From Candidatus Latescibacterota bacterium (GTDB taxonomy: Bacteria > Latescibacterota > UBA2968 > UBA8231), in contig OZ252098.1 in assembly GCA_965248355.1 (NCBI GenBank), positions 480,001-544,000 on the forward strand: a DNA stretch of 64,000 bases. The letters are read 5' to 3'. Under the pieces are notes generated by a model that was given only the letters and a program-made list of their open reading frames with translations, searched no databases and was not told where the DNA came from. Position numbers and translations under genes: made by a program. Below are positions 1 through 64,000 of the stretch, in pieces (within the stretch, counting starts at the first letter, position 1; each line of letters begins with the position of its first letter).

Positions 1-485
1 TTGCTGCCGCCCTCGTCGAAGAGCAGGTACTCGATCGTGTGGAAGCCCTTCAGGGTCCCGTCCAGGCCGTTCACGTACTCGGTCCCGAGGTCGTTGCCGC
101 TGGCCATGACGCCCTCGAGGTCGGTGCGGTTGACGGGCCAGCTGTCCAGGGCCGGATCGTAGCCGTTGAAGTCGACGGGGCCGAAGAGGAAGCCCTCGCT
201 CGCCTCCCAGGGGACGCGGGCGGCGACCCAGGCCTCGCGGGCGGCGCTCAGCGTGGCGTCGCCGGGATTCTCCCGCAGGGCGGCCACGGCGTCGGCCAGG
301 GCCCCGGCCGCGGCATCCAGGTCCCGGTAGGTGGGGATGACGACGTTGTTGCCGAAATTCTCCAGGATCGGCCCGAAGTCATAGGCCTCGCTCCCGGGGC
401 CGGCGACGTCGTCGTCGTCGCCGCAGGCCGCCAGCCCGAGGAGAAAGGCCGTGAGAAGGGGGAGGTGGATCAAGCGACGTCCCAT
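1..485 (-). CDS. Imelysin-family (peptidase M75 / IrpA-like) iron-regulated lipoprotein, 5' part; runs off the window
   Basis: Manual translation from ATG at 485: MGRRLIHLPLLTAFLLGLAAC (lipobox) ... AREAWVAARVPWEASEGFLFGPV ... DPALDSWP ... KGFHTIEYLLF, which carries the imelysin GxHxxE motif. Missing from the ORF track because it has no stop inside the window. Confidence 0.85.
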   Translation of the reverse strand, partial: MGRRLIHLPLLTAFLLGLAACGDDDDVAGPGSEAYDFGPILENFGNNVVIPTYRDLDAAAGALADAVAALRENPGDATLSAAREAWVAARVPWEASEGFLFGPVDFNGYDPALDSWPVNRTDLEGVMASGNDLGTEYVNGLDGTLKGFHTIEYLLFDEGGS

Positions 486-515
486 GAGATGCTCTCCGGT
501 TTGGGGTGTCGTCCG

Positions 516-1775
516 TCAGAACTGGAATCCGAGGGCCAGGCCCAGGGTGTTCTCGTCGTTGAAGCGCGCCGCCCCGAGCCGGCGCATGGCGTAGTCGGCC
601 TTGAGGACCAGCTTGCGGGCCATGGCGTAGTTGACGCCTACCGTGTGCACCCGCCGGTCGAACCGGGGGTTGTCGAAGAACCCCTCCGGCACCTCGGCCA
701 TGGTGTCGTAGTCGTCCAGGCGGACGAAGAGGTCGAGCCGCTCTCCGGGCCGTTCGGCCAGCCACGGCAGGATGTCGTACCCCGCCTCGAGGTAGAGGGC
801 GCTGGCGGCGCTGGCCACGGGGCTGCGCGGCACGTCCAGATTGTTGGAGAGGGTGCGGTTGCGGGCGCTCACCGCGGCGGCGTTGCGCAGGTGGCCCCGC
901 AGGAACAGCCCGCGGGCCCGCAGGCGGTCCCGGTCGAGGTGGGCGTGGACGTCGGCGATGGTGACCTGCGCCTCGGTTCCCTCCATGTCCGGCTTGGGGC
1001 GGTTGCCGGCGCTGTCGCCGCGGTAGAGGGAGACGCCCACCAGGGCGCCCCGGACGGGCTCGAAGTCCACTCGGCCCGCCAGCGCGAGACGGTCCGCCCG
1101 GACCTGCTCGAAACGCAGCTGGTGCCCCCCGGCGACCCACCTCTGGGAGCTGAACCCGGTGGCGTCGAGGCCGTTGATCACCTGCAGGCGCCAGCGCCAC
1201 CGCCGGACCCGGCCCGAAGCCTCGATGCCGGTCTCGTGCCAGAGGGCGGGGATCACCGCCGCCTCCGACTCCGGGCGCACGGTGCCGTAGTAGTCGAGGG
1301 GACGGTAGAGCTCGGAGAGCAGGCCCACGGCGACGTAGAAGTGACCGGCGCTGAGGTCGAGGTGCTCGCCGAAGGAGCGCTTCACGTACAGCTCTTCCAC
1401 GATCACCTCGCCGCCTTTCTCCACCTCCTGCTCGAACTCGCCGAACTCTTCGTACTCCAGCTCGAGAGCGCCTCCGGTCCCGCCGTGCTCGAACTCCACC
1501 TCGGCTTCCAGCTCGACCTGGGGCAGCAGTTCCGCCTCCAGCTTCAGGGCCAGCCGCGTGACGTCCATGAGGGCGCGGTCGTCGGGAGCCGAGCCCCCGG
1601 GCCGGCTCTTCTGGTCGGGGCCGTAGTCGAAGCGCCAGTAGTTGATCTCGCCGTAGCCGCTGAGCCGGAGGGGAGTCTCGCCGGAGGCGGATCCGCAGAC
1701 CGGCAGGAGGCAGAGGAGAGCGGAGGCGGTGAACCCGGTTAGTGGTGCTATCCATCTGAAGTGCATGCAAAACAT
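516..1775 (-). CDS. Outer-membrane beta-barrel/porin (OprO/P-like) associated with imelysin
   Basis: 419-aa ORF with signal-like N-terminus, EVEFEHGG...GEVIVEELY motif, amphipathic strands and C-terminal ...LALGFQF beta-signal. Co-oriented directly upstream of imelysin. Start may be ATG 1766. Confidence 0.7.
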   Translation of the reverse strand: MFCMHFRWIAPLTGFTASALLCLLPVCGSASGETPLRLSGYGEINYWRFDYGPDQKSRPGGSAPDDRALMDVTRLALKLEAELLPQVELEAEVEFEHGGTGGALELEYEEFGEFEQEVEKGGEVIVEELYVKRSFGEHLDLSAGHFYVAVGLLSELYRPLDYYGTVRPESEAAVIPALWHETGIEASGRVRRWRWRLQVINGLDATGFSSQRWVAGGHQLRFEQVRADRLALAGRVDFEPVRGALVGVSLYRGDSAGNRPKPDMEGTEAQVTIADVHAHLDRDRLRARGLFLRGHLRNAAAVSARNRTLSNNLDVPRSPVASAASALYLEAGYDILPWLAERPGERLDLFVRLDDYDTMAEVPEGFFDNPRFDRRVHTVGVNYAMARKLVLKADYAMRRLGAARFNDENTLGLALGFQF

Positions 1776-1815
1776 ATGATTCCAAAGCCAACCGAAGGAA
1801 TGGCTATCCCTTCAA

Positions 1816-1835
1816 AAGTTTGGCATACCCAACAT
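1816..1835. promoter_or_regulatory. Candidate DtxR/MntR/SirR-type metal-regulator operator
   Basis: Imperfect palindrome AAGTTTGG-CATA-CCCAACAT (TTnGG-N4-CCnAA core) in an AT-rich patch just upstream of the porin-imelysin operon. Confidence 0.4.
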
Positions 1836-2046
1836 CAGGATAGCAAACTTAACGCAATGGATGGGAGTGTCAAGCGTTCTTGCGCCCGTGCGTGGCGTCG
1901 GATGGTGGCCGCGGCACTGGCGCCCCCGGACTCGAGTGTCGACTTTTCCGCGCTGTCCGGGCCCGTGGGGCCCGGGCCCGCCACAGCCGCGGCTGACCCC
2001 GGCGGAGGCGGCATTCGGCGACCACCAGCGACAACAGGGAAGAGAG

Positions 2047-3036
2047 ATGACGGAGCGGGAGGAGCACACCGCCGCCGAGCGCTGGATCTCGTACCGGGAG
2101 GAGATCAAGGTCCTGGACGCGACGATCCGCGACGGCGGGCTGATGAACGACCACAAGTTCGACGACGACGTGGTACGGGGCGTGTACCAGGGCTGCGTGG
2201 CGGCCGGCATCGACTATATGGAGATCGGTTACATCAACTCACGCAAGCAGTTCCCGGTCAATGAGTTCGGCCCCTGGAAGCACTGCCTCGAGGAGGACGT
2301 GCGGCGCATTGTCGGCGGCAACGAGACGGGGCTCAAGCTGTCGGCCATGGCCGACGCCGAGAAGAGCGACTACGAGGAGGACGTGCTGCCCAGGGAGCAG
2401 AGCGTCCTCGACATGATCCGGGTGGCCACCTACATCCACCAGATCCCCCTGGCCCTGCGCATGATCCAGGACGCCCACGACAAGGGCTACGAGACGACGG
2501 TGAACCTCATGGCCGTCTCCACCGTGCAGGAGCGCGAGCTCGACGAGGCGATCGAACTCTTCGCGGCCTCCCCCGTGGGCGTGATCTACGTGGTGGACAG
2601 CTTCGGGTTCCTGTACTCCGAGCAGGTGGAGGCGCTGGTGGACAAGTTCCTGGCCGTGACCCGGGGCACCGGCAAGGAGGTGGGCATCCACTGCCACAAC
2701 AACCGCCAGCTGGCCTTCGCCAACACCATCCAGGCCATCGTCAGGGGCGCCAATTACCTGGACGCCAGCGTCGCCGGTCTCGGGAGGGGCGCGGGCAACT
2801 GCCAGCTGGAGCTGCTCCTCAGCTTCCTGCACAACCCGAAGTATCACCTGCGCCCGGTCCTGGAATGCATCCAGAACCACATCGAGCCGCTGCGCCAGGA
2901 GCTGATGTGGGGCTACGACTATCCGTACATGGTCACGGGGATCCTCAACGAGCACCCGCGCTCGGGGATGGCCTTCAACGCCGAGAACCGCGGCGACATC
3001 GTCGACTTCTACGACGAGATGGTTTCGCAGGAGTAG
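2047..3036 (+). CDS. HMGL-like / DRE-TIM metallolyase (4-hydroxy-2-oxovalerate aldolase-like)
   Basis: DATIRDGG, HCHNN and GLGRGAGN motifs. ATG 2047 follows the purine-rich GGGAAGAGAG. Confidence 0.85.
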   Translation: MTEREEHTAAERWISYREEIKVLDATIRDGGLMNDHKFDDDVVRGVYQGCVAAGIDYMEIGYINSRKQFPVNEFGPWKHCLEEDVRRIVGGNETGLKLSAMADAEKSDYEEDVLPREQSVLDMIRVATYIHQIPLALRMIQDAHDKGYETTVNLMAVSTVQERELDEAIELFAASPVGVIYVVDSFGFLYSEQVEALVDKFLAVTRGTGKEVGIHCHNNRQLAFANTIQAIVRGANYLDASVAGLGRGAGNCQLELLLSFLHNPKYHLRPVLECIQNHIEPLRQELMWGYDYPYMVTGILNEHPRSGMAFNAENRGDIVDFYDEMVSQE

Positions 3037-3051
3037 AGAGGAGCCAGCCAC

Positions 3052-4485
3052 TTGCCGCAGCCCAACGTCCTGCTCATCTGTGTCGACCACTGGCCCGGCC
3101 CGCTGCTGGGCGCCGCGGGCCACGCGGGCGTCCTCACGCCGACCCTCGACCAGCTGGCCGCCAACGGCACCCTCTTCACCCAGGCCTACACGGCCACGCC
3201 GACCTGCATCCCGGCCCGGCGGGCCCTGATGACGGGGACCACGGCCCGGACTCACGGGGACCGCGTCTTCGACGAGCACCGGCCCATGGACCCGGACCTG
3301 CCCACCCTGCCGCAGGTGTTCCGCGACAACGGCTACCAGGCCTACGCCGTGGGCAAGCTGCACGTCTATCCGCAACGGGACCGCATCGGCTTCGACGAGG
3401 TCATCCTGTGTGAGGAGGGGCGCCACCACCTGGGCGGCGACGACGACGACTACGAGCGCTTCCTGCGCCACGAGGGGTACCCGGGACAGGAACTCACCCA
3501 CGCCATGGGCAACAACGTCTACACCACCCGGCCCTGGCACCTGCCCGAGCCCTGCCACCCGACGAACTGGACGGTGCGGGAGATGAGCCGCGGCATCCAG
3601 CGCCGCGATCCCACGCGCCCGGCCTTCTGGTACTGCTCCTTCATCACCCCCCATCCGCCGGTGGTTCCGCCCCAGCCGTACTACGACCTCTACGAGCGTC
3701 TGGGCGTCGAGGACCCCGTCGTGGCGGAGTGGGCGGCGGAGCCGGACCGGCTGCCCTGCGCCCTGCGCCTGCACCGGGAGAAGGTGCCGTCCATGAGCGA
3801 GGCGGAGATCCGCCTGGCGAGGCAGGCCTTCTACGGGCAGTGCACCTACATCGACCACCAGCTCCGGCTGCTCATCGGCTGCCTGCGCGAGGAGGGGATC
3901 CTCGACGACACGATCGTCATGTTCACCTCCGACCACGGGGACATGCTCGGCCACCACGGCCTGTGGGCGAAGCCGCCCATGTTCGAGTGGTCGGCGAAGA
4001 TCCCCATGATCCTCATGCCGGCGGCGGGCGGCGAGGACAGCGGCCACCATCGGCGGGACGATCGGCTTTCCGAGCTCCGGGACGTGATGCCCACCCTCCT
4101 CGACCTGTGCGGCCTGCCCGTCCCCGAGACGGTGGAGGGCCTGTCCCTGGTCTCCGACCGGCGCCGGGAGCATCTCTACTGCGAGCACTTCGAGGACGAG
4201 AAGTCGATGCGCATGGTCCGTGCGGGCTCCCACAAGCTGATCTGGTACCCCGTGGGCAACCGGCTCCAGCTGTTCGACGTCGACCGCGATCCGATGGAGA
4301 TGCGCGACCTGGCCGGCGACCCCGCCCACGCCGGGGTGCGCGAGGACCTCACCCGGCGGCTGCTGGGCGAGCTCTACGGCTCGGACGAGCGCTGGGTCCG
4401 CGACGGCCGCCTCGCCGGCGAACCCGACCGGGAGGTGCCGCCCCGGGTGAACCGGGGCATGTCCGGCCAGCGCGGCTGGCGATAG
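3052..4485 (+). CDS. Cys-type sulfatase (arylsulfatase/choline-sulfatase-like)
   Basis: PNVLLICVDH, CIPARRALMTG (CxPxR), GKLH, FTSDHGDMLGHHG. TTG start with GAGGAG RBS. Confidence 0.9.
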   Translation: MPQPNVLLICVDHWPGPLLGAAGHAGVLTPTLDQLAANGTLFTQAYTATPTCIPARRALMTGTTARTHGDRVFDEHRPMDPDLPTLPQVFRDNGYQAYAVGKLHVYPQRDRIGFDEVILCEEGRHHLGGDDDDYERFLRHEGYPGQELTHAMGNNVYTTRPWHLPEPCHPTNWTVREMSRGIQRRDPTRPAFWYCSFITPHPPVVPPQPYYDLYERLGVEDPVVAEWAAEPDRLPCALRLHREKVPSMSEAEIRLARQAFYGQCTYIDHQLRLLIGCLREEGILDDTIVMFTSDHGDMLGHHGLWAKPPMFEWSAKIPMILMPAAGGEDSGHHRRDDRLSELRDVMPTLLDLCGLPVPETVEGLSLVSDRRREHLYCEHFEDEKSMRMVRAGSHKLIWYPVGNRLQLFDVDRDPMEMRDLAGDPAHAGVREDLTRRLLGELYGSDERWVRDGRLAGEPDREVPPRVNRGMSGQRGWR

Positions 4486-4486
4486 C

Positions 4487-5974
4487 GTGTCCCGCTCCGC
4501 CGCGGCCGCCCGTCTCGCCGTCGCGCTGGCCGCCCTGCTCGCGGCGCCTCTGGGCGCCGGGGAGCGAGCCCTGGAGCTGGGTCCCTGCGCCGATGACGTC
4601 AACGTGGCCGGCGCCGAGTGCGGCCGCCTCGAGGTCTTCGAGGACCGGGAGGCCGGCCGGGGACGCAGGATCGAGCTCAAGGTGGTCGTGCTGCCGGCCC
4701 TCGGCCGGGGCCCGGCGCCGGATCCCCTGTTCCTCCTCGCCGGCGGTCCGGGGATGCCGGCCAGCGTCCTGGCGGGCCTGGCGGAGTCGGCCCTGCGCCG
4801 GGTGCGGGACCGCCGGGAGATCGTCCTCGTCGACCAGCGCGGCACCGGCGACCTGAGCCCGCTGCGCTGCGACGACATCGACGCCGACTCCACCTACTTC
4901 AGCTTCGACCCGAACCTCCCGGTGGAGTTGCTGCGCGGCTGCCTGGAGCGCTTCGAGGCCGACCCGCGGCAGTACACGACGCCGGCGGCCATGGACGATC
5001 TCGACGACGTGCGCCGGGCCCTGGGCTACGAGCGGATCAACCTGTGGGGAGGGTCCTACGGGAGCCGCGCGGCCCTGGTCTACCTGCGCCGCCACCCGGA
5101 GCGCGTGCGCGCCGTCGTCCTCGACGGCGTGGCCCCGCCGGGGATGCGCATGCCCGTCCACATCGGGGAGGACGCCCGGCGCTCGGTGGAGCTCATGCTC
5201 GCCGACTGCGAGGCGGATCCGGACTGCGCCGCCGCCTTCCCCGAGGTGCGGAGCAGATTCCAGCAGCTGCTGCACCGGCTGGAGGAGGCCCCGGAGACGG
5301 TCGAGGTGCCCCATCCCCGGACCGGCGGGGTCGTCGAGCTCGAGCTGCGGCGCCGGCATGTCCTGTTCCTGTTGCGCTCGGCCCTGTACGACGCGGAGAC
5401 CTCGCGTCTGCTGCCCCTGGTCATCGAGCGCGCCCACGGCGGCGACTACGGGCCCCTGCTGGCCCTCTCCGATCCCTTCGTGGAAGGCGTGAGCGAGATG
5501 AACGTGCCCCTCCTGTTCTCGGTCCTGTGCGCCGAGGATCTGGCCTGGGTGACCGAGGAGGACCGAAGCCGGATGGCCGCCGAGCCCTTCCTGGGCTCGG
5601 CGGTCCTCGACCTGTGGGGCCCGGTGTGCGACTTCTGGCCCAAGGGGAGCCTGCCGCCGGGCTATCACGACCCCGTGGTCTCCGACAAGCCGGTGCTGGT
5701 CCTCTCCGGAGAGCTCGACCCGGTGACCCCGCCGCGCTGGGGCGAGTCGGTGGCCGGGCATCTGTCGAACTCCCTCCACGTGGTCGTGCCGGGGGCCGCT
5801 CACGGCGCCTCGATCTACGGCTGCGTGCCCAGGCTGATCGCCGGGTTCCTCGAGGACGCCGGCTTCGAGGGCCTCGACGCCGCCTGTGTCGAGGATCTTC
5901 GCCGGCCCATGTACTTCCGCTCCTTCACCGGTCCGCGGGTCGGGGCGGCGGCCGCCAGGGGAGGCGCGCCCTGA
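4487..5974 (+). CDS. Secreted alpha/beta hydrolase, tripeptidyl aminopeptidase (TAP/S33)-like
   Basis: Signal peptide, LAGGPG, DQRGTG, GGSYG nucleophile elbow, DPVTP and GAAHG. Confidence 0.85.
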   Translation: MSRSAAAARLAVALAALLAAPLGAGERALELGPCADDVNVAGAECGRLEVFEDREAGRGRRIELKVVVLPALGRGPAPDPLFLLAGGPGMPASVLAGLAESALRRVRDRREIVLVDQRGTGDLSPLRCDDIDADSTYFSFDPNLPVELLRGCLERFEADPRQYTTPAAMDDLDDVRRALGYERINLWGGSYGSRAALVYLRRHPERVRAVVLDGVAPPGMRMPVHIGEDARRSVELMLADCEADPDCAAAFPEVRSRFQQLLHRLEEAPETVEVPHPRTGGVVELELRRRHVLFLLRSALYDAETSRLLPLVIERAHGGDYGPLLALSDPFVEGVSEMNVPLLFSVLCAEDLAWVTEEDRSRMAAEPFLGSAVLDLWGPVCDFWPKGSLPPGYHDPVVSDKPVLVLSGELDPVTPPRWGESVAGHLSNSLHVVVPGAAHGASIYGCVPRLIAGFLEDAGFEGLDAACVEDLRRPMYFRSFTGPRVGAAAARGGAP

Positions 5975-6702
5975 TCTCCGTCGAGGGACTGGCCAAGCGC
6001 TTCGGCGGGCTGACCGCGGTGGACGGCGTCTCCTTCGAGGCGCGGGACGGCGAGGTGACCGGGCTCCTGGGGCCGAACGGCGCCGGCAAGACCACGACCC
6101 TGCGCATGCTCTACGGCCTGATGAGGCCCGACGCCGGGCGCATCGCCGTGGACGGCCTCGACGCGGCCGCCGATCCCCGCGGCGTCCGGGCGCGCATGGG
6201 GATCCTGCCCGACGCCAACGGCCTCTATCAGCGGCTCACCGCGCGCGAGCACCTGCGCTACATCGGACAGCTTCAGGGCCTGGGCGGCGCTGCTCTCGAA
6301 GATCGCATCGACGAGCTCGTGGAGCTGCTCGACATGGGCGGCATCGCCGGCCGGAAGGCCCACGGATTCTCCCATGGAGAGCGGGCCAAGGTCTGTCTCG
6401 GACGCGCCCTGATCCACGATCCGCGCACGGTGCTGATGGACGAGCCCACGAACGGGCTCGACGTGGGCAGCACGCGGGCGGTGCGCGGCCTGATCCGCGG
6501 CATGCGGGACGAGGGCCGCTGCGTGCTGTTCTCCAGCCACATCATGCAGGAAGTGGCGGCCCTCTGCGACCGCATCGTGATCCTGGCCGAGGGCCGCGTG
6601 GCCGCGGAGGGGACGCCGGACGAGCTGCGGGCCCGGACCGGCCACGACAGCCTGGAGGACGCCTTCGTCGCCCTGAGCGGTCTCGACGAGGTCGAGAGAT
6701 GA
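5971..6702 (+). CDS. ABC transporter ATP-binding protein (NatA-like)
   Basis: Walker A GPNGAGKTT, degenerate signature FSHGE, Walker B LMDEP, SSH. The only plausible start is CTG at 5971, overlapping the upstream TGA and 6 nt after GGAGG. Confidence 0.9.
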   Translation: MISVEGLAKRFGGLTAVDGVSFEARDGEVTGLLGPNGAGKTTTLRMLYGLMRPDAGRIAVDGLDAAADPRGVRARMGILPDANGLYQRLTAREHLRYIGQLQGLGGAALEDRIDELVELLDMGGIAGRKAHGFSHGERAKVCLGRALIHDPRTVLMDEPTNGLDVGSTRAVRGLIRGMRDEGRCVLFSSHIMQEVAALCDRIVILAEGRVAAEGTPDELRARTGHDSLEDAFVALSGLDEVER

Positions 6703-7865
6703 GACTGCTGCGCGCGGTCCTGCGCAAGGAGCTGGTCGACGGGATCCGCGACCGGCGCTCCCTGGTCGCCGCCCTCGTCTTCCCCATGACCGTTCCCTTC
6801 CTCCTGCCCCTCGTCTTCCACACGATGATGGAGCGCAACCGCGAGGCCCTGGAGATCGAGATCCCCGTGGTCGGCGCCGAGCGCGCGCCCGACCTGGTCG
6901 ACTGGTTCGGGCGCCGGGGATACGCCGTGGTCGACGGGCCGCAAGATCCGCAGCAGGCGGTGAGGGAGAAGGACCTCGACTTCGTGGTCGTCGTGCCCGA
7001 AGGCTTCGCGGACGACTTCGCCCAGGGGCGCAGCGCCGCCGTCGAGCTCGTCCACGACGGCTCCCGCAAGGAGTCCGCCCAGGCCGTGGGCCGGGTGCGC
7101 GGCCTGGTGCGCGGTTACAGCCGGCTGGTGGGCAACCTGCGCCTCATTGCGAGGGGCATCAGCCCTCAGCTGGGGAACGCCGTGACCATCGACGACGTGG
7201 ACGTGGCCAGCGCCCGCCAGCGGGCGGCGAGCTGGTTCACCTTCATCCCCATGCTCGTCATTCTCGCCGCCTTCATGGGCGGCATGAACGTGGCCATCGA
7301 CGCCACCGCCGGAGAGCGCGAGCGCCAGTCCCTGGAGTCGCTGCTCGTCAACCCGGTGCCGCGCCGCACGCTGGTCCTGGGCAAGTGGCTGGCGGCGGCC
7401 GTCTTCTCCGGCGCCGGGATCGGCCTGACCCTGGCGAGCCTGCTCGTGGCGCTGAGCCGGGTGCCCCTGGAGCAGTTCGGCGTCGAGCTGCACATCGGAG
7501 GCCGAGAGGCCGCCTGGCTTCTGGTGGCGACGCTGCCCCTGGCGCTGTTTGCCTGCGGCCTGCAGATGACCCTGTCCACCTTCGCCCGCTCCTACAAGGA
7601 AGCCCAGACCTTCATGTCGCTGCTCATGCTGCTCCCCATCGTCCCCCATTTCATCGCCTCCCTGTGGAGCCTCGGCGACGCCTGGTGGATGCTGGCCGTT
7701 CCGGCCCTGGGCCAGTACGTGCTGCTCACCGACGTGCTCGGCGGCGAGGCGATCCAGGCGGAGGCCTGCCTGGCCGTGGTCCTGTCGTCGGCCCTGCTCG
7801 GCCTGGTCTGCGTGGAGATCACGGCGCGGCTCTTCGAGAAGGAGCGCATCGTCTTCGGGCGCTGA
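6699..7865 (+). CDS. ABC transporter permease (NatB-like)
   Basis: KELVDGIRDRRS, AGERERQSLESLLVNP, GKWLA and several TM helices. ATGA overlap with the ATPase gene. Confidence 0.9.
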   Translation: MRLLRAVLRKELVDGIRDRRSLVAALVFPMTVPFLLPLVFHTMMERNREALEIEIPVVGAERAPDLVDWFGRRGYAVVDGPQDPQQAVREKDLDFVVVVPEGFADDFAQGRSAAVELVHDGSRKESAQAVGRVRGLVRGYSRLVGNLRLIARGISPQLGNAVTIDDVDVASARQRAASWFTFIPMLVILAAFMGGMNVAIDATAGERERQSLESLLVNPVPRRTLVLGKWLAAAVFSGAGIGLTLASLLVALSRVPLEQFGVELHIGGREAAWLLVATLPLALFACGLQMTLSTFARSYKEAQTFMSLLMLLPIVPHFIASLWSLGDAWWMLAVPALGQYVLLTDVLGGEAIQAEACLAVVLSSALLGLVCVEITARLFEKERIVFGR

Positions 7866-7890
7866 AGCCGCGCGTCCAGTGCGTCGATCG

Positions 7891-8724
7891 ATGCCGGGGG
7901 TCCGGACCGTCATGTTCAGCCTGCTCGCGGCCCTCGGCCTGTACGGCGGCTATCTCGCCCTGCTCTACGCCGTGCAGTCCTCCCTCCTGTACCCGGGCCG
8001 CCACCTGCGGGGACGTCCGGGGCCCCAGCCCTTTCACCACGGCCGAGAGGTCGTGTGGCTCGAGACCAGCTTCGGCCGCGTCGAGGCGTGGTACCTGCCG
8101 CCGACCCTTGGGACCGCCCCGGGCGGACAGGCCCCGGCGGTGATCCTGGCCCACGGCAACAACGAGCTGATCGACACCATGCCCGAAGGGTTCCTGGCCT
8201 TCCGCGAGCGCGGCTTCGGCCTGTTCCTGGTGGAGTACCCGGGATACGGGTCCTCCGACGGGTCGCCGTCGGTGGAGAGCGTGACCGAGACCTTCACCGC
8301 GGCCTGGGACTCCCTGGTCTCCCGGCCCGACGTGGACGGCCGGCGCGTCCTCGCCCTGGGCCGCTCCCTCGGCGGCGCCGCGGTCTGCGCCCTGTCCGCC
8401 CGGAGGCCCCTGGCGGCCCTCGTCCTCGTGGCCGCCTTCGCCGACCTGCCGTCCATGGCGCGCCGCTACCTGGCGCCGGCCTTCCTCGTGCGCGACCGCT
8501 ACGACAACGCCGGGGCCCTGCGCTCCTTCCCCGGCCCCGTGCTGGTCGTGCACGGCACGCGGGACGGCCTCATCTCCCACGCCCACGGCGAGCGCCTGGC
8601 GCAGGCGGCGCCCCGGGGACGTCTGATCAGCTACGACGCCGACCACAACGACTGCCCACCCGACTTCGAGCGCTTCTGGCGCGACGTGGACGGGTTCCTG
8701 GAGCAGGCCGGTCTCAGGCCCTGA
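7891..8724 (+). CDS. Membrane-anchored alpha/beta hydrolase (ABHD13/17-like)
   Basis: N-terminal TM, HGN, EYPGYG, GRSLG, HGTRD, HND. Start uncertain (7879, 7891 or 7912). Confidence 0.85.
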   Translation: MPGVRTVMFSLLAALGLYGGYLALLYAVQSSLLYPGRHLRGRPGPQPFHHGREVVWLETSFGRVEAWYLPPTLGTAPGGQAPAVILAHGNNELIDTMPEGFLAFRERGFGLFLVEYPGYGSSDGSPSVESVTETFTAAWDSLVSRPDVDGRRVLALGRSLGGAAVCALSARRPLAALVLVAAFADLPSMARRYLAPAFLVRDRYDNAGALRSFPGPVLVVHGTRDGLISHAHGERLAQAAPRGRLISYDADHNDCPPDFERFWRDVDGFLEQAGLRP

Positions 8725-9664
8725 GGGCGACCCTCCGCCGCAGGTAGAGGAGCAGGGCGAAGTCGTACGCGGCGTGCGCCGCCGCCGGCACCAGCAGGTT
8801 GCCGGACCACAGGTACAGGCCGCCGAGGTAGAGGCCGAAGAGGGTGGCGAGAACGGCGTAGTCGCGGCTCACGAAGTGGGCGGCGCCGAAGAGCGCGCCG
8901 GCGGCCAGCCAGCCGGCTCCGGCGCCGGCGGCGGAGCCCAGGGCGGACTGCAGAACGCCGCGAAAGAGGGCCTCCTCGCCGAGGCCGGCCAGGGCCGAGA
9001 GCAGGGCCAGGCGGGCCGGGGAGCCGGCGAGCAGCGGCTTCAGGACGTCCTCGACGGTCTCGGCCAGCCGCCGCGCCCGGGGGACCTCCCTGTGGACGGC
9101 GACGATCACTACCAGGGCCAGGGGCAGGGCCGCCGCCAACCCCCACGCGGCGTCCTCCACGGAGAGACGCAGGCCCCGCAGCGGCGGCGCCCCGAGCAGC
9201 GGACCGACCCCGAGGGCCAGCAGCAGGACAGCCCCCTGCAGGCCGGCGGCGGCGAGGAACATCCCCCCCGGAGAGACCGTACCGGCCTCCGGGGCCGGTG
9301 TCCGCGCTCCGCGGCGGCGCCGGACGGCCCCGTACACGACCGCGTTGAACAGCAGCAGGGCCATGGCCAGCAGCAGCTGATCGGGTCGCGTCAGCGAGCC
9401 GGGATAGAGAATGGGGATCAGGTAGTGCTCGACGAAGCCGCCGGCGTAGGCCGTCTGCCCCGCGGCCAGGCGCAGGTGCCGCTCCAGTGGCGTCAGAGGG
9501 CAGACCCAGCCGGCCGCCTCCACGGCCACCGCCCAGGCCAGGGCGGGCACGTGGAGCCAGGCGATCCGGGGCCGCTTCATCGCCGCCAGCCCGCCGAGGA
9601 GGGCGAAGAGGATGAAGCCCGAATGGAGCAGGACGACCAGGTCGGCCAGCAGCCGGTAGAGCAT
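8714..9664 (-). CDS. DUF2784 domain fused to CPBP/CAAX (Abi) intramembrane protease domain
   Basis: N-half MLYRLLADLVVLLH...CPLTPLE...GGFVEHYL (DUF2784-like). C-half GEEALFRG, FGAAH, HAAYD (CPBP motifs). Single frame. Confidence 0.7.
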   Translation of the reverse strand: MLYRLLADLVVLLHSGFILFALLGGLAAMKRPRIAWLHVPALAWAVAVEAAGWVCPLTPLERHLRLAAGQTAYAGGFVEHYLIPILYPGSLTRPDQLLLAMALLLFNAVVYGAVRRRRGARTPAPEAGTVSPGGMFLAAAGLQGAVLLLALGVGPLLGAPPLRGLRLSVEDAAWGLAAALPLALVVIVAVHREVPRARRLAETVEDVLKPLLAGSPARLALLSALAGLGEEALFRGVLQSALGSAAGAGAGWLAAGALFGAAHFVSRDYAVLATLFGLYLGGLYLWSGNLLVPAAAHAAYDFALLLYLRRRVALRA

Positions 9665-9880
9665 GGCGGCAAGGGTGGGCGCCCCGGCGCCGCCCCGCAA
9701 GGCCGCGGGCGCCTCTGCGTCTGGCTCAGCCCGAGGCCGGCTCCCTACCTTGTTCCGGGAACCTGATCCGGAGCGCGTCCATGCCCGGCATCCCGCTGAC
9801 GGACTGACTCGTCATCGTCTCTACTGGATCTTCCAGCCGCCGGAACCGTCCTCACCCCCATCCCATCCGAGATCTCACCC

Positions 9881-11029
9881 ATGTCGCAAGACCCGAAGTA
9901 CCGCGTCGCCCTCATCGGCGGCGGCAGGGCCGGGCCCTCGAGGGCCCGCGCCTTCGATGCCCATCCCCTGTGCGCCGTGGTGGCCGTGGCCGACACCGAC
10001 CCGGAGAACCTGGAGTTGACGTCGCGGCGGTTCGGGGCCGCCCCCTACGCCACCTGGGACGAGATGTTCGCCAGGGAGCAGCTCGACATCGTCCTGCCCA
10101 TCCTGCCGGTGCGTCCCAACGCCGACGCCGTGGTGGCCGCCGCCGAGGCCGGCGTCAAGGCGATCTTCTGCGAGAAGCCGCTCACCGCCTCCCTGGCCGA
10201 CGCGGACCGCATGGTGGAGGCCTGCGCCAGCCGCGGAATCCCCCTCGGGGCGGGGGTGATGGTCTCCTCCCATCCCGACTACCGGAGGGCCTACGGCCTG
10301 GCCTCCGGCGGCACGATCGGCCCCGTCAACCGCATCAACCTCTACGGCAGCAACAACCAGGGCGGCTGCCACGGCCTCAACCTGACCCGCAAGTTCGCCG
10401 GCAAGGCGGCGGTGGAGCAGGTCGTGGGCCGCGTCTCCGAAGACCCGCACAGCGACCATGAGCACGCCTACGACGAGGCCCGCACCGGGTTCGGCGACCT
10501 GGGCGGCTGGGTGCGCTTCGCCAACGGGGTCGAGGCCTTCCTCGGCGTGGGCGGGGTCATGAGCGGCATCGAGGTCATCGGAACCCGGGGCCTGATCCTG
10601 AACCGGAACAACACGGGACTCGGCCTGCAGCTGCGCCTGGCTCCGGAGAGGCTGGAGCGGATCGGGCTCGTCGACATGGAGACGGTGGAGGCCGGTTTCG
10701 AGACGAAGTCCTTCACGGACCGGGGATACGACGAGGCGGGCTGGGTGGATCCCGGCGACGTCATGCGCGCCATCGTCGACGACTTCATCCGCGTCCTCGA
10801 GGGGGGAGGGGAGTTGGAGATCACCACGGGGGACGACCTGCGTCACGCCCTCGAGATAGCCATCGCCCTGCGCGAGTCCCACCGGCGCGGCCAGGTGCCC
10901 GTCACCCTGCCCCTCGAGGACCGGTCCCTGACGATGTACCCGCAACGGACGCGCTGGCACTACAAGAAGACGATCCTGGGCCGGGAAGCCTACATGGCCC
11001 AGCTGGCTCAGCAGAAACGGGAGGGGTGA
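9881..11029 (+). CDS. Gfo/Idh/MocA family oxidoreductase
   Basis: RVALIGGG Rossmann start and CEKP motif. Confidence 0.85.
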   Translation: MSQDPKYRVALIGGGRAGPSRARAFDAHPLCAVVAVADTDPENLELTSRRFGAAPYATWDEMFAREQLDIVLPILPVRPNADAVVAAAEAGVKAIFCEKPLTASLADADRMVEACASRGIPLGAGVMVSSHPDYRRAYGLASGGTIGPVNRINLYGSNNQGGCHGLNLTRKFAGKAAVEQVVGRVSEDPHSDHEHAYDEARTGFGDLGGWVRFANGVEAFLGVGGVMSGIEVIGTRGLILNRNNTGLGLQLRLAPERLERIGLVDMETVEAGFETKSFTDRGYDEAGWVDPGDVMRAIVDDFIRVLEGGGELEITTGDDLRHALEIAIALRESHRRGQVPVTLPLEDRSLTMYPQRTRWHYKKTILGREAYMAQLAQQKREG

Positions 11030-11039
11030 GGAGGCCGGA

Positions 11040-11078
11040 TCCCGAGTACCGGGAGGCGCCGCTCCCGCGGTCTCGGGA
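11040..11078. terminator. GC-rich hairpin between convergent genes
   Basis: TCCCGAG...CTCGGGA outer stem with GGGAG/CTCCC inner stem. No U-tract. Confidence 0.35.
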
Positions 11079-11087
11079 GGTCTCGGT

Positions 11088-13025
11088 TCATTCCAGGAGT
11101 CGGACGCCGCGGATCTTGAGCGCCGCGTAGCGGTGCGTTCGCGGCGAGCGTCCCGCGAGCAGGACGAACCTGCTGTCGGCGAGCAGCCCCGTGTAGAAGT
11201 ACCCCGCCCTGCGCAGGGAGGCCGGCAGAGGGGCCTCCACCCGGAAGTCGCCGGTTCCCTCGACCGGGAAGACCTCTCCGGGCGCGTCGTTGAACTCCAC
11301 CTGGATCGACGTGGGCGCCGCCGGAGCCCGCGGATCGACGGCGACCTCGAACCGGACGCGCCGCTTGGCGCCGTCGTTGTACAGGAGGAAGGTGGAGCGG
11401 CGGTCGAACCAGAGACCGGTGCCGTCCGCCCGGGAGGGGTCTTGGCTGCAGCCCCGGATGATCTGTCCGAGTGCGGCCTGCCCGGGCCTGGTGAAGTCCA
11501 GGTCGGCGGAAAACCGGTCGAGGTCCTCCTCGTCCCCGAAGGGGCCGAACCGGCTCACCGTCGCTCCGGCCATGGGGAAGTACTGCGCGGGGAGCCTGTG
11601 ATTCCGCGGTCTCCGGGGGGTGACGTACCCCAGCGAGCGAAGCTCCCTGAGCTTCTCCGCGGTCCGGTCGGCCTCGGACCGCTGCCGGGCGTTGAAGATG
11701 TCCAGATTCCTGTTGTAGTGCTGTCTCAGTTCCCCGTAGAGCCTGGCAGCCACGTCGGCTTCGGTCTCGAACAGGTTCCGGGTCTCCCCGGGATCTCGGT
11801 CCAGGTCGTAGAGCTCCTTGGAGTCCCGCAGCCTGTCGAGGATCAGCTTCCACCTCCCGTCCTGCAGTGTCTGGATCAGCGTGCTCACAGGCCGGTTGGC
11901 GAAGAAGGTGCCCTCCGAGTAGATGGCCCGGGCGTCCTCCGGGCCTGCGGGGAGCTCGGCCCTGGAGAAGGGCCACAGAGACCGGCCCTGGACCTGTTCC
12001 GGCGCCGGAATCCCCGCTTGCGCCAGAAGGGTGGGGAGCACGTCGATGAGGCTCACGGGCCTGGAGATCCTGCGGCCGCTCCCGTCCTCGCGGGGGTCGA
12101 AGATGACGAGGGGGACGTGCAGGCCCGCATCGTAGCCGGAGTTGGCGTGTCCGAAGAACCCATGCTCCAGCAGTTGCTCGCCATGGTCGGACGTGACCAC
12201 GACCACGGTGGTGCGGTCCAGTCCGTTCTCGGCCAGGGCCTTCAGGATCGCCCCCACCGCCTCGTCCCAGTAGGCGATGGAGGAGTCGTACAGGTCCGAA
12301 TAATCCTCGAAGTAGCGGGCGACTTCGCCCTGGTGTCCCGGTTCGTCCCGCCAGTTCTGCACCGCGGACCACCAGGCCCGCATCACCATGGTCTCCAGGA
12401 GCAGGGAGTCCTGCATGTCGAAGGCGAAGGTGGCCGGATCGGCCAACCTGTGGAAATCGGCAGGGGGAATTCGGTGCGGGTCGTGGACGTCGAGGAAGTG
12501 CACGTACGCCAGGAAGGGGTGGTCCCCAGCCGCGGATTGCCTGCCGATGAATTCCCTGGCAGCCTCGGCCAGTTCGAAGGCCGAAGCCCTGTTCTTCTCG
12601 AAGTGCTCGTAGAATCCCTGATCCATCCGGTACTTCCGGCCCGCGAGCCCGTTGGCGATGAAGGCCGCCGTCGTGTACCCGGCGTCGCCGAAGATCTCGG
12701 CCATGGTCAGGTTGGCGTCCTCCAGCACATAGTCCGAGTTCACGTACCCGTGGGCGAGGGGGTATTGGCCGGTGAACAGGGAGGCGGTGGAGGCCTGGGT
12801 GTAGTCGGAAGGGGCGTAGCAGCGCGTGAAGAGGGTTCCCCTTGCGGCCAGGCGGTCGACGACCGAGCTGGTGGCCCTTCCATATCCGTAGCACCCGAGC
12901 CGGTCCGCCCTCAGTGTGTCCATGAGGAGGACCAGGATGTTCGGCCTCGGGGCCTGCGGCGCGGTGCAGGCGGTCAGGACGGCCAGGCCGGAAGCAGCGG
13001 CGACGAGGAGTCTAGGGAGGATCAA
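11088..13025 (-). CDS. Sulfatase-like hydrolase/transferase lipoprotein (alkaline phosphatase superfamily, Thr at nucleophile position)
   Basis: Lipobox LTAC, DTLRADRLGCYGY, YTQASTASLFTG, DVHDPH, SDHGE, LRSLGY and an extra C-terminal domain. Confidence 0.85.
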   Translation of the reverse strand: MILPRLLVAAASGLAVLTACTAPQAPRPNILVLLMDTLRADRLGCYGYGRATSSVVDRLAARGTLFTRCYAPSDYTQASTASLFTGQYPLAHGYVNSDYVLEDANLTMAEIFGDAGYTTAAFIANGLAGRKYRMDQGFYEHFEKNRASAFELAEAAREFIGRQSAAGDHPFLAYVHFLDVHDPHRIPPADFHRLADPATFAFDMQDSLLLETMVMRAWWSAVQNWRDEPGHQGEVARYFEDYSDLYDSSIAYWDEAVGAILKALAENGLDRTTVVVVTSDHGEQLLEHGFFGHANSGYDAGLHVPLVIFDPREDGSGRRISRPVSLIDVLPTLLAQAGIPAPEQVQGRSLWPFSRAELPAGPEDARAIYSEGTFFANRPVSTLIQTLQDGRWKLILDRLRDSKELYDLDRDPGETRNLFETEADVAARLYGELRQHYNRNLDIFNARQRSEADRTAEKLRELRSLGYVTPRRPRNHRLPAQYFPMAGATVSRFGPFGDEEDLDRFSADLDFTRPGQAALGQIIRGCSQDPSRADGTGLWFDRRSTFLLYNDGAKRRVRFEVAVDPRAPAAPTSIQVEFNDAPGEVFPVEGTGDFRVEAPLPASLRRAGYFYTGLLADSRFVLLAGRSPRTHRYAALKIRGVRLLE

Positions 13026-13296
13026 GGGGTCAGGGCGGAACTGCCAGGGACGAGGGGTCCTGCCGCGCCGGCCAGGGGGTTTCGCGTGCCTTTGGGTTGC
13101 CGCTTGAGGACGTGTCGAGCCACGGGGTTCACCCGTTCTGCCGGACGTAGCATCAACCGGGTATCTTAATCAAGGTGTGTCCCGAGGTCATCCGTTTCCG
13201 CGGACCGGCGTCATGGACCTGGGCTGAGGCAGGGCCATGGGGAGGAGCGGGGCAACGGCGTAGGTTCCCCGTTTTGGAGAAGGAGGTCACGAGAGC

Positions 13297-14856
13297 ATGG
13301 TCCGCCTGCCATGGGCCTGCATGTTGTTGATGGGGGCGGCGATCTGCGCTTGCGACTCCAGTCCGGCCAGCCGGCAGGAGCGTCTGCGGGCTCGCTATTC
13401 GCTGGCAGCCGCCCGTGCCGTGTCGATTCCGACGCTGCAGGCGGCGGTAGCCCGGGGACGGGCGACGGCGCACGAGCGCTGCGACCTGGCCGCGGCCCTG
13501 GCCGCCGGGGGGCGGTTGCGGTCCGCCCTGGATGTGCTGGAGGAGGCCCGCGAGCTCCATCCGGCGAGCGTGAGGGTTCTCTACAACCTCGGCCATCTGC
13601 AACGCCGGCTCGGCCGCCTGAACGAGGCCGTGGAAACCCTCACGGGGGCCGTGCGACTGGAGCCGGAATACGCGGATCTCCGTCTCAGCCTCTGTGGGGC
13701 GTACGCCCACCGGGCTCCAGCCGCCGCCGCCGGGTCGCCGGAGAGGGTGGTCCAGGCCGACCTGGACAGTGCCATCGCTCACTGCGGAGCGGCCGTCGGC
13801 CTTCTGCCCCGGGACCCGTTCTACCGTCACAACCTGGGGCGGGCCCTGTACCTGGCCGCCAGGTATGAAGAGGCGGCCGAGGCCTTCGGGGAGGCCCTGC
13901 GTCTCGACACCACCCGGCTGGACACCCGCCTGTACCTGGGGAAGTCACTGGTCGTCACCGGCCGGTTCGAACCGGCCAGTGAACACCTGAGCGGGGCCGT
14001 GGCGGGGGCGCCGAAGGACGCCGAGGGACACTACTTCAGGGGCCGGGCTTTCGAGGGGCTCGGTCGGGTTTCCGAGGCCGTTCGGGCTTACGAACGGGCG
14101 GTCGCCCTGAGGCCGGAATACGCCGACGCCCTCTACAGCCTCGGCCGCGTCCTCTACCGGGGAGGGCGGAAGGAGGAAGGGGACGGGGTGCTGGCCCGCT
14201 TCGAGGCCCTGGAGGCCCGGGGCGAGGCCGGACTGGCCGCTGCCCGGGCCGCGGTTCAGAGACAACCCCGGGACCTTCTCTCGCGCCGGGCCCTGGCAGC
14301 GCGGCTGATCGCTGGCGGGATGTTGTCGGAAGCTCGGGAACAGTTGATCGTAGCACGCGCCGTGGAGCCGGAGCACGCGGGAGTGCTGTTCGATCTCGGT
14401 CTGGTGCTTGCCCGCCAGCAGGACTGGCCGGGTTCGATCCGCGCCTTGCTCGAGGCGGTCCGGATCGAACCCGATTCGGCGGCCTACGGCGTGCGCCTGG
14501 CTCAGGCCTACGCCGGCGCCGGGATGACGGCGGAGGCCGCCCACACCCTGAGCCGAATCCTGGAGGCGCATCCATCGAACGACAAGGCCCGGCTGGAGAT
14601 GGCCCGAATCGAGGAGAGCCGGGGCCGCCTCGGGGAGGCGGAGAGCCTGCTGAAGGGCCTGTTGCGCGCTCCGATGGGAGAAGTCGATCTGGACGAGGTC
14701 CGGTTCCTCCTCGCCGTGATCCTCCTGCGCCGCGAGCGTCCGGCCGAGGCCAGGCCGCTCCTCGAAGAGATCGTGGCCAGCGATCCGGCCTTTCCCCGGG
14801 CGGCCGGGCTGCTGCGCGCCATCGAGCAGCGCCAGGAGGAGGGGACTGGACCCTGA
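13297..14856 (+). CDS. Tetratricopeptide-repeat (TPR) lipoprotein
   Basis: AAGGAGG RBS, ICAC lipobox-like motif and many TPR units (e.g. LYNLGHL...EAVETL...P, ALYSLGRVL). Confidence 0.85.
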   Translation: MVRLPWACMLLMGAAICACDSSPASRQERLRARYSLAAARAVSIPTLQAAVARGRATAHERCDLAAALAAGGRLRSALDVLEEARELHPASVRVLYNLGHLQRRLGRLNEAVETLTGAVRLEPEYADLRLSLCGAYAHRAPAAAAGSPERVVQADLDSAIAHCGAAVGLLPRDPFYRHNLGRALYLAARYEEAAEAFGEALRLDTTRLDTRLYLGKSLVVTGRFEPASEHLSGAVAGAPKDAEGHYFRGRAFEGLGRVSEAVRAYERAVALRPEYADALYSLGRVLYRGGRKEEGDGVLARFEALEARGEAGLAAARAAVQRQPRDLLSRRALAARLIAGGMLSEAREQLIVARAVEPEHAGVLFDLGLVLARQQDWPGSIRALLEAVRIEPDSAAYGVRLAQAYAGAGMTAEAAHTLSRILEAHPSNDKARLEMARIEESRGRLGEAESLLKGLLRAPMGEVDLDEVRFLLAVILLRRERPAEARPLLEEIVASDPAFPRAAGLLRAIEQRQEEGTGP

Positions 14857-14959
14857 ATGCGGGGGTGCCGGTTGCGAGGGGCGTGGGTCGGCCTTCTTCC
14901 GCGCAGCGGAAAGGGTGAAGGGTTTCCGCTGTTTTCGAATCTTCTCCTGCGGACTTATC

Positions 14960-15014
14960 TATAATCCAGTCACCACGATATCCAGTCACACGTGGGTTCC
15001 CAGATACACGTGGG
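14960..15014 (+). promoter_or_regulatory. TATAAT followed by two interlocked direct-repeat pairs
   Basis: TATAAT at 14960-14965, ATCCAGTCAC at 14964 and 14980, ACACGTGGG at 14988 and 15006, in an AT-richer intergenic region. Confidence 0.45.
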
Positions 15015-15048
15015 ACCTCACAAGCAGACAGAACAGGAGTGAGCACTC

Positions 15049-15672
15049 TTGGTGAGGTCTTCGGAACGACAGCCACCCCCAGGACGCCCTGCGCGCGCCG
15101 CCCGGGGCGGGGGCTTCGCAAGGACCGGTCCCGCATCCTCCGGGCGGGCGGCGGCCAGGGTTGTCGCCGGAGTCCTGGTCTCGGCGATGGCGGCCCTCCC
15201 CGGCTGCGGGGAACCCGAACGTCCGCTGCTGCATCCCACCGATCTTCTCGGACGCACTCCGGAGGCGCTCATGGACCGCCTGGGGGCCGCACAGATGCAC
15301 ATCGAGGAGACGCCGACGCGGATCGGCTTCCTGCGCTGGAACGACCTCGGCGGCATCCGGGTCCTCATCGCCTACAGTGACTCGACCAGCACCTACGTCA
15401 CCTACCGGTTTCCCGAGGAGGGGCCCTTCGAAGAGGAACAGGCCTTTCGCACCCTTGGACTGAGCCGGCCTTCCACGGCGGGCCGGCCCATGAAGGGGAG
15501 CCCGGCGCGGGTCTGGGATCCGGCCGGCGACCTCCCCCGTATTTCGGTCAACCCCTTTACGAGGCTGATCTCGGTGGGCCCTTTGCCGGACTGGGCCAAA
15601 CAGGGCATCCGCCACATGGAAGCCTCGGGGCCTCTGGACCTGTTGCGTCGTGAGTCCACGGAAGAGCCCTGA
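15049..15672 (+). CDS. Hypothetical lipoprotein
   Basis: AGGAG 9 nt before TTG. Hydrophobic stretch ending in LPGC, then a coding-like globular region. Start uncertain. Confidence 0.55.
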   Translation: MVRSSERQPPPGRPARAARGGGFARTGPASSGRAAARVVAGVLVSAMAALPGCGEPERPLLHPTDLLGRTPEALMDRLGAAQMHIEETPTRIGFLRWNDLGGIRVLIAYSDSTSTYVTYRFPEEGPFEEEQAFRTLGLSRPSTAGRPMKGSPARVWDPAGDLPRISVNPFTRLISVGPLPDWAKQGIRHMEASGPLDLLRRESTEEP

Positions 15673-15681
15673 AAAAAACCC

Positions 15682-15711
15682 TTGACTTGCCGCTCATTCC
15701 TAGACCATAAT
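15682..15711 (+). promoter_or_regulatory. Sigma70-type promoter of the FlgD-domain protein gene
   Basis: A-tract followed by TTGACT-N18-CATAAT. Confidence 0.6.
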
Positions 15712-15719
15712 ACGGCAAA

Positions 15720-15884
15720 TTCCCGCTGGACCTCTGCCGGCCCGAGAGGGTTTCCCGCGAGGATCCAGGCCGGGGGCAAGGGCGCAGTTGGTCCCATGGA
15801 GAGACAGGCCACAGAGCGGCCCATTTCAGTGACCGGAAATCCGGAGGCCGGCTGGATCCCCAGACGGCCGGCCTTCAAGGTCAC
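15720..15884 (+). other. Long structured 5' leader (candidate cis-regulatory RNA)
   Basis: Stem CTGGACCTC/GAGG(A)TCCAG encloses a CCC-GAGA-GGG GNRA hairpin. Stem GTGACC/GGTCAC encloses a 10-bp stem GGAGGCCGGC/GCCGGCCTTC. I do not recognise a known riboswitch class. Confidence 0.3.
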
Positions 15885-15945
15885 ACCTCCCCCCTTGCAG
15901 CTGCCCTTCGAGCATCACATCCCATCTACTCAGGAGGAAGTTTCC

Positions 15946-17841
15946 ATGCGAGTCTCTCGGTTGCTCACCGCGGTGGGCCTGAGCGCCCTTCTCGCCGGTT
16001 CCGCCTTCGCCCAGACCACGAGATACGGGGACCCGGACTTCACTGTGGAGAGGGACTGGCGCAGCGGCATGCCCATCGTGCTGACCGCCAGCACCCAGGA
16101 CATGGGGTACGAGTTCGACGGCAATCCCCTGCAGATCCCCTTCACCATCGCCGGCACGCGGGCTACCGTCTACCTGGCGGTCTACACCAGCGGCGCCAAC
16201 CCGCAGTACGGCGGGGACCCCTTCGGAGTGGGCGGCATCGGCGGAGCCGCCCTGAGGACAGCGGGCATCGACACCCTGGTGTCCCTGTCCGCGGGGGAGT
16301 CCTTCAGCGCCGGATCCCACACCATCGCCTGGGACGGCAACGACTTCAACGGCAATGCCGTGGCCGCCGGCGACTACGACTTCTTCCTCATCGCCATCGA
16401 CGACGTCTCCAAGCCGACCTGGACCGGCCGCGGCTCCTATGTGTGGAGCAGCCGGGCCTACGACTTCCGCTTCGACCCACCCGTGGTGTGGAACACCAAC
16501 GGGCAGGGTTCCAATCCGGAGGACGGCACCAGCTACGAGCAGCGGCTCGAGCGGGGCCCCATGGGCGTCGATCTGATCGCCAACGGCGACGTGCCCACGG
16601 ACTTCCTGATGCCGTGGATGGTACCGCGGCTGAAGGAGCTCAACGCCGAGATGAACCCCGACCAGTGGGACCTGTCCTTCGTCGAGATCGACCCTCAGGA
16701 TCCGAACGTGGCGTACGTGGGCAACTACGGATGCTGCGCCGGCATGCCGGGCGGCTTCTGGAAGGTCAACATCGACCTCGACAACGTCTCCACGTCGCCG
16801 GAGGAGAGCTTTGCTGATCGCGGTCACATCGTCTGGGAGCAGCGCGTCGCCGACGCGGCGCTGATGGCCGAGCACACCAAGGAGTGGCTCAGCGACGACG
16901 GTCTGATCTACATGACCCACATGGACCGCGAGGAGCCCTTCACGCCCCAGATCGTGATGTTCGACCGGGCCACGGGCGACATCGCCAACGTCATGGACAT
17001 GACGGACCTGTACGTGCAGAACCGTCCGGACACCGACACGCCCGACGCCCCGTACGTGCCGGGGCCCTTCGGCATCGACGTGGACGACACGGGGATCTAC
17101 ACCAGCGCCTACTGGATGCAGGCGCCGCGGGCGTTCCCAACGAAGTACACCCAGGATGGCGACATCATCTGGCAGAACCAGAACGGCGACGGGTTCATCG
17201 ACCGCTACACGGGCGAAGAGGCCGAGGCCCTCGGTATCGTGGTCGTCGACCAGATGGTCAACACCGACATCAGCGTCACGCGCCACGGCATCTCGGTGGC
17301 CGGCGGCTACAACGACCCGGCCTGGGGCTACATCTTCGGTCCCGATGGTTCCGGTCTGCTGCGCTTGGATCTGCCTCACATGGGTCCCGATCTCGGTGGC
17401 GAGGTGGTCATCATCGACCGCGGCGGCGAGTACGACGGGTTGTATATCCCGGTTTGCTGCAACCGCGCCGTGCAGTGGCCCTTCGACATCGTCAAGGCCA
17501 GCATCTCCGAGGGCGTGACGATGGTGACCGAGGTCGACGCGGCCCTGCCCACGGCCTTTGAGGTGAGCGATGCGGCGCCCAATCCGTTCAACCCCGAGAC
17601 CAGCTTCCGGGTGTCGATTCCCGAGACTGGAAAGGACCTTCACGTCCACATCGCGGTATACAACACAGCCGGGCAGCAGGTGGCGGTACTGGCTGACGAG
17701 CCGATGCGTCCGGGAGTCTACCAGACCACCTGGGATGGCCGGGACATGAACGGTCGCAAGGTGTCGAGCGGGGTGTATCTCTACACCGTCCGCGCCGGAG
17801 CCGATTTTGTCGAGTCGAAACGGATGACCCTACTGAAGTAG
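15946..17841 (+). CDS. Secreted protein with two FlgD Ig-like modules and T9SS type-A-like C-terminal sorting domain
   Basis: AGGAGG RBS, signal peptide ...SAFAQ, GSHTIAWDGNDFNGNAVAAGDY, and C-terminal PNPFNP...WDGRDMNGRKVSSGVYLY...KRMTLLK. Confidence 0.8.
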   Translation: MRVSRLLTAVGLSALLAGSAFAQTTRYGDPDFTVERDWRSGMPIVLTASTQDMGYEFDGNPLQIPFTIAGTRATVYLAVYTSGANPQYGGDPFGVGGIGGAALRTAGIDTLVSLSAGESFSAGSHTIAWDGNDFNGNAVAAGDYDFFLIAIDDVSKPTWTGRGSYVWSSRAYDFRFDPPVVWNTNGQGSNPEDGTSYEQRLERGPMGVDLIANGDVPTDFLMPWMVPRLKELNAEMNPDQWDLSFVEIDPQDPNVAYVGNYGCCAGMPGGFWKVNIDLDNVSTSPEESFADRGHIVWEQRVADAALMAEHTKEWLSDDGLIYMTHMDREEPFTPQIVMFDRATGDIANVMDMTDLYVQNRPDTDTPDAPYVPGPFGIDVDDTGIYTSAYWMQAPRAFPTKYTQDGDIIWQNQNGDGFIDRYTGEEAEALGIVVVDQMVNTDISVTRHGISVAGGYNDPAWGYIFGPDGSGLLRLDLPHMGPDLGGEVVIIDRGGEYDGLYIPVCCNRAVQWPFDIVKASISEGVTMVTEVDAALPTAFEVSDAAPNPFNPETSFRVSIPETGKDLHVHIAVYNTAGQQVAVLADEPMRPGVYQTTWDGRDMNGRKVSSGVYLYTVRAGADFVESKRMTLLK

Positions 17842-17872
17842 CCCTGGTCCACAGGTGGTCCAGAGAAGAAAG

Positions 17873-17918
17873 GTCAGGTAGGTCCCACAGATGCGGTCTG
17901 GACCTACCTGACTTTTTT
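17873..17918 (+). terminator. Rho-independent terminator
   Basis: Perfect 13-bp stem GTCAGGTAGGTCC/GGACCTACCTGAC followed by TTTTTT. Confidence 0.85.
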
Positions 17919-17998
17919 GCTTCCCCGGGCAACTCCGGGGGGCCAGGTGCGGGAGGACGATCCCGCTGCTTCGCAGATCATCAAAGGGGGAGGGGGAC

Positions 17999-20095
17999 GT
18001 GACCCCGAGCAGGACTATCGCCAGGATGCTCCGTGCATTGCCGGTGATGGCCGTGGCCTGTGGCAGCGCGGTCACCGCCGACGATCATCTCGTCGATCTG
18101 GACCGGTGGCGAACTGCGATTCACTACCGGAACACCTTCGCCGCCGCAGGGGCCCGCCCCGGCACGCTGTACGTCGCCGCCGTGGACAGTTTCCAGGTCT
18201 GGTTCAATGGGGCGCCGGTGGGCGAGGACGCCGCAGCCCGCCGCGCCGCCGCGATCCCGGTCGAGCTGGTCAACGGCGGTAACCACATCGCCGTCAGGGT
18301 TGTGAACCACGGCCTTGGAGAGGGACACGGCATGGTGGCTCTCGTCGCCGCAGATACGCTGGTGGGCGTACATACCACGACGGACCGCAGCATCCAAAGC
18401 TGGTACTGGAGCGCGGCGCCCCAGGATGGCCCCGACTGGACCACCGAAGAAGCGGAGGATCTCGAGTGGAGCCTGGTCCAGAATGGCACCTTCGACCTGG
18501 CAGGTGTGGAGGGCCTGCCCGCCGGGGCAAGGGCCGCCGTGGCCGGCTTCCCTGGCGGGATCGACGCCGGCCATCCCGAAGGAGGCCTGCGGCTGAAGCA
18601 GATCGACGGCCAGAACCTGGCCGTCGGCACGCCGGCCAACCGCATCGAGGTCGTCGATGGCGATCTGAACACCTCCTGGGATCCCCCGGTCAACGCCCTG
18701 AACTTCACCGCCAGCCTGGACCTGCAGGTGAGGCGCAACATCCACACCCTGCGCGCCCTGACGCGGCCTGGCCGCAGCGCACAGGACTTGGAGGCCAACT
18801 CCCTCCGCGGCTATTCGGTGCACATCAGCGACGATCAGATCCGCTGGTCGGAGGTCGGCGTGCTGCGGGGCATCACCGAGTTCGCCAGCACCGAGGTGAC
18901 GTTCCTGCCCACCTGGACCCGTTACATCCGCCTGGTCATCATGGAGATCAATGCCATCACCCAGCCCCGGGTGGCGGAAGTAGAGGTCTACGGATCCGGT
19001 CACACTGACCGCGGAGCCTTCGTCTCCGAGCCACTGGACTTCGGACTGACCGACACGGCCAGGAACTTCGGCCGCCTGTGGTGGCAGGCCGACGTGCCGG
19101 AACGCACCCAACTGTCGGTGCAATTCCGGAGCGGTCATACGCAGGAGGATTTCAGCGACGCGGAGGCGGGCTGGAGCCGGGCCTTCAGCGGCCACGGAGA
19201 CACCCTCTGGTTTCCCTCGGCGGAGCCGGCCCGCCTGCTGCAGTATCGTGTCAGCATGTCGACGCGCGACGACACCCGGACGCCCCTCTTTCGCCAGCTT
19301 GTCATCGAGAGTTCCCAGGATCTGGCCGTCACCGAGGCGCGGGCACACGTCAGTCCGAAGACGGCGCGTATCGGCGCAGATACGACGTTTCAGTATACCC
19401 TGGACCTGAGCTTTGGCGAAGGGGCCCAGGGCGTGGAGCGTCTGGCCATCGAGGTCCCGAGCCAGGCCGAGTTACTGACGGTTTCCGGCCTGGGCCCTCG
19501 ATCCGTGAGTACCTGGTCATCGACGCAGCGCAGCCTGCAACTGGAATTCGACGAGCCCTTGCGGGAGGATACCCAACTGGTCATCTCCTTCCGCACCAAG
19601 ACCTTCGCCACGGCCCACAGCTTCCGCTCCGCCCTGTTCTCACCGGGCTCGGAGAACCCCCTCAACCTGCAAGAGAACACGAGTGTCGACGAGGAGACGG
19701 GGGAGGCCCTCTCCTGGCACTTGCTGGCCATCCTGGCTCCCCAGGAGGTCCTGTCCCGCGTGCGGCCCAATCCCCCGGCCTTCTCCCCGAATGGCGACGG
19801 GATCAACGACTTCACGGTGATCGAGATGGTGCTGTCCAAGGTCGACATCCCCGCGCCGGTAAAGGTCGAGATCCATGACCTCTCGGGCCGCCGCGTAGCG
19901 AGTCTGGGCGAGGCGGGGCTGACGGCAGGCACCTACTTCTCGGATGCCTTCACCGGCCCCGGGAGTCCGGGGTACTGGGACGGACGCGACGGAGCGGGCG
20001 CGCTGGTGCCCCCGGGCCTGTATCTCTACCGCGTGGAGGTGCAGCTCGACACGGGTGACGAAGTCTCGGTGGGAACCGTGGCCGTCGCCTACTGA
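17999..20095 (+). CDS. Secreted discoidin (F5/8 type C)-like protein with gliding-motility/T9SS type-B-like CTD and FlgD module
   Basis: YSVHISDDQIRW...TRYIRLVI...VAEVEVYG (discoidin-like) and FSPNGDGIND...WDGRDGAGALVPPGLYLY at the C-terminus. Confidence 0.75.
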   Translation: MTPSRTIARMLRALPVMAVACGSAVTADDHLVDLDRWRTAIHYRNTFAAAGARPGTLYVAAVDSFQVWFNGAPVGEDAAARRAAAIPVELVNGGNHIAVRVVNHGLGEGHGMVALVAADTLVGVHTTTDRSIQSWYWSAAPQDGPDWTTEEAEDLEWSLVQNGTFDLAGVEGLPAGARAAVAGFPGGIDAGHPEGGLRLKQIDGQNLAVGTPANRIEVVDGDLNTSWDPPVNALNFTASLDLQVRRNIHTLRALTRPGRSAQDLEANSLRGYSVHISDDQIRWSEVGVLRGITEFASTEVTFLPTWTRYIRLVIMEINAITQPRVAEVEVYGSGHTDRGAFVSEPLDFGLTDTARNFGRLWWQADVPERTQLSVQFRSGHTQEDFSDAEAGWSRAFSGHGDTLWFPSAEPARLLQYRVSMSTRDDTRTPLFRQLVIESSQDLAVTEARAHVSPKTARIGADTTFQYTLDLSFGEGAQGVERLAIEVPSQAELLTVSGLGPRSVSTWSSTQRSLQLEFDEPLREDTQLVISFRTKTFATAHSFRSALFSPGSENPLNLQENTSVDEETGEALSWHLLAILAPQEVLSRVRPNPPAFSPNGDGINDFTVIEMVLSKVDIPAPVKVEIHDLSGRRVASLGEAGLTAGTYFSDAFTGPGSPGYWDGRDGAGALVPPGLYLYRVEVQLDTGDEVSVGTVAVAY

Positions 20096-20110
20096 TCGCC
20101 GGCGATTGGG

Positions 20111-22825
20111 ATGATCGGCATGACTCCCACGCCGGGCAGGGGGCGCTGCCGGCAGGCCGTGAGGGCCGGCCTGGGAGCCCTCATGGGGCTGCTGGCCGCA
20201 GCCGGCGATTCCGGGGGGCAGTCCCTCGACCGGGACATCGAGTGGGGATACCAGCAGTTCCTGACGCGCGAGTACCGGCCCTTCTGGGACGAGCGCTACG
20301 AGAATCTGTCCTTCCTCAGCTACCGGAACTTCCCCATTCGAGGGGAACAACCCAGGTACGATCCTTTCGGGCTGTACCTGCTGGACGGCAGCGAGATCCT
20401 GCGCATCGAGGAGTACCGGACCTTGGATCCGGGCAACAGTTCCCGGATCCCCACAGGCCCCAGTTTCGGACAGTTTCGGAACCTGGTGATCATGCGCGAC
20501 CACTACGGCAGCTGGTCGACGCGGCTGATGCTCGGACAGCGCCTGAAGGCACACCTGTCACCCCTGGCGCACGCCCGGGCCACCTTCGACGGCATCCGCT
20601 GGGACGCATCCTCTCATCGCAACATGATCTCCATCCTCACATCTCGCGTTTCCCACCGGCCCGCAACAGCTCCCCGGGCCACCCCTTTCGGAACCTACCT
20701 CTACGGGGGGCGATGGCAGAGCCAGCTGGGGGATATCGCCACCTTCGGGGCGACCTACGCCGACGTCCACCTGCGCGACACCTCGCAGAGAAAGGGGGAT
20801 TTTCGCGGTGTCTTTCCGAAGGATCTGAACCCGGCGGACTCCTACTTCGTGATCGTCAGTGACGACAGTCCCGAGGACGGTGTCGGGCCGCTGGTGTACG
20901 CCGTCGAGATGTGGTCTCAGGGGAGGCGGATGGAGGCCCAGGCCGAGGTGCGCTGGGTCCTGGGTGCGGCTCGCTCCGATGACGTGGCCCACATCCGCAG
21001 GAACGGGTCCTGGGCCGTCCTGTCCATGGAGGCCGACCGGTTGTTGAAGCCGGTACAGCCGGGAAGGGGACGTTTCTACAGCAGCGGCATCCCCGCTGTG
21101 GTCGATGGCCGGGGCACGGAGGTGGCCGGTACCGACCTGCTCGTAATTCGATTTGACGCGCCGCCCGAGACGGAGGATTTGCACTTCCGGGTGTTGGCTT
21201 CGGGTGACTACAACCTCGACCTGGGCGCCTCCTACGTGCTGGCGGGGGTGCCAGACCGATCCTGGTCCGACTGGCACAACGTGACCCGGGCCCCGGGCAA
21301 CGTGCGCGACGGATCCAACCTTGGCTGGGTGGATCTCTACTACGGCTTTCCCACGGGCCTGGCGAATCTCGGCGCCGATATCGAGATCGACCTGTGGGAT
21401 GTGGAGGTGAAAGGCGAGTACGTCCGCAACACCTCGAACTACCAGCTCCCGATATTCGGCGATCATTCCCGGCGGCGCACGGCGGCGTGGTACCTCAAGG
21501 GCGTGCGCCGCATGGGCGAAGGCTGGCGGCTGGGCGGCGAGATTCACCACATGCCGTCCGACTACGTCAACTCTCTGCCCATGTGGTCGCACAGCACCCG
21601 CAAGGTCCTGGCCTACCACATGGTAGAGGACAACGACGACCGCGACGAGTGGCCGGACGAGTACGAACACTGGGATCCCTTGCACCCCACCTACGTCACC
21701 AACAAGCGGAACAACGTCGACGTGGACGCGGCCCTGTCCGAGGTCAGCCGCGACTACGGCTTCGGGGGGGACTTCACCTACGGCGTGTACCCGGGTCTCG
21801 ACGCGGACCAGGACGGGGAGCCGGACACCAACGTCAACCGGAACGAGTTCGCCGACTACGTGGAGCCTTTCCTGATGTACTACGTGGAGCCGGACGAGTT
21901 CGTCTACGGAGATGACTTCAACAACAACGGCGTCGTGGACCCCCGCGAGAACGACAACCGCCCCGACTATCCCTATCCGCTCGATTCGGATGGCTACCAC
22001 GTCTTCGGCAGCTTCCTGGGCGGAGCGGGCCGGGTCCAGGCCCGCATCGGCCGTTACGAGTTGCACCAGGCGGCCGGCGACGGCCGTAACGAGGTCTCCT
22101 ATGCCGAGGCCCGTTACCGGTGGCGGAGTCCGCGCTCCGGCAGCCTCGATCTGCGTGGCCGCCTTCGACGGGTGAAGGACGACATCCCCGACCCCACTTA
22201 CATCACGATCGTGGAACCCCTGTCGGCGACCAACCGGGCCACGGCGATCCATCTCGACCGGTTGCTGACGCGGAACAGCCTGGTCAACACCGTCTACGCC
22301 GGGTCCGTGTACGATGGTGTAGCCGGCCTGACCGTGGTAAACGCCACCAAGCTGGACGTCAATCGCCGCCTGGATGACCGGCGAGGCATGGGAAAGACCA
22401 TCACGGACTGGACGTGGGTCAGCAAGGCGGACTACGCCTGGGGTTTCTCCGAGCACCTGACTTTCACTCCCATGGCCAAGCTGCTGGTGCAGCGCCTCGA
22501 CGGCCCCGGCGACCTGATCGCCGACCGGCACACGTGGGAGTGGTTTCCGATCCTGCGCCTCGACCTTTCCTTCAGCCAGTCCACGGGAATCCGCACCGGC
22601 GTGCAGGGGTTTCCCTTCAAGCACCTCTACCGCCACGCCGAATCCAGGTCCTCCAACTTCGACGCCCGCCACTACGTGGTCACCTTCCACACCCGGCGGA
22701 GTTACACCGGCTACAACGCCAGCATCAATGTCGGCTTGCGCCGCAGCCGTGAGGAACTGACAAACCTGCAGGCCGGGAGCGTGCGGGACTTCACCCAGTT
22801 CTTCGTCCAGGCGCGGATCCTCTGA
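20111..22825 (+). CDS. Hypothetical outer-membrane beta-barrel protein with Asp-rich Ca-binding-like loop (paralog 1)
   Basis: 904 aa, signal-like N-terminus, amphipathic strands, and motifs shared with the next two ORFs (GNVRDxSNLxW, DNDDxD, YGDDxNNNG, PDYPY). Confidence 0.7.
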   Translation: MIGMTPTPGRGRCRQAVRAGLGALMGLLAAAGDSGGQSLDRDIEWGYQQFLTREYRPFWDERYENLSFLSYRNFPIRGEQPRYDPFGLYLLDGSEILRIEEYRTLDPGNSSRIPTGPSFGQFRNLVIMRDHYGSWSTRLMLGQRLKAHLSPLAHARATFDGIRWDASSHRNMISILTSRVSHRPATAPRATPFGTYLYGGRWQSQLGDIATFGATYADVHLRDTSQRKGDFRGVFPKDLNPADSYFVIVSDDSPEDGVGPLVYAVEMWSQGRRMEAQAEVRWVLGAARSDDVAHIRRNGSWAVLSMEADRLLKPVQPGRGRFYSSGIPAVVDGRGTEVAGTDLLVIRFDAPPETEDLHFRVLASGDYNLDLGASYVLAGVPDRSWSDWHNVTRAPGNVRDGSNLGWVDLYYGFPTGLANLGADIEIDLWDVEVKGEYVRNTSNYQLPIFGDHSRRRTAAWYLKGVRRMGEGWRLGGEIHHMPSDYVNSLPMWSHSTRKVLAYHMVEDNDDRDEWPDEYEHWDPLHPTYVTNKRNNVDVDAALSEVSRDYGFGGDFTYGVYPGLDADQDGEPDTNVNRNEFADYVEPFLMYYVEPDEFVYGDDFNNNGVVDPRENDNRPDYPYPLDSDGYHVFGSFLGGAGRVQARIGRYELHQAAGDGRNEVSYAEARYRWRSPRSGSLDLRGRLRRVKDDIPDPTYITIVEPLSATNRATAIHLDRLLTRNSLVNTVYAGSVYDGVAGLTVVNATKLDVNRRLDDRRGMGKTITDWTWVSKADYAWGFSEHLTFTPMAKLLVQRLDGPGDLIADRHTWEWFPILRLDLSFSQSTGIRTGVQGFPFKHLYRHAESRSSNFDARHYVVTFHTRRSYTGYNASINVGLRRSREELTNLQAGSVRDFTQFFVQARIL

Positions 22826-25554
22826 TGGCCATCGGTCGGACAAAGCGCGCGGCCTCCCTCGTCCTGCTGCTGACGCTGGCGGCGGATCCGCCTTCCCCGG
22901 CGACGGCCCAGATGCTGTGGGACAACGAGGAGTGGCGCTACGTCAACTACGCTCGACAGGGATACCGGCCCTATACCGGCGGCGTCTGGTCCGAGTTGCG
23001 CAAGCCCGCTTTCGACGAGCTCGGCAACTACCTGATGCAGGGGGTCCAGGTCTTTCGCACCGAGGAAGCGCGTGAGAACGATCCCCTGGCGGGCAGCCTG
23101 GTGGACGAGTCGGTGGAGTACCGCATCAATCTCAACCGCCTCGTCATCGGACACGACTCCTACGGGGACCGGTCGAGCCGGCTCATGGTGGGGGACTTCA
23201 TCCGCACGAAGTTCAGCGCCTTGACCCTCGACCTGGCCTCCCTGAACGGCGTGCGTTGGGATATCGACCTGAACCCCACCCAGGTCACCCTCGTGTCGTC
23301 GCGTATGGACTGGCCCATCTTTCCCTCGGGGAGGCTGCTGGCGCGGACCGACCGCGACAACGAGGCGCACCGGGAGCGTCGTTGGTCGACCTACCTGCTC
23401 GGCGGCCACGTGGGGCGCCGATTCGGCGCCTTGAACCTGGGCTTCAACTACGTGAACCTGCACCGCACCGACAGCCTGGTCGACTGGGGGGACAACAACA
23501 TCCGCGGCGTGCTCCCCTCGGCCGTCAACCGCCCGCCGGCCTGGATTGCCGTGCGGGTCAATGACGGATCCGACGAGGACGAGCAGGGGGCCCGGGTCCA
23601 TGAGATGCGGATCAAGAACCCCGAATTGGCCCACGTGGTGGCGGATGTGACCCTGCACGACACGGAGGTGATAGACCAGTCCTATCCGAATGGCGACCAG
23701 TTCTTTCCCCAGGGACGCCGTATCCCCCCGTACGTGCAGTTCCTGAAGGGAGAGTTCCCGCCCGCCCAGCGCCGCGCGGAAGGGTATCACCAGGCCGACG
23801 GGACGAAGTATCTCATCTTCTGGTTCCAGATCCCCCACGAGCTCCGGGACACGATCTCGGAGGTCGAATTCGAAGCCCTGGTATCCGACGACTACGACAT
23901 CGAGCTGTCGGAGGTCTTCCTCCCCATCAGCCGCGAGACCTCGAGCAACCCGTCCATCAGCGGCGAGCGGGCGACCTACTACTACTCCGTGGCTGGATCC
24001 AGGGGCAACGTCAGGGATCAGTCGAATCTGGAGTGGATCGAGTTCTCCTACGGCCGCCAGACAGGACGCACCACCGCCAGCGTGCGCATGGAGTACGAGC
24101 GTCCCGGCTTCGAGCTCACGGCGGAGCTGGCCGGCACGTGGGACTTCCGCCAGCATTCGTCCACTGCGGGCCGAAAGGCGTGGCAGGCGACCCGTGCCCA
24201 GGGCTGGTTCGCCAACTTCGAGAAGCACTTGGCGGGCCTGGTGGTCGGCGGCGAGCTGTTCCGCATGGACCCGCTGTACAGCACCCTGGTGTCGGCGGAG
24301 GACCCCGAGTACTCGAGCTACTCCGACGATCTCAACAGCCCCTTCGGGATCCCTCACTCCTTTCCCATCGACCGCAACAACACGGTCGATATGGATACCG
24401 TCGACGACAACGACGACAAGGACCTGGCTCCCGACTTCCACTTCCTTCCCCACTTGCAGGATGCCAGCGTGCTTCCGGGCCGGGATCTCGACCTCGACGG
24501 TCGAATCGACGACAACCAGAATGGCAACGGCATCCCCGACTACCTGGAGCCGTTCTTCCTCTATCACTCCGATCCCGCCGAGTTCGTATACGGCGACGAT
24601 CTCAACAACAACAACATCATCGACCACCGCGAAGACGACCGTGCGCCCGACTATCCGTACGACGTCGATCTGGAGGGCTACCACCTCTTCGTCGATCTCG
24701 ATCCGCTTCGTGACCTGCGCATGCGTCTTGGGCGCTTCCGCACCGAGGAGATCTGGGGCGGAGGCGGCAACGACGTGAACTATGCCCGGGTGGACTACGA
24801 GCGCACCTTCTTTCCCTTTGGCAAGGTGTTGCTCACGAATTACCTGAAGAAGGTGCGCGACGACATCGAGAACGATGCCCCCTTCCTGTCCGTGTTCGCA
24901 CCGAACCAGCTGCCGCTGCAGCCGGGGACCGGGGTCGGCTCCTTGCTGAACGTGCAGGTGGCGGACGAGTTGTGGATGCGCGACAGCCTGGTGAACACCA
25001 GCTACCTCGATGCCACCCTCTTCCGCTTCGCCAACCTCAATATCAACAACCGCCTCAAATACCAGTCGAACTGGCAGCGCGAGACCCCCTTCCAGCCCGC
25101 CAACCGGCTGGCGGAGTGGTCCTGGGTCCTGCGGGCGGAATACGCCTGGCGCCTGCGGGGCCTCACGGTCCGGCCGCGTCTGAAATACATGGTCTACCGG
25201 CGATCGGACCGGGAGGCGCGGCGCTACCCGGTGTCCGAGCGCTATTTCTATCCCATGCTCATGGCCAGCTACGCTCTCACGGACCAGACGACGATCTCCG
25301 GCGGCGCCCAGGGGATCCCCTTCCTGGAGGCCCGCTTCCGTGACCTCACCCATCCGGATACGGACTGGAACTCGCGGGACTACATCATCTCCCTCACCAA
25401 CCGCACCACCTACCAGGGCCAGCAGCTGAGCCTCAACATGGGCTGGCACCTGCAGGTGGTCGAGTTCCAGGAGAAGGCGCGGCGTGACGAGGGCGTGGAC
25501 CGCTCCTTGTTCTTCCTGCGCCTGATTCTCGGCGCCGAGCCTTTCAAGGGGTGA
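22825..25554 (+). CDS. Hypothetical outer-membrane beta-barrel protein with Asp-rich loop (paralog 2)
   Basis: 909 aa, TGATG overlap with paralog 1, same motif series. Confidence 0.7.
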   Translation: MAIGRTKRAASLVLLLTLAADPPSPATAQMLWDNEEWRYVNYARQGYRPYTGGVWSELRKPAFDELGNYLMQGVQVFRTEEARENDPLAGSLVDESVEYRINLNRLVIGHDSYGDRSSRLMVGDFIRTKFSALTLDLASLNGVRWDIDLNPTQVTLVSSRMDWPIFPSGRLLARTDRDNEAHRERRWSTYLLGGHVGRRFGALNLGFNYVNLHRTDSLVDWGDNNIRGVLPSAVNRPPAWIAVRVNDGSDEDEQGARVHEMRIKNPELAHVVADVTLHDTEVIDQSYPNGDQFFPQGRRIPPYVQFLKGEFPPAQRRAEGYHQADGTKYLIFWFQIPHELRDTISEVEFEALVSDDYDIELSEVFLPISRETSSNPSISGERATYYYSVAGSRGNVRDQSNLEWIEFSYGRQTGRTTASVRMEYERPGFELTAELAGTWDFRQHSSTAGRKAWQATRAQGWFANFEKHLAGLVVGGELFRMDPLYSTLVSAEDPEYSSYSDDLNSPFGIPHSFPIDRNNTVDMDTVDDNDDKDLAPDFHFLPHLQDASVLPGRDLDLDGRIDDNQNGNGIPDYLEPFFLYHSDPAEFVYGDDLNNNNIIDHREDDRAPDYPYDVDLEGYHLFVDLDPLRDLRMRLGRFRTEEIWGGGGNDVNYARVDYERTFFPFGKVLLTNYLKKVRDDIENDAPFLSVFAPNQLPLQPGTGVGSLLNVQVADELWMRDSLVNTSYLDATLFRFANLNINNRLKYQSNWQRETPFQPANRLAEWSWVLRAEYAWRLRGLTVRPRLKYMVYRRSDREARRYPVSERYFYPMLMASYALTDQTTISGGAQGIPFLEARFRDLTHPDTDWNSRDYIISLTNRTTYQGQQLSLNMGWHLQVVEFQEKARRDEGVDRSLFFLRLILGAEPFKG

Positions 25555-28421
25555 GTCCGGTGAGGCGGTTCCACATTCTGGCCCTGCTCCTGGCAGCGAC
25601 GGCCGTCTGGGGGCAGCGGGACCAACCGGGGGGTGACACGCCCTGGCTGGACAAGGAGGAGGACCCGCCGGATCGACTGGGCGTCACCCGCGTGGTGCCC
25701 GGCGAGGAGTTCCTGTACCGGGCCTGGGCGGACTACGAGAACTACGGCATCCGCGACTTCCAGCTTCCAGAGACCTCCTGGCAGGCCCGCCGCAACCACT
25801 ACGGCCCCATGGGGAACTTCCTCCTCAACGGCTACGATTCCTACCGGTGGCTGGAAACGCGGGCCAACTCGAGCCGCGGCGACGCGCCCAACAGCACCTT
25901 GTCGAAGTCGAACATGGGCATCTTCCAGCAGAACCTGGTGGCCCGGGAATCGCACAAGGGCTGGGCGACGGCGCTGATCCTGGGCGAGGAGATGCGCACG
26001 AAGTTCACCCCTCTCACGCTGAGCCTGGCGGGCATCAACGGCGTGCGCCTCGACGCGCAGCGCCAGTTCCCGCAGTGGTCGACCCGGTTCACGGCCCTGG
26101 CCTCGCGCTGGAGCGCCCCCGTGTGGACGGGGAACGTTACGGGCGAGCAGCAGGACACGCGCCGTACCCTCTCCATGCTCATGGCCGCCCACTCCGACGT
26201 CCAGGTAGGCCGCCTCGTCACCGGCGGCACGGTGATCAACTATCACAACGCCGACGCATACCAGGAGTCCTTCAACCTCAAAGGCCAGCTCCAGTCCGGC
26301 CAGGTCAAGCCGAGCTTCGTCGTGGTCAAGTTCTCCGACGACTCGCCTTTCGACGAGGAGGGCGGCGCCGTGATCAATGACGTCTTCCTCGTCGTCGACG
26401 GCGTCGAGCGCCACGACCTGCAGCCGACCTACGTGCGCGTCAACTCCAGGAATCCCACGGCACTCGGGCGCTTCAACCGGCTCACGGGTCAGTTCAACCG
26501 CACCATTTACAACGACGGCGGGATCCGGTTCGCCGACTACTTCTATCGCCTCGACCAACTCTCCGGGCAGGAGGTGAGCAACGTCAACCTCGAGGAGTTG
26601 GAGCGCTTCATCCAGGTCGTGCCGCCCACGGCCCGCCTGGAGGCGAGCGGCGACTGGGTCATCCTGGCCTGGTTCGATCTCCGGGCCGAGCCGTCGGTGC
26701 GCTCCGTCGAGGTGCGGGCCCTGGTGGGAAACGACTACCGCATCGACGTGGTCGGGCTCTTCGACGACGATCCGCGGCAACGGACCTACGAGGGCCGCTG
26801 GTCGGCGGGAGGCATCGAGGGGCAGGCGAGGGCCAAGGGCAACGTGCAGGACCTGTCCAACCTCGGCTGGGTCAGCATCGACGCCGGAGCCTGGACGGGA
26901 CGCTACGTGCTCGGCTGGAACGGCTCCTGGGAAGGACGGGATGGCCGGATCCGCTGGGAGTACGCCCGCAGCCTCGACTACTTCCGGTATCCCGACGGAC
27001 CTCCGGGACACCGCCAGCCCAAGGAGATCACGGGTGTCCGGATCTGGAAAGGGGAGGTGAGCAGGCACACGGAGCACGCCTACTACGTGACCGCCGAGTG
27101 GGGGCGCGGTCTGTGGGAAGCCGGTGCCGAGGCGTTCTCGCTGCCCGACCGCTTCAACCGCCACCTGCCCACCACCTCCACCTTCGCCCTGGCCCGTACC
27201 GATGGCTTCGTGGAGGACAACGACGACAACGACAGCTGGCCCGACGCCGGCCCGGGAGACCGGCCCCGGCACTTCGGAGACAAGTCCTCCGACCCGGACG
27301 GGGTCTTTCCCGGCAAGGACGAGGACAACGACGGCATTCCCGACACCAACCGCAATCAGAACGACCTGCCCGACTACGAGGAAGCCTTCCTTCTGTTCTA
27401 CGTGGAACCCGACGAGTACGTCTACGGCCGCGACTGGAACCACAACGGCGTCGCGGATGAGCGCGAGGACGACCTCGAGCCCGACTTCCCGTACCAGCTC
27501 GGTCAGGCGGGCGCCCACGTGTACGGCCGCCTGAACCTGAGGAGCCGCTGGCTTCCCGGGGTGTTGACCCTCGGCCTCGGCCGTCTCGACGCCGAGGGCA
27601 TCGCCAACGGAGGACGAAACGAGAGCGACTACGGTCAGCTCATCTGGAGGGCCGGGGTCCCCGGCGTGGCACAGGTTCGCTTTGAGACCCTTCTCGAACG
27701 GGTCCACGACGACGTGGCGAATCCGTACTACCGCCTCGACGAGATCCTCGGCGAGCCCCTTGGCAGCGGCGGCTTCACCTTTGCCGGCGCCACGGCCTAC
27801 CACCGCGTCGTCGTGCGCGATCCCCTGGAGTGGCGCAACAGCACCGAGCGCCAGCACTACCTGCAGTGCGAGTTGCAGCCCCTGCCCGGGCTGAGGCTGT
27901 GGGGCAACCTGCGCCATTCCCTCAACGAGCAGAAGGGCGGCGTCCTCATCGAGGGCCGCGACCTGGGGCCGGACGAGATCAGCCTGTGGACCTCGGTCAT
28001 CAAGGCCGAGTACGTCTGGGAGCCGACCCGAAGCTGGCAGATTTTCGGCCAGGCCAAGGGCCTGCTCCTGCGCGAGGACCGGGTCAGTGTGGCCACGGAC
28101 CTGCAGGACCAGCGCACCTTCGTGCCCATCGTCAAGGGCCGCTATGCCCTGACGCCGCGCACCGACCTGTGGCTCGGGGTGCAGGGCCTGCCCGGGCTGC
28201 CCCTCGTGGTGAGGGACCGGGCGGACGGGTTCAACTCCCGCGAGGAACGGGTCTGGGTGGCGCAGCTGACGAACAAGTCTCCGTACCTCGGCTACGACAC
28301 CGCCATGACCCTCGGCGTCAAGAGCGTCGATCGCGACTACCAGGATCCGACGCGGGAGCTGGAGGACATGCAGGTCCTCTCGATCTTCCTGCGCATCCTG
28401 CTGGGCTACACCATCGACTGA
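25551..28421 (+). CDS. Hypothetical outer-membrane beta-barrel protein with Asp-rich loop (paralog 3)
   Basis: 956 aa, GTGA overlap with paralog 2, clear signal peptide, same motif series. Confidence 0.7.
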   Translation: MSPVRRFHILALLLAATAVWGQRDQPGGDTPWLDKEEDPPDRLGVTRVVPGEEFLYRAWADYENYGIRDFQLPETSWQARRNHYGPMGNFLLNGYDSYRWLETRANSSRGDAPNSTLSKSNMGIFQQNLVARESHKGWATALILGEEMRTKFTPLTLSLAGINGVRLDAQRQFPQWSTRFTALASRWSAPVWTGNVTGEQQDTRRTLSMLMAAHSDVQVGRLVTGGTVINYHNADAYQESFNLKGQLQSGQVKPSFVVVKFSDDSPFDEEGGAVINDVFLVVDGVERHDLQPTYVRVNSRNPTALGRFNRLTGQFNRTIYNDGGIRFADYFYRLDQLSGQEVSNVNLEELERFIQVVPPTARLEASGDWVILAWFDLRAEPSVRSVEVRALVGNDYRIDVVGLFDDDPRQRTYEGRWSAGGIEGQARAKGNVQDLSNLGWVSIDAGAWTGRYVLGWNGSWEGRDGRIRWEYARSLDYFRYPDGPPGHRQPKEITGVRIWKGEVSRHTEHAYYVTAEWGRGLWEAGAEAFSLPDRFNRHLPTTSTFALARTDGFVEDNDDNDSWPDAGPGDRPRHFGDKSSDPDGVFPGKDEDNDGIPDTNRNQNDLPDYEEAFLLFYVEPDEYVYGRDWNHNGVADEREDDLEPDFPYQLGQAGAHVYGRLNLRSRWLPGVLTLGLGRLDAEGIANGGRNESDYGQLIWRAGVPGVAQVRFETLLERVHDDVANPYYRLDEILGEPLGSGGFTFAGATAYHRVVVRDPLEWRNSTERQHYLQCELQPLPGLRLWGNLRHSLNEQKGGVLIEGRDLGPDEISLWTSVIKAEYVWEPTRSWQIFGQAKGLLLREDRVSVATDLQDQRTFVPIVKGRYALTPRTDLWLGVQGLPGLPLVVRDRADGFNSREERVWVAQLTNKSPYLGYDTAMTLGVKSVDRDYQDPTRELEDMQVLSIFLRILLGYTID

Positions 28422-28429
28422 GAAGGATC

Positions 28430-31400
28430 ATGTTTGCCTGGATCACATTGGCTCTGATCGTCGCCTTCTACGGGGCCACTCGCAACGTGCCCACGGCCGA
28501 CGAGATCAAGGCCTCCTTCGACCACGGCCAGAAGTTCTACTCCTCCGGCGCCTATGATCAGGCCATCGGCGAGTACCGGTCGATCCTCAAGAGCGGCAGC
28601 TCGCTTTTGAGGATGGAGGGCGTCACCGTCTCGGTGGGCGACATCGAGGCGCCCCTCCAGGAGGTGGCGACCTACCAGATCGGCAACGCCCATCTCAAGA
28701 TGGCCGAGGAAGCCCTCGAGCGACGCTCCCGGGCCCGTGACCTGGAGACGCAGCAGGACCTGCAGGCCCGGGCCGGAGATCTCCTGGCCGAGGCCATCGA
28801 CTACTTCGAGATCACCGAGGAGCGGGCCACGGTGGACGTCCTGCGGGCCCTGGCCCGCAGCCAGATCATCACCTGCCACTACAAGCGCGGGGACTATGAA
28901 GGCACCATCGATGCGGCCCTGACCCTGATAGAACATTACCCCGCGAGCAAGTACGTGGTGCAGGCCATGTACGACATCGGCTGGGCGTACTTCGACATGG
29001 AGGAGTACGCCTCCAGCGCCGGCGCCTTCGAGAGGCTCGTGAAGCGCTTTCCCTCCGGGTACCGAGGAAACCGGGCGCTGTTCCAGATCGGCGAGTCGTA
29101 CTTCCGGCTGGAGCGCTACCGTGACGCCATCCCGCAGTTCCGGCGCCTTGTCGAGTCGCAGCGAATCGGCCAGATGTCGCAGCGCGAGTTGCTGGTCATG
29201 AAGCGCGAGAAGCTCGCCGGCCTGGTGGACGAGACGGCCCTGGAGCTGGCCGCCAAGGCGATGATCCGCCTCGGCGAGTGTTACGAGCGAATCGGCGATT
29301 ACCAGGAGGCGAGCCGGGCCTTCGAGACGGTGGCGACGCAGTTCCAGGAGGAGCAGCGGCTGGCCGAGGAAGCCTACCTCCGCCACGCGGATATGCACTA
29401 CAGCCGCGGGGACTTCGAAGCCTGTATCGCCGTATACCGGAAGGCCATCGAGAACGACCCCGACATGGGGGACAAGGCCCGACTGCAGCTGCTGATGGCG
29501 AACCGTTACTTCGAGACCGAGCACTATCCGGAGGCGGCCCTGGAGTACACCATCTACCGGGATACGTACGCCATGTGGGCGGCTGCCGCCGGCCTGCCCG
29601 TGGAAGGAGTGGGCCTGCAGATCGCGCGGGCCTGGTTCCGGCGGGCGGCCCTGGTGGAATCGGCCCGGCGCCTGGACCCGTACCGGCGCGCCGAGGCGGA
29701 ACTGAAGACCACCCTGCGCGCCTATCGGGGCTCGGCGTACGATGTGGAGTTGCGCTTCAATCTCGGCCTGGCCCTGGAGCGGCAGGAGGACGAGGCCAAG
29801 ATCACCGAGGCCCTCGCCCTCTACCTCGACCTCATCGAGGATCCCCAGTCCGGCGGCTACCGCCAGAGCGCGCGCTTCCAGGCCGCCCGGATCCTGCACG
29901 ACCGCCAGGATTTCGGGGCCGCCGCCGACCAGTACCGCCGGGTCATCCTGGAGATGGCGGACCGTGCCGAGGTGCAGATCGCCCGTTTCGAGCTCGCCAA
30001 TGTCCTGCGCGACGCCGGGCGGCTCGACGAGGCCGTCGCCGCATACCGCGAGGTCGATCCCGAAGCCGAGTTGTTCGCACGCTCACGCCTCGAGGCCGGG
30101 CAGTTCCTGCTCTCCGCCGGCCGCACCGGCGAGGCGATCCCCATCCTCGAGGAAGGCCTGGCGCCGCAAGGAGAGGCCGACCGGGAGACCCTGGCCCTGC
30201 TGCACTACCTGCTTGGCGCCGCCCATTCAGGCCTGGAGCAGCACGAGGCATCCGTGCCCTGGTTCTCCATGGCCATCGAAGGGGGCGTGGAGACCGTTCT
30301 GGAGCAGGCCGTCTACGGACGTGGACTGGCCAATTTCCGGATGGGCCGCTTACAGGAGGCGGCTGCAGACCTCGATCGCCCGTGGCAGCAGACGGAGTTC
30401 CTGAGCTCGGCTTCCAGACTCCTGGCGGCCTGCTACACGCAGCTCGATCGGACCGACGAGGCCCTGGAGGTATACCAGAGACTCGCTTTGGAGACGGAGA
30501 CGGTCCTGGAGGAGGCGGAGTTCCGTCTGGCACACGCCGAGATCCGCTATCGGCAGGGCGGCTACGAGGAGGTGGTCGAGGCTTGCCGCGCCATCGAAGC
30601 CCTGGACGTGACCGAGACGGAGTTGCCGAGGTCGCGGCCGTACTACGTGCTCGAGAAGTCCTACTACCTGAAGGCCGACGCCTCCCTGCGGCTGAATCGA
30701 TTGACCGACGCGGCCGGGGCGGCGGCCAAGGGCTGGCAGCGGTTTCCAGGCGGGTATTTCGCGGCCGATTTCCTCTTTCTGCGGGGCCTGGCCGACCTGC
30801 AACTCGATGCCAACGAATCCTCCGTGGCCTCCTTCACCCGGATGCTGCAGCGCTTTCCCGACCACGGCAATGCCCCGTACGCCCTCTACTACCGAGCCTA
30901 CGGATACTTCAACCAGACCATGTTCCGGGAGGCGGAAGCGGACTTCCACCGCCTGCTGCGCGAGCACCCGGAGATCGATGTCGCAGCCGACGCCGCCTTC
31001 CGCACGGCCGAGTGCGTGTACAACCTCGGCCGCTTCGCCGAGGCCGCAGGCGCCTACCAGGCCTTTCACGACCTCTTCCCGTCGACGCCGCTGGCCGAGG
31101 AAGCCCTTTACAACGTCGCCTGGTGTCATCTGAACAAGCGCGGCGAACTGGGACGGCACGAGGCCGAGGCACGGCGCAGCCTGGAAACCTACCTGGAGGC
31201 CTATCCAGGGGGACGTTGGGCGTCCACGGCGCGGTACACCCTGGCGGAGATTCGCTACAACGCCGGGGAGTACGACGCGGCCTACGGGATGTTCGTGGAC
31301 ATCGAGGAGGAGTTCCCCGGCACGGAAGCGGCACGCCGCGCCGCCGGGGCTCTCCCGGACCTCAGGGAAGCCGTGGCCTACAAGGCCTACGAAGCGGCCA

Positions 31401-31681
31401 TGGAGGAATTCAACTTGGCCGTGGAGAGCGAGAGCGACGACGACGTGCGGGCGGTGATCCCCCGGCTCGAGGTGATCTGGGAGGAGTATCCCGGAACCTC
31501 CAGTGGCATCGGCGCACGTGTGAACATGGCGGTTGCATACCAGAAGCTGAGGCGGTGGAGACAGGCGGTGGAAATCTTCGACGAGATCGTCGCCGCCTCC
31601 GAGGGCGGCGCTCCGGTGGAACCCAATGTGCTGGCCTTCTGCCAGCGCCGCAGCGGCACGATCAGGAGGAAGCACCTGTGA
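28430..31681 (+). CDS. Large exported TPR protein (BamD/CpoB-like repeats), ~1080 aa
   Basis: AAGGA RBS, N-terminal hydrophobic helix and repeated 'A...F..L...(F/Y)P.S....A.(Y/F)..G..YF' units. Confidence 0.85.
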   Translation: MFAWITLALIVAFYGATRNVPTADEIKASFDHGQKFYSSGAYDQAIGEYRSILKSGSSLLRMEGVTVSVGDIEAPLQEVATYQIGNAHLKMAEEALERRSRARDLETQQDLQARAGDLLAEAIDYFEITEERATVDVLRALARSQIITCHYKRGDYEGTIDAALTLIEHYPASKYVVQAMYDIGWAYFDMEEYASSAGAFERLVKRFPSGYRGNRALFQIGESYFRLERYRDAIPQFRRLVESQRIGQMSQRELLVMKREKLAGLVDETALELAAKAMIRLGECYERIGDYQEASRAFETVATQFQEEQRLAEEAYLRHADMHYSRGDFEACIAVYRKAIENDPDMGDKARLQLLMANRYFETEHYPEAALEYTIYRDTYAMWAAAAGLPVEGVGLQIARAWFRRAALVESARRLDPYRRAEAELKTTLRAYRGSAYDVELRFNLGLALERQEDEAKITEALALYLDLIEDPQSGGYRQSARFQAARILHDRQDFGAAADQYRRVILEMADRAEVQIARFELANVLRDAGRLDEAVAAYREVDPEAELFARSRLEAGQFLLSAGRTGEAIPILEEGLAPQGEADRETLALLHYLLGAAHSGLEQHEASVPWFSMAIEGGVETVLEQAVYGRGLANFRMGRLQEAAADLDRPWQQTEFLSSASRLLAACYTQLDRTDEALEVYQRLALETETVLEEAEFRLAHAEIRYRQGGYEEVVEACRAIEALDVTETELPRSRPYYVLEKSYYLKADASLRLNRLTDAAGAAAKGWQRFPGGYFAADFLFLRGLADLQLDANESSVASFTRMLQRFPDHGNAPYALYYRAYGYFNQTMFREAEADFHRLLREHPEIDVAADAAFRTAECVYNLGRFAEAAGAYQAFHDLFPSTPLAEEALYNVAWCHLNKRGELGRHEAEARRSLETYLEAYPGGRWASTARYTLAEIRYNAGEYDAAYGMFVDIEEEFPGTEAARRAAGALPDLREAVAYKAYEAAMEEFNLAVESESDDDVRAVIPRLEVIWEEYPGTSSGIGARVNMAVAYQKLRRWRQAVEIFDEIVAASEGGAPVEPNVLAFCQRRSGTIRRKHL

Positions 31682-32877
31682 TGGACCGTCTATCGGTTCT
31701 TCGCTACGGACGCAGGCTCCTCTACCTGGGCCTGGTGGCGTCGGTGGCTCTCCACCTGGCGGTCGGTGCGGTCTGGCTCCTGCCGGAGGACGAGGAGGAG
31801 GAGCGGGTTGTGGCCCGTTTCGAATTCGAGGAACAGGACACGCCGCTCTTCGTGCCGGCGCCGCGGCTGGCGCGCGAGTTCGCCTTCCGCAAGCAACCGA
31901 TCCCCCAGGGCACGCCCATCGTGCGGTCCAGCGGCGACGAGACGTCGACCACCGTGGGCGGCGCCGTGGGCCGCGTGCGCATGTCACCCACCTCGGCCAC
32001 GTGGACCCGTACCGGGGGGAGCGCCGACTTTCTGGTCGACGTTGGCGCCGGCGACCTGAGTGCCGCCGTGGTCGGCTTGCCCCGGTTCGAGGCGGTGGAG
32101 CTGACGAGCCTGAAGGAGCCGGAGCGGCGGATCGACATGGAGGCCGAGTTCCTCGACCTGACGGCCCTCAATACGGGCCGCTACCGGGGCATGGTGATCC
32201 AGGATCCAACGGACAAGCAGAACATCACCGGCTTCGTCTACCTGGCCCTGGCCTGGGGGAGCATCCTGGAGCCGTCCCAGAAACGTTCGATCAACCAGCT
32301 CGTGCGGGCCATCAACAACTACACGCGGATCGAGGCCCAGGAATACGATCAGATGTTCCTCGACTCGCAGGCGCTGTTCAAGGCGCCCTTCGTCTACATC
32401 GCGGCGAACCGGTCCTTCGAGCTGACCGAGCACGAGTCCCGGAATCTGGCCCGCTATCTGCGCAGCGGCGGATTCGTCGTGGCCGACAACGGCCGGCCGG
32501 ACCTGGAATTCGGCCCCGCCGAGGCCAGCCTGCGGCAGATGTTCCGCGAGGCCCTGGGCCGGGACGCCCGGTTCGTGCCTCTGCAGAACGACCACCCCAT
32601 CTACCACGTGTTCTTCGACTTCGACGACGGCCCTCCGCCGGGGGGCGAGGTCTCGAACCGGAATTATCGCCGAACGGTGTATTTCCTGGAGGGGATCTTC
32701 CTCGGCGACCGGCTGGTGGCCATCTACTCGGACAAGGGCTACGGCATCTTCTGGGAAAGGGAAACGCAGAACGAGCCCCACTTGAAGATGGGGGTGAACA
32801 TGGTGGTCTTCGCCCTGACGCAGAAGGGCTCCATCGCGCAGCAGCAGATCGACTTCTACAACCAGCACAGCCAATGA
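31681..32877 (+). CDS. DUF4159-domain protein with TonB/TolA-like N-terminal anchor (SxxxH)
   Basis: TGATG overlap. TM helix GLVASVALHLAVG. C-terminal PFVYI...LARYLRSGGFVVAD...DHPIYHVFFDF...LEGIFLGDRLVAIYS...MGVNMVVFALT is typical of DUF4159. Confidence 0.8.
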   Translation: MDRLSVLRYGRRLLYLGLVASVALHLAVGAVWLLPEDEEEERVVARFEFEEQDTPLFVPAPRLAREFAFRKQPIPQGTPIVRSSGDETSTTVGGAVGRVRMSPTSATWTRTGGSADFLVDVGAGDLSAAVVGLPRFEAVELTSLKEPERRIDMEAEFLDLTALNTGRYRGMVIQDPTDKQNITGFVYLALAWGSILEPSQKRSINQLVRAINNYTRIEAQEYDQMFLDSQALFKAPFVYIAANRSFELTEHESRNLARYLRSGGFVVADNGRPDLEFGPAEASLRQMFREALGRDARFVPLQNDHPIYHVFFDFDDGPPPGGEVSNRNYRRTVYFLEGIFLGDRLVAIYSDKGYGIFWERETQNEPHLKMGVNMVVFALTQKGSIAQQQIDFYNQHSQ

Positions 32878-32923
32878 GACCAGGCTGGATCCCATGGGCC
32901 CGGACAGACAAGGAATGAACCAC

Positions 32924-34192
32924 ATGGGGCAAGGCAGTCAGGAACGAAGCACGAGGGGCCGTCGAGGTCATTGGCGGGGGCGGGGCGCGCTTGGCCTCGC
33001 CTTGATGGTATCCCTGCTCACCGTCCACTGCAGCTTCCTGCGCGAGGCGATCTACCCCGAACGCTACGACCGGGTGGTCTCCCTGCTCCCGGGGGAGCAG
33101 GGAGAGCAGGGCATCACGGTCGGCGAGGGCGGACTGGTCTCCTACGAGATCGAAGGGCTGAGAATCGCCGTCGAGCACATGACCGATCACGAGCTCAACT
33201 CCATCTTCCCGAACGAGTCCAACAAGGGGCAGTACTCGATCAACCCCTACACGTACGGAGATTACGTGGACCCGACCCTGGGATACGTTCGGACCCGCTT
33301 TGCCGTGTTCCGGGTCACCGTCACCAACCAGGACTTCGCCAAGGTGGCCTTGCAGCCCCTGCAATTGCTGCTGACCACGAACCGCCCCGGCGAGGTCCTC
33401 AGGGCCTACGGGGTGCTCGCCGGTTCGGCCCCCCGCAACTTCGAGTCCTACTACCGCGCGCTGAAGGGACCCAGCGGCAACGAGGACTACCGGTTCAACA
33501 TGCGCATGGGCCTGGTGCGCACGAACAACTATGCCGTGGACGAGGAGATCTTCAAGGGCGAGCAGTACTCCGGGTTTCTCGTCTTCGATCCCCTGGAGGA
33601 CGCGGTGACCGATGTGCAACTGCATCTGAAGGACTTCATCCTGAAGTTCAACGCTTTCGGCAAGCCCCTGGAGACGACGGACGTCTCCTTCACCTTCCGT
33701 CGGACCGTGGAGCAGCAGATCCTCGATTTCGCGCGCGCCGAGGAATGGGAGTTCTCGGAAGCCCGACTGGCGGCGGCCAGCCAGGTCGTGGGCAACGCCA
33801 CGGGGGATATCACGCGGGACGTGACCGCCATCGACGCCTTCGCCCGCACCCGGCTGGAGGAAGTGAATGACTGCTTCGAGGGCCCCTTCATGGAAGGCAA
33901 GGCTTCGGAGGGGAAAGTGACGGCCCAGTTCGTCGTCCTGGCCAGCGGCATGGTGGAATCGGCCCAGATCCTGGAAGCCACGGTCGTCAGCGACGAGGTG
34001 AGCCGTTGCGTGGAGGAGAGAGTTCGGTCCTGGCGGCTGCAGCCTTCCACCGGCGTGGCCCCGGTGGCGGCCGAATCTCAGGAACAGGAACCGTCCGACG
34101 CGGCCATGGCCCCGGTTCCGGTCCGCGGGCCCACCTCGGCGCGGGTGACGGCAAGGGTCTACTTCGAGTTCCAGGACGTGCGGCCGGAGTAG
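32924..34192 (+). CDS. Putative lipoprotein with C-terminal AgmX/PglI (TonB-C-like) domain
   Basis: Hydrophobic stretch ending in TVHC, and C-terminal DCFE...GKVTAQFVVLASGMVESAQI...VSRCVEERVRSW. Start could be 32894, 32915 or 32924. Confidence 0.7.
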   Translation: MGQGSQERSTRGRRGHWRGRGALGLALMVSLLTVHCSFLREAIYPERYDRVVSLLPGEQGEQGITVGEGGLVSYEIEGLRIAVEHMTDHELNSIFPNESNKGQYSINPYTYGDYVDPTLGYVRTRFAVFRVTVTNQDFAKVALQPLQLLLTTNRPGEVLRAYGVLAGSAPRNFESYYRALKGPSGNEDYRFNMRMGLVRTNNYAVDEEIFKGEQYSGFLVFDPLEDAVTDVQLHLKDFILKFNAFGKPLETTDVSFTFRRTVEQQILDFARAEEWEFSEARLAAASQVVGNATGDITRDVTAIDAFARTRLEEVNDCFEGPFMEGKASEGKVTAQFVVLASGMVESAQILEATVVSDEVSRCVEERVRSWRLQPSTGVAPVAAESQEQEPSDAAMAPVPVRGPTSARVTARVYFEFQDVRPE

Positions 34193-34222
34193 CCCGGGCG
34201 AGCCCCGCCCCCGCCGCCGGGG

Positions 34223-37009
34223 TCAGCGGTCGAGGCCGCGCAGCATCCCCACTACTTCACGGTCCCCCGGGTCCAGTTCCAGGGCCCGTTCCAGCGCGCG
34301 CCGTGCCTCGGCGGGCCGCCGAAGGGCCAGCAAGGCCCGGCCGAGATTGGCGTGCACCAGGGCGACGTCGTCACGCAGTGCCAAGGCGCGCTGGAAGGCC
34401 TTCAGGGCGTCGCCGGGCCGACCCAGTTGCAGCCTCGTCATGCCCAGGTCATTCCAGGCGCGGGGGTCATCGGGCAGCTGCGTCGTTGCCCGGAGCAGGG
34501 CCTTCTCGGCCCTGGCCATCTCACCGTAGCGCAGGAGCACCAGAGCCAGTCCGTACCAGGCGGGTCCGTGGGAACCGTCGAGGGCGAGGGCCTCCCCAAA
34601 AGCGGCGCCAGCCGCCGGCAGGTCACCTCGCGCCAGCAGCAGGTTGCCCAGCCGAGTGCGCGAGAATACGTCCGACGGGTCTCGCAGGCTCCGCTGGCGC
34701 AAGACCTCCAACTCCCTGTCCAGTTCGCCCAGTCGAACATGCCGGGCGGCAAGCCGGCGCGCCTCGGAGGTGCGCCCAAGCCGGTCGTAGACCTGGGCCA
34801 GGATCAGGTGGGGCCGGGGCTGCCCAGGTCCCAGGCGCACCGCTTTCTCCAGGGCCTGCCCGGCGCCGGCCAGGTCGTTCTCTCGCAGGCGGGCGACGCC
34901 GACCCACGTGAAGGCCTCGAAGGAGCGCGGCGACAGCTCCGCGGCGCGGTTGAAAGCCGAGGCCGCCTCCGAGGTCCTGTCCAGGCTCAGGTGCACCTTG
35001 CCGAGCAGCAGGTGCACATCGGCGCGCCCCGGCGCCGCCTGCGCCACTGCCGACAGCAGACCAGCGGCCTCGTGGGCGCGGCCGAGTCCGGCGTAGAGCA
35101 CGACGGCCAGGTTCACTCGGGCCTGCAGGCTGTCCGGGGCCATCTCTATCGCGCGGCGCAGGTAGGCTTCGGCTTGATCATAACTGCCCTCCCGGTACAG
35201 GGCCTTGCCGCGGGCGACCAGTTCGGCGGCCGGCCGTTGCCGGTGTTGGGGACGCACGTCCACGGTCGCCGCCGGCCGCCGCCGAGGCGCTGCCGGCAGT
35301 CGAACGGCCGGGGCCGGCACGGGGGGGCCGGCCACCGCCGCGGCCCCCTCGCGAAGGGTGTGGTAGCGACGGGTTTCCAGACTTCCCAGTCTCTGCTGCC
35401 GGCCGGAGGGATAGCGCACGCGCAGACTGTCGACCCCCGCCGCCGCGCCCAGTCCGAAGAGCAGTCGAGAATCGTGGCTGGACTGGAAGCCGTGGCCGGC
35501 ACGGATCTCCGCGATCTGCCGCACGCCATCGGAGAACACCTCCACACGGGCGCCCACGGCCACGGTTCCGGCCGCGTCGAGGACGCGCAGACCGACCCAC
35601 GAGTGGCGGTTGCCGCCGTCGTTGAGCAACAGCGTGGGCCGCTCGTTCAAGTCGACGAACAACAGGTCGGCGTCGCCGTCGTCGTCGAGATCGCCCACCG
35701 CTGCCGCCCGCCCGACGGCCCGGCGATCCCATCCTGGACCGCCGTCGACGGCGGTGAAGCGGCCCTTCCGGTTCCGGTACAACAGGTTGGCCTGGGGATA
35801 GCTGAGACCGCCCTCGTGTGCCGCCAACTGGGGATAGAGGTGACCGTTGGAGACGAACAGGTCGAGCCAGCCATCGTTGTCGAAGTCCACGAAGGCGGTG
35901 GACCATCCAAGGAGGGGCCGGGAGTCCATCACCAGGCCCGAGGCCGCGGACGCGTCCGTGAAGCGGCCTCTCCCGTCGTTCCGGTAGAGCGTGTTGTAGT
36001 CGTCGGCGAAGTTGGTGACGAACAGGTCCAGGTCTCCGTCGCGGTCGAAATCGCCGGCGTCGACGCCCATGCCCGCCTGGGGCTGGCCGTCCTCCGTAAA
36101 GGCGGCCCCGGCCAGGGCCCCGACCTCCGTGAGGCGCCAGTCGCCATCGTTGCGGTACAAGGTGTTCGGATCGGAGTCGTTGGCCACGTAGAGGTCCTGG
36201 TCTCCGTCCCCGTCGAGGTCGGCGAAGAGCACGCCGAGACCCGCCCGCCGCAAGCCCGCGACGCCGGTGGCCAGGCTCACGTCCTGGAAGCGGCCGTCCC
36301 CGAGGTTCCGATAGAGCCGGTCGGCCTGCCGCTCCACGTCGAGGGGGCCGCAGAAGACATCGAGTCCGCGGTATGAGCACGGTTCGCCCTCTCCCGGGGG
36401 ATGGGCCGGATCGAACTCGAGGTATTTGGTCAGGTAGAGGTCGAGGAGGCCATCGGCGTCCAGGTCGCCGAAGGCGGCGCTCGAGCCCCAGCCGTCGTCG
36501 TCGACCGAGGCCGACTCCGCGATGCCGGTGAAGGTGCCGTCGCCACGGTTCCGGTACAGCTCGTTGCGGCCCCAGCGCGTCACGTAGAGGTCCGGGTCGG
36601 CGTCGGCGTCGATGTCGGCCACGGCTACTCCCATGCCCCAGCCGACCCCCTCGAGGCCCGCCTTCCCGGTGACATCGGAATACCGCGGGACTCCGTCAGC
36701 TCCCTTGTCCGCCTGTCGGAAGAGCCGGTCGCCGGCCGTGGGCGGGGGCCCCTGGAAGCGGGTCCCGCCCACGAGGAAGAGGTCCAGCGCTCCGTCGCCG
36801 TCGGCGTCGAGGATTCCGGCGCCGGCGGACATGGTCTCCACGATCCAGCGCTGCTCCGGAGAGCCGGAGACATTGCGATGGCGATCCAGGCCGGCAGCCT
36901 CGGTCATGTCGAGAAACCGGAACCCCTGGGCGGCACCTCGATCGGGTGGCTCGTCCGCGCCGCAGGCCCAGAGAGCGCACAGGGTCAGGCACGTGAGCCC
37001 CCGGATCAA
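34223..37009 (-). CDS. CRTAC1-family FG-GAP repeat / ASPIC-UnbV protein with C-terminal TPRs
   Basis: LWAC lipobox, repeated DxDxDGxLDL(F/Y)V and LYRNxG motifs, AVGARV...GHGFQS...LLFGLG (UnbV), then TPRs. TTGA overlap with the upstream gene. Confidence 0.88.
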   Translation of the reverse strand: MIRGLTCLTLCALWACGADEPPDRGAAQGFRFLDMTEAAGLDRHRNVSGSPEQRWIVETMSAGAGILDADGDGALDLFLVGGTRFQGPPPTAGDRLFRQADKGADGVPRYSDVTGKAGLEGVGWGMGVAVADIDADADPDLYVTRWGRNELYRNRGDGTFTGIAESASVDDDGWGSSAAFGDLDADGLLDLYLTKYLEFDPAHPPGEGEPCSYRGLDVFCGPLDVERQADRLYRNLGDGRFQDVSLATGVAGLRRAGLGVLFADLDGDGDQDLYVANDSDPNTLYRNDGDWRLTEVGALAGAAFTEDGQPQAGMGVDAGDFDRDGDLDLFVTNFADDYNTLYRNDGRGRFTDASAASGLVMDSRPLLGWSTAFVDFDNDGWLDLFVSNGHLYPQLAAHEGGLSYPQANLLYRNRKGRFTAVDGGPGWDRRAVGRAAAVGDLDDDGDADLLFVDLNERPTLLLNDGGNRHSWVGLRVLDAAGTVAVGARVEVFSDGVRQIAEIRAGHGFQSSHDSRLLFGLGAAAGVDSLRVRYPSGRQQRLGSLETRRYHTLREGAAAVAGPPVPAPAVRLPAAPRRRPAATVDVRPQHRQRPAAELVARGKALYREGSYDQAEAYLRRAIEMAPDSLQARVNLAVVLYAGLGRAHEAAGLLSAVAQAAPGRADVHLLLGKVHLSLDRTSEAASAFNRAAELSPRSFEAFTWVGVARLRENDLAGAGQALEKAVRLGPGQPRPHLILAQVYDRLGRTSEARRLAARHVRLGELDRELEVLRQRSLRDPSDVFSRTRLGNLLLARGDLPAAGAAFGEALALDGSHGPAWYGLALVLLRYGEMARAEKALLRATTQLPDDPRAWNDLGMTRLQLGRPGDALKAFQRALALRDDVALVHANLGRALLALRRPAEARRALERALELDPGDREVVGMLRGLDR

Positions 37010-38760
37010 GGGTGCTCCACCACCATCTCGCCGCTTTCGAGAACCCGCCGCACCTCGGCGTACCCCGCGGGGGCGGCCTCTCCCCGTCGGAGGTAGATGA
37101 AGTCGAAGGCCGTGCCGGATCTCAGCAACTCGGCCGCCTGCGTGGCCGCCGAGGCCAACACCTGGCCGTAGGTAGCCCCTTGGCCGTTCTCGTCGGTCAT
37201 CTCCATCTCGCGACTCCACCACATTCGGCCCTGCTGGAAAGTCTCGCCGTGGTAGCTGTAGCGCTTCAGCTGGTAGTGATCACACAGGTACCCCCAGGGC
37301 AGGGCGATGGCCACCCCCGCCGAAGCCACGAGATCGGCCTGGCTCCGGCGGGGGTGGGCGGCTTGGTAGCGGCGCAGGGCTCGGGCGTGGAGGAGCTGCT
37401 CCTCGAAGGGCACGTGGTGGGCGTGATCGCTCGTCCAGAACCAGAAGTACGTCGCCCCCTGCTCGTAGGCGATGGGGAAGAGGAGCTCGGCGGCCTTCGG
37501 GTCCATCTGACCGTAGATGGCGGCTCCCCAGCGGGCGCCGAAACGGCGCGCGGCTCCCCTGAAGAAGGCTTGGTGATATCGAATCGTGGCCTCGGCATCG
37601 TCTGGGAAGTCGACGCCGAGCTCATCGCGCATCAGCCGGGCGAACCAGGCCGGCTGGTAGCGTCCTTCCATGCACCAGCCCGCCGCACCTGCCTCCATCT
37701 CGTACCAGCAGGCGCTGGCCACGGTCTCCCATACCGGGTAGTCGGGCTGCAGGATCTCCATGTCGCCCAGGTCCCAGCCGTCACGGGCGAGCAGGCGCTG
37801 CAGATGACCTCGGCCGTAGCCGCCGTCGCCGTGGTAACGCCCCCGGGTGAGCTCGACGACGACTTCCGCGGCTTTCGCCGGATCGCGGAAGTGGCGGAAC
37901 ATGCCGTCGAAGGCCATGGCGCGGATGGCGGGCTCGTCCATGTACATGACCGCCCCGAAGAAGTTGGGCCGGAACAGAAGGTCGGGACGGGCCCCGAACC
38001 CGCTGCGCACCAGGAACCAGACCGGTTCCTTCAGCACCCAGTCGAGGTGTTCTCCCGGGACCCGGAAGATGTTGAACCCGGCCTCGATCATGGCCGCGTA
38101 ATCGTCCGCATCGAGCTCGACGTACTCGTAGTCGGGCCCGTCCCGGCTCCACTCCGGCGAGGGTTCGTACAGCCGGCCGGAGCCATCGTCCCGGAAGGAG
38201 CGGCTCGTGCCGATCAGGACCTGCGAGTCAAGGGCGAGGCGCAGGGCGCTGGTGAGGTCGACCTGCGAGGCCCCGGTGCCGGTGGCAACGCGGTGCAGCG
38301 GCTTCCCGAGCCAGGTCCCGTGCTCGAACAGGGGCAGGCCGGGATCGTCGACCGAGGAGGCTCGCGGAGTCAGGTGGGTGAAGAAGCCGACCTTCGGCAA
38401 CAGGGCCTCGCCGTTGGCGGCGTCGACGTACTCGAAGAGCGCCCCGTCGGCATCCGTCAGCAGGTAGCGATGCACGGGGACGGATGGAGCACCCGCGTGG
38501 AGGAAGTCGAGGCCGCCGGCGAGCAAGTCGATGGAGCAGAGGAGGCGCTCGTCGGAGAAGACGCCCAGCCGCCACCAGAAGGCCGTATCGGCCGCGGCGG
38601 TCTCACGCCCGGGCAGAGAGAGGACCAGGTGGGTGACTCCGGGGATCGGCGATCCTTCGCTGAACTCGTAGCGCGCCCAGCGGCCGTCGGGGGTGTCCGG
38701 TCCGGAGTGGCAGGAGAGCATGGGAAGGGCGAGACCGGCGATCAGGATGCGCCGAGACAT
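37006..38760 (-). CDS. Hypothetical lipoprotein, possible glycoside-hydrolase-like TIM barrel
   Basis: MLSC lipobox, AMIEAGFNIF, MYMDEP and YFWFW motifs; coding-like composition. Confidence 0.65.
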   Translation of the reverse strand: MSRRILIAGLALPMLSCHSGPDTPDGRWARYEFSEGSPIPGVTHLVLSLPGRETAAADTAFWWRLGVFSDERLLCSIDLLAGGLDFLHAGAPSVPVHRYLLTDADGALFEYVDAANGEALLPKVGFFTHLTPRASSVDDPGLPLFEHGTWLGKPLHRVATGTGASQVDLTSALRLALDSQVLIGTSRSFRDDGSGRLYEPSPEWSRDGPDYEYVELDADDYAAMIEAGFNIFRVPGEHLDWVLKEPVWFLVRSGFGARPDLLFRPNFFGAVMYMDEPAIRAMAFDGMFRHFRDPAKAAEVVVELTRGRYHGDGGYGRGHLQRLLARDGWDLGDMEILQPDYPVWETVASACWYEMEAGAAGWCMEGRYQPAWFARLMRDELGVDFPDDAEATIRYHQAFFRGAARRFGARWGAAIYGQMDPKAAELLFPIAYEQGATYFWFWTSDHAHHVPFEEQLLHARALRRYQAAHPRRSQADLVASAGVAIALPWGYLCDHYQLKRYSYHGETFQQGRMWWSREMEMTDENGQGATYGQVLASAATQAAELLRSGTAFDFIYLRRGEAAPAGYAEVRRVLESGEMVVEHP

Positions 38761-38766
38761 GTCCCG

Positions 38767-38775
38767 AATATAGCA
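38767..38775 (-). promoter_or_regulatory. Extended -10 promoter, probably leaderless transcript
   Basis: TGC-TATATT lies 6 nt before ATG 38760 and there is no RBS. Confidence 0.45.
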
Positions 38776-38873
38776 ACGGAGTCGCGGAGGGCGGGACGGG
38801 GCGGTGTCACCAATGGGCGCCCGGCGTCTTGCCATCCTCCCCTTCCCCCACCGAAGTTTCCCTGCCGAGTCGA

Positions 38874-40598
38874 ATGCGGGAAGGAAGAGGTCATCTGTCG
38901 AGGCCGGTCACGGCCCACGGGCTCGCCGCGGCGGCCGTGCTGCTGGCCGGCTGCACCCGGGAGGAGACCCCGGACCCTTCCCCCCCAGCGTCCGCATCGA
39001 CTAAGGGGGTGTGGTTCACCGATGTCGCCGCCCCTGCCGGGCTCACCGCCCGGAACGTCTCCGGCAGCCCTTCCAAGCGCTACCTGATCGAGGCCAAGGG
39101 CGGGGGGGCGGCGTTCCTCGATGCCGATGGCGACAGCGACCTCGACATCTACCTGCTCAGCGGATCCACCTGGGGCCCACCCGATCCGCAAGCGCACAAC
39201 CGGCTCTACCGCAACGATGGCCCTCGGCCCTTTGTCGACGTCACCGCGAGTTCCGGACTCGGGGACACTTCGTGGAGCATGGGCGTAGCCGTTGCCGACT
39301 TCGACAACGATGGTGACGCCGACGTCTATGTCACCAATTACGGCGCCAACCACCTCTTCGAGAACGATGGCGCCGGCCGCTTTTCCGATGTCACCGCCGT
39401 CGCCGGGGTGGGGGATACACTCTGGGGTACCGGCGCCGCGTGGGGCGACTACGACCGCGACGGGGACCTCGATCTGTACGCTGCCAACTTCGTCCGGTTC
39501 CAGCGGGATCTGAGACCGCGGGCCATGGAGTACTGCCAATGGAAGGGCGTCGAGGTGTTCTACGGTCCCGAGGCCTACTCCGGGGCACCGGACGTCCTCT
39601 ACCGGAACGATGGCGGCGGCACCTTCCGCGACGTGAGCCAGGCGGCCGGGGTGCGCGTGCCCACGCCATACAAGGGATTTCAGCCCGTCTTCGCGGACCT
39701 CGACGACGACGGCTGGCCGGATATCTACGTCGCCGACGACACGACGCCGAACCTGTTCTTTCGGAACCTGGGCGACGGCACGTTCCGCGACCTGTCCATC
39801 CCTTCCGGGACCAGTCACAGCGTCAACGGTGACGTGCAGGCGGGGATGGGCGTCGACCTGGGGGACTACGACGGCGACGGGGACCTGGACCTCTTCGTCA
39901 CGCACTTCTCCGATGACTACAACACCCTCTACCGCAACGAGGGCGGCGGCTACTTCGCCGATGTCACCTTCCGCGTGGGACTCGGTGCGCCGAGCATGCC
40001 CTGGGTCGGATGGGGCACCGCCTTCGCCGACCTCGACAACGACGCCGATCTCGATCTGTTCGTCGCCAACGGCCACGTCTATCCCGTCGTCGACGATTAC
40101 GACCTGGGCACCTCCTACGCGCAGCCGAACCTGGTCTTCGCCAACCAGGGCCACGGCGTCTTCGAGGATGCGAGCCCTCAGGCTGGGCCCGGACTGCGGG
40201 TGCGGAAGGTGAGCCGGGGCACGGCCTTCGGGGACTATGACGACGACGGGGATGTGGACATTCTGGTGTTGAATGCCGACGACACGCCCACCCTGCTGCG
40301 CAACGACGGCGCCGGCGGCCACTGGCTCGGGGTGCGTCTGCGGGGACGGCGCAGCAATCGCGACGGCATCGGCGCCAGGATCCGGGTCACCGCCGGGGGG
40401 CGCACCCAGATCCGGGAGGTTCGGGCCGGGTCCAGCTTCCTGTCGTCGAACGATCTGCGGGCCCACTTCGGACTCGGGGCGGCGACCTCGGTGGACAGGC
40501 TGGTGGTGAACTGGCCGAGCGGGTTGGAGCAGGTTCTGGAAGGCCTGCCCGTCGACCGCTACCTGCTGATCGACGAGGAGTTGGAGCTGGTGCGATAG
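38874..40598 (+). CDS. CRTAC1-family FG-GAP repeat / ASPIC-UnbV lipoprotein
   Basis: LAGC lipobox, about seven DxDxDG repeats and SNRDGIGARI...GSSFLS...AHFGLG...WPSG. Start uncertain. Confidence 0.9.
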   Translation: MREGRGHLSRPVTAHGLAAAAVLLAGCTREETPDPSPPASASTKGVWFTDVAAPAGLTARNVSGSPSKRYLIEAKGGGAAFLDADGDSDLDIYLLSGSTWGPPDPQAHNRLYRNDGPRPFVDVTASSGLGDTSWSMGVAVADFDNDGDADVYVTNYGANHLFENDGAGRFSDVTAVAGVGDTLWGTGAAWGDYDRDGDLDLYAANFVRFQRDLRPRAMEYCQWKGVEVFYGPEAYSGAPDVLYRNDGGGTFRDVSQAAGVRVPTPYKGFQPVFADLDDDGWPDIYVADDTTPNLFFRNLGDGTFRDLSIPSGTSHSVNGDVQAGMGVDLGDYDGDGDLDLFVTHFSDDYNTLYRNEGGGYFADVTFRVGLGAPSMPWVGWGTAFADLDNDADLDLFVANGHVYPVVDDYDLGTSYAQPNLVFANQGHGVFEDASPQAGPGLRVRKVSRGTAFGDYDDDGDVDILVLNADDTPTLLRNDGAGGHWLGVRLRGRRSNRDGIGARIRVTAGGRTQIREVRAGSSFLSSNDLRAHFGLGAATSVDRLVVNWPSGLEQVLEGLPVDRYLLIDEELELVR

Positions 40599-40632
40599 AA
40601 GACGGCCAGATCTCGGTTCGGCCGGGCATTCC

Positions 40633-42885
40633 TCAGCGTCGGTGCTGCTGCCGCTGGAAGCGGTGGAACTCGTGGATGGTGCCGCCCTCCACGTCCATGC
40701 CGATCCCGTACGAGTCGTTGCCGTAGTCGTCGGCGCCCGGCGGCGGCTGCTGCCAGGTGCGGCCGTCCGCCCACAGGGGGTGGGGGGCGTGGGCGCCGTC
40801 GTCGTCGAAAGAGCGGTATTCGTCGGTGCCCCCGGCGTCGAGGAGGAGGGCGAAGTTCGTGCCGTACTGGCTCGCCGGGGTGTACTCCACCAGAAAACTG
40901 CTCAGCAGGGTATCGGCCGGTCCGTGGTAGGAGGAGGCGGCGCTGCCGCCCCCGGCGCCTCCGGGCAGGGTGTACACATCGTCGCCGCCGCCGAGGTCGG
41001 CCAGGATCGCCGTGGAGCGGATCATGGCCCGGGCGCCGGAGATGATGCGCCCCGTGTAGCTGTCGTCGCCTCCCTTGTCGACCAGCAGGGAGACGCAGAA
41101 ATCCCAGGCGAAGGCGAGCCCGGCGCCGGCGGCGGCATTCATCCCCAGCCCCTGGGGGACCAGGTCGTCGGCGATGGGCGGGTCCCAGACGGTGTAGGTA
41201 TCGTCGCCATCGCCGTCGTCGAAGACGGCGCCCAGGCAGAAGTGGGCGCCGGAAGCCAGGGAATAGTACACCGACCGGTAGCGGTCGTCGCCGGCTCCAT
41301 CGTAAAGGATACCGGCGCCGAACCAGTAGCCAGCGCCCAGGGCCCAGTTGCCGGCCTCGTAGGCGTCGTCCCCGTCCAGGTCGAGCAGCGCCCCCAGGCC
41401 GCCGGCCCAGGCGTGGCCGTCGGACAGGTCGCCGCGGCGTCCGTTGGCCGCGCCCTGGGCGTTGGAGTAGGTGACGCGCTTGCGCGTGTGCCCGGAGCCG
41501 CGGCCGGTGATGTGGGCGTCGATCTCGGCGGTGTAGCGGTCGTCGCCGGAGCGGTCGGCCAGGACGCCGACGCCTCCGCCGATGCCACCGAAGCCCTGGC
41601 CGTCGCCCCACAGGTCGTAGATGTCGTTCCCGGCGCCGTCGACGAGCAGGCCGATGCCGAAGTAACCGGCACCCTGGCCGCTGAAGCGAAGCCGCCGGGT
41701 GTCGTCGCCCTCGTCGTCCCACAGCAGGCCCAGGCCGAAGTAGCCGAGGCCCTGGGCCATGTCCTCGGCCTCGTACAGATCGTCCCCCGCCACATCGAGG
41801 AGCAGGCCCACGCCGAGCAGACCCGCCCCCTGGGTGGGCCGGCCCGTGGGCGGCGCCAGGTAGCGGTCGTCGCCGGCGAGGTCGAGAGCGACGCTGACGG
41901 CCCGCTCGAAGGCGGCTCCCACGGAACCGGCGTAGACGTCGTCGCCCCCCAGGTCGACGAGGGCCAGGCAATCGCCGCAGTCTCCGTGCCGGTCGTTGCC
42001 GCCACCGGCCACGACGATCCGCCCGTAGGGCGTGGGCAGGTCGACGGGGGCGAAGGCCCGGTCCTCCTCCGGCAGGTGGTCCCGGGCCGCGGCCAGGTCC
42101 CGGGAAGCCCGCTCCAGGGCCGACACGGCCAGCTGGGCCGCGTGATAGAGGGACACCGCGTCCAGGTCCCGGGCGACGCGGTCGAGCTCGGGCGCGTAGT
42201 CCTTCTCGTGCAGGGGGCGTCGTTCGAGGGCCGCGGCGCGGTCGCCGGGATCGACCCCGTGAAAGGCCGTGGCGTGCCAGCGGCAGGCCTGCTCCAGCCC
42301 CGCCAGCAGCGCCGTCAGCGGTGCGTGGAGGGCCGCCGGCACCCGGGCCGCTTCCTCCCGCAAGCGGCCGGCGTCGAAGGGCGTGCCGGCCGAGCGGTGG
42401 AGCTGCTCCAGGACCGCGGACAGGTTCGGGCCGGCCTCGGCCGGCCCGCCGCCGTAGGCCTTGGAGAAGGTGGCGAAGTCGAAGGCGTAGTCGTAGCCCC
42501 GGGGTCCCACGACCTTCTTCTCCACCCCGAGGAAGTGGACCACCTTGAACATGGCGTTGGGCCGCTGAGCGCGGTACCCGGGATCGAGGTGCTCCTCCAG
42601 GGCGCCGGCCATGACCCGGACGAAGCCGTAGGTCTCCAGCGGCTCGGCCAGCAGGTCCGGCAGGAAGGGCAGGATGTGGGGGACCTGATCGATGCGCGGG
42701 AAGCGCGACCAGTAGGCCTTCGGCCGCACTCCGAGGTCGGAGCGCTCGAAGCCCACCAGGTCGAGGGCCTGGGTCAGCCGGTCGACGCCGAGAGCAGGCT
42801 CGAAGGAGGGCTCCCGGGCCTCGGCGCCGGCGGCCAGGGCGGCGGCCAGGGCGGCGGCCAGCAGGGGGCGTCGGGGGCGGATCAT
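40633..42885 (-). CDS. Secreted DxxGDDxY / Gly-rich repeat protein (paralog B)
   Basis: Signal peptide and about 10 repeats of QGxGxxGxGLLxDxxGDDxY. ATGA overlap with paralog A. Confidence 0.75.
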   Translation of the reverse strand: MIRPRRPLLAAALAAALAAGAEAREPSFEPALGVDRLTQALDLVGFERSDLGVRPKAYWSRFPRIDQVPHILPFLPDLLAEPLETYGFVRVMAGALEEHLDPGYRAQRPNAMFKVVHFLGVEKKVVGPRGYDYAFDFATFSKAYGGGPAEAGPNLSAVLEQLHRSAGTPFDAGRLREEAARVPAALHAPLTALLAGLEQACRWHATAFHGVDPGDRAAALERRPLHEKDYAPELDRVARDLDAVSLYHAAQLAVSALERASRDLAAARDHLPEEDRAFAPVDLPTPYGRIVVAGGGNDRHGDCGDCLALVDLGGDDVYAGSVGAAFERAVSVALDLAGDDRYLAPPTGRPTQGAGLLGVGLLLDVAGDDLYEAEDMAQGLGYFGLGLLWDDEGDDTRRLRFSGQGAGYFGIGLLVDGAGNDIYDLWGDGQGFGGIGGGVGVLADRSGDDRYTAEIDAHITGRGSGHTRKRVTYSNAQGAANGRRGDLSDGHAWAGGLGALLDLDGDDAYEAGNWALGAGYWFGAGILYDGAGDDRYRSVYYSLASGAHFCLGAVFDDGDGDDTYTVWDPPIADDLVPQGLGMNAAAGAGLAFAWDFCVSLLVDKGGDDSYTGRIISGARAMIRSTAILADLGGGDDVYTLPGGAGGGSAASSYHGPADTLLSSFLVEYTPASQYGTNFALLLDAGGTDEYRSFDDDGAHAPHPLWADGRTWQQPPPGADDYGNDSYGIGMDVEGGTIHEFHRFQRQQHRR

Positions 42886-45056
42886 TTCCGGTCTCCCAGG
42901 GGGGCGAAGACGGTGAACTCGGGGATCGTGCCGCCCTCGACGTCCATGCCCACGCCATAGGAGTCGAGGCCGTATTCCTCGGAGTCCGGCGCAGGCTGCA
43001 GCCAAGTGGAACCGTCCTTCCAGATCGGCGACGGCGCGTGCTCTCCCGTGTCGGAGTAGTTCAGATAGCGGTCCTCGCCGCCGGTGTCGAGGAGGAAGCC
43101 GAAGTTCGTGCCGTGATGGCTGTAGGGGCCGTAGCCGATCTCGTGGGGATGGACGGCCCGCGCGTAGCTGTCGCGGAAGGCGCCGTGGCCCCCGCCGGCG
43201 CCCGCGGGCAGCACGTAGGTGTCGCTCCCGCTGCCGAGGTCGGCGAGGATGGCGGTGGAGCGGATCATGGCCTGGGCACCGGAGATGATGCGCGCCTCGT
43301 ACCAGTCGTTGCCGCCCTTGTCGACGAGTAGGCCCATGGTGTAGTCCCAGCCGAAAGCCAGGCCGGCCCCCGCCGAGGCGTTCATGGTGTCGCTTTGAGG
43401 CTCGAGGGGCGGATCGACCAGGCGGTAGCGATCGTCGCCATCGCCCTCGTCGAAGATCGCGCCGATGCAGAAGTGGGCCCCCGAGGCCATCGAGTAGTAG
43501 ACCGCCTCGTAGAGGTCATTGCCACCGCCGTCGTAGACCAGCCCTGTGCCGAACCAGTACCCGGACCCGAGGGCCCAGTTGCCCGCGCGCCGGGTGTCGT
43601 CCCCTGACAGGTCGACCAGCGCCCCCAGGCCTCCCGCCCAGGAATAGCCCTCCTCGAGATCGGCGCGCCGGCCGATGGCGGCGCCCTGTGCGTGGGAGCT
43701 GGTGACGCGGTGGGCCGTATGGTAGGACCCCCGTCCCGTGATCCGGGCGTCGACCTCCGCGGTGTAGGCGTCGTCGCCGCCGGCGTCCGCGAGCACCCCG
43801 ATGCCGCCGCCGGGACCTCCGAAGCCCTGGCCGTCCCCCCACAGGTAATAGGTGTCGTCGCCGCCGCCGTCGACCAGCAGGCCCAGTCCGAAGTAGCCGG
43901 CTCCCTGGGCCGAGAACCGGGCGCGGTAGGCGTCGGCGCCGTCCCCCTCGTCCCAGAGGATGCCGGCGCCGAAGAGGCCGCTGCCCTGGGCCATGCCCTC
44001 GGCCTCGTAGAGGTCGTTGCCGCCGCCGTCCCAGAGCAGGCCGACGCCGAAGACCCCGGCGCCTTGCACGGTCTGCCCCGATCCCCCGCCCCGGTAGGTG
44101 TCGTCCCCCGACAGGTCGAGGACCACGGCGATCCGCTGCGCCGGGCCGGCGCCGGCGCCGGCGGCGTAGGTGTCGTCACCCCCCAGATCGACCACGGCGA
44201 GGCAGTCCCGGCACCCATGCTCGTCCGGCCCGGTGCCGGCGATCATCACCCGGCCCAGGGGCGTGGTCCAGAGGATGCGCGCAGCCACGGGACCGGCGCT
44301 ATCGATGGCCGCGGACAGCTGCCGGTGCGCCGTCTCCACCGCTTGCAGGGCCTGCTGGGCCGTGTTGGTCAGCAGGACCAGGTCGGCCCCCGCCGAGGCG
44401 CGCCGCAGGGCCGGGGCGTACTCGATCTCGTGGGCGGCCTGCTCGGCGGCGATCCAGGTCTGGTCGGCGGCCGGGACCCCCTCGAAGGCCTCTTCCACCC
44501 AGCGGTGGGCCCGGGCCAGGCGCCAGAGGAAGCGGGCCAGAGGCCGGTGCAGGGGGCGGGGCAGGCCGGCCGCCTCGACCCGCACCCGGGCCAGCAGATC
44601 GTCGCCGGCCGGCGCCCCGCCGGCGCGGTGGAGCTCCTCGACGGCGGCCACCAGGGGATCGGCCAGGTCCCCGGGCAGGTCGACGGCCCCGGCTCGGTAG
44701 CCGCGGTGCCCTGGCGACAGGTGCGTGAAGCCCAGGTAGTAGGCGGTCTTGAAGGCTCCGTCCTCGTTGGCGGACCGGTAGGAAGGAGCCAGGAAGCGCT
44801 CCATGGCGCCGGCCATGACCCGGCTCATCTCGTAGGTGCGCAGTGGCTCGGCGAATAGATCGGGAAAGAAGAAGGGGACACGCCGGGTCCCGGCGAAGTG
44901 GCCGAAGCGGGACCACCATGTCTTGGGGCGGCAGCCCAGGTCGCTGCGCTCGAAGGAGACGGCGGCCAGGGCCTCGGCGAGGCGGTCGGGGGGCTCTGCG
45001 GGGACCGGCGGCACCGATGCCAGGATCACGGCCGCCACCATGCAGGTCGGTCTCAT
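42882..45056 (-). CDS. Secreted DxxGDDxY / Gly-rich repeat protein (paralog A)
   Basis: Same repeats, and termini closely similar to paralog B (FERSDLG.RPK..WSRF; DSYG.GMDVEGGTI.EF). Confidence 0.75.
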   Translation of the reverse strand: MRPTCMVAAVILASVPPVPAEPPDRLAEALAAVSFERSDLGCRPKTWWSRFGHFAGTRRVPFFFPDLFAEPLRTYEMSRVMAGAMERFLAPSYRSANEDGAFKTAYYLGFTHLSPGHRGYRAGAVDLPGDLADPLVAAVEELHRAGGAPAGDDLLARVRVEAAGLPRPLHRPLARFLWRLARAHRWVEEAFEGVPAADQTWIAAEQAAHEIEYAPALRRASAGADLVLLTNTAQQALQAVETAHRQLSAAIDSAGPVAARILWTTPLGRVMIAGTGPDEHGCRDCLAVVDLGGDDTYAAGAGAGPAQRIAVVLDLSGDDTYRGGGSGQTVQGAGVFGVGLLWDGGGNDLYEAEGMAQGSGLFGAGILWDEGDGADAYRARFSAQGAGYFGLGLLVDGGGDDTYYLWGDGQGFGGPGGGIGVLADAGGDDAYTAEVDARITGRGSYHTAHRVTSSHAQGAAIGRRADLEEGYSWAGGLGALVDLSGDDTRRAGNWALGSGYWFGTGLVYDGGGNDLYEAVYYSMASGAHFCIGAIFDEGDGDDRYRLVDPPLEPQSDTMNASAGAGLAFGWDYTMGLLVDKGGNDWYEARIISGAQAMIRSTAILADLGSGSDTYVLPAGAGGGHGAFRDSYARAVHPHEIGYGPYSHHGTNFGFLLDTGGEDRYLNYSDTGEHAPSPIWKDGSTWLQPAPDSEEYGLDSYGVGMDVEGGTIPEFTVFAPLGDRK

Positions 45057-45184
45057 GGCATGCACTTCGGGAATCTTGGCCTTTCTGGAGGAAAGGTTAG
45101 ATCCAAGGGGGCCCTTCGTGCAATTCATAGCCACCGAGGCGGCCACACGGTAGATTCGGGAGGTCCTTTCTTCTTCCGGAGTCG

Positions 45185-47035
45185 TTGATCCTCCGCTTCC
45201 TGCTCCTTCTCCTCGGGCTGCAGCAGTCCGCAGCAGCCGGCCACGCCCTCGTGCTGGTGGAAAACGGGGTACCCCGGGCGACCATTGTCAGGCGCGCCGG
45301 GGCCGGCCGTTCCCTGGACGAAGCCGTGCTTCTGCTGCAGCGCGCCGTGGAGACGATCTCCGGCCCTCGCCTGCCCGTGGTCGACAGCCTGGACCAGGTC
45401 CGCACCGCGGGACGAATCCTCCTCGGCGCCGGCCCCGACCCGCCCCGCATCGGGGACCGCCTCGGCTACGACGGTTGCTACGTTCGCGTGCGCGGCGATG
45501 AGCTGGTGATCCTGGGCCCGACGGACGCCGGCGTCGCCAACGGCGTCAGTTGGTTCGTGGAGTGGAAGCTCGGTCTCCACATCCTGGGCTTTGGCCCCGG
45601 GGACCGGGTGGTGCCAAGCCAGTCGTCCATCGAGGTGGAGGACTTCGAGTACAGCCACCGCCCCTCCTTCGCCTGGCGCGAGTCCTGGACCAGTGCCGTC
45701 CGCGGGTACGAGGGCTACATCCCCGTTCTCGACGAGGCCGAGAGGGGGCGCTCGGAGGAGTACTACGCGCTCAACCGGCGCGGCGGCGTGCCCATCAGCG
45801 GCGCCCACTCCCTGTATCGCTACATACCGGACTCGCTCTTCTCCTCCCACCCCGAGTACTTTCCCCTCATCGACGGCAAGCGGGTGGTCGAGTCGCCCCG
45901 AGGCGGCTCGGTGCAGCGGGAGCTGTCCCATCCCGGAGTCCTGCAGCGCGTCGTCGAGAGCCTCCGCGACCGGTACTCGCCGGATGCCGTGGCCTTCGCC
46001 ACGGTGAGTCCGAACGACGATCCGCACTGGTCGGAGAGCGAGGCCGACCGGCACTTGGCAGAGGATCCCGGAGCGCGCATGATGCTGTTCTGCAACCTGG
46101 CCGTGGAAGCCTTGGCACCGACCCATCCGGGTCTCGGCGCCTGTTTCCTCGCCTACAGCTACTCGGGGACCATGGAGCCTCCGTTGGGCTACCTCGCTCA
46201 CGAACGCGTCGTGCCCCTCGTGGCCCCTCTCGGCGCCTGTCCCGTCCACGGCCCGGCCGACGGGAGTTGTCCGGACCACGGGGAGATGCGGCGCATCTAC
46301 GAGGGTTGGAAGCAGGTGGCCGCCAAGGTTGCCACCTACCCCTACCTGTACGCGAACATCCTGCCATTGCCGACTCCCGGGGTGGTGGCTGAAGAGATTC
46401 GGTACTACCACCATCTGGGGCTGTTCGGCGTGCAGCGGGAGCACATGGCCCGCGGGTTCGGCTGGGAGCTGAGCTACTGGCTCGAGTGGCAGTTGCTGTG
46501 GGACGCCGAGATGGATGTGTCCGCGCTGCGGAGGGTCTTCATGGAGGGTTGGTACGGTGCGGCGGCCCCGGCCATGCAGCGGATCTACGACCGGGTCGAG
46601 GGAGCCGTGGCCTCGGCGCCGCCCGGGCGCACCATGGCCAAGCGTGACCGCGTGCGCTACTGGCGCGGATGGTTCACGGGCTGGACGGACAGCTTCAATC
46701 AACTGCCCGGACCGCTGTCGGGCACGGAGGAGTCCAACGCCCGGAACCTGGCCGAGGCTCGGGCCCGGGCCGATACGCCGGTGGCGAGGGCGCACGTGGA
46801 GCGCGCCGCCGCCGATCTGACGGCCATGGCGGCCTATGGCCGTGGACGGCTCGCCTTTGACAGCTGGGACGCCGGGGAATCAGGACCGACGGAGACACTC
46901 GGGACGATCGACAGCGCTCTGGCCGAGGTGCGGCGCCTGCAGCCGACCTCCCTTCGCGGCGTGCATGCTCCGCTCGGGCAGTTGCGCCGGCTTCGGGAGA
47001 CGGTCGCCGCCGGGGAGAGGGAAGGGGATCGGTGA
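45185..47035 (+). CDS. DUF4838-domain protein (putative carbohydrate-active)
   Basis: GGAGG RBS with TTG start, GH20/67-like N-domain, PSFAWRE, HPEYFPLIDGKR, SPND, FLAY, LLWD and YGAAAPAM. Confidence 0.8.
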   Translation: MILRFLLLLLGLQQSAAAGHALVLVENGVPRATIVRRAGAGRSLDEAVLLLQRAVETISGPRLPVVDSLDQVRTAGRILLGAGPDPPRIGDRLGYDGCYVRVRGDELVILGPTDAGVANGVSWFVEWKLGLHILGFGPGDRVVPSQSSIEVEDFEYSHRPSFAWRESWTSAVRGYEGYIPVLDEAERGRSEEYYALNRRGGVPISGAHSLYRYIPDSLFSSHPEYFPLIDGKRVVESPRGGSVQRELSHPGVLQRVVESLRDRYSPDAVAFATVSPNDDPHWSESEADRHLAEDPGARMMLFCNLAVEALAPTHPGLGACFLAYSYSGTMEPPLGYLAHERVVPLVAPLGACPVHGPADGSCPDHGEMRRIYEGWKQVAAKVATYPYLYANILPLPTPGVVAEEIRYYHHLGLFGVQREHMARGFGWELSYWLEWQLLWDAEMDVSALRRVFMEGWYGAAAPAMQRIYDRVEGAVASAPPGRTMAKRDRVRYWRGWFTGWTDSFNQLPGPLSGTEESNARNLAEARARADTPVARAHVERAAADLTAMAAYGRGRLAFDSWDAGESGPTETLGTIDSALAEVRRLQPTSLRGVHAPLGQLRRLRETVAAGEREGDR

Positions 47036-47066
47036 GGCCGCCGGCCCCTTGAGCGGGATCTGGCGA

Positions 47067-47465
47067 CTAGCGGATGCCGAAGGTTTCGACGCCGAGTCCG
47101 CGGAGCCTGTCGAGCACCCTGATCACATCCTGGTAGGGAACCTCACCCGAACCGCTGAACATCACCTTGCGCTCGGCGAGGACCTCCTTCGGAAACATCT
47201 CATCCATCTTGACGGCGAGAGCCTCGAAGGCCACTTCTTCATCGTCGATCAGGATCCTGCCGTCGGCGGTGAGGACGACGACCGGATCGGGCTTCAGCTG
47301 TCCGGAGGAGACCGTCCCGGCCTGTGGGAGGTTGGCCTCCAGCGTCTCGATGAGGATCGGCGTGATGACGAGAAAGCCCAGCAGCAGACAGAGGGATACG
47401 TCGCCCATGGGCGTGATGTTGATGTTGGACTCCAACCGGCCGAGAGCCCTGCGGCGGCGGGGCAT
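47067..47465 (-). CDS. exbD: ExbD/TolR family protein (canonical Asp)
   Basis: NINITPMGDVSLCLLLGFLV TM segment and VPYQDVIRVLD. Confidence 0.85.
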   Translation of the reverse strand: MPRRRRALGRLESNINITPMGDVSLCLLLGFLVITPILIETLEANLPQAGTVSSGQLKPDPVVVLTADGRILIDDEEVAFEALAVKMDEMFPKEVLAERKVMFSGSGEVPYQDVIRVLDRLRGLGVETFGIR

Positions 47466-47897
47466 CTAGCGCTCCTTCCTGGCCAGCAGGTCGACGGCGG
47501 GCGCGCCGATTCCCTGGCACACCTCCATCAGTTCGAGTATCTCGCCGTACGGCAGATTGCGGGCGCCCTTGATGATGATCGGGTTGCCCTCCTGGCCCTG
47601 GTATGCGAGGGCCAGTTCATCCTTCAAGCCCGTCTTGTCCACTTCGGTCAGGTTGACGAACAGACTCCCGTCTTCCTTTACCGACAGCACGACAAGCTGC
47701 TCGGCGGCCTCCTCCATCCGGTCGGCGTGATCGGCGTCGGGCGTGTCGACCTCGACCCCTTCGCGGATGATGGGCATGACGATCATGAAGATGATCAGCA
47801 ACACAAGGGCGACGTTCACCACCGGGGTGATGTCGGGCATGGGATTCGTACGTTCCCGCTGCCCCGCGGCCGTTCTCAGTTGGCGCTTCCGTGGCAC
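47466..47897 (-). CDS. exbD: ExbD/TolR family protein (Asn at the conserved Asp position)
   Basis: PDITPVVNVALVLLIIFMIVMP TM segment and LPYGEILELME. Start is GTG 47897 or a nearby downstream ATG. Confidence 0.85.
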   Translation of the reverse strand: MPRKRQLRTAAGQRERTNPMPDITPVVNVALVLLIIFMIVMPIIREGVEVDTPDADHADRMEEAAEQLVVLSVKEDGSLFVNLTEVDKTGLKDELALAYQGQEGNPIIIKGARNLPYGEILELMEVCQGIGAPAVDLLARKER

Positions 47898-47923
47898 CTG
47901 GTGGATCCGTCGAGCTGTGAGGG

Positions 47924-48601
47924 TTAGGCGGCGCTGGCTCGCAGGGCGTGACGGACCGCGCGGCTCACCACCCGCGTCGCGGCATTGTCCAACTCCACGG
48001 CCATCACGTCGATCCTGTTCGTGAAGAAATTGTAGGCCCACAGGGCCGGGATGGCGACGAAGAGGCCGATCACCGTGGTCACCAGGGCCTCGGAGATTCC
48101 GCCGGATACCGTCGCCAGTCCTCCCGAACCGGTCTCGGCGATGCCGCGAAAGGCGGCGATCAGGCCCGTGACCGTGCCGAGCAGACCCAGGAAGGGCGCC
48201 ACGCCCGAGATCGTAGCCATGCCGCTGAGGCGCACGCGCAGGTTGATGACGGCCACGTCGAGCTCGCGGCTGACGGCCTCGTCCACGCCTTCGACGACCA
48301 CGGCTCCGGGCTGGTTGTCGTTGCGCAGGGACTCGTACTCGGCAAGGCCGGCCGCGACGACCGAACCGAGCGAGCACCGGCCCTCCGCAACGGCCTCGCG
48401 GGCGGCACCGAGGATCTGGTCGGCCTCGCTCTCACCCTCGATCTGGTCGATGAAGGTCCCGGAGCGCTGCCGGTCGGTGCGCAGGGCCAGGAAGCGGTCC
48501 ACCATGACTGCGTAGGAATAGATGGACAGGGCGAACAGGACCAGGACAACCACCTTGCCGGTGATCGCCATCGATCCCCAGAGTTGGGTGAGCAACTCCA
48601 T
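47924..48601 (-). CDS. exbB: MotA/TolQ/ExbB proton channel family protein
   Basis: AGGAGG RBS, APFLGLLGTV and GGISEALVTTVIGLFVAIPA. Confidence 0.92.
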   Translation of the reverse strand: MELLTQLWGSMAITGKVVVLVLFALSIYSYAVMVDRFLALRTDRQRSGTFIDQIEGESEADQILGAAREAVAEGRCSLGSVVAAGLAEYESLRNDNQPGAVVVEGVDEAVSRELDVAVINLRVRLSGMATISGVAPFLGLLGTVTGLIAAFRGIAETGSGGLATVSGGISEALVTTVIGLFVAIPALWAYNFFTNRIDVMAVELDNAATRVVSRAVRHALRASAA

Positions 48602-48682
48602 CGGGTCCTCCTTTCGAGCCGGTCGGCCGGGTTGCAGAGCGGGAGATGGCTTCTCCACGGACACGACTCCATCCAAGGCCAC

Positions 48683-48711
48683 ATTGTACGGATATGCTCT
48701 GGGGTTCACAA
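48683..48711 (-). promoter_or_regulatory. Sigma70-type promoter of exbB-exbD-exbD
   Basis: TTGTGA-N17-TACAAT on the minus strand, ~80 nt upstream of exbB. Confidence 0.65.
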
Positions 48712-48939
48712 CCAGCATGGGCCATGACCTTCGAGGCGTGGGACGCCTGCACAGCGGACTCGATTACGTCCCCCTGAGCCGTGACTACGTGACTACATTC
48801 TCGCCCGGGAAGGCGCGGAGCGGGGTGGGGAGGGGCCCGGCAGACGTCATGCCGATCTGCGCGGGACCACGACAAGCTGCATCAGGAGTTGGGGCGGTCC
48901 TGGGCCCTCAAGGTCCCGCTCCTGGTCAAGATCGGACAC

Positions 48940-49414
48940 TGAGGGAGAAAGCATGTATGGACCCGCCCCCGGCCACCGGCCGGAACGCCTGCAATGGTTC
49001 AACGGCCTCGGCTTCGGGAGCATCGAAGGTCAAGCAGGTAGCCGGCTCGTTGCCTTGGCCCGTGGGAGTGGGCTCGGTGGTCTACGAGATCATCGACGCC
49101 GACAGGGTGTACGTCATCCGCCATTCCATGGGCGGGTACGGCGTCTGGCACCTGTGATCAGGCAACCCCGGCTGTTCGCCGTGGCCGTGCCCATCGCCGG
49201 GGGCGCCGATCCCGTCCTGGCGGAGGCCACCGCCGCCGTGCCCGTGGCCTGCTCGCGCGGCATCGTCGCGGCCCTGCGCCAGGCGGGCAGCAGCCCGCGG
49301 TACACCGAGTTCCCCGGCGAGGGGCACGGGGTCTGGCCCCTGGCCTTCGACGACCCCGGCCTCTTCGACTGGCTCTTCGCCCAAAGGCGGAGCCCAAAGG
49401 CCGGTGAGGAATGA
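48940..49414 (+). pseudogene. Chimeric remnant: 5' end of a fucosidase copy plus fragments of a carboxylesterase/peptidase
   Basis: 48953-49026 nearly duplicates 50678-50766. It is followed by DADRVYVIRHSMGGYGVWHL in one frame and PRLFAVAVPIAGG...YTEFPGEGHGVW...DWLFAQRR in another. Confidence 0.75.
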
Positions 49415-50613
49415 CCGACCGTCTGCGCGTGGCGGCCATCTGCACGGTCTACTACGCCGCCTCCCACGCCGACGCCATCGTCACCAAGTTCCTCAAGGGC
49501 ATGTCCACGGACGAAGGCTTCTTCGCGCCCGAGGTCGACATCGTCTCCCTGTACATCGACCAGGTCCTCGAGAACGACATCGGCCTCGCCCTCGCCGCCG
49601 AGCACGGCGTTCCCGTGTACCCGAGCATCCGCCGCGCCCTGACGCGGGGAGGCGGCCGTCTCGACGTGGACGCCGTGCTCCTCATCGGCGAGCACGGCGA
49701 CTACCCGTGGGACGAGCGCGAGCGGATCCTCTACCCGCGCCGCGGGTTCTTCGAGCAGATCGCCGGGGAGTTCGGCCACAGCGGCCGCTCGGTGCCGGTC
49801 TTCAACGACAAGCACTTCGCCTGCGACTTCGGCGACGCCCTGTGGATGTGGAACCGGGCCCGGGAGCTGCAGATCCCGCTCATGGCCGGATCCTGCCTGC
49901 CCCTGGCGTGGCGCAATCCCTGGCTCGAGCACGAGAGGGGGGCGCCCATCGAGGAGGCCCTGGCCGTCGGCTACGGCAAGGTCGAGGCCTACGGCTTCCA
50001 CACCCTCGAGGTCCTGCAGTGCATGATCGAGGCCCGGCCCGGCGGCGAGAGCGGCGTGCGCTCGGTGCAGTGCCTCGAGGGGGAGGAGGTGTGGAGGGCC
50101 GCCGACCGGGGCCTGTGGCCGCGGGAGCTGGCCGAGGCGGCCTGCGCCGCCATGGAGAACAAACCGCCGGGGACCATGGAGGAGCACGCCAAGGTGCCGC
50201 GTCTGTTCCTGATGGAGCACGGGGACGGGCTGCGCACGGCGGCCCTGATGCTGCAGGGGTACGTCTCCGACTGGGCCTACGCCGCGCGCGTCGACGGCCG
50301 CGTAGAGGCGAGCGAATTCTTTCTTCAGCCCGACGGTCCGGGAGCCAACTTCGGCTACCTGTGCCGCAACATCCAGCGGTTCTTCCAAGGGGGGGTGTCG
50401 CCCACGCCTCCCGAGCGCACCCTGCTGACCACGGGTGTCATCGACGCGGTGATGAACTCCCGCCACGAGGGCCACAGGGTCGTGGAGACACCGTACCTGG
50501 ACGTCGCCTACGAGCCCCGGGACGACTCCGGGACCATCCGCCCCCGCGGCCCGAGGCCGCGCGGCGCCTGCCTCGACCGGCAGGCCCCCGACCAGCTGCT
50601 GCCGTGGCTCTGA
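49411..50613 (+). CDS. Conserved hypothetical protein, Gfo/Idh/MocA-like oxidoreductase fold
   Basis: SHADAIV, VDAVLLIGEHGDYP, VPVFNDKH, MAGS and YGFHTLE. GAGGA RBS and ATGA overlap. Confidence 0.7.
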   Translation: MTDRLRVAAICTVYYAASHADAIVTKFLKGMSTDEGFFAPEVDIVSLYIDQVLENDIGLALAAEHGVPVYPSIRRALTRGGGRLDVDAVLLIGEHGDYPWDERERILYPRRGFFEQIAGEFGHSGRSVPVFNDKHFACDFGDALWMWNRARELQIPLMAGSCLPLAWRNPWLEHERGAPIEEALAVGYGKVEAYGFHTLEVLQCMIEARPGGESGVRSVQCLEGEEVWRAADRGLWPRELAEAACAAMENKPPGTMEEHAKVPRLFLMEHGDGLRTAALMLQGYVSDWAYAARVDGRVEASEFFLQPDGPGANFGYLCRNIQRFFQGGVSPTPPERTLLTTGVIDAVMNSRHEGHRVVETPYLDVAYEPRDDSGTIRPRGPRPRGACLDRQAPDQLLPWL

Positions 50614-50677
50614 TCCGCGCGGAAGTCGTCGTCGACTGGCAGGGCCTGAGCCCTGAAGGAGAGAGCAAGGAGAGAGC

Positions 50678-52213
50678 ATGACTGGATCCGCCCCCGGCAA
50701 CCGGCCGGAGCGCCTGCAATGGTTCAACGGTCTCGGCTTCGGGATGTTCATCCACTGGAGCATCGACAGCCAGATCGGCTCGGTCATCGGCCACTCCATG
50801 GCCCGTGCCTCCGAGGACTACCTGGCGAAGTACACCCAGATCCTGCCGGCCACCTTCAACCCCAAGAGGTTCGACCCGGACGAGTGGGCCGTGCTGGCGA
50901 GGCTGGCGGGCATGCGCTACGTGGTGTTCACCACCAAGCACCACTCCGGCTTCTGCATGTTCCACACGCGGTCGACCCGCTTCAGCGTGGCCGACACCCC
51001 CTTCGGGAGGGACGTGACCGGCGAGATCGTCGAGGCCTTCCGCCGGCAGGGGATCGCCATCGGCCTCTACCACTCCCCCGACGACTTCCACTTCCTGCAC
51101 GGCAAGGGCCTGCCCCTGCGGCGTGGGGTCCGGCCCGAGGCCTGCGAGGGTCTGCTGGAGCACAACCAGGCCCAGGTGCGGGAGCTGCTGACCAACTACG
51201 GCGACATCGACATCATGTTCTTCGACGGTCCCTCCGACGGCCTGAGGGAGCTGTGCTGGGAGCTGCGTCCCGAGATCGTCGTGACCCGGGGAGCGATCCG
51301 GACCCCGGAGCAGCGGATCCCCGGCGTCCAGTCGCCCGAGCCGTGGGAGGCGTGCGTCACCATGGGCACGGGGTGGCAGTACAAGCCGACGAACGAGAGC
51401 TACAAGTCGGGGACGCAGTTGATCGAGCTGTTGATCGAGACCCGGGCCAAGGGGGGCAACCTGGTGCTCAACGTCGGTCCCAAGCCGAACGGTGAGCTGC
51501 CCATCGAGCAGGAGGCCCTGCTGCGCGAGATCGCCCTGTGGACCTTCGTCAACGGCGAGGCCATCTACGACGTCGAGCCCTGGAGGGTGGCCTGCGAAGG
51601 CGGGATCTGGTTCGCGGCGGAGAAAGGGGGAGAGGCGGTCTATGCCTTCCTCGAAGGGGAGGGTCCCTGGCCGCTCTACGAGCGCCGCGAGTGGACCCTG
51701 ACGTCGGTGCGCGCCGGCCCGGGGACGAAGGTGCAGGTCCTCGGACAGGCCGACGACCTGGCCGACGAGCAGGGGCCGGCGATCGAGTGGAGCCAGGAGG
51801 AGGACGGGCTGCGCATCCGGGCCGCCCGCATGCAGAGACTCTACAACAACCGGCGCTGGCCGAACCCCGTCGTCCTCAGGATCACCGACGCCCGGGCGGG
51901 GCTGGTGCCGCCGGCCGTGGTCACGGGCGAGGCGCTATGGGACGCCGCCTCCTCGAGCTGGCTGCTCCAGGCCTCGCTGGCCGATCTGGGCGAGGAGGAG
52001 GCCGTGGAGGCCGGCTTTCAGTACCGGCCGAGGCGGCTGCTCACCGATGCCCTCGAGGACTGGGTGGACACGGCCTTCGAGAGCCGGCGGTCGACGGGGG
52101 AGTACGCCGCGCGAGTGGAGGGGCTGACGGAGGGGACGGCCTGGGAGTTCCGGGCCGTCGTCCGCCATCCGGCGATTACCGTCAACGGCGACAGCGTCAC
52201 CTTCCGCACCTGA
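50678..52213 (+). CDS. Alpha-L-fucosidase (GH29) with C-terminal Fn3-like domain
   Basis: FGMFIHW, GMRYVVFTTKHHSGF, ELLTNYG..DIMFFDG, WEACVTM and GGNLVLNVGP. Confidence 0.92.
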   Translation: MTGSAPGNRPERLQWFNGLGFGMFIHWSIDSQIGSVIGHSMARASEDYLAKYTQILPATFNPKRFDPDEWAVLARLAGMRYVVFTTKHHSGFCMFHTRSTRFSVADTPFGRDVTGEIVEAFRRQGIAIGLYHSPDDFHFLHGKGLPLRRGVRPEACEGLLEHNQAQVRELLTNYGDIDIMFFDGPSDGLRELCWELRPEIVVTRGAIRTPEQRIPGVQSPEPWEACVTMGTGWQYKPTNESYKSGTQLIELLIETRAKGGNLVLNVGPKPNGELPIEQEALLREIALWTFVNGEAIYDVEPWRVACEGGIWFAAEKGGEAVYAFLEGEGPWPLYERREWTLTSVRAGPGTKVQVLGQADDLADEQGPAIEWSQEEDGLRIRAARMQRLYNNRRWPNPVVLRITDARAGLVPPAVVTGEALWDAASSSWLLQASLADLGEEEAVEAGFQYRPRRLLTDALEDWVDTAFESRRSTGEYAARVEGLTEGTAWEFRAVVRHPAITVNGDSVTFRT

Positions 52214-52222
52214 GGGCGGGAT

Positions 52223-52480
52223 CTACTCTTCGGCGGGGGGAATCCCCGCCAGCTCCTCCGCGGTGTAGAAGCTGCCGGCCACGGGCCCGGGGTCCCACGA
52301 CCTCTCCAGCGGGCTCGGCCGGACCGGGACGTCGGGTACGACCAGGGTCTCGCGGCCCTCGGAGTCCCGCTCCACGGCGCCGCCGCCGCGTTCCACCGAA
52401 TCCCGGGCCAGGGCCTCGCAGACCTCGATCAGCCGCGGGAAGTCGTAAGGTGCGTGGCTGAACTTCGTCTCGAGGTTGGA
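52223..52480 (-). pseudogene. Start-less C-terminal gene fragment (possibly of an ADP-ribosylglycohydrolase-family protein)
   Basis: 85 codons with strong GC3 bias (SNLETKFSHAPYDFPRLIEVCEALAR...SWDPGPVAGSFYTAEELAGIPPAEE*). No in-frame start before the upstream stop at 52571. The family guess is from memory only. Confidence 0.5.
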
Positions 52481-52499
52481 GCGCGGCCGTGGGCCGGCC

Positions 52500-54884
52500 T
52501 CAGCCTTCGGGCGACCACAGGAGCCACCGGTCGCCCAGCCCGTGGCGCTGGGCCCGGTCCCAGGTGCCGCTCATGCGGAAGGTGAAGGAGTTCTTCTCTC
52601 CCGGCCGCAGCCAGCGGGAGACGTCGATGTCGGTGCCGTAGCGGTGCAGCTCGTCCGTGGGGGAGTGGACGAGCTGTCCGTTGGCCCAGACCCACAGCTT
52701 GTCGGCGTAGACCAGCGGCACGTAGAGCCGCGCCGGCGCGCCCGGCTCCGTCTCGGGGACGGCCACCGAGAACCGGTACCACCCCAGCCCCGGGTAGGCG
52801 TATCCCCGGTCATCGCGATAGCCGCTCTGCGTCCAGTCGGTGGTCACGGGGATGGGGTTCCACTCCAGCTCCGCGGCCACCTCGTCGAGGTGCCACTGCT
52901 CGAAGAGGCCCTCGTCGTGCCGATCGGTGCGGAACCCTCCGGTGCCGGGTCCCAGGGCCAGGCGGCGTCCGAGGCCGCCGCCGTCGCGCTCCGCCAGGGC
53001 CTCGATGTAGCGGCGCCAGGTGCTCAGGCCCCTGTCCGAGTCCACCACCCACTGCGGCTCGGGGGGCAGCAGGCCGGGCTGGATCGCCTCGGCCGCCTCG
53101 ATGGGGAGGCTCAGCCGCTCCAGCTGAGTCAGGGCCTCGCGGTACCGCCCCTCGTGGACGCGCGTCACCATGGCGTTGTGGGTCGTCATGTACTCGTGCA
53201 GGGCCCGGTAGGCGGCGAGGCGCCGGCGCAGCCGGGGGGTGTCGGCGAGCCCCTCCGCCCGGTCGAGAAGCGCGCCGAGGGCCAGGGTGCGCTCCGGGGG
53301 GTAGATGCGCGTCCAGTCGCCCAGCTTCGAGGTCCAGGCCACGTGCTCGGGCGAGGCGGCCAGCAGGCCCTCGATCTGGTCGAAGAAGTCCCTCATGGGC
53401 GCCTCGGCGGGGCCGAAGAAGCGCCCGTGGAAGTCGTCCACGAGGGCGTCCACGTCGGCCTCCACGTCCCACATGAGCCGGGTCCGCACGTAGTAGTTGA
53501 GGCCGGTGCGCAGGAAGGTGTTGTGCCCCTCGGTGGTGAAGCCGACCACGCCGTGCTCGTGGTAGAAGGGCAGGTTGGCGCGGATGGAGTGGACGTTCCA
53601 GAAGGGCATGCGGTTCAGAGTCGCGTGGGGGTCGTAGTCGTAGATGACCATCTTCGGGGCGATGCGGGCCCAGGCCTTGATCGTGCGTTGGTGGCGCCGC
53701 GAGTAGATGTCGCCGCCGCCGGGGATGGGGCGCAGGGCGCTGACGGCGAGGCGGGCCAGTTGCACGATGATGTTGCGGTTCCAGGGCCGGTCGAGCCCCT
53801 CGGGCGGTCGCACGCGGTTGTCGTAGGCGAGGATGACGATATAGCGGTCGGGGTACTCGGCGTTGACCTCGTGGGCGACGTTGTTGACGAAGTTGAAGTA
53901 GGCGTCGGAGATCGAGTCCTCGAGGCCGCTGTCGATGTCGAAGGCGTGGTCGGCGGCGACGCAGACGTCGCAGTGGCACCGGGGCGACCAGTCGGGGGCG
54001 GAGAACCCGTAGCTGTTGGCCTCGGGATGGTCGCGGAAGTACTCCTTGATGGTCCGTACCGCGATCTCGATGGTCAGGGGATTGGTGACGCAGAGCATGG
54101 TCAGGTGGAGCTCGCCCTTGGGGCCCCTGGACCGGCGCTGCCCGTCCGGCCCCATGGCGTAGATTTCGGGATGCACGTCCTCGTAGATCTCCGGCGGCGC
54201 CAGGCGGCCGATGGAGCCGTCTCCGGCGAAGGCGAAGGGCCGGACGAGAGTGCCCTTGTTGCGGACGAGCCAGTCGGGGTGGTCTCCCGAGTCGTCGGCC
54301 CACCCCGACATCCAGATGTTGCGCACGACGAAGGAGGGTTTCTGCTCGACGTCGAGGTCGGGCACCGTGATCGTCCTGAGTTCCGGGAGGACCTGGCCGA
54401 ACTCGCCCGGGAAGTACCAGCGGCATCCGAGCCGTTCCAGCAGCTCGTACACGGCGTACTCGGTGCCGCGGTAGAAGGCGTCCTCGTTGCCGGCCAGCAC
54501 GAGATCGCGGTCCCCGACCGTGCGCAGGACAAACCCCTCGCCGGCGGCCTCGCGGTCGTGGCCGGCGGGCGGCTCCACGCCGAGGGCGCGCACCGCCTCC
54601 GAGCGGCCCACGTGCAGACGGGCGTGGCCCTCGAGGCGGCCGGGCACCGTTGCGGCGCCGGCGTACACGGGCAGCCCGGCGCCGGAGATCCGCTCGATGT
54701 AGTGCTTCAGCTCCGCCGCGGCCCGGGCCGCGGCGGAGCTCGGCCCGGCGGCGGTGACGATCACCGCCCGCGGCTGTCCGTCCTGCACGATGACCATGGC
54801 CTCTGCCTCCTGACAGATGGTCCAGATGGCGAGGGCCAGCGGACCGAGGATGGATGAGAATCGGGAAGGGGCTGGATGCATCAT
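52500..54884 (-). CDS. DUF4838-domain protein with C-terminal GH2-type sugar-binding domain
   Basis: GTEYAVYELLERLGCRWYFPGE, KPSFVVR, HPEIYAM, LCVTNP, CHCDVC, LMWD, then YPGLGWYR...WVWANG...LRPGEKN. Confidence 0.85.
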   Translation of the reverse strand: MMHPAPSRFSSILGPLALAIWTICQEAEAMVIVQDGQPRAVIVTAAGPSSAAARAAAELKHYIERISGAGLPVYAGAATVPGRLEGHARLHVGRSEAVRALGVEPPAGHDREAAGEGFVLRTVGDRDLVLAGNEDAFYRGTEYAVYELLERLGCRWYFPGEFGQVLPELRTITVPDLDVEQKPSFVVRNIWMSGWADDSGDHPDWLVRNKGTLVRPFAFAGDGSIGRLAPPEIYEDVHPEIYAMGPDGQRRSRGPKGELHLTMLCVTNPLTIEIAVRTIKEYFRDHPEANSYGFSAPDWSPRCHCDVCVAADHAFDIDSGLEDSISDAYFNFVNNVAHEVNAEYPDRYIVILAYDNRVRPPEGLDRPWNRNIIVQLARLAVSALRPIPGGGDIYSRRHQRTIKAWARIAPKMVIYDYDPHATLNRMPFWNVHSIRANLPFYHEHGVVGFTTEGHNTFLRTGLNYYVRTRLMWDVEADVDALVDDFHGRFFGPAEAPMRDFFDQIEGLLAASPEHVAWTSKLGDWTRIYPPERTLALGALLDRAEGLADTPRLRRRLAAYRALHEYMTTHNAMVTRVHEGRYREALTQLERLSLPIEAAEAIQPGLLPPEPQWVVDSDRGLSTWRRYIEALAERDGGGLGRRLALGPGTGGFRTDRHDEGLFEQWHLDEVAAELEWNPIPVTTDWTQSGYRDDRGYAYPGLGWYRFSVAVPETEPGAPARLYVPLVYADKLWVWANGQLVHSPTDELHRYGTDIDVSRWLRPGEKNSFTFRMSGTWDRAQRHGLGDRWLLWSPEG

Positions 54885-54957
54885 CGGGTTCCTGCCTTTC
54901 GGGCGGCGCGGGAGGAGCTGCCGGCGCCAAAGATCAGTCCCTATCTTTGGCGAGACA

Positions 54958-64000: not shown

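Follow-up and report, generated by a model that had tools for sequence, protein, structure and literature searches.

The eight genes g1–g8 and a TonB-less ExbB–ExbD–ExbD motor encoded on the same 64,000-nucleotide stretch of DNA (the window) probably form, judging from sequence, a single PMF-driven envelope machine. The genes lie at 15946–34192 on the plus strand, co-oriented and closely packed, with overlaps that were checked in the sequence (TGATG at 22825 and 31681, GTGA at 25551); the remaining intergenic gaps from g2 to g8 measure 8–16 bp, and g1 is separated from g2 by about 160–185 bp. The earlier note had described eight co-oriented genes with overlaps at these positions and a roster of two CTD proteins, three paralogues, a TPR protein, a DUF4159 protein with an SxxxH motif and an AgmX/PglI lipoprotein; the layout is present in the sequence, and profile searches and alignments recover the same roster. 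Searches were made against Pfam and NCBIfam, where the absence of a family means no match at E ≤ 0.1. RNA-library contigs from two studies span the greater part of the cassette and bridge the g1/g2, g2/g3, g4/g5, g6/g7 and g7/g8 junctions, though DNA carry-over is possible.

The first two genes encode exported proteins with tails of a type IX secretion system (T9SS) kind. The g1 product (15946–17841, 631 aa) begins with a sequence resembling a signal peptide (MRVSRLLTAVGLSALLAGSAFAQ) and ends in a T9SS-type tail matching FlgD_ig (56.1 bits, cut-off 27) and CHU_C (27.6 bits, cut-off 27); its N-terminal ~530 aa are without a known Pfam or NCBIfam family. The g2 product (18026–20095, 689 aa; alternative start 17999) combines a discoidin domain (F5_F8_type_C, 35.5 bits, cut-off 28.2) with a type-B-like tail that scores slightly below the CHU_C cut-off (26.4 bits). 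Matches to the g1 tail occur at about 50 places genome-wide, and full-length g1 paralogues are present in all four other full cassettes. The gene consistently found upstream of the barrel is g2: g2-like genes occur at 13 of 13 barrel loci in the genome and, among loci carrying the label of other phyla, at 22 of 24. Elsewhere the genome encodes SprA (606 bits), a PorV-like gene and two PorU that pass the cut-off; all map outside the window, for which an absence of T9SS core genes had been correctly reported. Given SprA and both PorU, the tailed proteins g1 and g2 would most simply be ordinary T9SS cargo. The proposal that the cassette barrels export the CTD proteins is not supported, since with these components and some 50 same-tailed proteins no new barrel is needed.

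The barrel genes g3 (20111–22825, 904 aa), g4 (22825–25554, 909 aa) and g5 (25551–28421, 956 aa) encode full-length paralogues at 26–28% identity (pairwise E 4e-78 to 7e-58; g3 versus g4 28%, E 4e-78; g5 versus either 26–27%). They match no Pfam or NCBIfam family at E ≤ 0.1 and, by sequence, no chain of any solved structure, which agrees with the uncharacterised barrel family of the earlier note. Structure prediction (AF2) covered one of the three, g4, and gave a mostly beta model (pLDDT 77.6, pTM 0.78) with about 30 strands, counted from its DSSP string, and an inserted beta-sandwich at residues ~240–365; alignment columns reveal an invariant acidic D/N-rich segment at residues ~526–612. Foldseek matched the model only to outer-membrane barrels, the best being SlpA (8ae1, E 5e-9), LptD, MtrB and SprA, and 7zgx aligned over 393 residues in VIA (Z 13.5); TM-scores of these fold matches are about 0.2 at rmsd 8–20 Å, and many unrelated barrels score nearly equally. 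g4 is thus predicted to fold as a giant outer-membrane beta-barrel, as had been suspected of the ~900-aa proteins, and g3 would share the fold by homology to it. One barrel homologue has an SlpA_C match below threshold (22.5 versus 35 bits). Profile searches of the barrels found neither a plug domain nor a TonB box, nor TonB_dep_Rec, consistent with the earlier failure to discern a TonB-dependent receptor plug pattern; this counts against the machine reading, as it offers no evident means of gating a substrate. The genome has 26 barrel genes of 780 aa or more, three of them in this operon, and in the tree the position-1 (g3), position-2 (g4) and position-3 (g5) barrels form one clade each (support 100, 100 and 99; 10 rows each), with one-to-one counterparts of cassettes A, D and E in other genomes. 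This phylogeny points to three ancient orthogroups, each specific to its position.

Downstream, g6 (28430–31681) encodes a 1083-aa protein with a hydrophobic N-terminus (MFAWITLALIVAFYG) that matches many Pfam TPR families and, over cut-off in several stretches, the YbgF/CpoB-type TIGR02795 (153.7 bits) and the BamD-type TIGR03302 (130.3 bits); it is present in all five full cassettes. The 398-aa product of g7 (31681–32877), the most conserved cassette gene (50–67% identity between paralogous cassettes), has S-x-x-x-H within its sole N-terminal hydrophobic helix (...GLVASVALHLAV...), followed in the alignment by a conserved box with an invariant P61, a linker of ~130 aa and a DUF4159 head at residues ~200–379 (Pfam, E 3e-31). 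It also matches PDB 4i66 (E 4.4e-7), and no vWA family in Pfam at E ≤ 0.1. These features identify g7 as a predicted TonB/TolA-type anchor carrying a DUF4159 head. The helix His occurs in 20 of 32 aligned homologues, 15 of which have Ser four residues upstream; it is absent from the other 12, among them the g7 proteins of cassettes C, D and E, where exbB is adjacent.

The putative lipoprotein g8 (32894–34192, 432 aa) has an invariant Cys46 behind a hydrophobic stretch, with His at –1, which is not a textbook lipobox. Its model (pLDDT 86.6) comprises an Ig-like sandwich at residues ~55–276, matching YcdA (4r4g, Z 9.2) and YjhA (3cfu, Z 8.5), and a TonB/TolA-CTD-fold tail at residues ~304–430, matching the TonB CTD 9ddz (Z 7.5, rmsd 2.6, 81 aa), FusB and E. 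coli TonB. In profile searches g8 passes the AgmX/PglI C-terminal model NF033768 (49.3 bits, cut-off 40) and stays below the TonB_C cut-off (17.5 versus 24.6 bits). The conserved part of the family is the sandwich; the TonB-like tail is found in 15 of 59 homologues, and in other phyla the sandwich is fused to a DUF4159 domain (all five ~500-aa forms). Joined to DUF4159 there and to a TonB-CTD fold here, the sandwich indicates that both heads occupy the same position, and a "split TonB" with g8 as its second half, as once suggested, is not upheld.

The motor genes occupy 47067–48601/48718 on the minus strand, where a tonB-less exbB-exbD-exbD operon had been noted: exbB (47924–48718, likely start 48601, MELLTQ...; MotA_ExbB E 6.5e-30), a first exbD (47466–47918, start uncertain; ExbD E 8.6e-22) and a second (47067–47465; ExbD E 1e-19). 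ExbD and TolR normally carry a functional transmembrane Asp, which the second copy retains (NITPMGDVSLCLLLGF); the first has Asn at this position (ITPVVNVALVLLIIF). TonB_C has no match in the window and a sole match in the genome (contig C1, 2229876), 1.4 kb after one of the seven ExbB loci. The other six are in or no more than 13 kb from a cassette: inside at 237774 and 565622, directly after at 1592539 and 1974919, and at a distance at 176534 (7 kb after) and 527927, the window copy, which lies 12.9 kb after g8 on the opposite strand with unrelated genes in between. Its product is 54% identical to the ExbB 7 kb after the paralogous cassette A. Of the seven cassettes bearing g6 and g7, six have a stator of their own close by, and the one at 2463–2477 kb (with g6, g7 and g8) has no ExbB match in its vicinity. 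These paralogous loci, together with orthologous ones that have exbB-exbD within the cluster, sustain the tie first drawn between the cassette and a TonB-less ExbB/ExbD, and make the window ExbB the probable stator of this cassette.

The order g1–g8 is kept at five places in this genome (C1, 151–169, 496–514, 550–573, 1575–1592 and 1955–1974 kb) and is also found in other genomes, as one conserved unit would be; about eight reduced forms occur as well. Between cassettes, g1 and g2 diverge most and g7 least. The usual arrangement at loci labelled Ignavibacteria, Bacteroidota, KSB1, Kryptoniota and Zhuqueibacterota is g2-B-g6-exbB-exbD-g7-g8-g7, a one-barrel version with exbB-exbD inside; among 24 other-phyla loci, many cut by contig ends, g2 was found in 22, g8 in 18, g6 in 17, g7 in 15 and exbB in 11. 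By gene content, the predicted machine type (g2, barrel, TPR protein, optional exbB-exbD, DUF4159 protein, lipoprotein) is conserved across the FCB group. Neighbouring genes in the window encode a sulfatase and a DUF4838 protein; beside other cassettes are a BNR protein, an ABC sugar-binding protein with its permease, and a GlcNAc-2-epimerase-like protein, and a DUF6785/DUF6784 protein adjoins four of the five.

The earlier note called the system undescribed, which holds only in part, the transducer class being already partly in print. Williams-Jones et al. 2025 (Mol Biol Evol, PMC12204202) present SHLS-anchored "vWA-fold" force transducers, motor-driven, found in Bacteroidetes among other phyla and of unknown function. 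As described in that text, they resemble g7 in having one TM helix with S...H, a post-helix box, a linker of ~100–150 aa and a non-TonB/TolA head, and, as here, they have for neighbours a TPR gene, one gene like tolQ/exbB and a pair of tolR/exbD-like genes that differ from each other. The heads are set apart by their descriptions, Pfam DUF4159 in g7 and "vWA fold" in the paper, whose main text does not use the term "DUF" and whose "barrel" passages, as far as compared here, deal with TolB and Pal and not with such a cluster. Giant barrels, T9SS-tailed partners, the g8 lipoprotein, triplication and multi-cassette expansion are not described in its section 8 or in the passages compared here. The Ton system shares with the cassette the 5:2-type stator family and an S-x-x-x-H transducer helix, and Ton/SusC–SusD loci, which likewise occur as many paralogues beside catabolic genes, resemble it in pairing large outer-membrane barrels with a lipoprotein. 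However, the cassette transducer bears DUF4159 instead of TonB_C, its barrels match neither Plug nor TonB_dep_Rec, the stators near six of the seven cassettes with g6 and g7 contrast with the sharing of one TonB, and the surface partners would be T9SS cargo, not SusD-type lipoproteins.

Under the proposed mechanism, g1 and g2 would be exported through the ordinary T9SS, after which the barrels would retain them on the cell surface, as a PorP/SprF-like barrel holds neighbouring type-B cargo in Bacteroidota. The products of g3, g4 and g5 would be three non-redundant subunits, possibly a heterotrimer, with lipoprotein g8 and TPR protein g6 seated beneath, and ExbB/ExbD would pull on this outer-membrane complex via g7. 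The favoured output, energised capture or uptake of macromolecular nutrients, is put forward tentatively and may well prove wrong; it rests on a generic binding domain and on neighbour genes that vary between cassettes, the hints being the g2 discoidin domain, the divergence of g1 and g2, and those neighbours. Taken as a whole, one PMF machine with surface cargo for nutrient capture or uptake is our best explanation, on which our judgement is evenly balanced.

The same parts could instead carry surface adhesins for movement or adhesion, the barrels holding g2 (with g1) and the motor tensioning or moving them through g7, g8 and g6; we consider this unlikely, although it follows the logic of SprB–SprF on an internal track in Bacteroidota, or of Myxococcus Agl-Glt. 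Agl-Glt/Nfs run on a motor of TolQR type, and their TonB-like proteins carry the AgmX/PglI C-terminal domain, whose model the g8 tail passes; giant TPR proteins are among their parts, as are several outer-membrane barrels that are paralogues of one another. In the cassette, by contrast, it is a lipoprotein that bears the AgmX-like tail, which most homologues do without; Glt includes neither DUF4159 nor T9SS cargo, and the GltG equivalog reaches 29 bits where its cut-off is 650. The CHU_C/type-B-like tail of g2, invariably encoded beside a barrel, also recalls type-B cargo, which according to passages of PMC9143113 binds the adjoining PorP/SprF-like barrel; passages of PMC12635249 likewise describe a motor-driven periplasmic track coupled to outer-membrane barrels, and the T9SS/PorE track system resembles the proposed machine in placing a TPR protein and a lipoprotein beneath, with a proton-driven motor. 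Unlike PorP/SprF, however, the cassette barrels are of ~900 aa and match neither PorP/SprF nor any other NCBIfam model. Moreover, a set of five full cassettes and about eight reduced ones, with one-to-one orthologues in other genomes, is easier to reconcile with a range of substrates than with one motility apparatus, and the lineage is uncultured, with motility not on record.

A dedicated secretion or assembly device, in which g1 and g2 are exported or inserted by the barrels, or ExbBD–g7 supplies T9SS with the energy that comes from PorLM/GldLM in Bacteroidota, is improbable. It would suit a genome that has SprA, two PorU and ~50 tailed proteins and no match to GldM, GldL or GldN (and none over cut-off to GldK). 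GldM was over cut-off in none of 151 genomes of a phylum sample; an identical search detected it in 14 of 61 genomes in the phylum of genome G151, so the search works, and the model may miss divergent forms. Unlike T9SS, the cassette has an ExbB/ExbD motor, not GldLM/PorLM, and no GldK/PorK-type ring protein. In two families of the same class (f2 and f3), SprA is found in 30 of 30 and 19 of 19, the barrel family in 0 of 30 and 0 of 19, and GldM in none, which argues that the cassette is not a general substitute for GldLM. In the phylum of G151, 32 of 49 SprA-bearing genomes likewise have neither GldM nor the barrel, and none of the three barrel carriers is among the 14 genomes with GldM, a result that chance would give in roughly one case in three. 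The ~50 tailed proteins are, for the most part, remote from any cassette.

A Tol-Pal-like tether or outer-membrane stabiliser, built from the motor, a TolA-like anchor, a CpoB-like TPR protein and an outer-membrane lipoprotein, seems very improbable. The SxxxH anchor, the YbgF/CpoB-type TPR match and the TolA/TonB-CTD fold of g8 would fit such a device, as would the top Foldseek match of g4, SlpA, which in Deinococcus is an outer-membrane protein tethering the membrane to the cell wall; yet many divergent copies, each with its own surface cargo, would be unexpected of a housekeeping tether, g8 matches no OmpA/Pal-type domain in Pfam or NCBIfam, and no TolB-like gene was seen within the cassette. 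That the envelope genes are merely neighbours, with the nearby ExbBD serving ordinary TonB-dependent receptors, is scarcely credible: the window stator does lie outside the operon, and extra motors could in principle serve the genome's 21 Plug matches beside its one TonB, but in a genome of 5.5 Mb six of seven ExbB loci fall within 13 kb of cassettes (two being flanked by cassette genes), none of the Plug matches falls within about 29 kb of a cassette, several phyla have exbB-exbD in the cluster, and the g7 helix is of the motor-binding type.

Against the nutrient reading, a motor per cassette departs from the pattern of polysaccharide-utilisation loci (PULs), which have one TonB in common. 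If energised nutrient uptake is indeed the output of the machine, each cassette would be a separate, substrate-specific PUL-like unit.

Eight plus-strand genes in the window, delimited from an ORF listing with a start-codon check, make up the cassette g1 to g8. The first two encode exported proteins with tails of the type IX secretion (T9SS) kind: g1 (15946-17841) carries FlgD_ig and CHU_C tails, both above the Pfam cut-off (56.1 and 27.6 bits), with the NCBIfam model TIGR04183 just below its own (21.8 bits against 23), and g2 (18026-20095) combines a discoidin domain with a CHU_C-like tail at 26.4 bits, just below the Pfam cut-off of 27. ESM Atlas searches led from g1 to NHL-propeller proteins with the same tail, all scoring <0.9, and from g2 to its own family. 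Three paralogous barrel genes follow, g3 (20111-22825), g4 (22825-25554) and g5 (25551-28421), and then g6 (28430-31681), whose 1083-aa product matches many TPR families, including YbgF/CpoB-type and BamD-type repeats above cut-off (NCBIfam), g7 (31681-32877), which encodes a DUF4159 protein, and g8 (32894-34192), a 432-aa lipoprotein with an AgmX/PglI C-terminal domain as its tail. Stop/start overlaps were read in the sequence at 22825 (TGATG), 25551 (GTGA) and 31681 (TGATG), and the other gaps from g2 to g8 measure 8-16 bp; the genes, overlaps and domain content described in the earlier note were all borne out by the ORF, Pfam and NCBIfam checks. The promoter scan placed one promoter-like site at 15682-15711, among a total of 2 found against 1.4 expected in shuffles (no excess), and the terminator scan found none after g8. 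Directly upstream of the cassette lie a sulfatase gene (11088-13025, minus strand) and a gene for a 519-aa TPR protein (13297-14856, plus strand), and just past it come FG-GAP/ASPIC-UnbV proteins at 34223-37222 (minus strand), fused to a long TPR region, and 38829-40598 (plus strand), with paralogues near two other copies of the cassette (C and E, below).

The proteins g3, g4 and g5 are full-length paralogues of 26-28% identity (E 4e-78 to 7e-58). No Pfam or NCBIfam family matched them at E <= 0.1, in libraries that may or may not include a PorP/SprF model; PorP/SprF barrels are far smaller than ~900 aa. An AlphaFold2 model of g4, computed from a 43-sequence alignment, is almost all beta (pLDDT 77.6, pTM 0.78). 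Foldseek returned outer-membrane barrels only, with SlpA (8ae1, E 5e-9) on top, yet with TM-scores near 0.2 for SlpA and for the further matches to LptD, MtrB, SprA and TonB-dependent transporters. With VIA-align, 7zgx (Z 13.5; 393 aligned residues, rmsd 8.6) stood barely ahead of other barrels, dozens of which had Z 10-13. Because the structure searches return outer-membrane barrels, many of them scoring alike, the g4 model is read as a very large barrel for which no single known family is singled out; a similar fold may be inferred for g3 and g5 from their homology to g4. The DSSP string gives a count of about 30 strands for this predicted barrel, and residues ~240-365 form an inserted beta-sandwich. 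Conservation across the family peaks in an acidic, D/N-rich segment (g4 residues ~526-612) where numerous Asp and Asn are invariant; by eye this segment looks like a calcium-binding repeat, and no Pfam model matches it. An N-terminal segment of the barrels (residues ~28-75) is also conserved, though modelled poorly. On the SlpA side, SlpA_C reached 22.5 bits on one homologue against a cut-off of 35, and the SLH domain gave no Pfam match. At E <= 1e-3 the family accounts for 918 of 1.84 billion cluster representatives, and none of its 46 close database homologues has a functional name; a profile search of PDB sequences for a relative returned chance-level DegP rows (E 0.3-1.7). The earlier suggestion of an uncharacterised barrel family therefore stands as regards Pfam, NCBIfam and solved relatives, with the fold itself predicted from the g4 model only.

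The genome is a single contig (C1) of 5.50 Mb, on which the window spans C1:480001-544000, and tblastn with g1-g8 located the same gene order at five places: cassette A (C1:151243-169498), cassette B, which is that of the window (C1:495946-514189), cassette C (C1:549934-573396), cassette D (C1:1574690-1591991), without a g8 match, and cassette E (C1:1954753-1973883). Some eight further loci are reduced forms, with g2-like genes, one or two barrels and, frequently, a g8-like gene as well. In total, 26 barrel genes encoding 780 aa or more were counted in the genome. Comparison of the cassettes shows the highest conservation in g7 (50-67% identity) and the lowest in g1 and g2 (31-49%). We built a FastTree phylogeny of 48 barrels, comprising the genome's own long ones minus one duplicate row and those of 12 chosen loci elsewhere. 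The barrels of positions 1, 2 and 3 (orthologues of g3, g4 and g5) form three clades of ten rows each, with support of 100, 100 and 99. Since these clades are separate, the phylogeny places the barrel triplication before the cassette duplications, with one barrel of each kind kept per cassette. The nearest tree neighbours of cassettes A, D and E lie in other genomes (loci L015, L024 and L022), solo barrels from reduced loci group apart in a clade of their own, and single barrels of other phyla join position 1 weakly (support 80). Immediately upstream of cassette A, the opposite strand encodes an extra position-3 barrel (C1:147502-150405, minus strand) that is near-identical to that cassette's own (branch lengths 0.09 and 0.06), the signature of a recent duplication. 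The first barrels in cassettes C and E were matched over stretches that contain one in-frame TAG and one TGA (C1:555272-556939 and 1959968-1961641); these could be broken copies or matches crossing gene borders.

Gene order is also kept beyond this genome. A scan of GTDB species genomes yielded 527 stretches that code for a barrel relative, of which the best 80 were analysed by tblastn of the cassette proteins. Among these 80, 56 loci are labelled Latescibacterota or Gemmatimonadota or are unlabelled, and 30 of the 56 hold at least three barrels; because contig ends cut many loci, their counts for g2 (36), g6 (31), g7 (28), g8 (28) and exbB (9) are lower bounds. The other 24 of the best 80, labelled Ignavibacteria, Bacteroidota, KSB1, Kryptoniota and Zhuqueibacterota, have one barrel in every case (24/24), accompanied by g2 in at least 22, g8 in 18, g6 in 17, g7 in 15 and exbB in 11, typically in the order g2-barrel-g6-exbB-exbD-g7-g8-g7. 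The synteny proposed as a check on the cassette thus recurs both within the genome and in loci of other phyla. Of 151 genomes sampled from the window's phylum, 94 have the barrel family, which is present in all 63 of the window's own family and in 0 of 49 from two sister families; first-look barrel candidates run to tens per genome, and up to 100 in one.

The stator genes exbB-exbD-exbD are real (PF01618, MotA_ExbB, E 6.5e-30; PF02472, E 8.6e-22 and 1e-19). They occupy the minus strand (47067-48718) and are outside the operon, separated from g8 by 12.9 kb. The intervening genes are unrelated: FG-GAP/ASPIC proteins, a DUF4838 protein and two proteins without a Pfam family at E <= 0.001 (609 aa, 37006-38835, and 790 aa, 40633-43005, both minus strand). 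A census of ExbB matches found seven places in the genome. One, at C1:2228026, sits just before the genome's only TonB_C domain (2229876) and is an ordinary Ton operon. The others are at C1:237774, between g6 and g7; at C1:565622, between g7 and g6 of cassette C, where Pfam confirmed both ExbB and ExbD; directly after cassette D (C1:1592539) and cassette E (C1:1974919); 7 kb past cassette A; and in the window. A further locus with g6, g7 and g8 at 2463-2477 kb gave no ExbB match nearby. Paralogous and orthologous cassette loci thus carry ExbB/ExbD genes embedded. Between its g5 and g6, cassette C has extra genes for DUF5683, a 125-aa family-less protein, exbB, exbD and DUF4340 (C1:562948-568113, stretch L096). 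The window's two ExbD proteins are unlike each other: at the transmembrane site, where the Asp of ExbD is an important residue, that at 47067-47465 (minus strand) has Asp and that at 47466-47918 (minus strand) has Asn in its place, suggesting a stator plug built as a heterodimer in which a single residue carries the proton.

Comparison with the Ton system shows both likenesses and differences. Shared are the ExbB (MotA_ExbB) and ExbD stator genes and, in g7, an N-terminal transducer helix (VASVALHLAV) that contains the S-x-x-x-H motif. By hand count on the alignment, 20 of 32 g7 homologues have the helix His, 15 of these 20 also have Ser at the fourth residue ahead of it, and the 12 of 32 without the His fall in paralogue groups including cassettes C, D and E; the common plan is a single N-terminal helix, a conserved post-helix box with an invariant Pro, a variable linker and a DUF4159 head. 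Unlike TonB, g7 has DUF4159 as its only head (E 3e-31, Pfam), for which the only solved sequence relative is 4i66, an uncharacterised protein, and the TonB-CTD fold is found on the separate lipoprotein g8. Unlike TonB-dependent transporters, g3-g5 have no Plug domain (no Pfam match at E <= 0.1), and the 21 Plug-domain matches in the genome lie away from the cassettes, the nearest being about 29 kb from one.

The lipoprotein g8 has an invariant Cys46 after a hydrophobic stretch, and its model is confident (pLDDT 86.6). At the N-terminus it has an Ig-like sandwich whose closest matches are in the YcdA/YjhA/MPT63 group (Z 9.2-7.8), and its tail has the TonB/TolA C-terminal fold, matching TonB of N. 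meningitidis (Z 7.5, rmsd 2.6, 81 residues) as well as FusB, H. pylori TonB, E. coli TonB and TolAIII; at the sequence level, the tail passes NF033768 (AgmX/PglI C-terminal domain; 49.3 bits against a cut-off of 40), with a weak TonB_C match (17.5 bits against 24.6, Pfam). Among 59 homologues only the sandwich is conserved, the tail being matched in 15 and absent from 44, and in the ~500-aa forms of other phyla DUF4159 stands at the tail position in 5 of 5 tested. The TonB-CTD fold and DUF4159 therefore occupy the same position on this type of lipoprotein, an exchange that is new here and that hints at DUF4159 being a functional counterpart of the TonB head. Because the g8 sandwich is fused to DUF4159 in other phyla, complex prediction was applied to g8 (residues 47-432) and the g7 head (residues 185-398); the score of 0.04 counts neither for nor against binding.

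Other motor-coupled systems resemble the cassette in part. The g8 tail passes the NF033768 domain model known from Agl-Glt/Nfs, yet that tail is itself absent from the 44 homologues, and the GltG equivalog NF033760 gave 29.3 bits on g8 against 650. Tol-Pal differs in that g8 has no OmpA-family match, its fold being an Ig-like sandwich plus TonB-CTD, and in that Pfam found no TolB-like gene among g1-g8. A close likeness is to TolA/TonB-like proteins with an SHLS helix and a non-TonB globular head, called vWA-fold and of unknown function in the parts of the source that describe them (Williams-Jones et al. 2025, PMC12204202). Those passages share with the cassette an SHLS-type helix, linker and globular non-TonB head (g7), an adjacent TPR gene (g6), and exbB with two unlike exbD, as in the window and inside paralogous cassettes. 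Pfam matched no vWA family on g7 at E <= 0.1, and the main text of PMC12204202 does not use the term 'DUF', nor do those passages describe such barrels; its supplements may list DUF4159 proteins or FCB clusters. Of two further sources, one shows binding of type-B cargo to its PorP/SprF-like barrel (Gorasia et al. 2022, PMC9143113), and the other shows that a motor-driven track in the periplasm is coupled to outer-membrane barrels (Liu et al. 2025, PMC12635249). Literature searches turned up no publication on either the cassette or its barrel family, with the T9SS, Fibrobacteres, Ignavibacteria and SprA side judged by titles and abstracts; the Pfam paper alone on DUF4159; and nothing relevant linking Latescibacterota or Latescibacteria with ExbB or type IX secretion, or T9SS with Gemmatimonadota. 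The position-specific barrel triplet is new here, and so is the multiplication into many cassettes, six with a TonB-less stator nearby.

The tails of g1 and g2 raise the question of secretion. The g1 tail, above cut-off as in T9SS cargo, matches about 50 places in the genome, which also has core translocon genes outside the window: SprA (606 bits summed) and two PorU above cut-off, with a PorV-like gene beside one PorU at 158 bits against 250. Because these genes lie elsewhere in the genome, g1 and g2 are most simply taken as ordinary T9SS cargo. The gene set named in the earlier note (sprA, porV and porKLMN) is accordingly found in part: GldL, GldM and GldN gave no match in the genome (the GldL and GldN searches had no positive control), and the best GldK match, 85.5 bits against 350, is below cut-off. 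GldK/PorK is the T9SS ring lipoprotein in Bacteroidota, and further sub-threshold matches to its model (61-68 bits against 350), at C1:169855-170328 directly after cassette A and 4414747-4415208 beside a reduced locus, may or may not be meaningful. GldM was above cut-off in 0 of the 151 genomes of the window's phylum sample, 146 of which have SprA, though the same search found it in 14 of 61 genomes of a second phylum, that of genome G151; this raised the idea that the cassettes power T9SS. Co-occurrence does not support it: the sister families carry SprA in 49 of 49 genomes but neither GldM nor the barrel family, and 32 of 49 SprA carriers in the second phylum likewise have neither. The GldM model may miss divergent forms.

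Synteny and the motor census together support the earlier proposal that cassette and stator act as one PMF-energised envelope machine. The neighbouring genes, though not uniform, fit nutrient use: the window's cassette has a sulfatase and a DUF4838 protein in its vicinity, cassette A is followed by a BNR protein and by the sugar-binding protein and permease of an ABC system, and cassette C is preceded by a GlcNAc-2-epimerase-like protein. A DUF6785/DUF6784 protein, which could be an associated inner-membrane component, adjoins cassettes A, C, D and E and not that of the window; the copy by cassette C has 658 aa (C1:546299-548275, stretch L095). In eight RNA-library runs, drawn from two studies, 22-39% of the sampled words are present, and contigs of four runs cover 22-29 of 30 bins and bridge g1/g2, g2/g3, g4/g5, g6/g7 and g7/g8 at 95-99% identity. 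These contigs give no strand, level or single-transcript information and may include DNA carry-over, and some 660-bp bins are uncovered in some runs, such as 27.8-28.4 kb in three, which was not counted as evidence; the data lend slight support to expression of the cassette.

Among possible jobs for the machine, we tentatively favour energised capture or uptake of nutrients. Carriage of adhesins ranks next and seems unlikely, dedicated secretion is improbable, and tethering of the envelope is hardly to be expected. Rather doubtful as a whole is the more specific proposal that the cassettes are a third kind of energised outer-membrane nutrient import, distinct from plug-bearing TonB-dependent transporters and from SusC/D. 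Its channel would be a heterotrimer of the giant plug-less barrels, with T9SS-delivered binding proteins on the outer face; gating would come from below, through the lipoprotein and the DUF4159-headed transducer with its own ExbB/ExbD stator; and the unit would have been multiplied into substrate-specific copies, much like polysaccharide utilization loci (PULs).

Few routes are known to us by which inner-membrane energy reaches the outer membrane, namely Ton, Tol, Agl-Glt, the T9SS motor and the flagellum. The cassette would add a further arrangement, in which an anchor of the TonB/TolA type bears a DUF4159 head and is wired to barrels of a family that neither Pfam nor NCBIfam models. The barrel cluster is not marginal, given its presence in all 63 sampled family genomes and the 26 barrel genes in this one, and the triplet may offer a clean natural case of a candidate homo-oligomer turning hetero-oligomeric. 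Given a culturable carrier, the one-barrel version of other phyla could make the system testable. To our knowledge, PUL-type annotation currently finds little in Latescibacterota- and Gemmatimonadota-labelled MAGs, Ignavibacteria and their relatives; if polymer uptake is the true function, the reading of carbon use in all of these would change.
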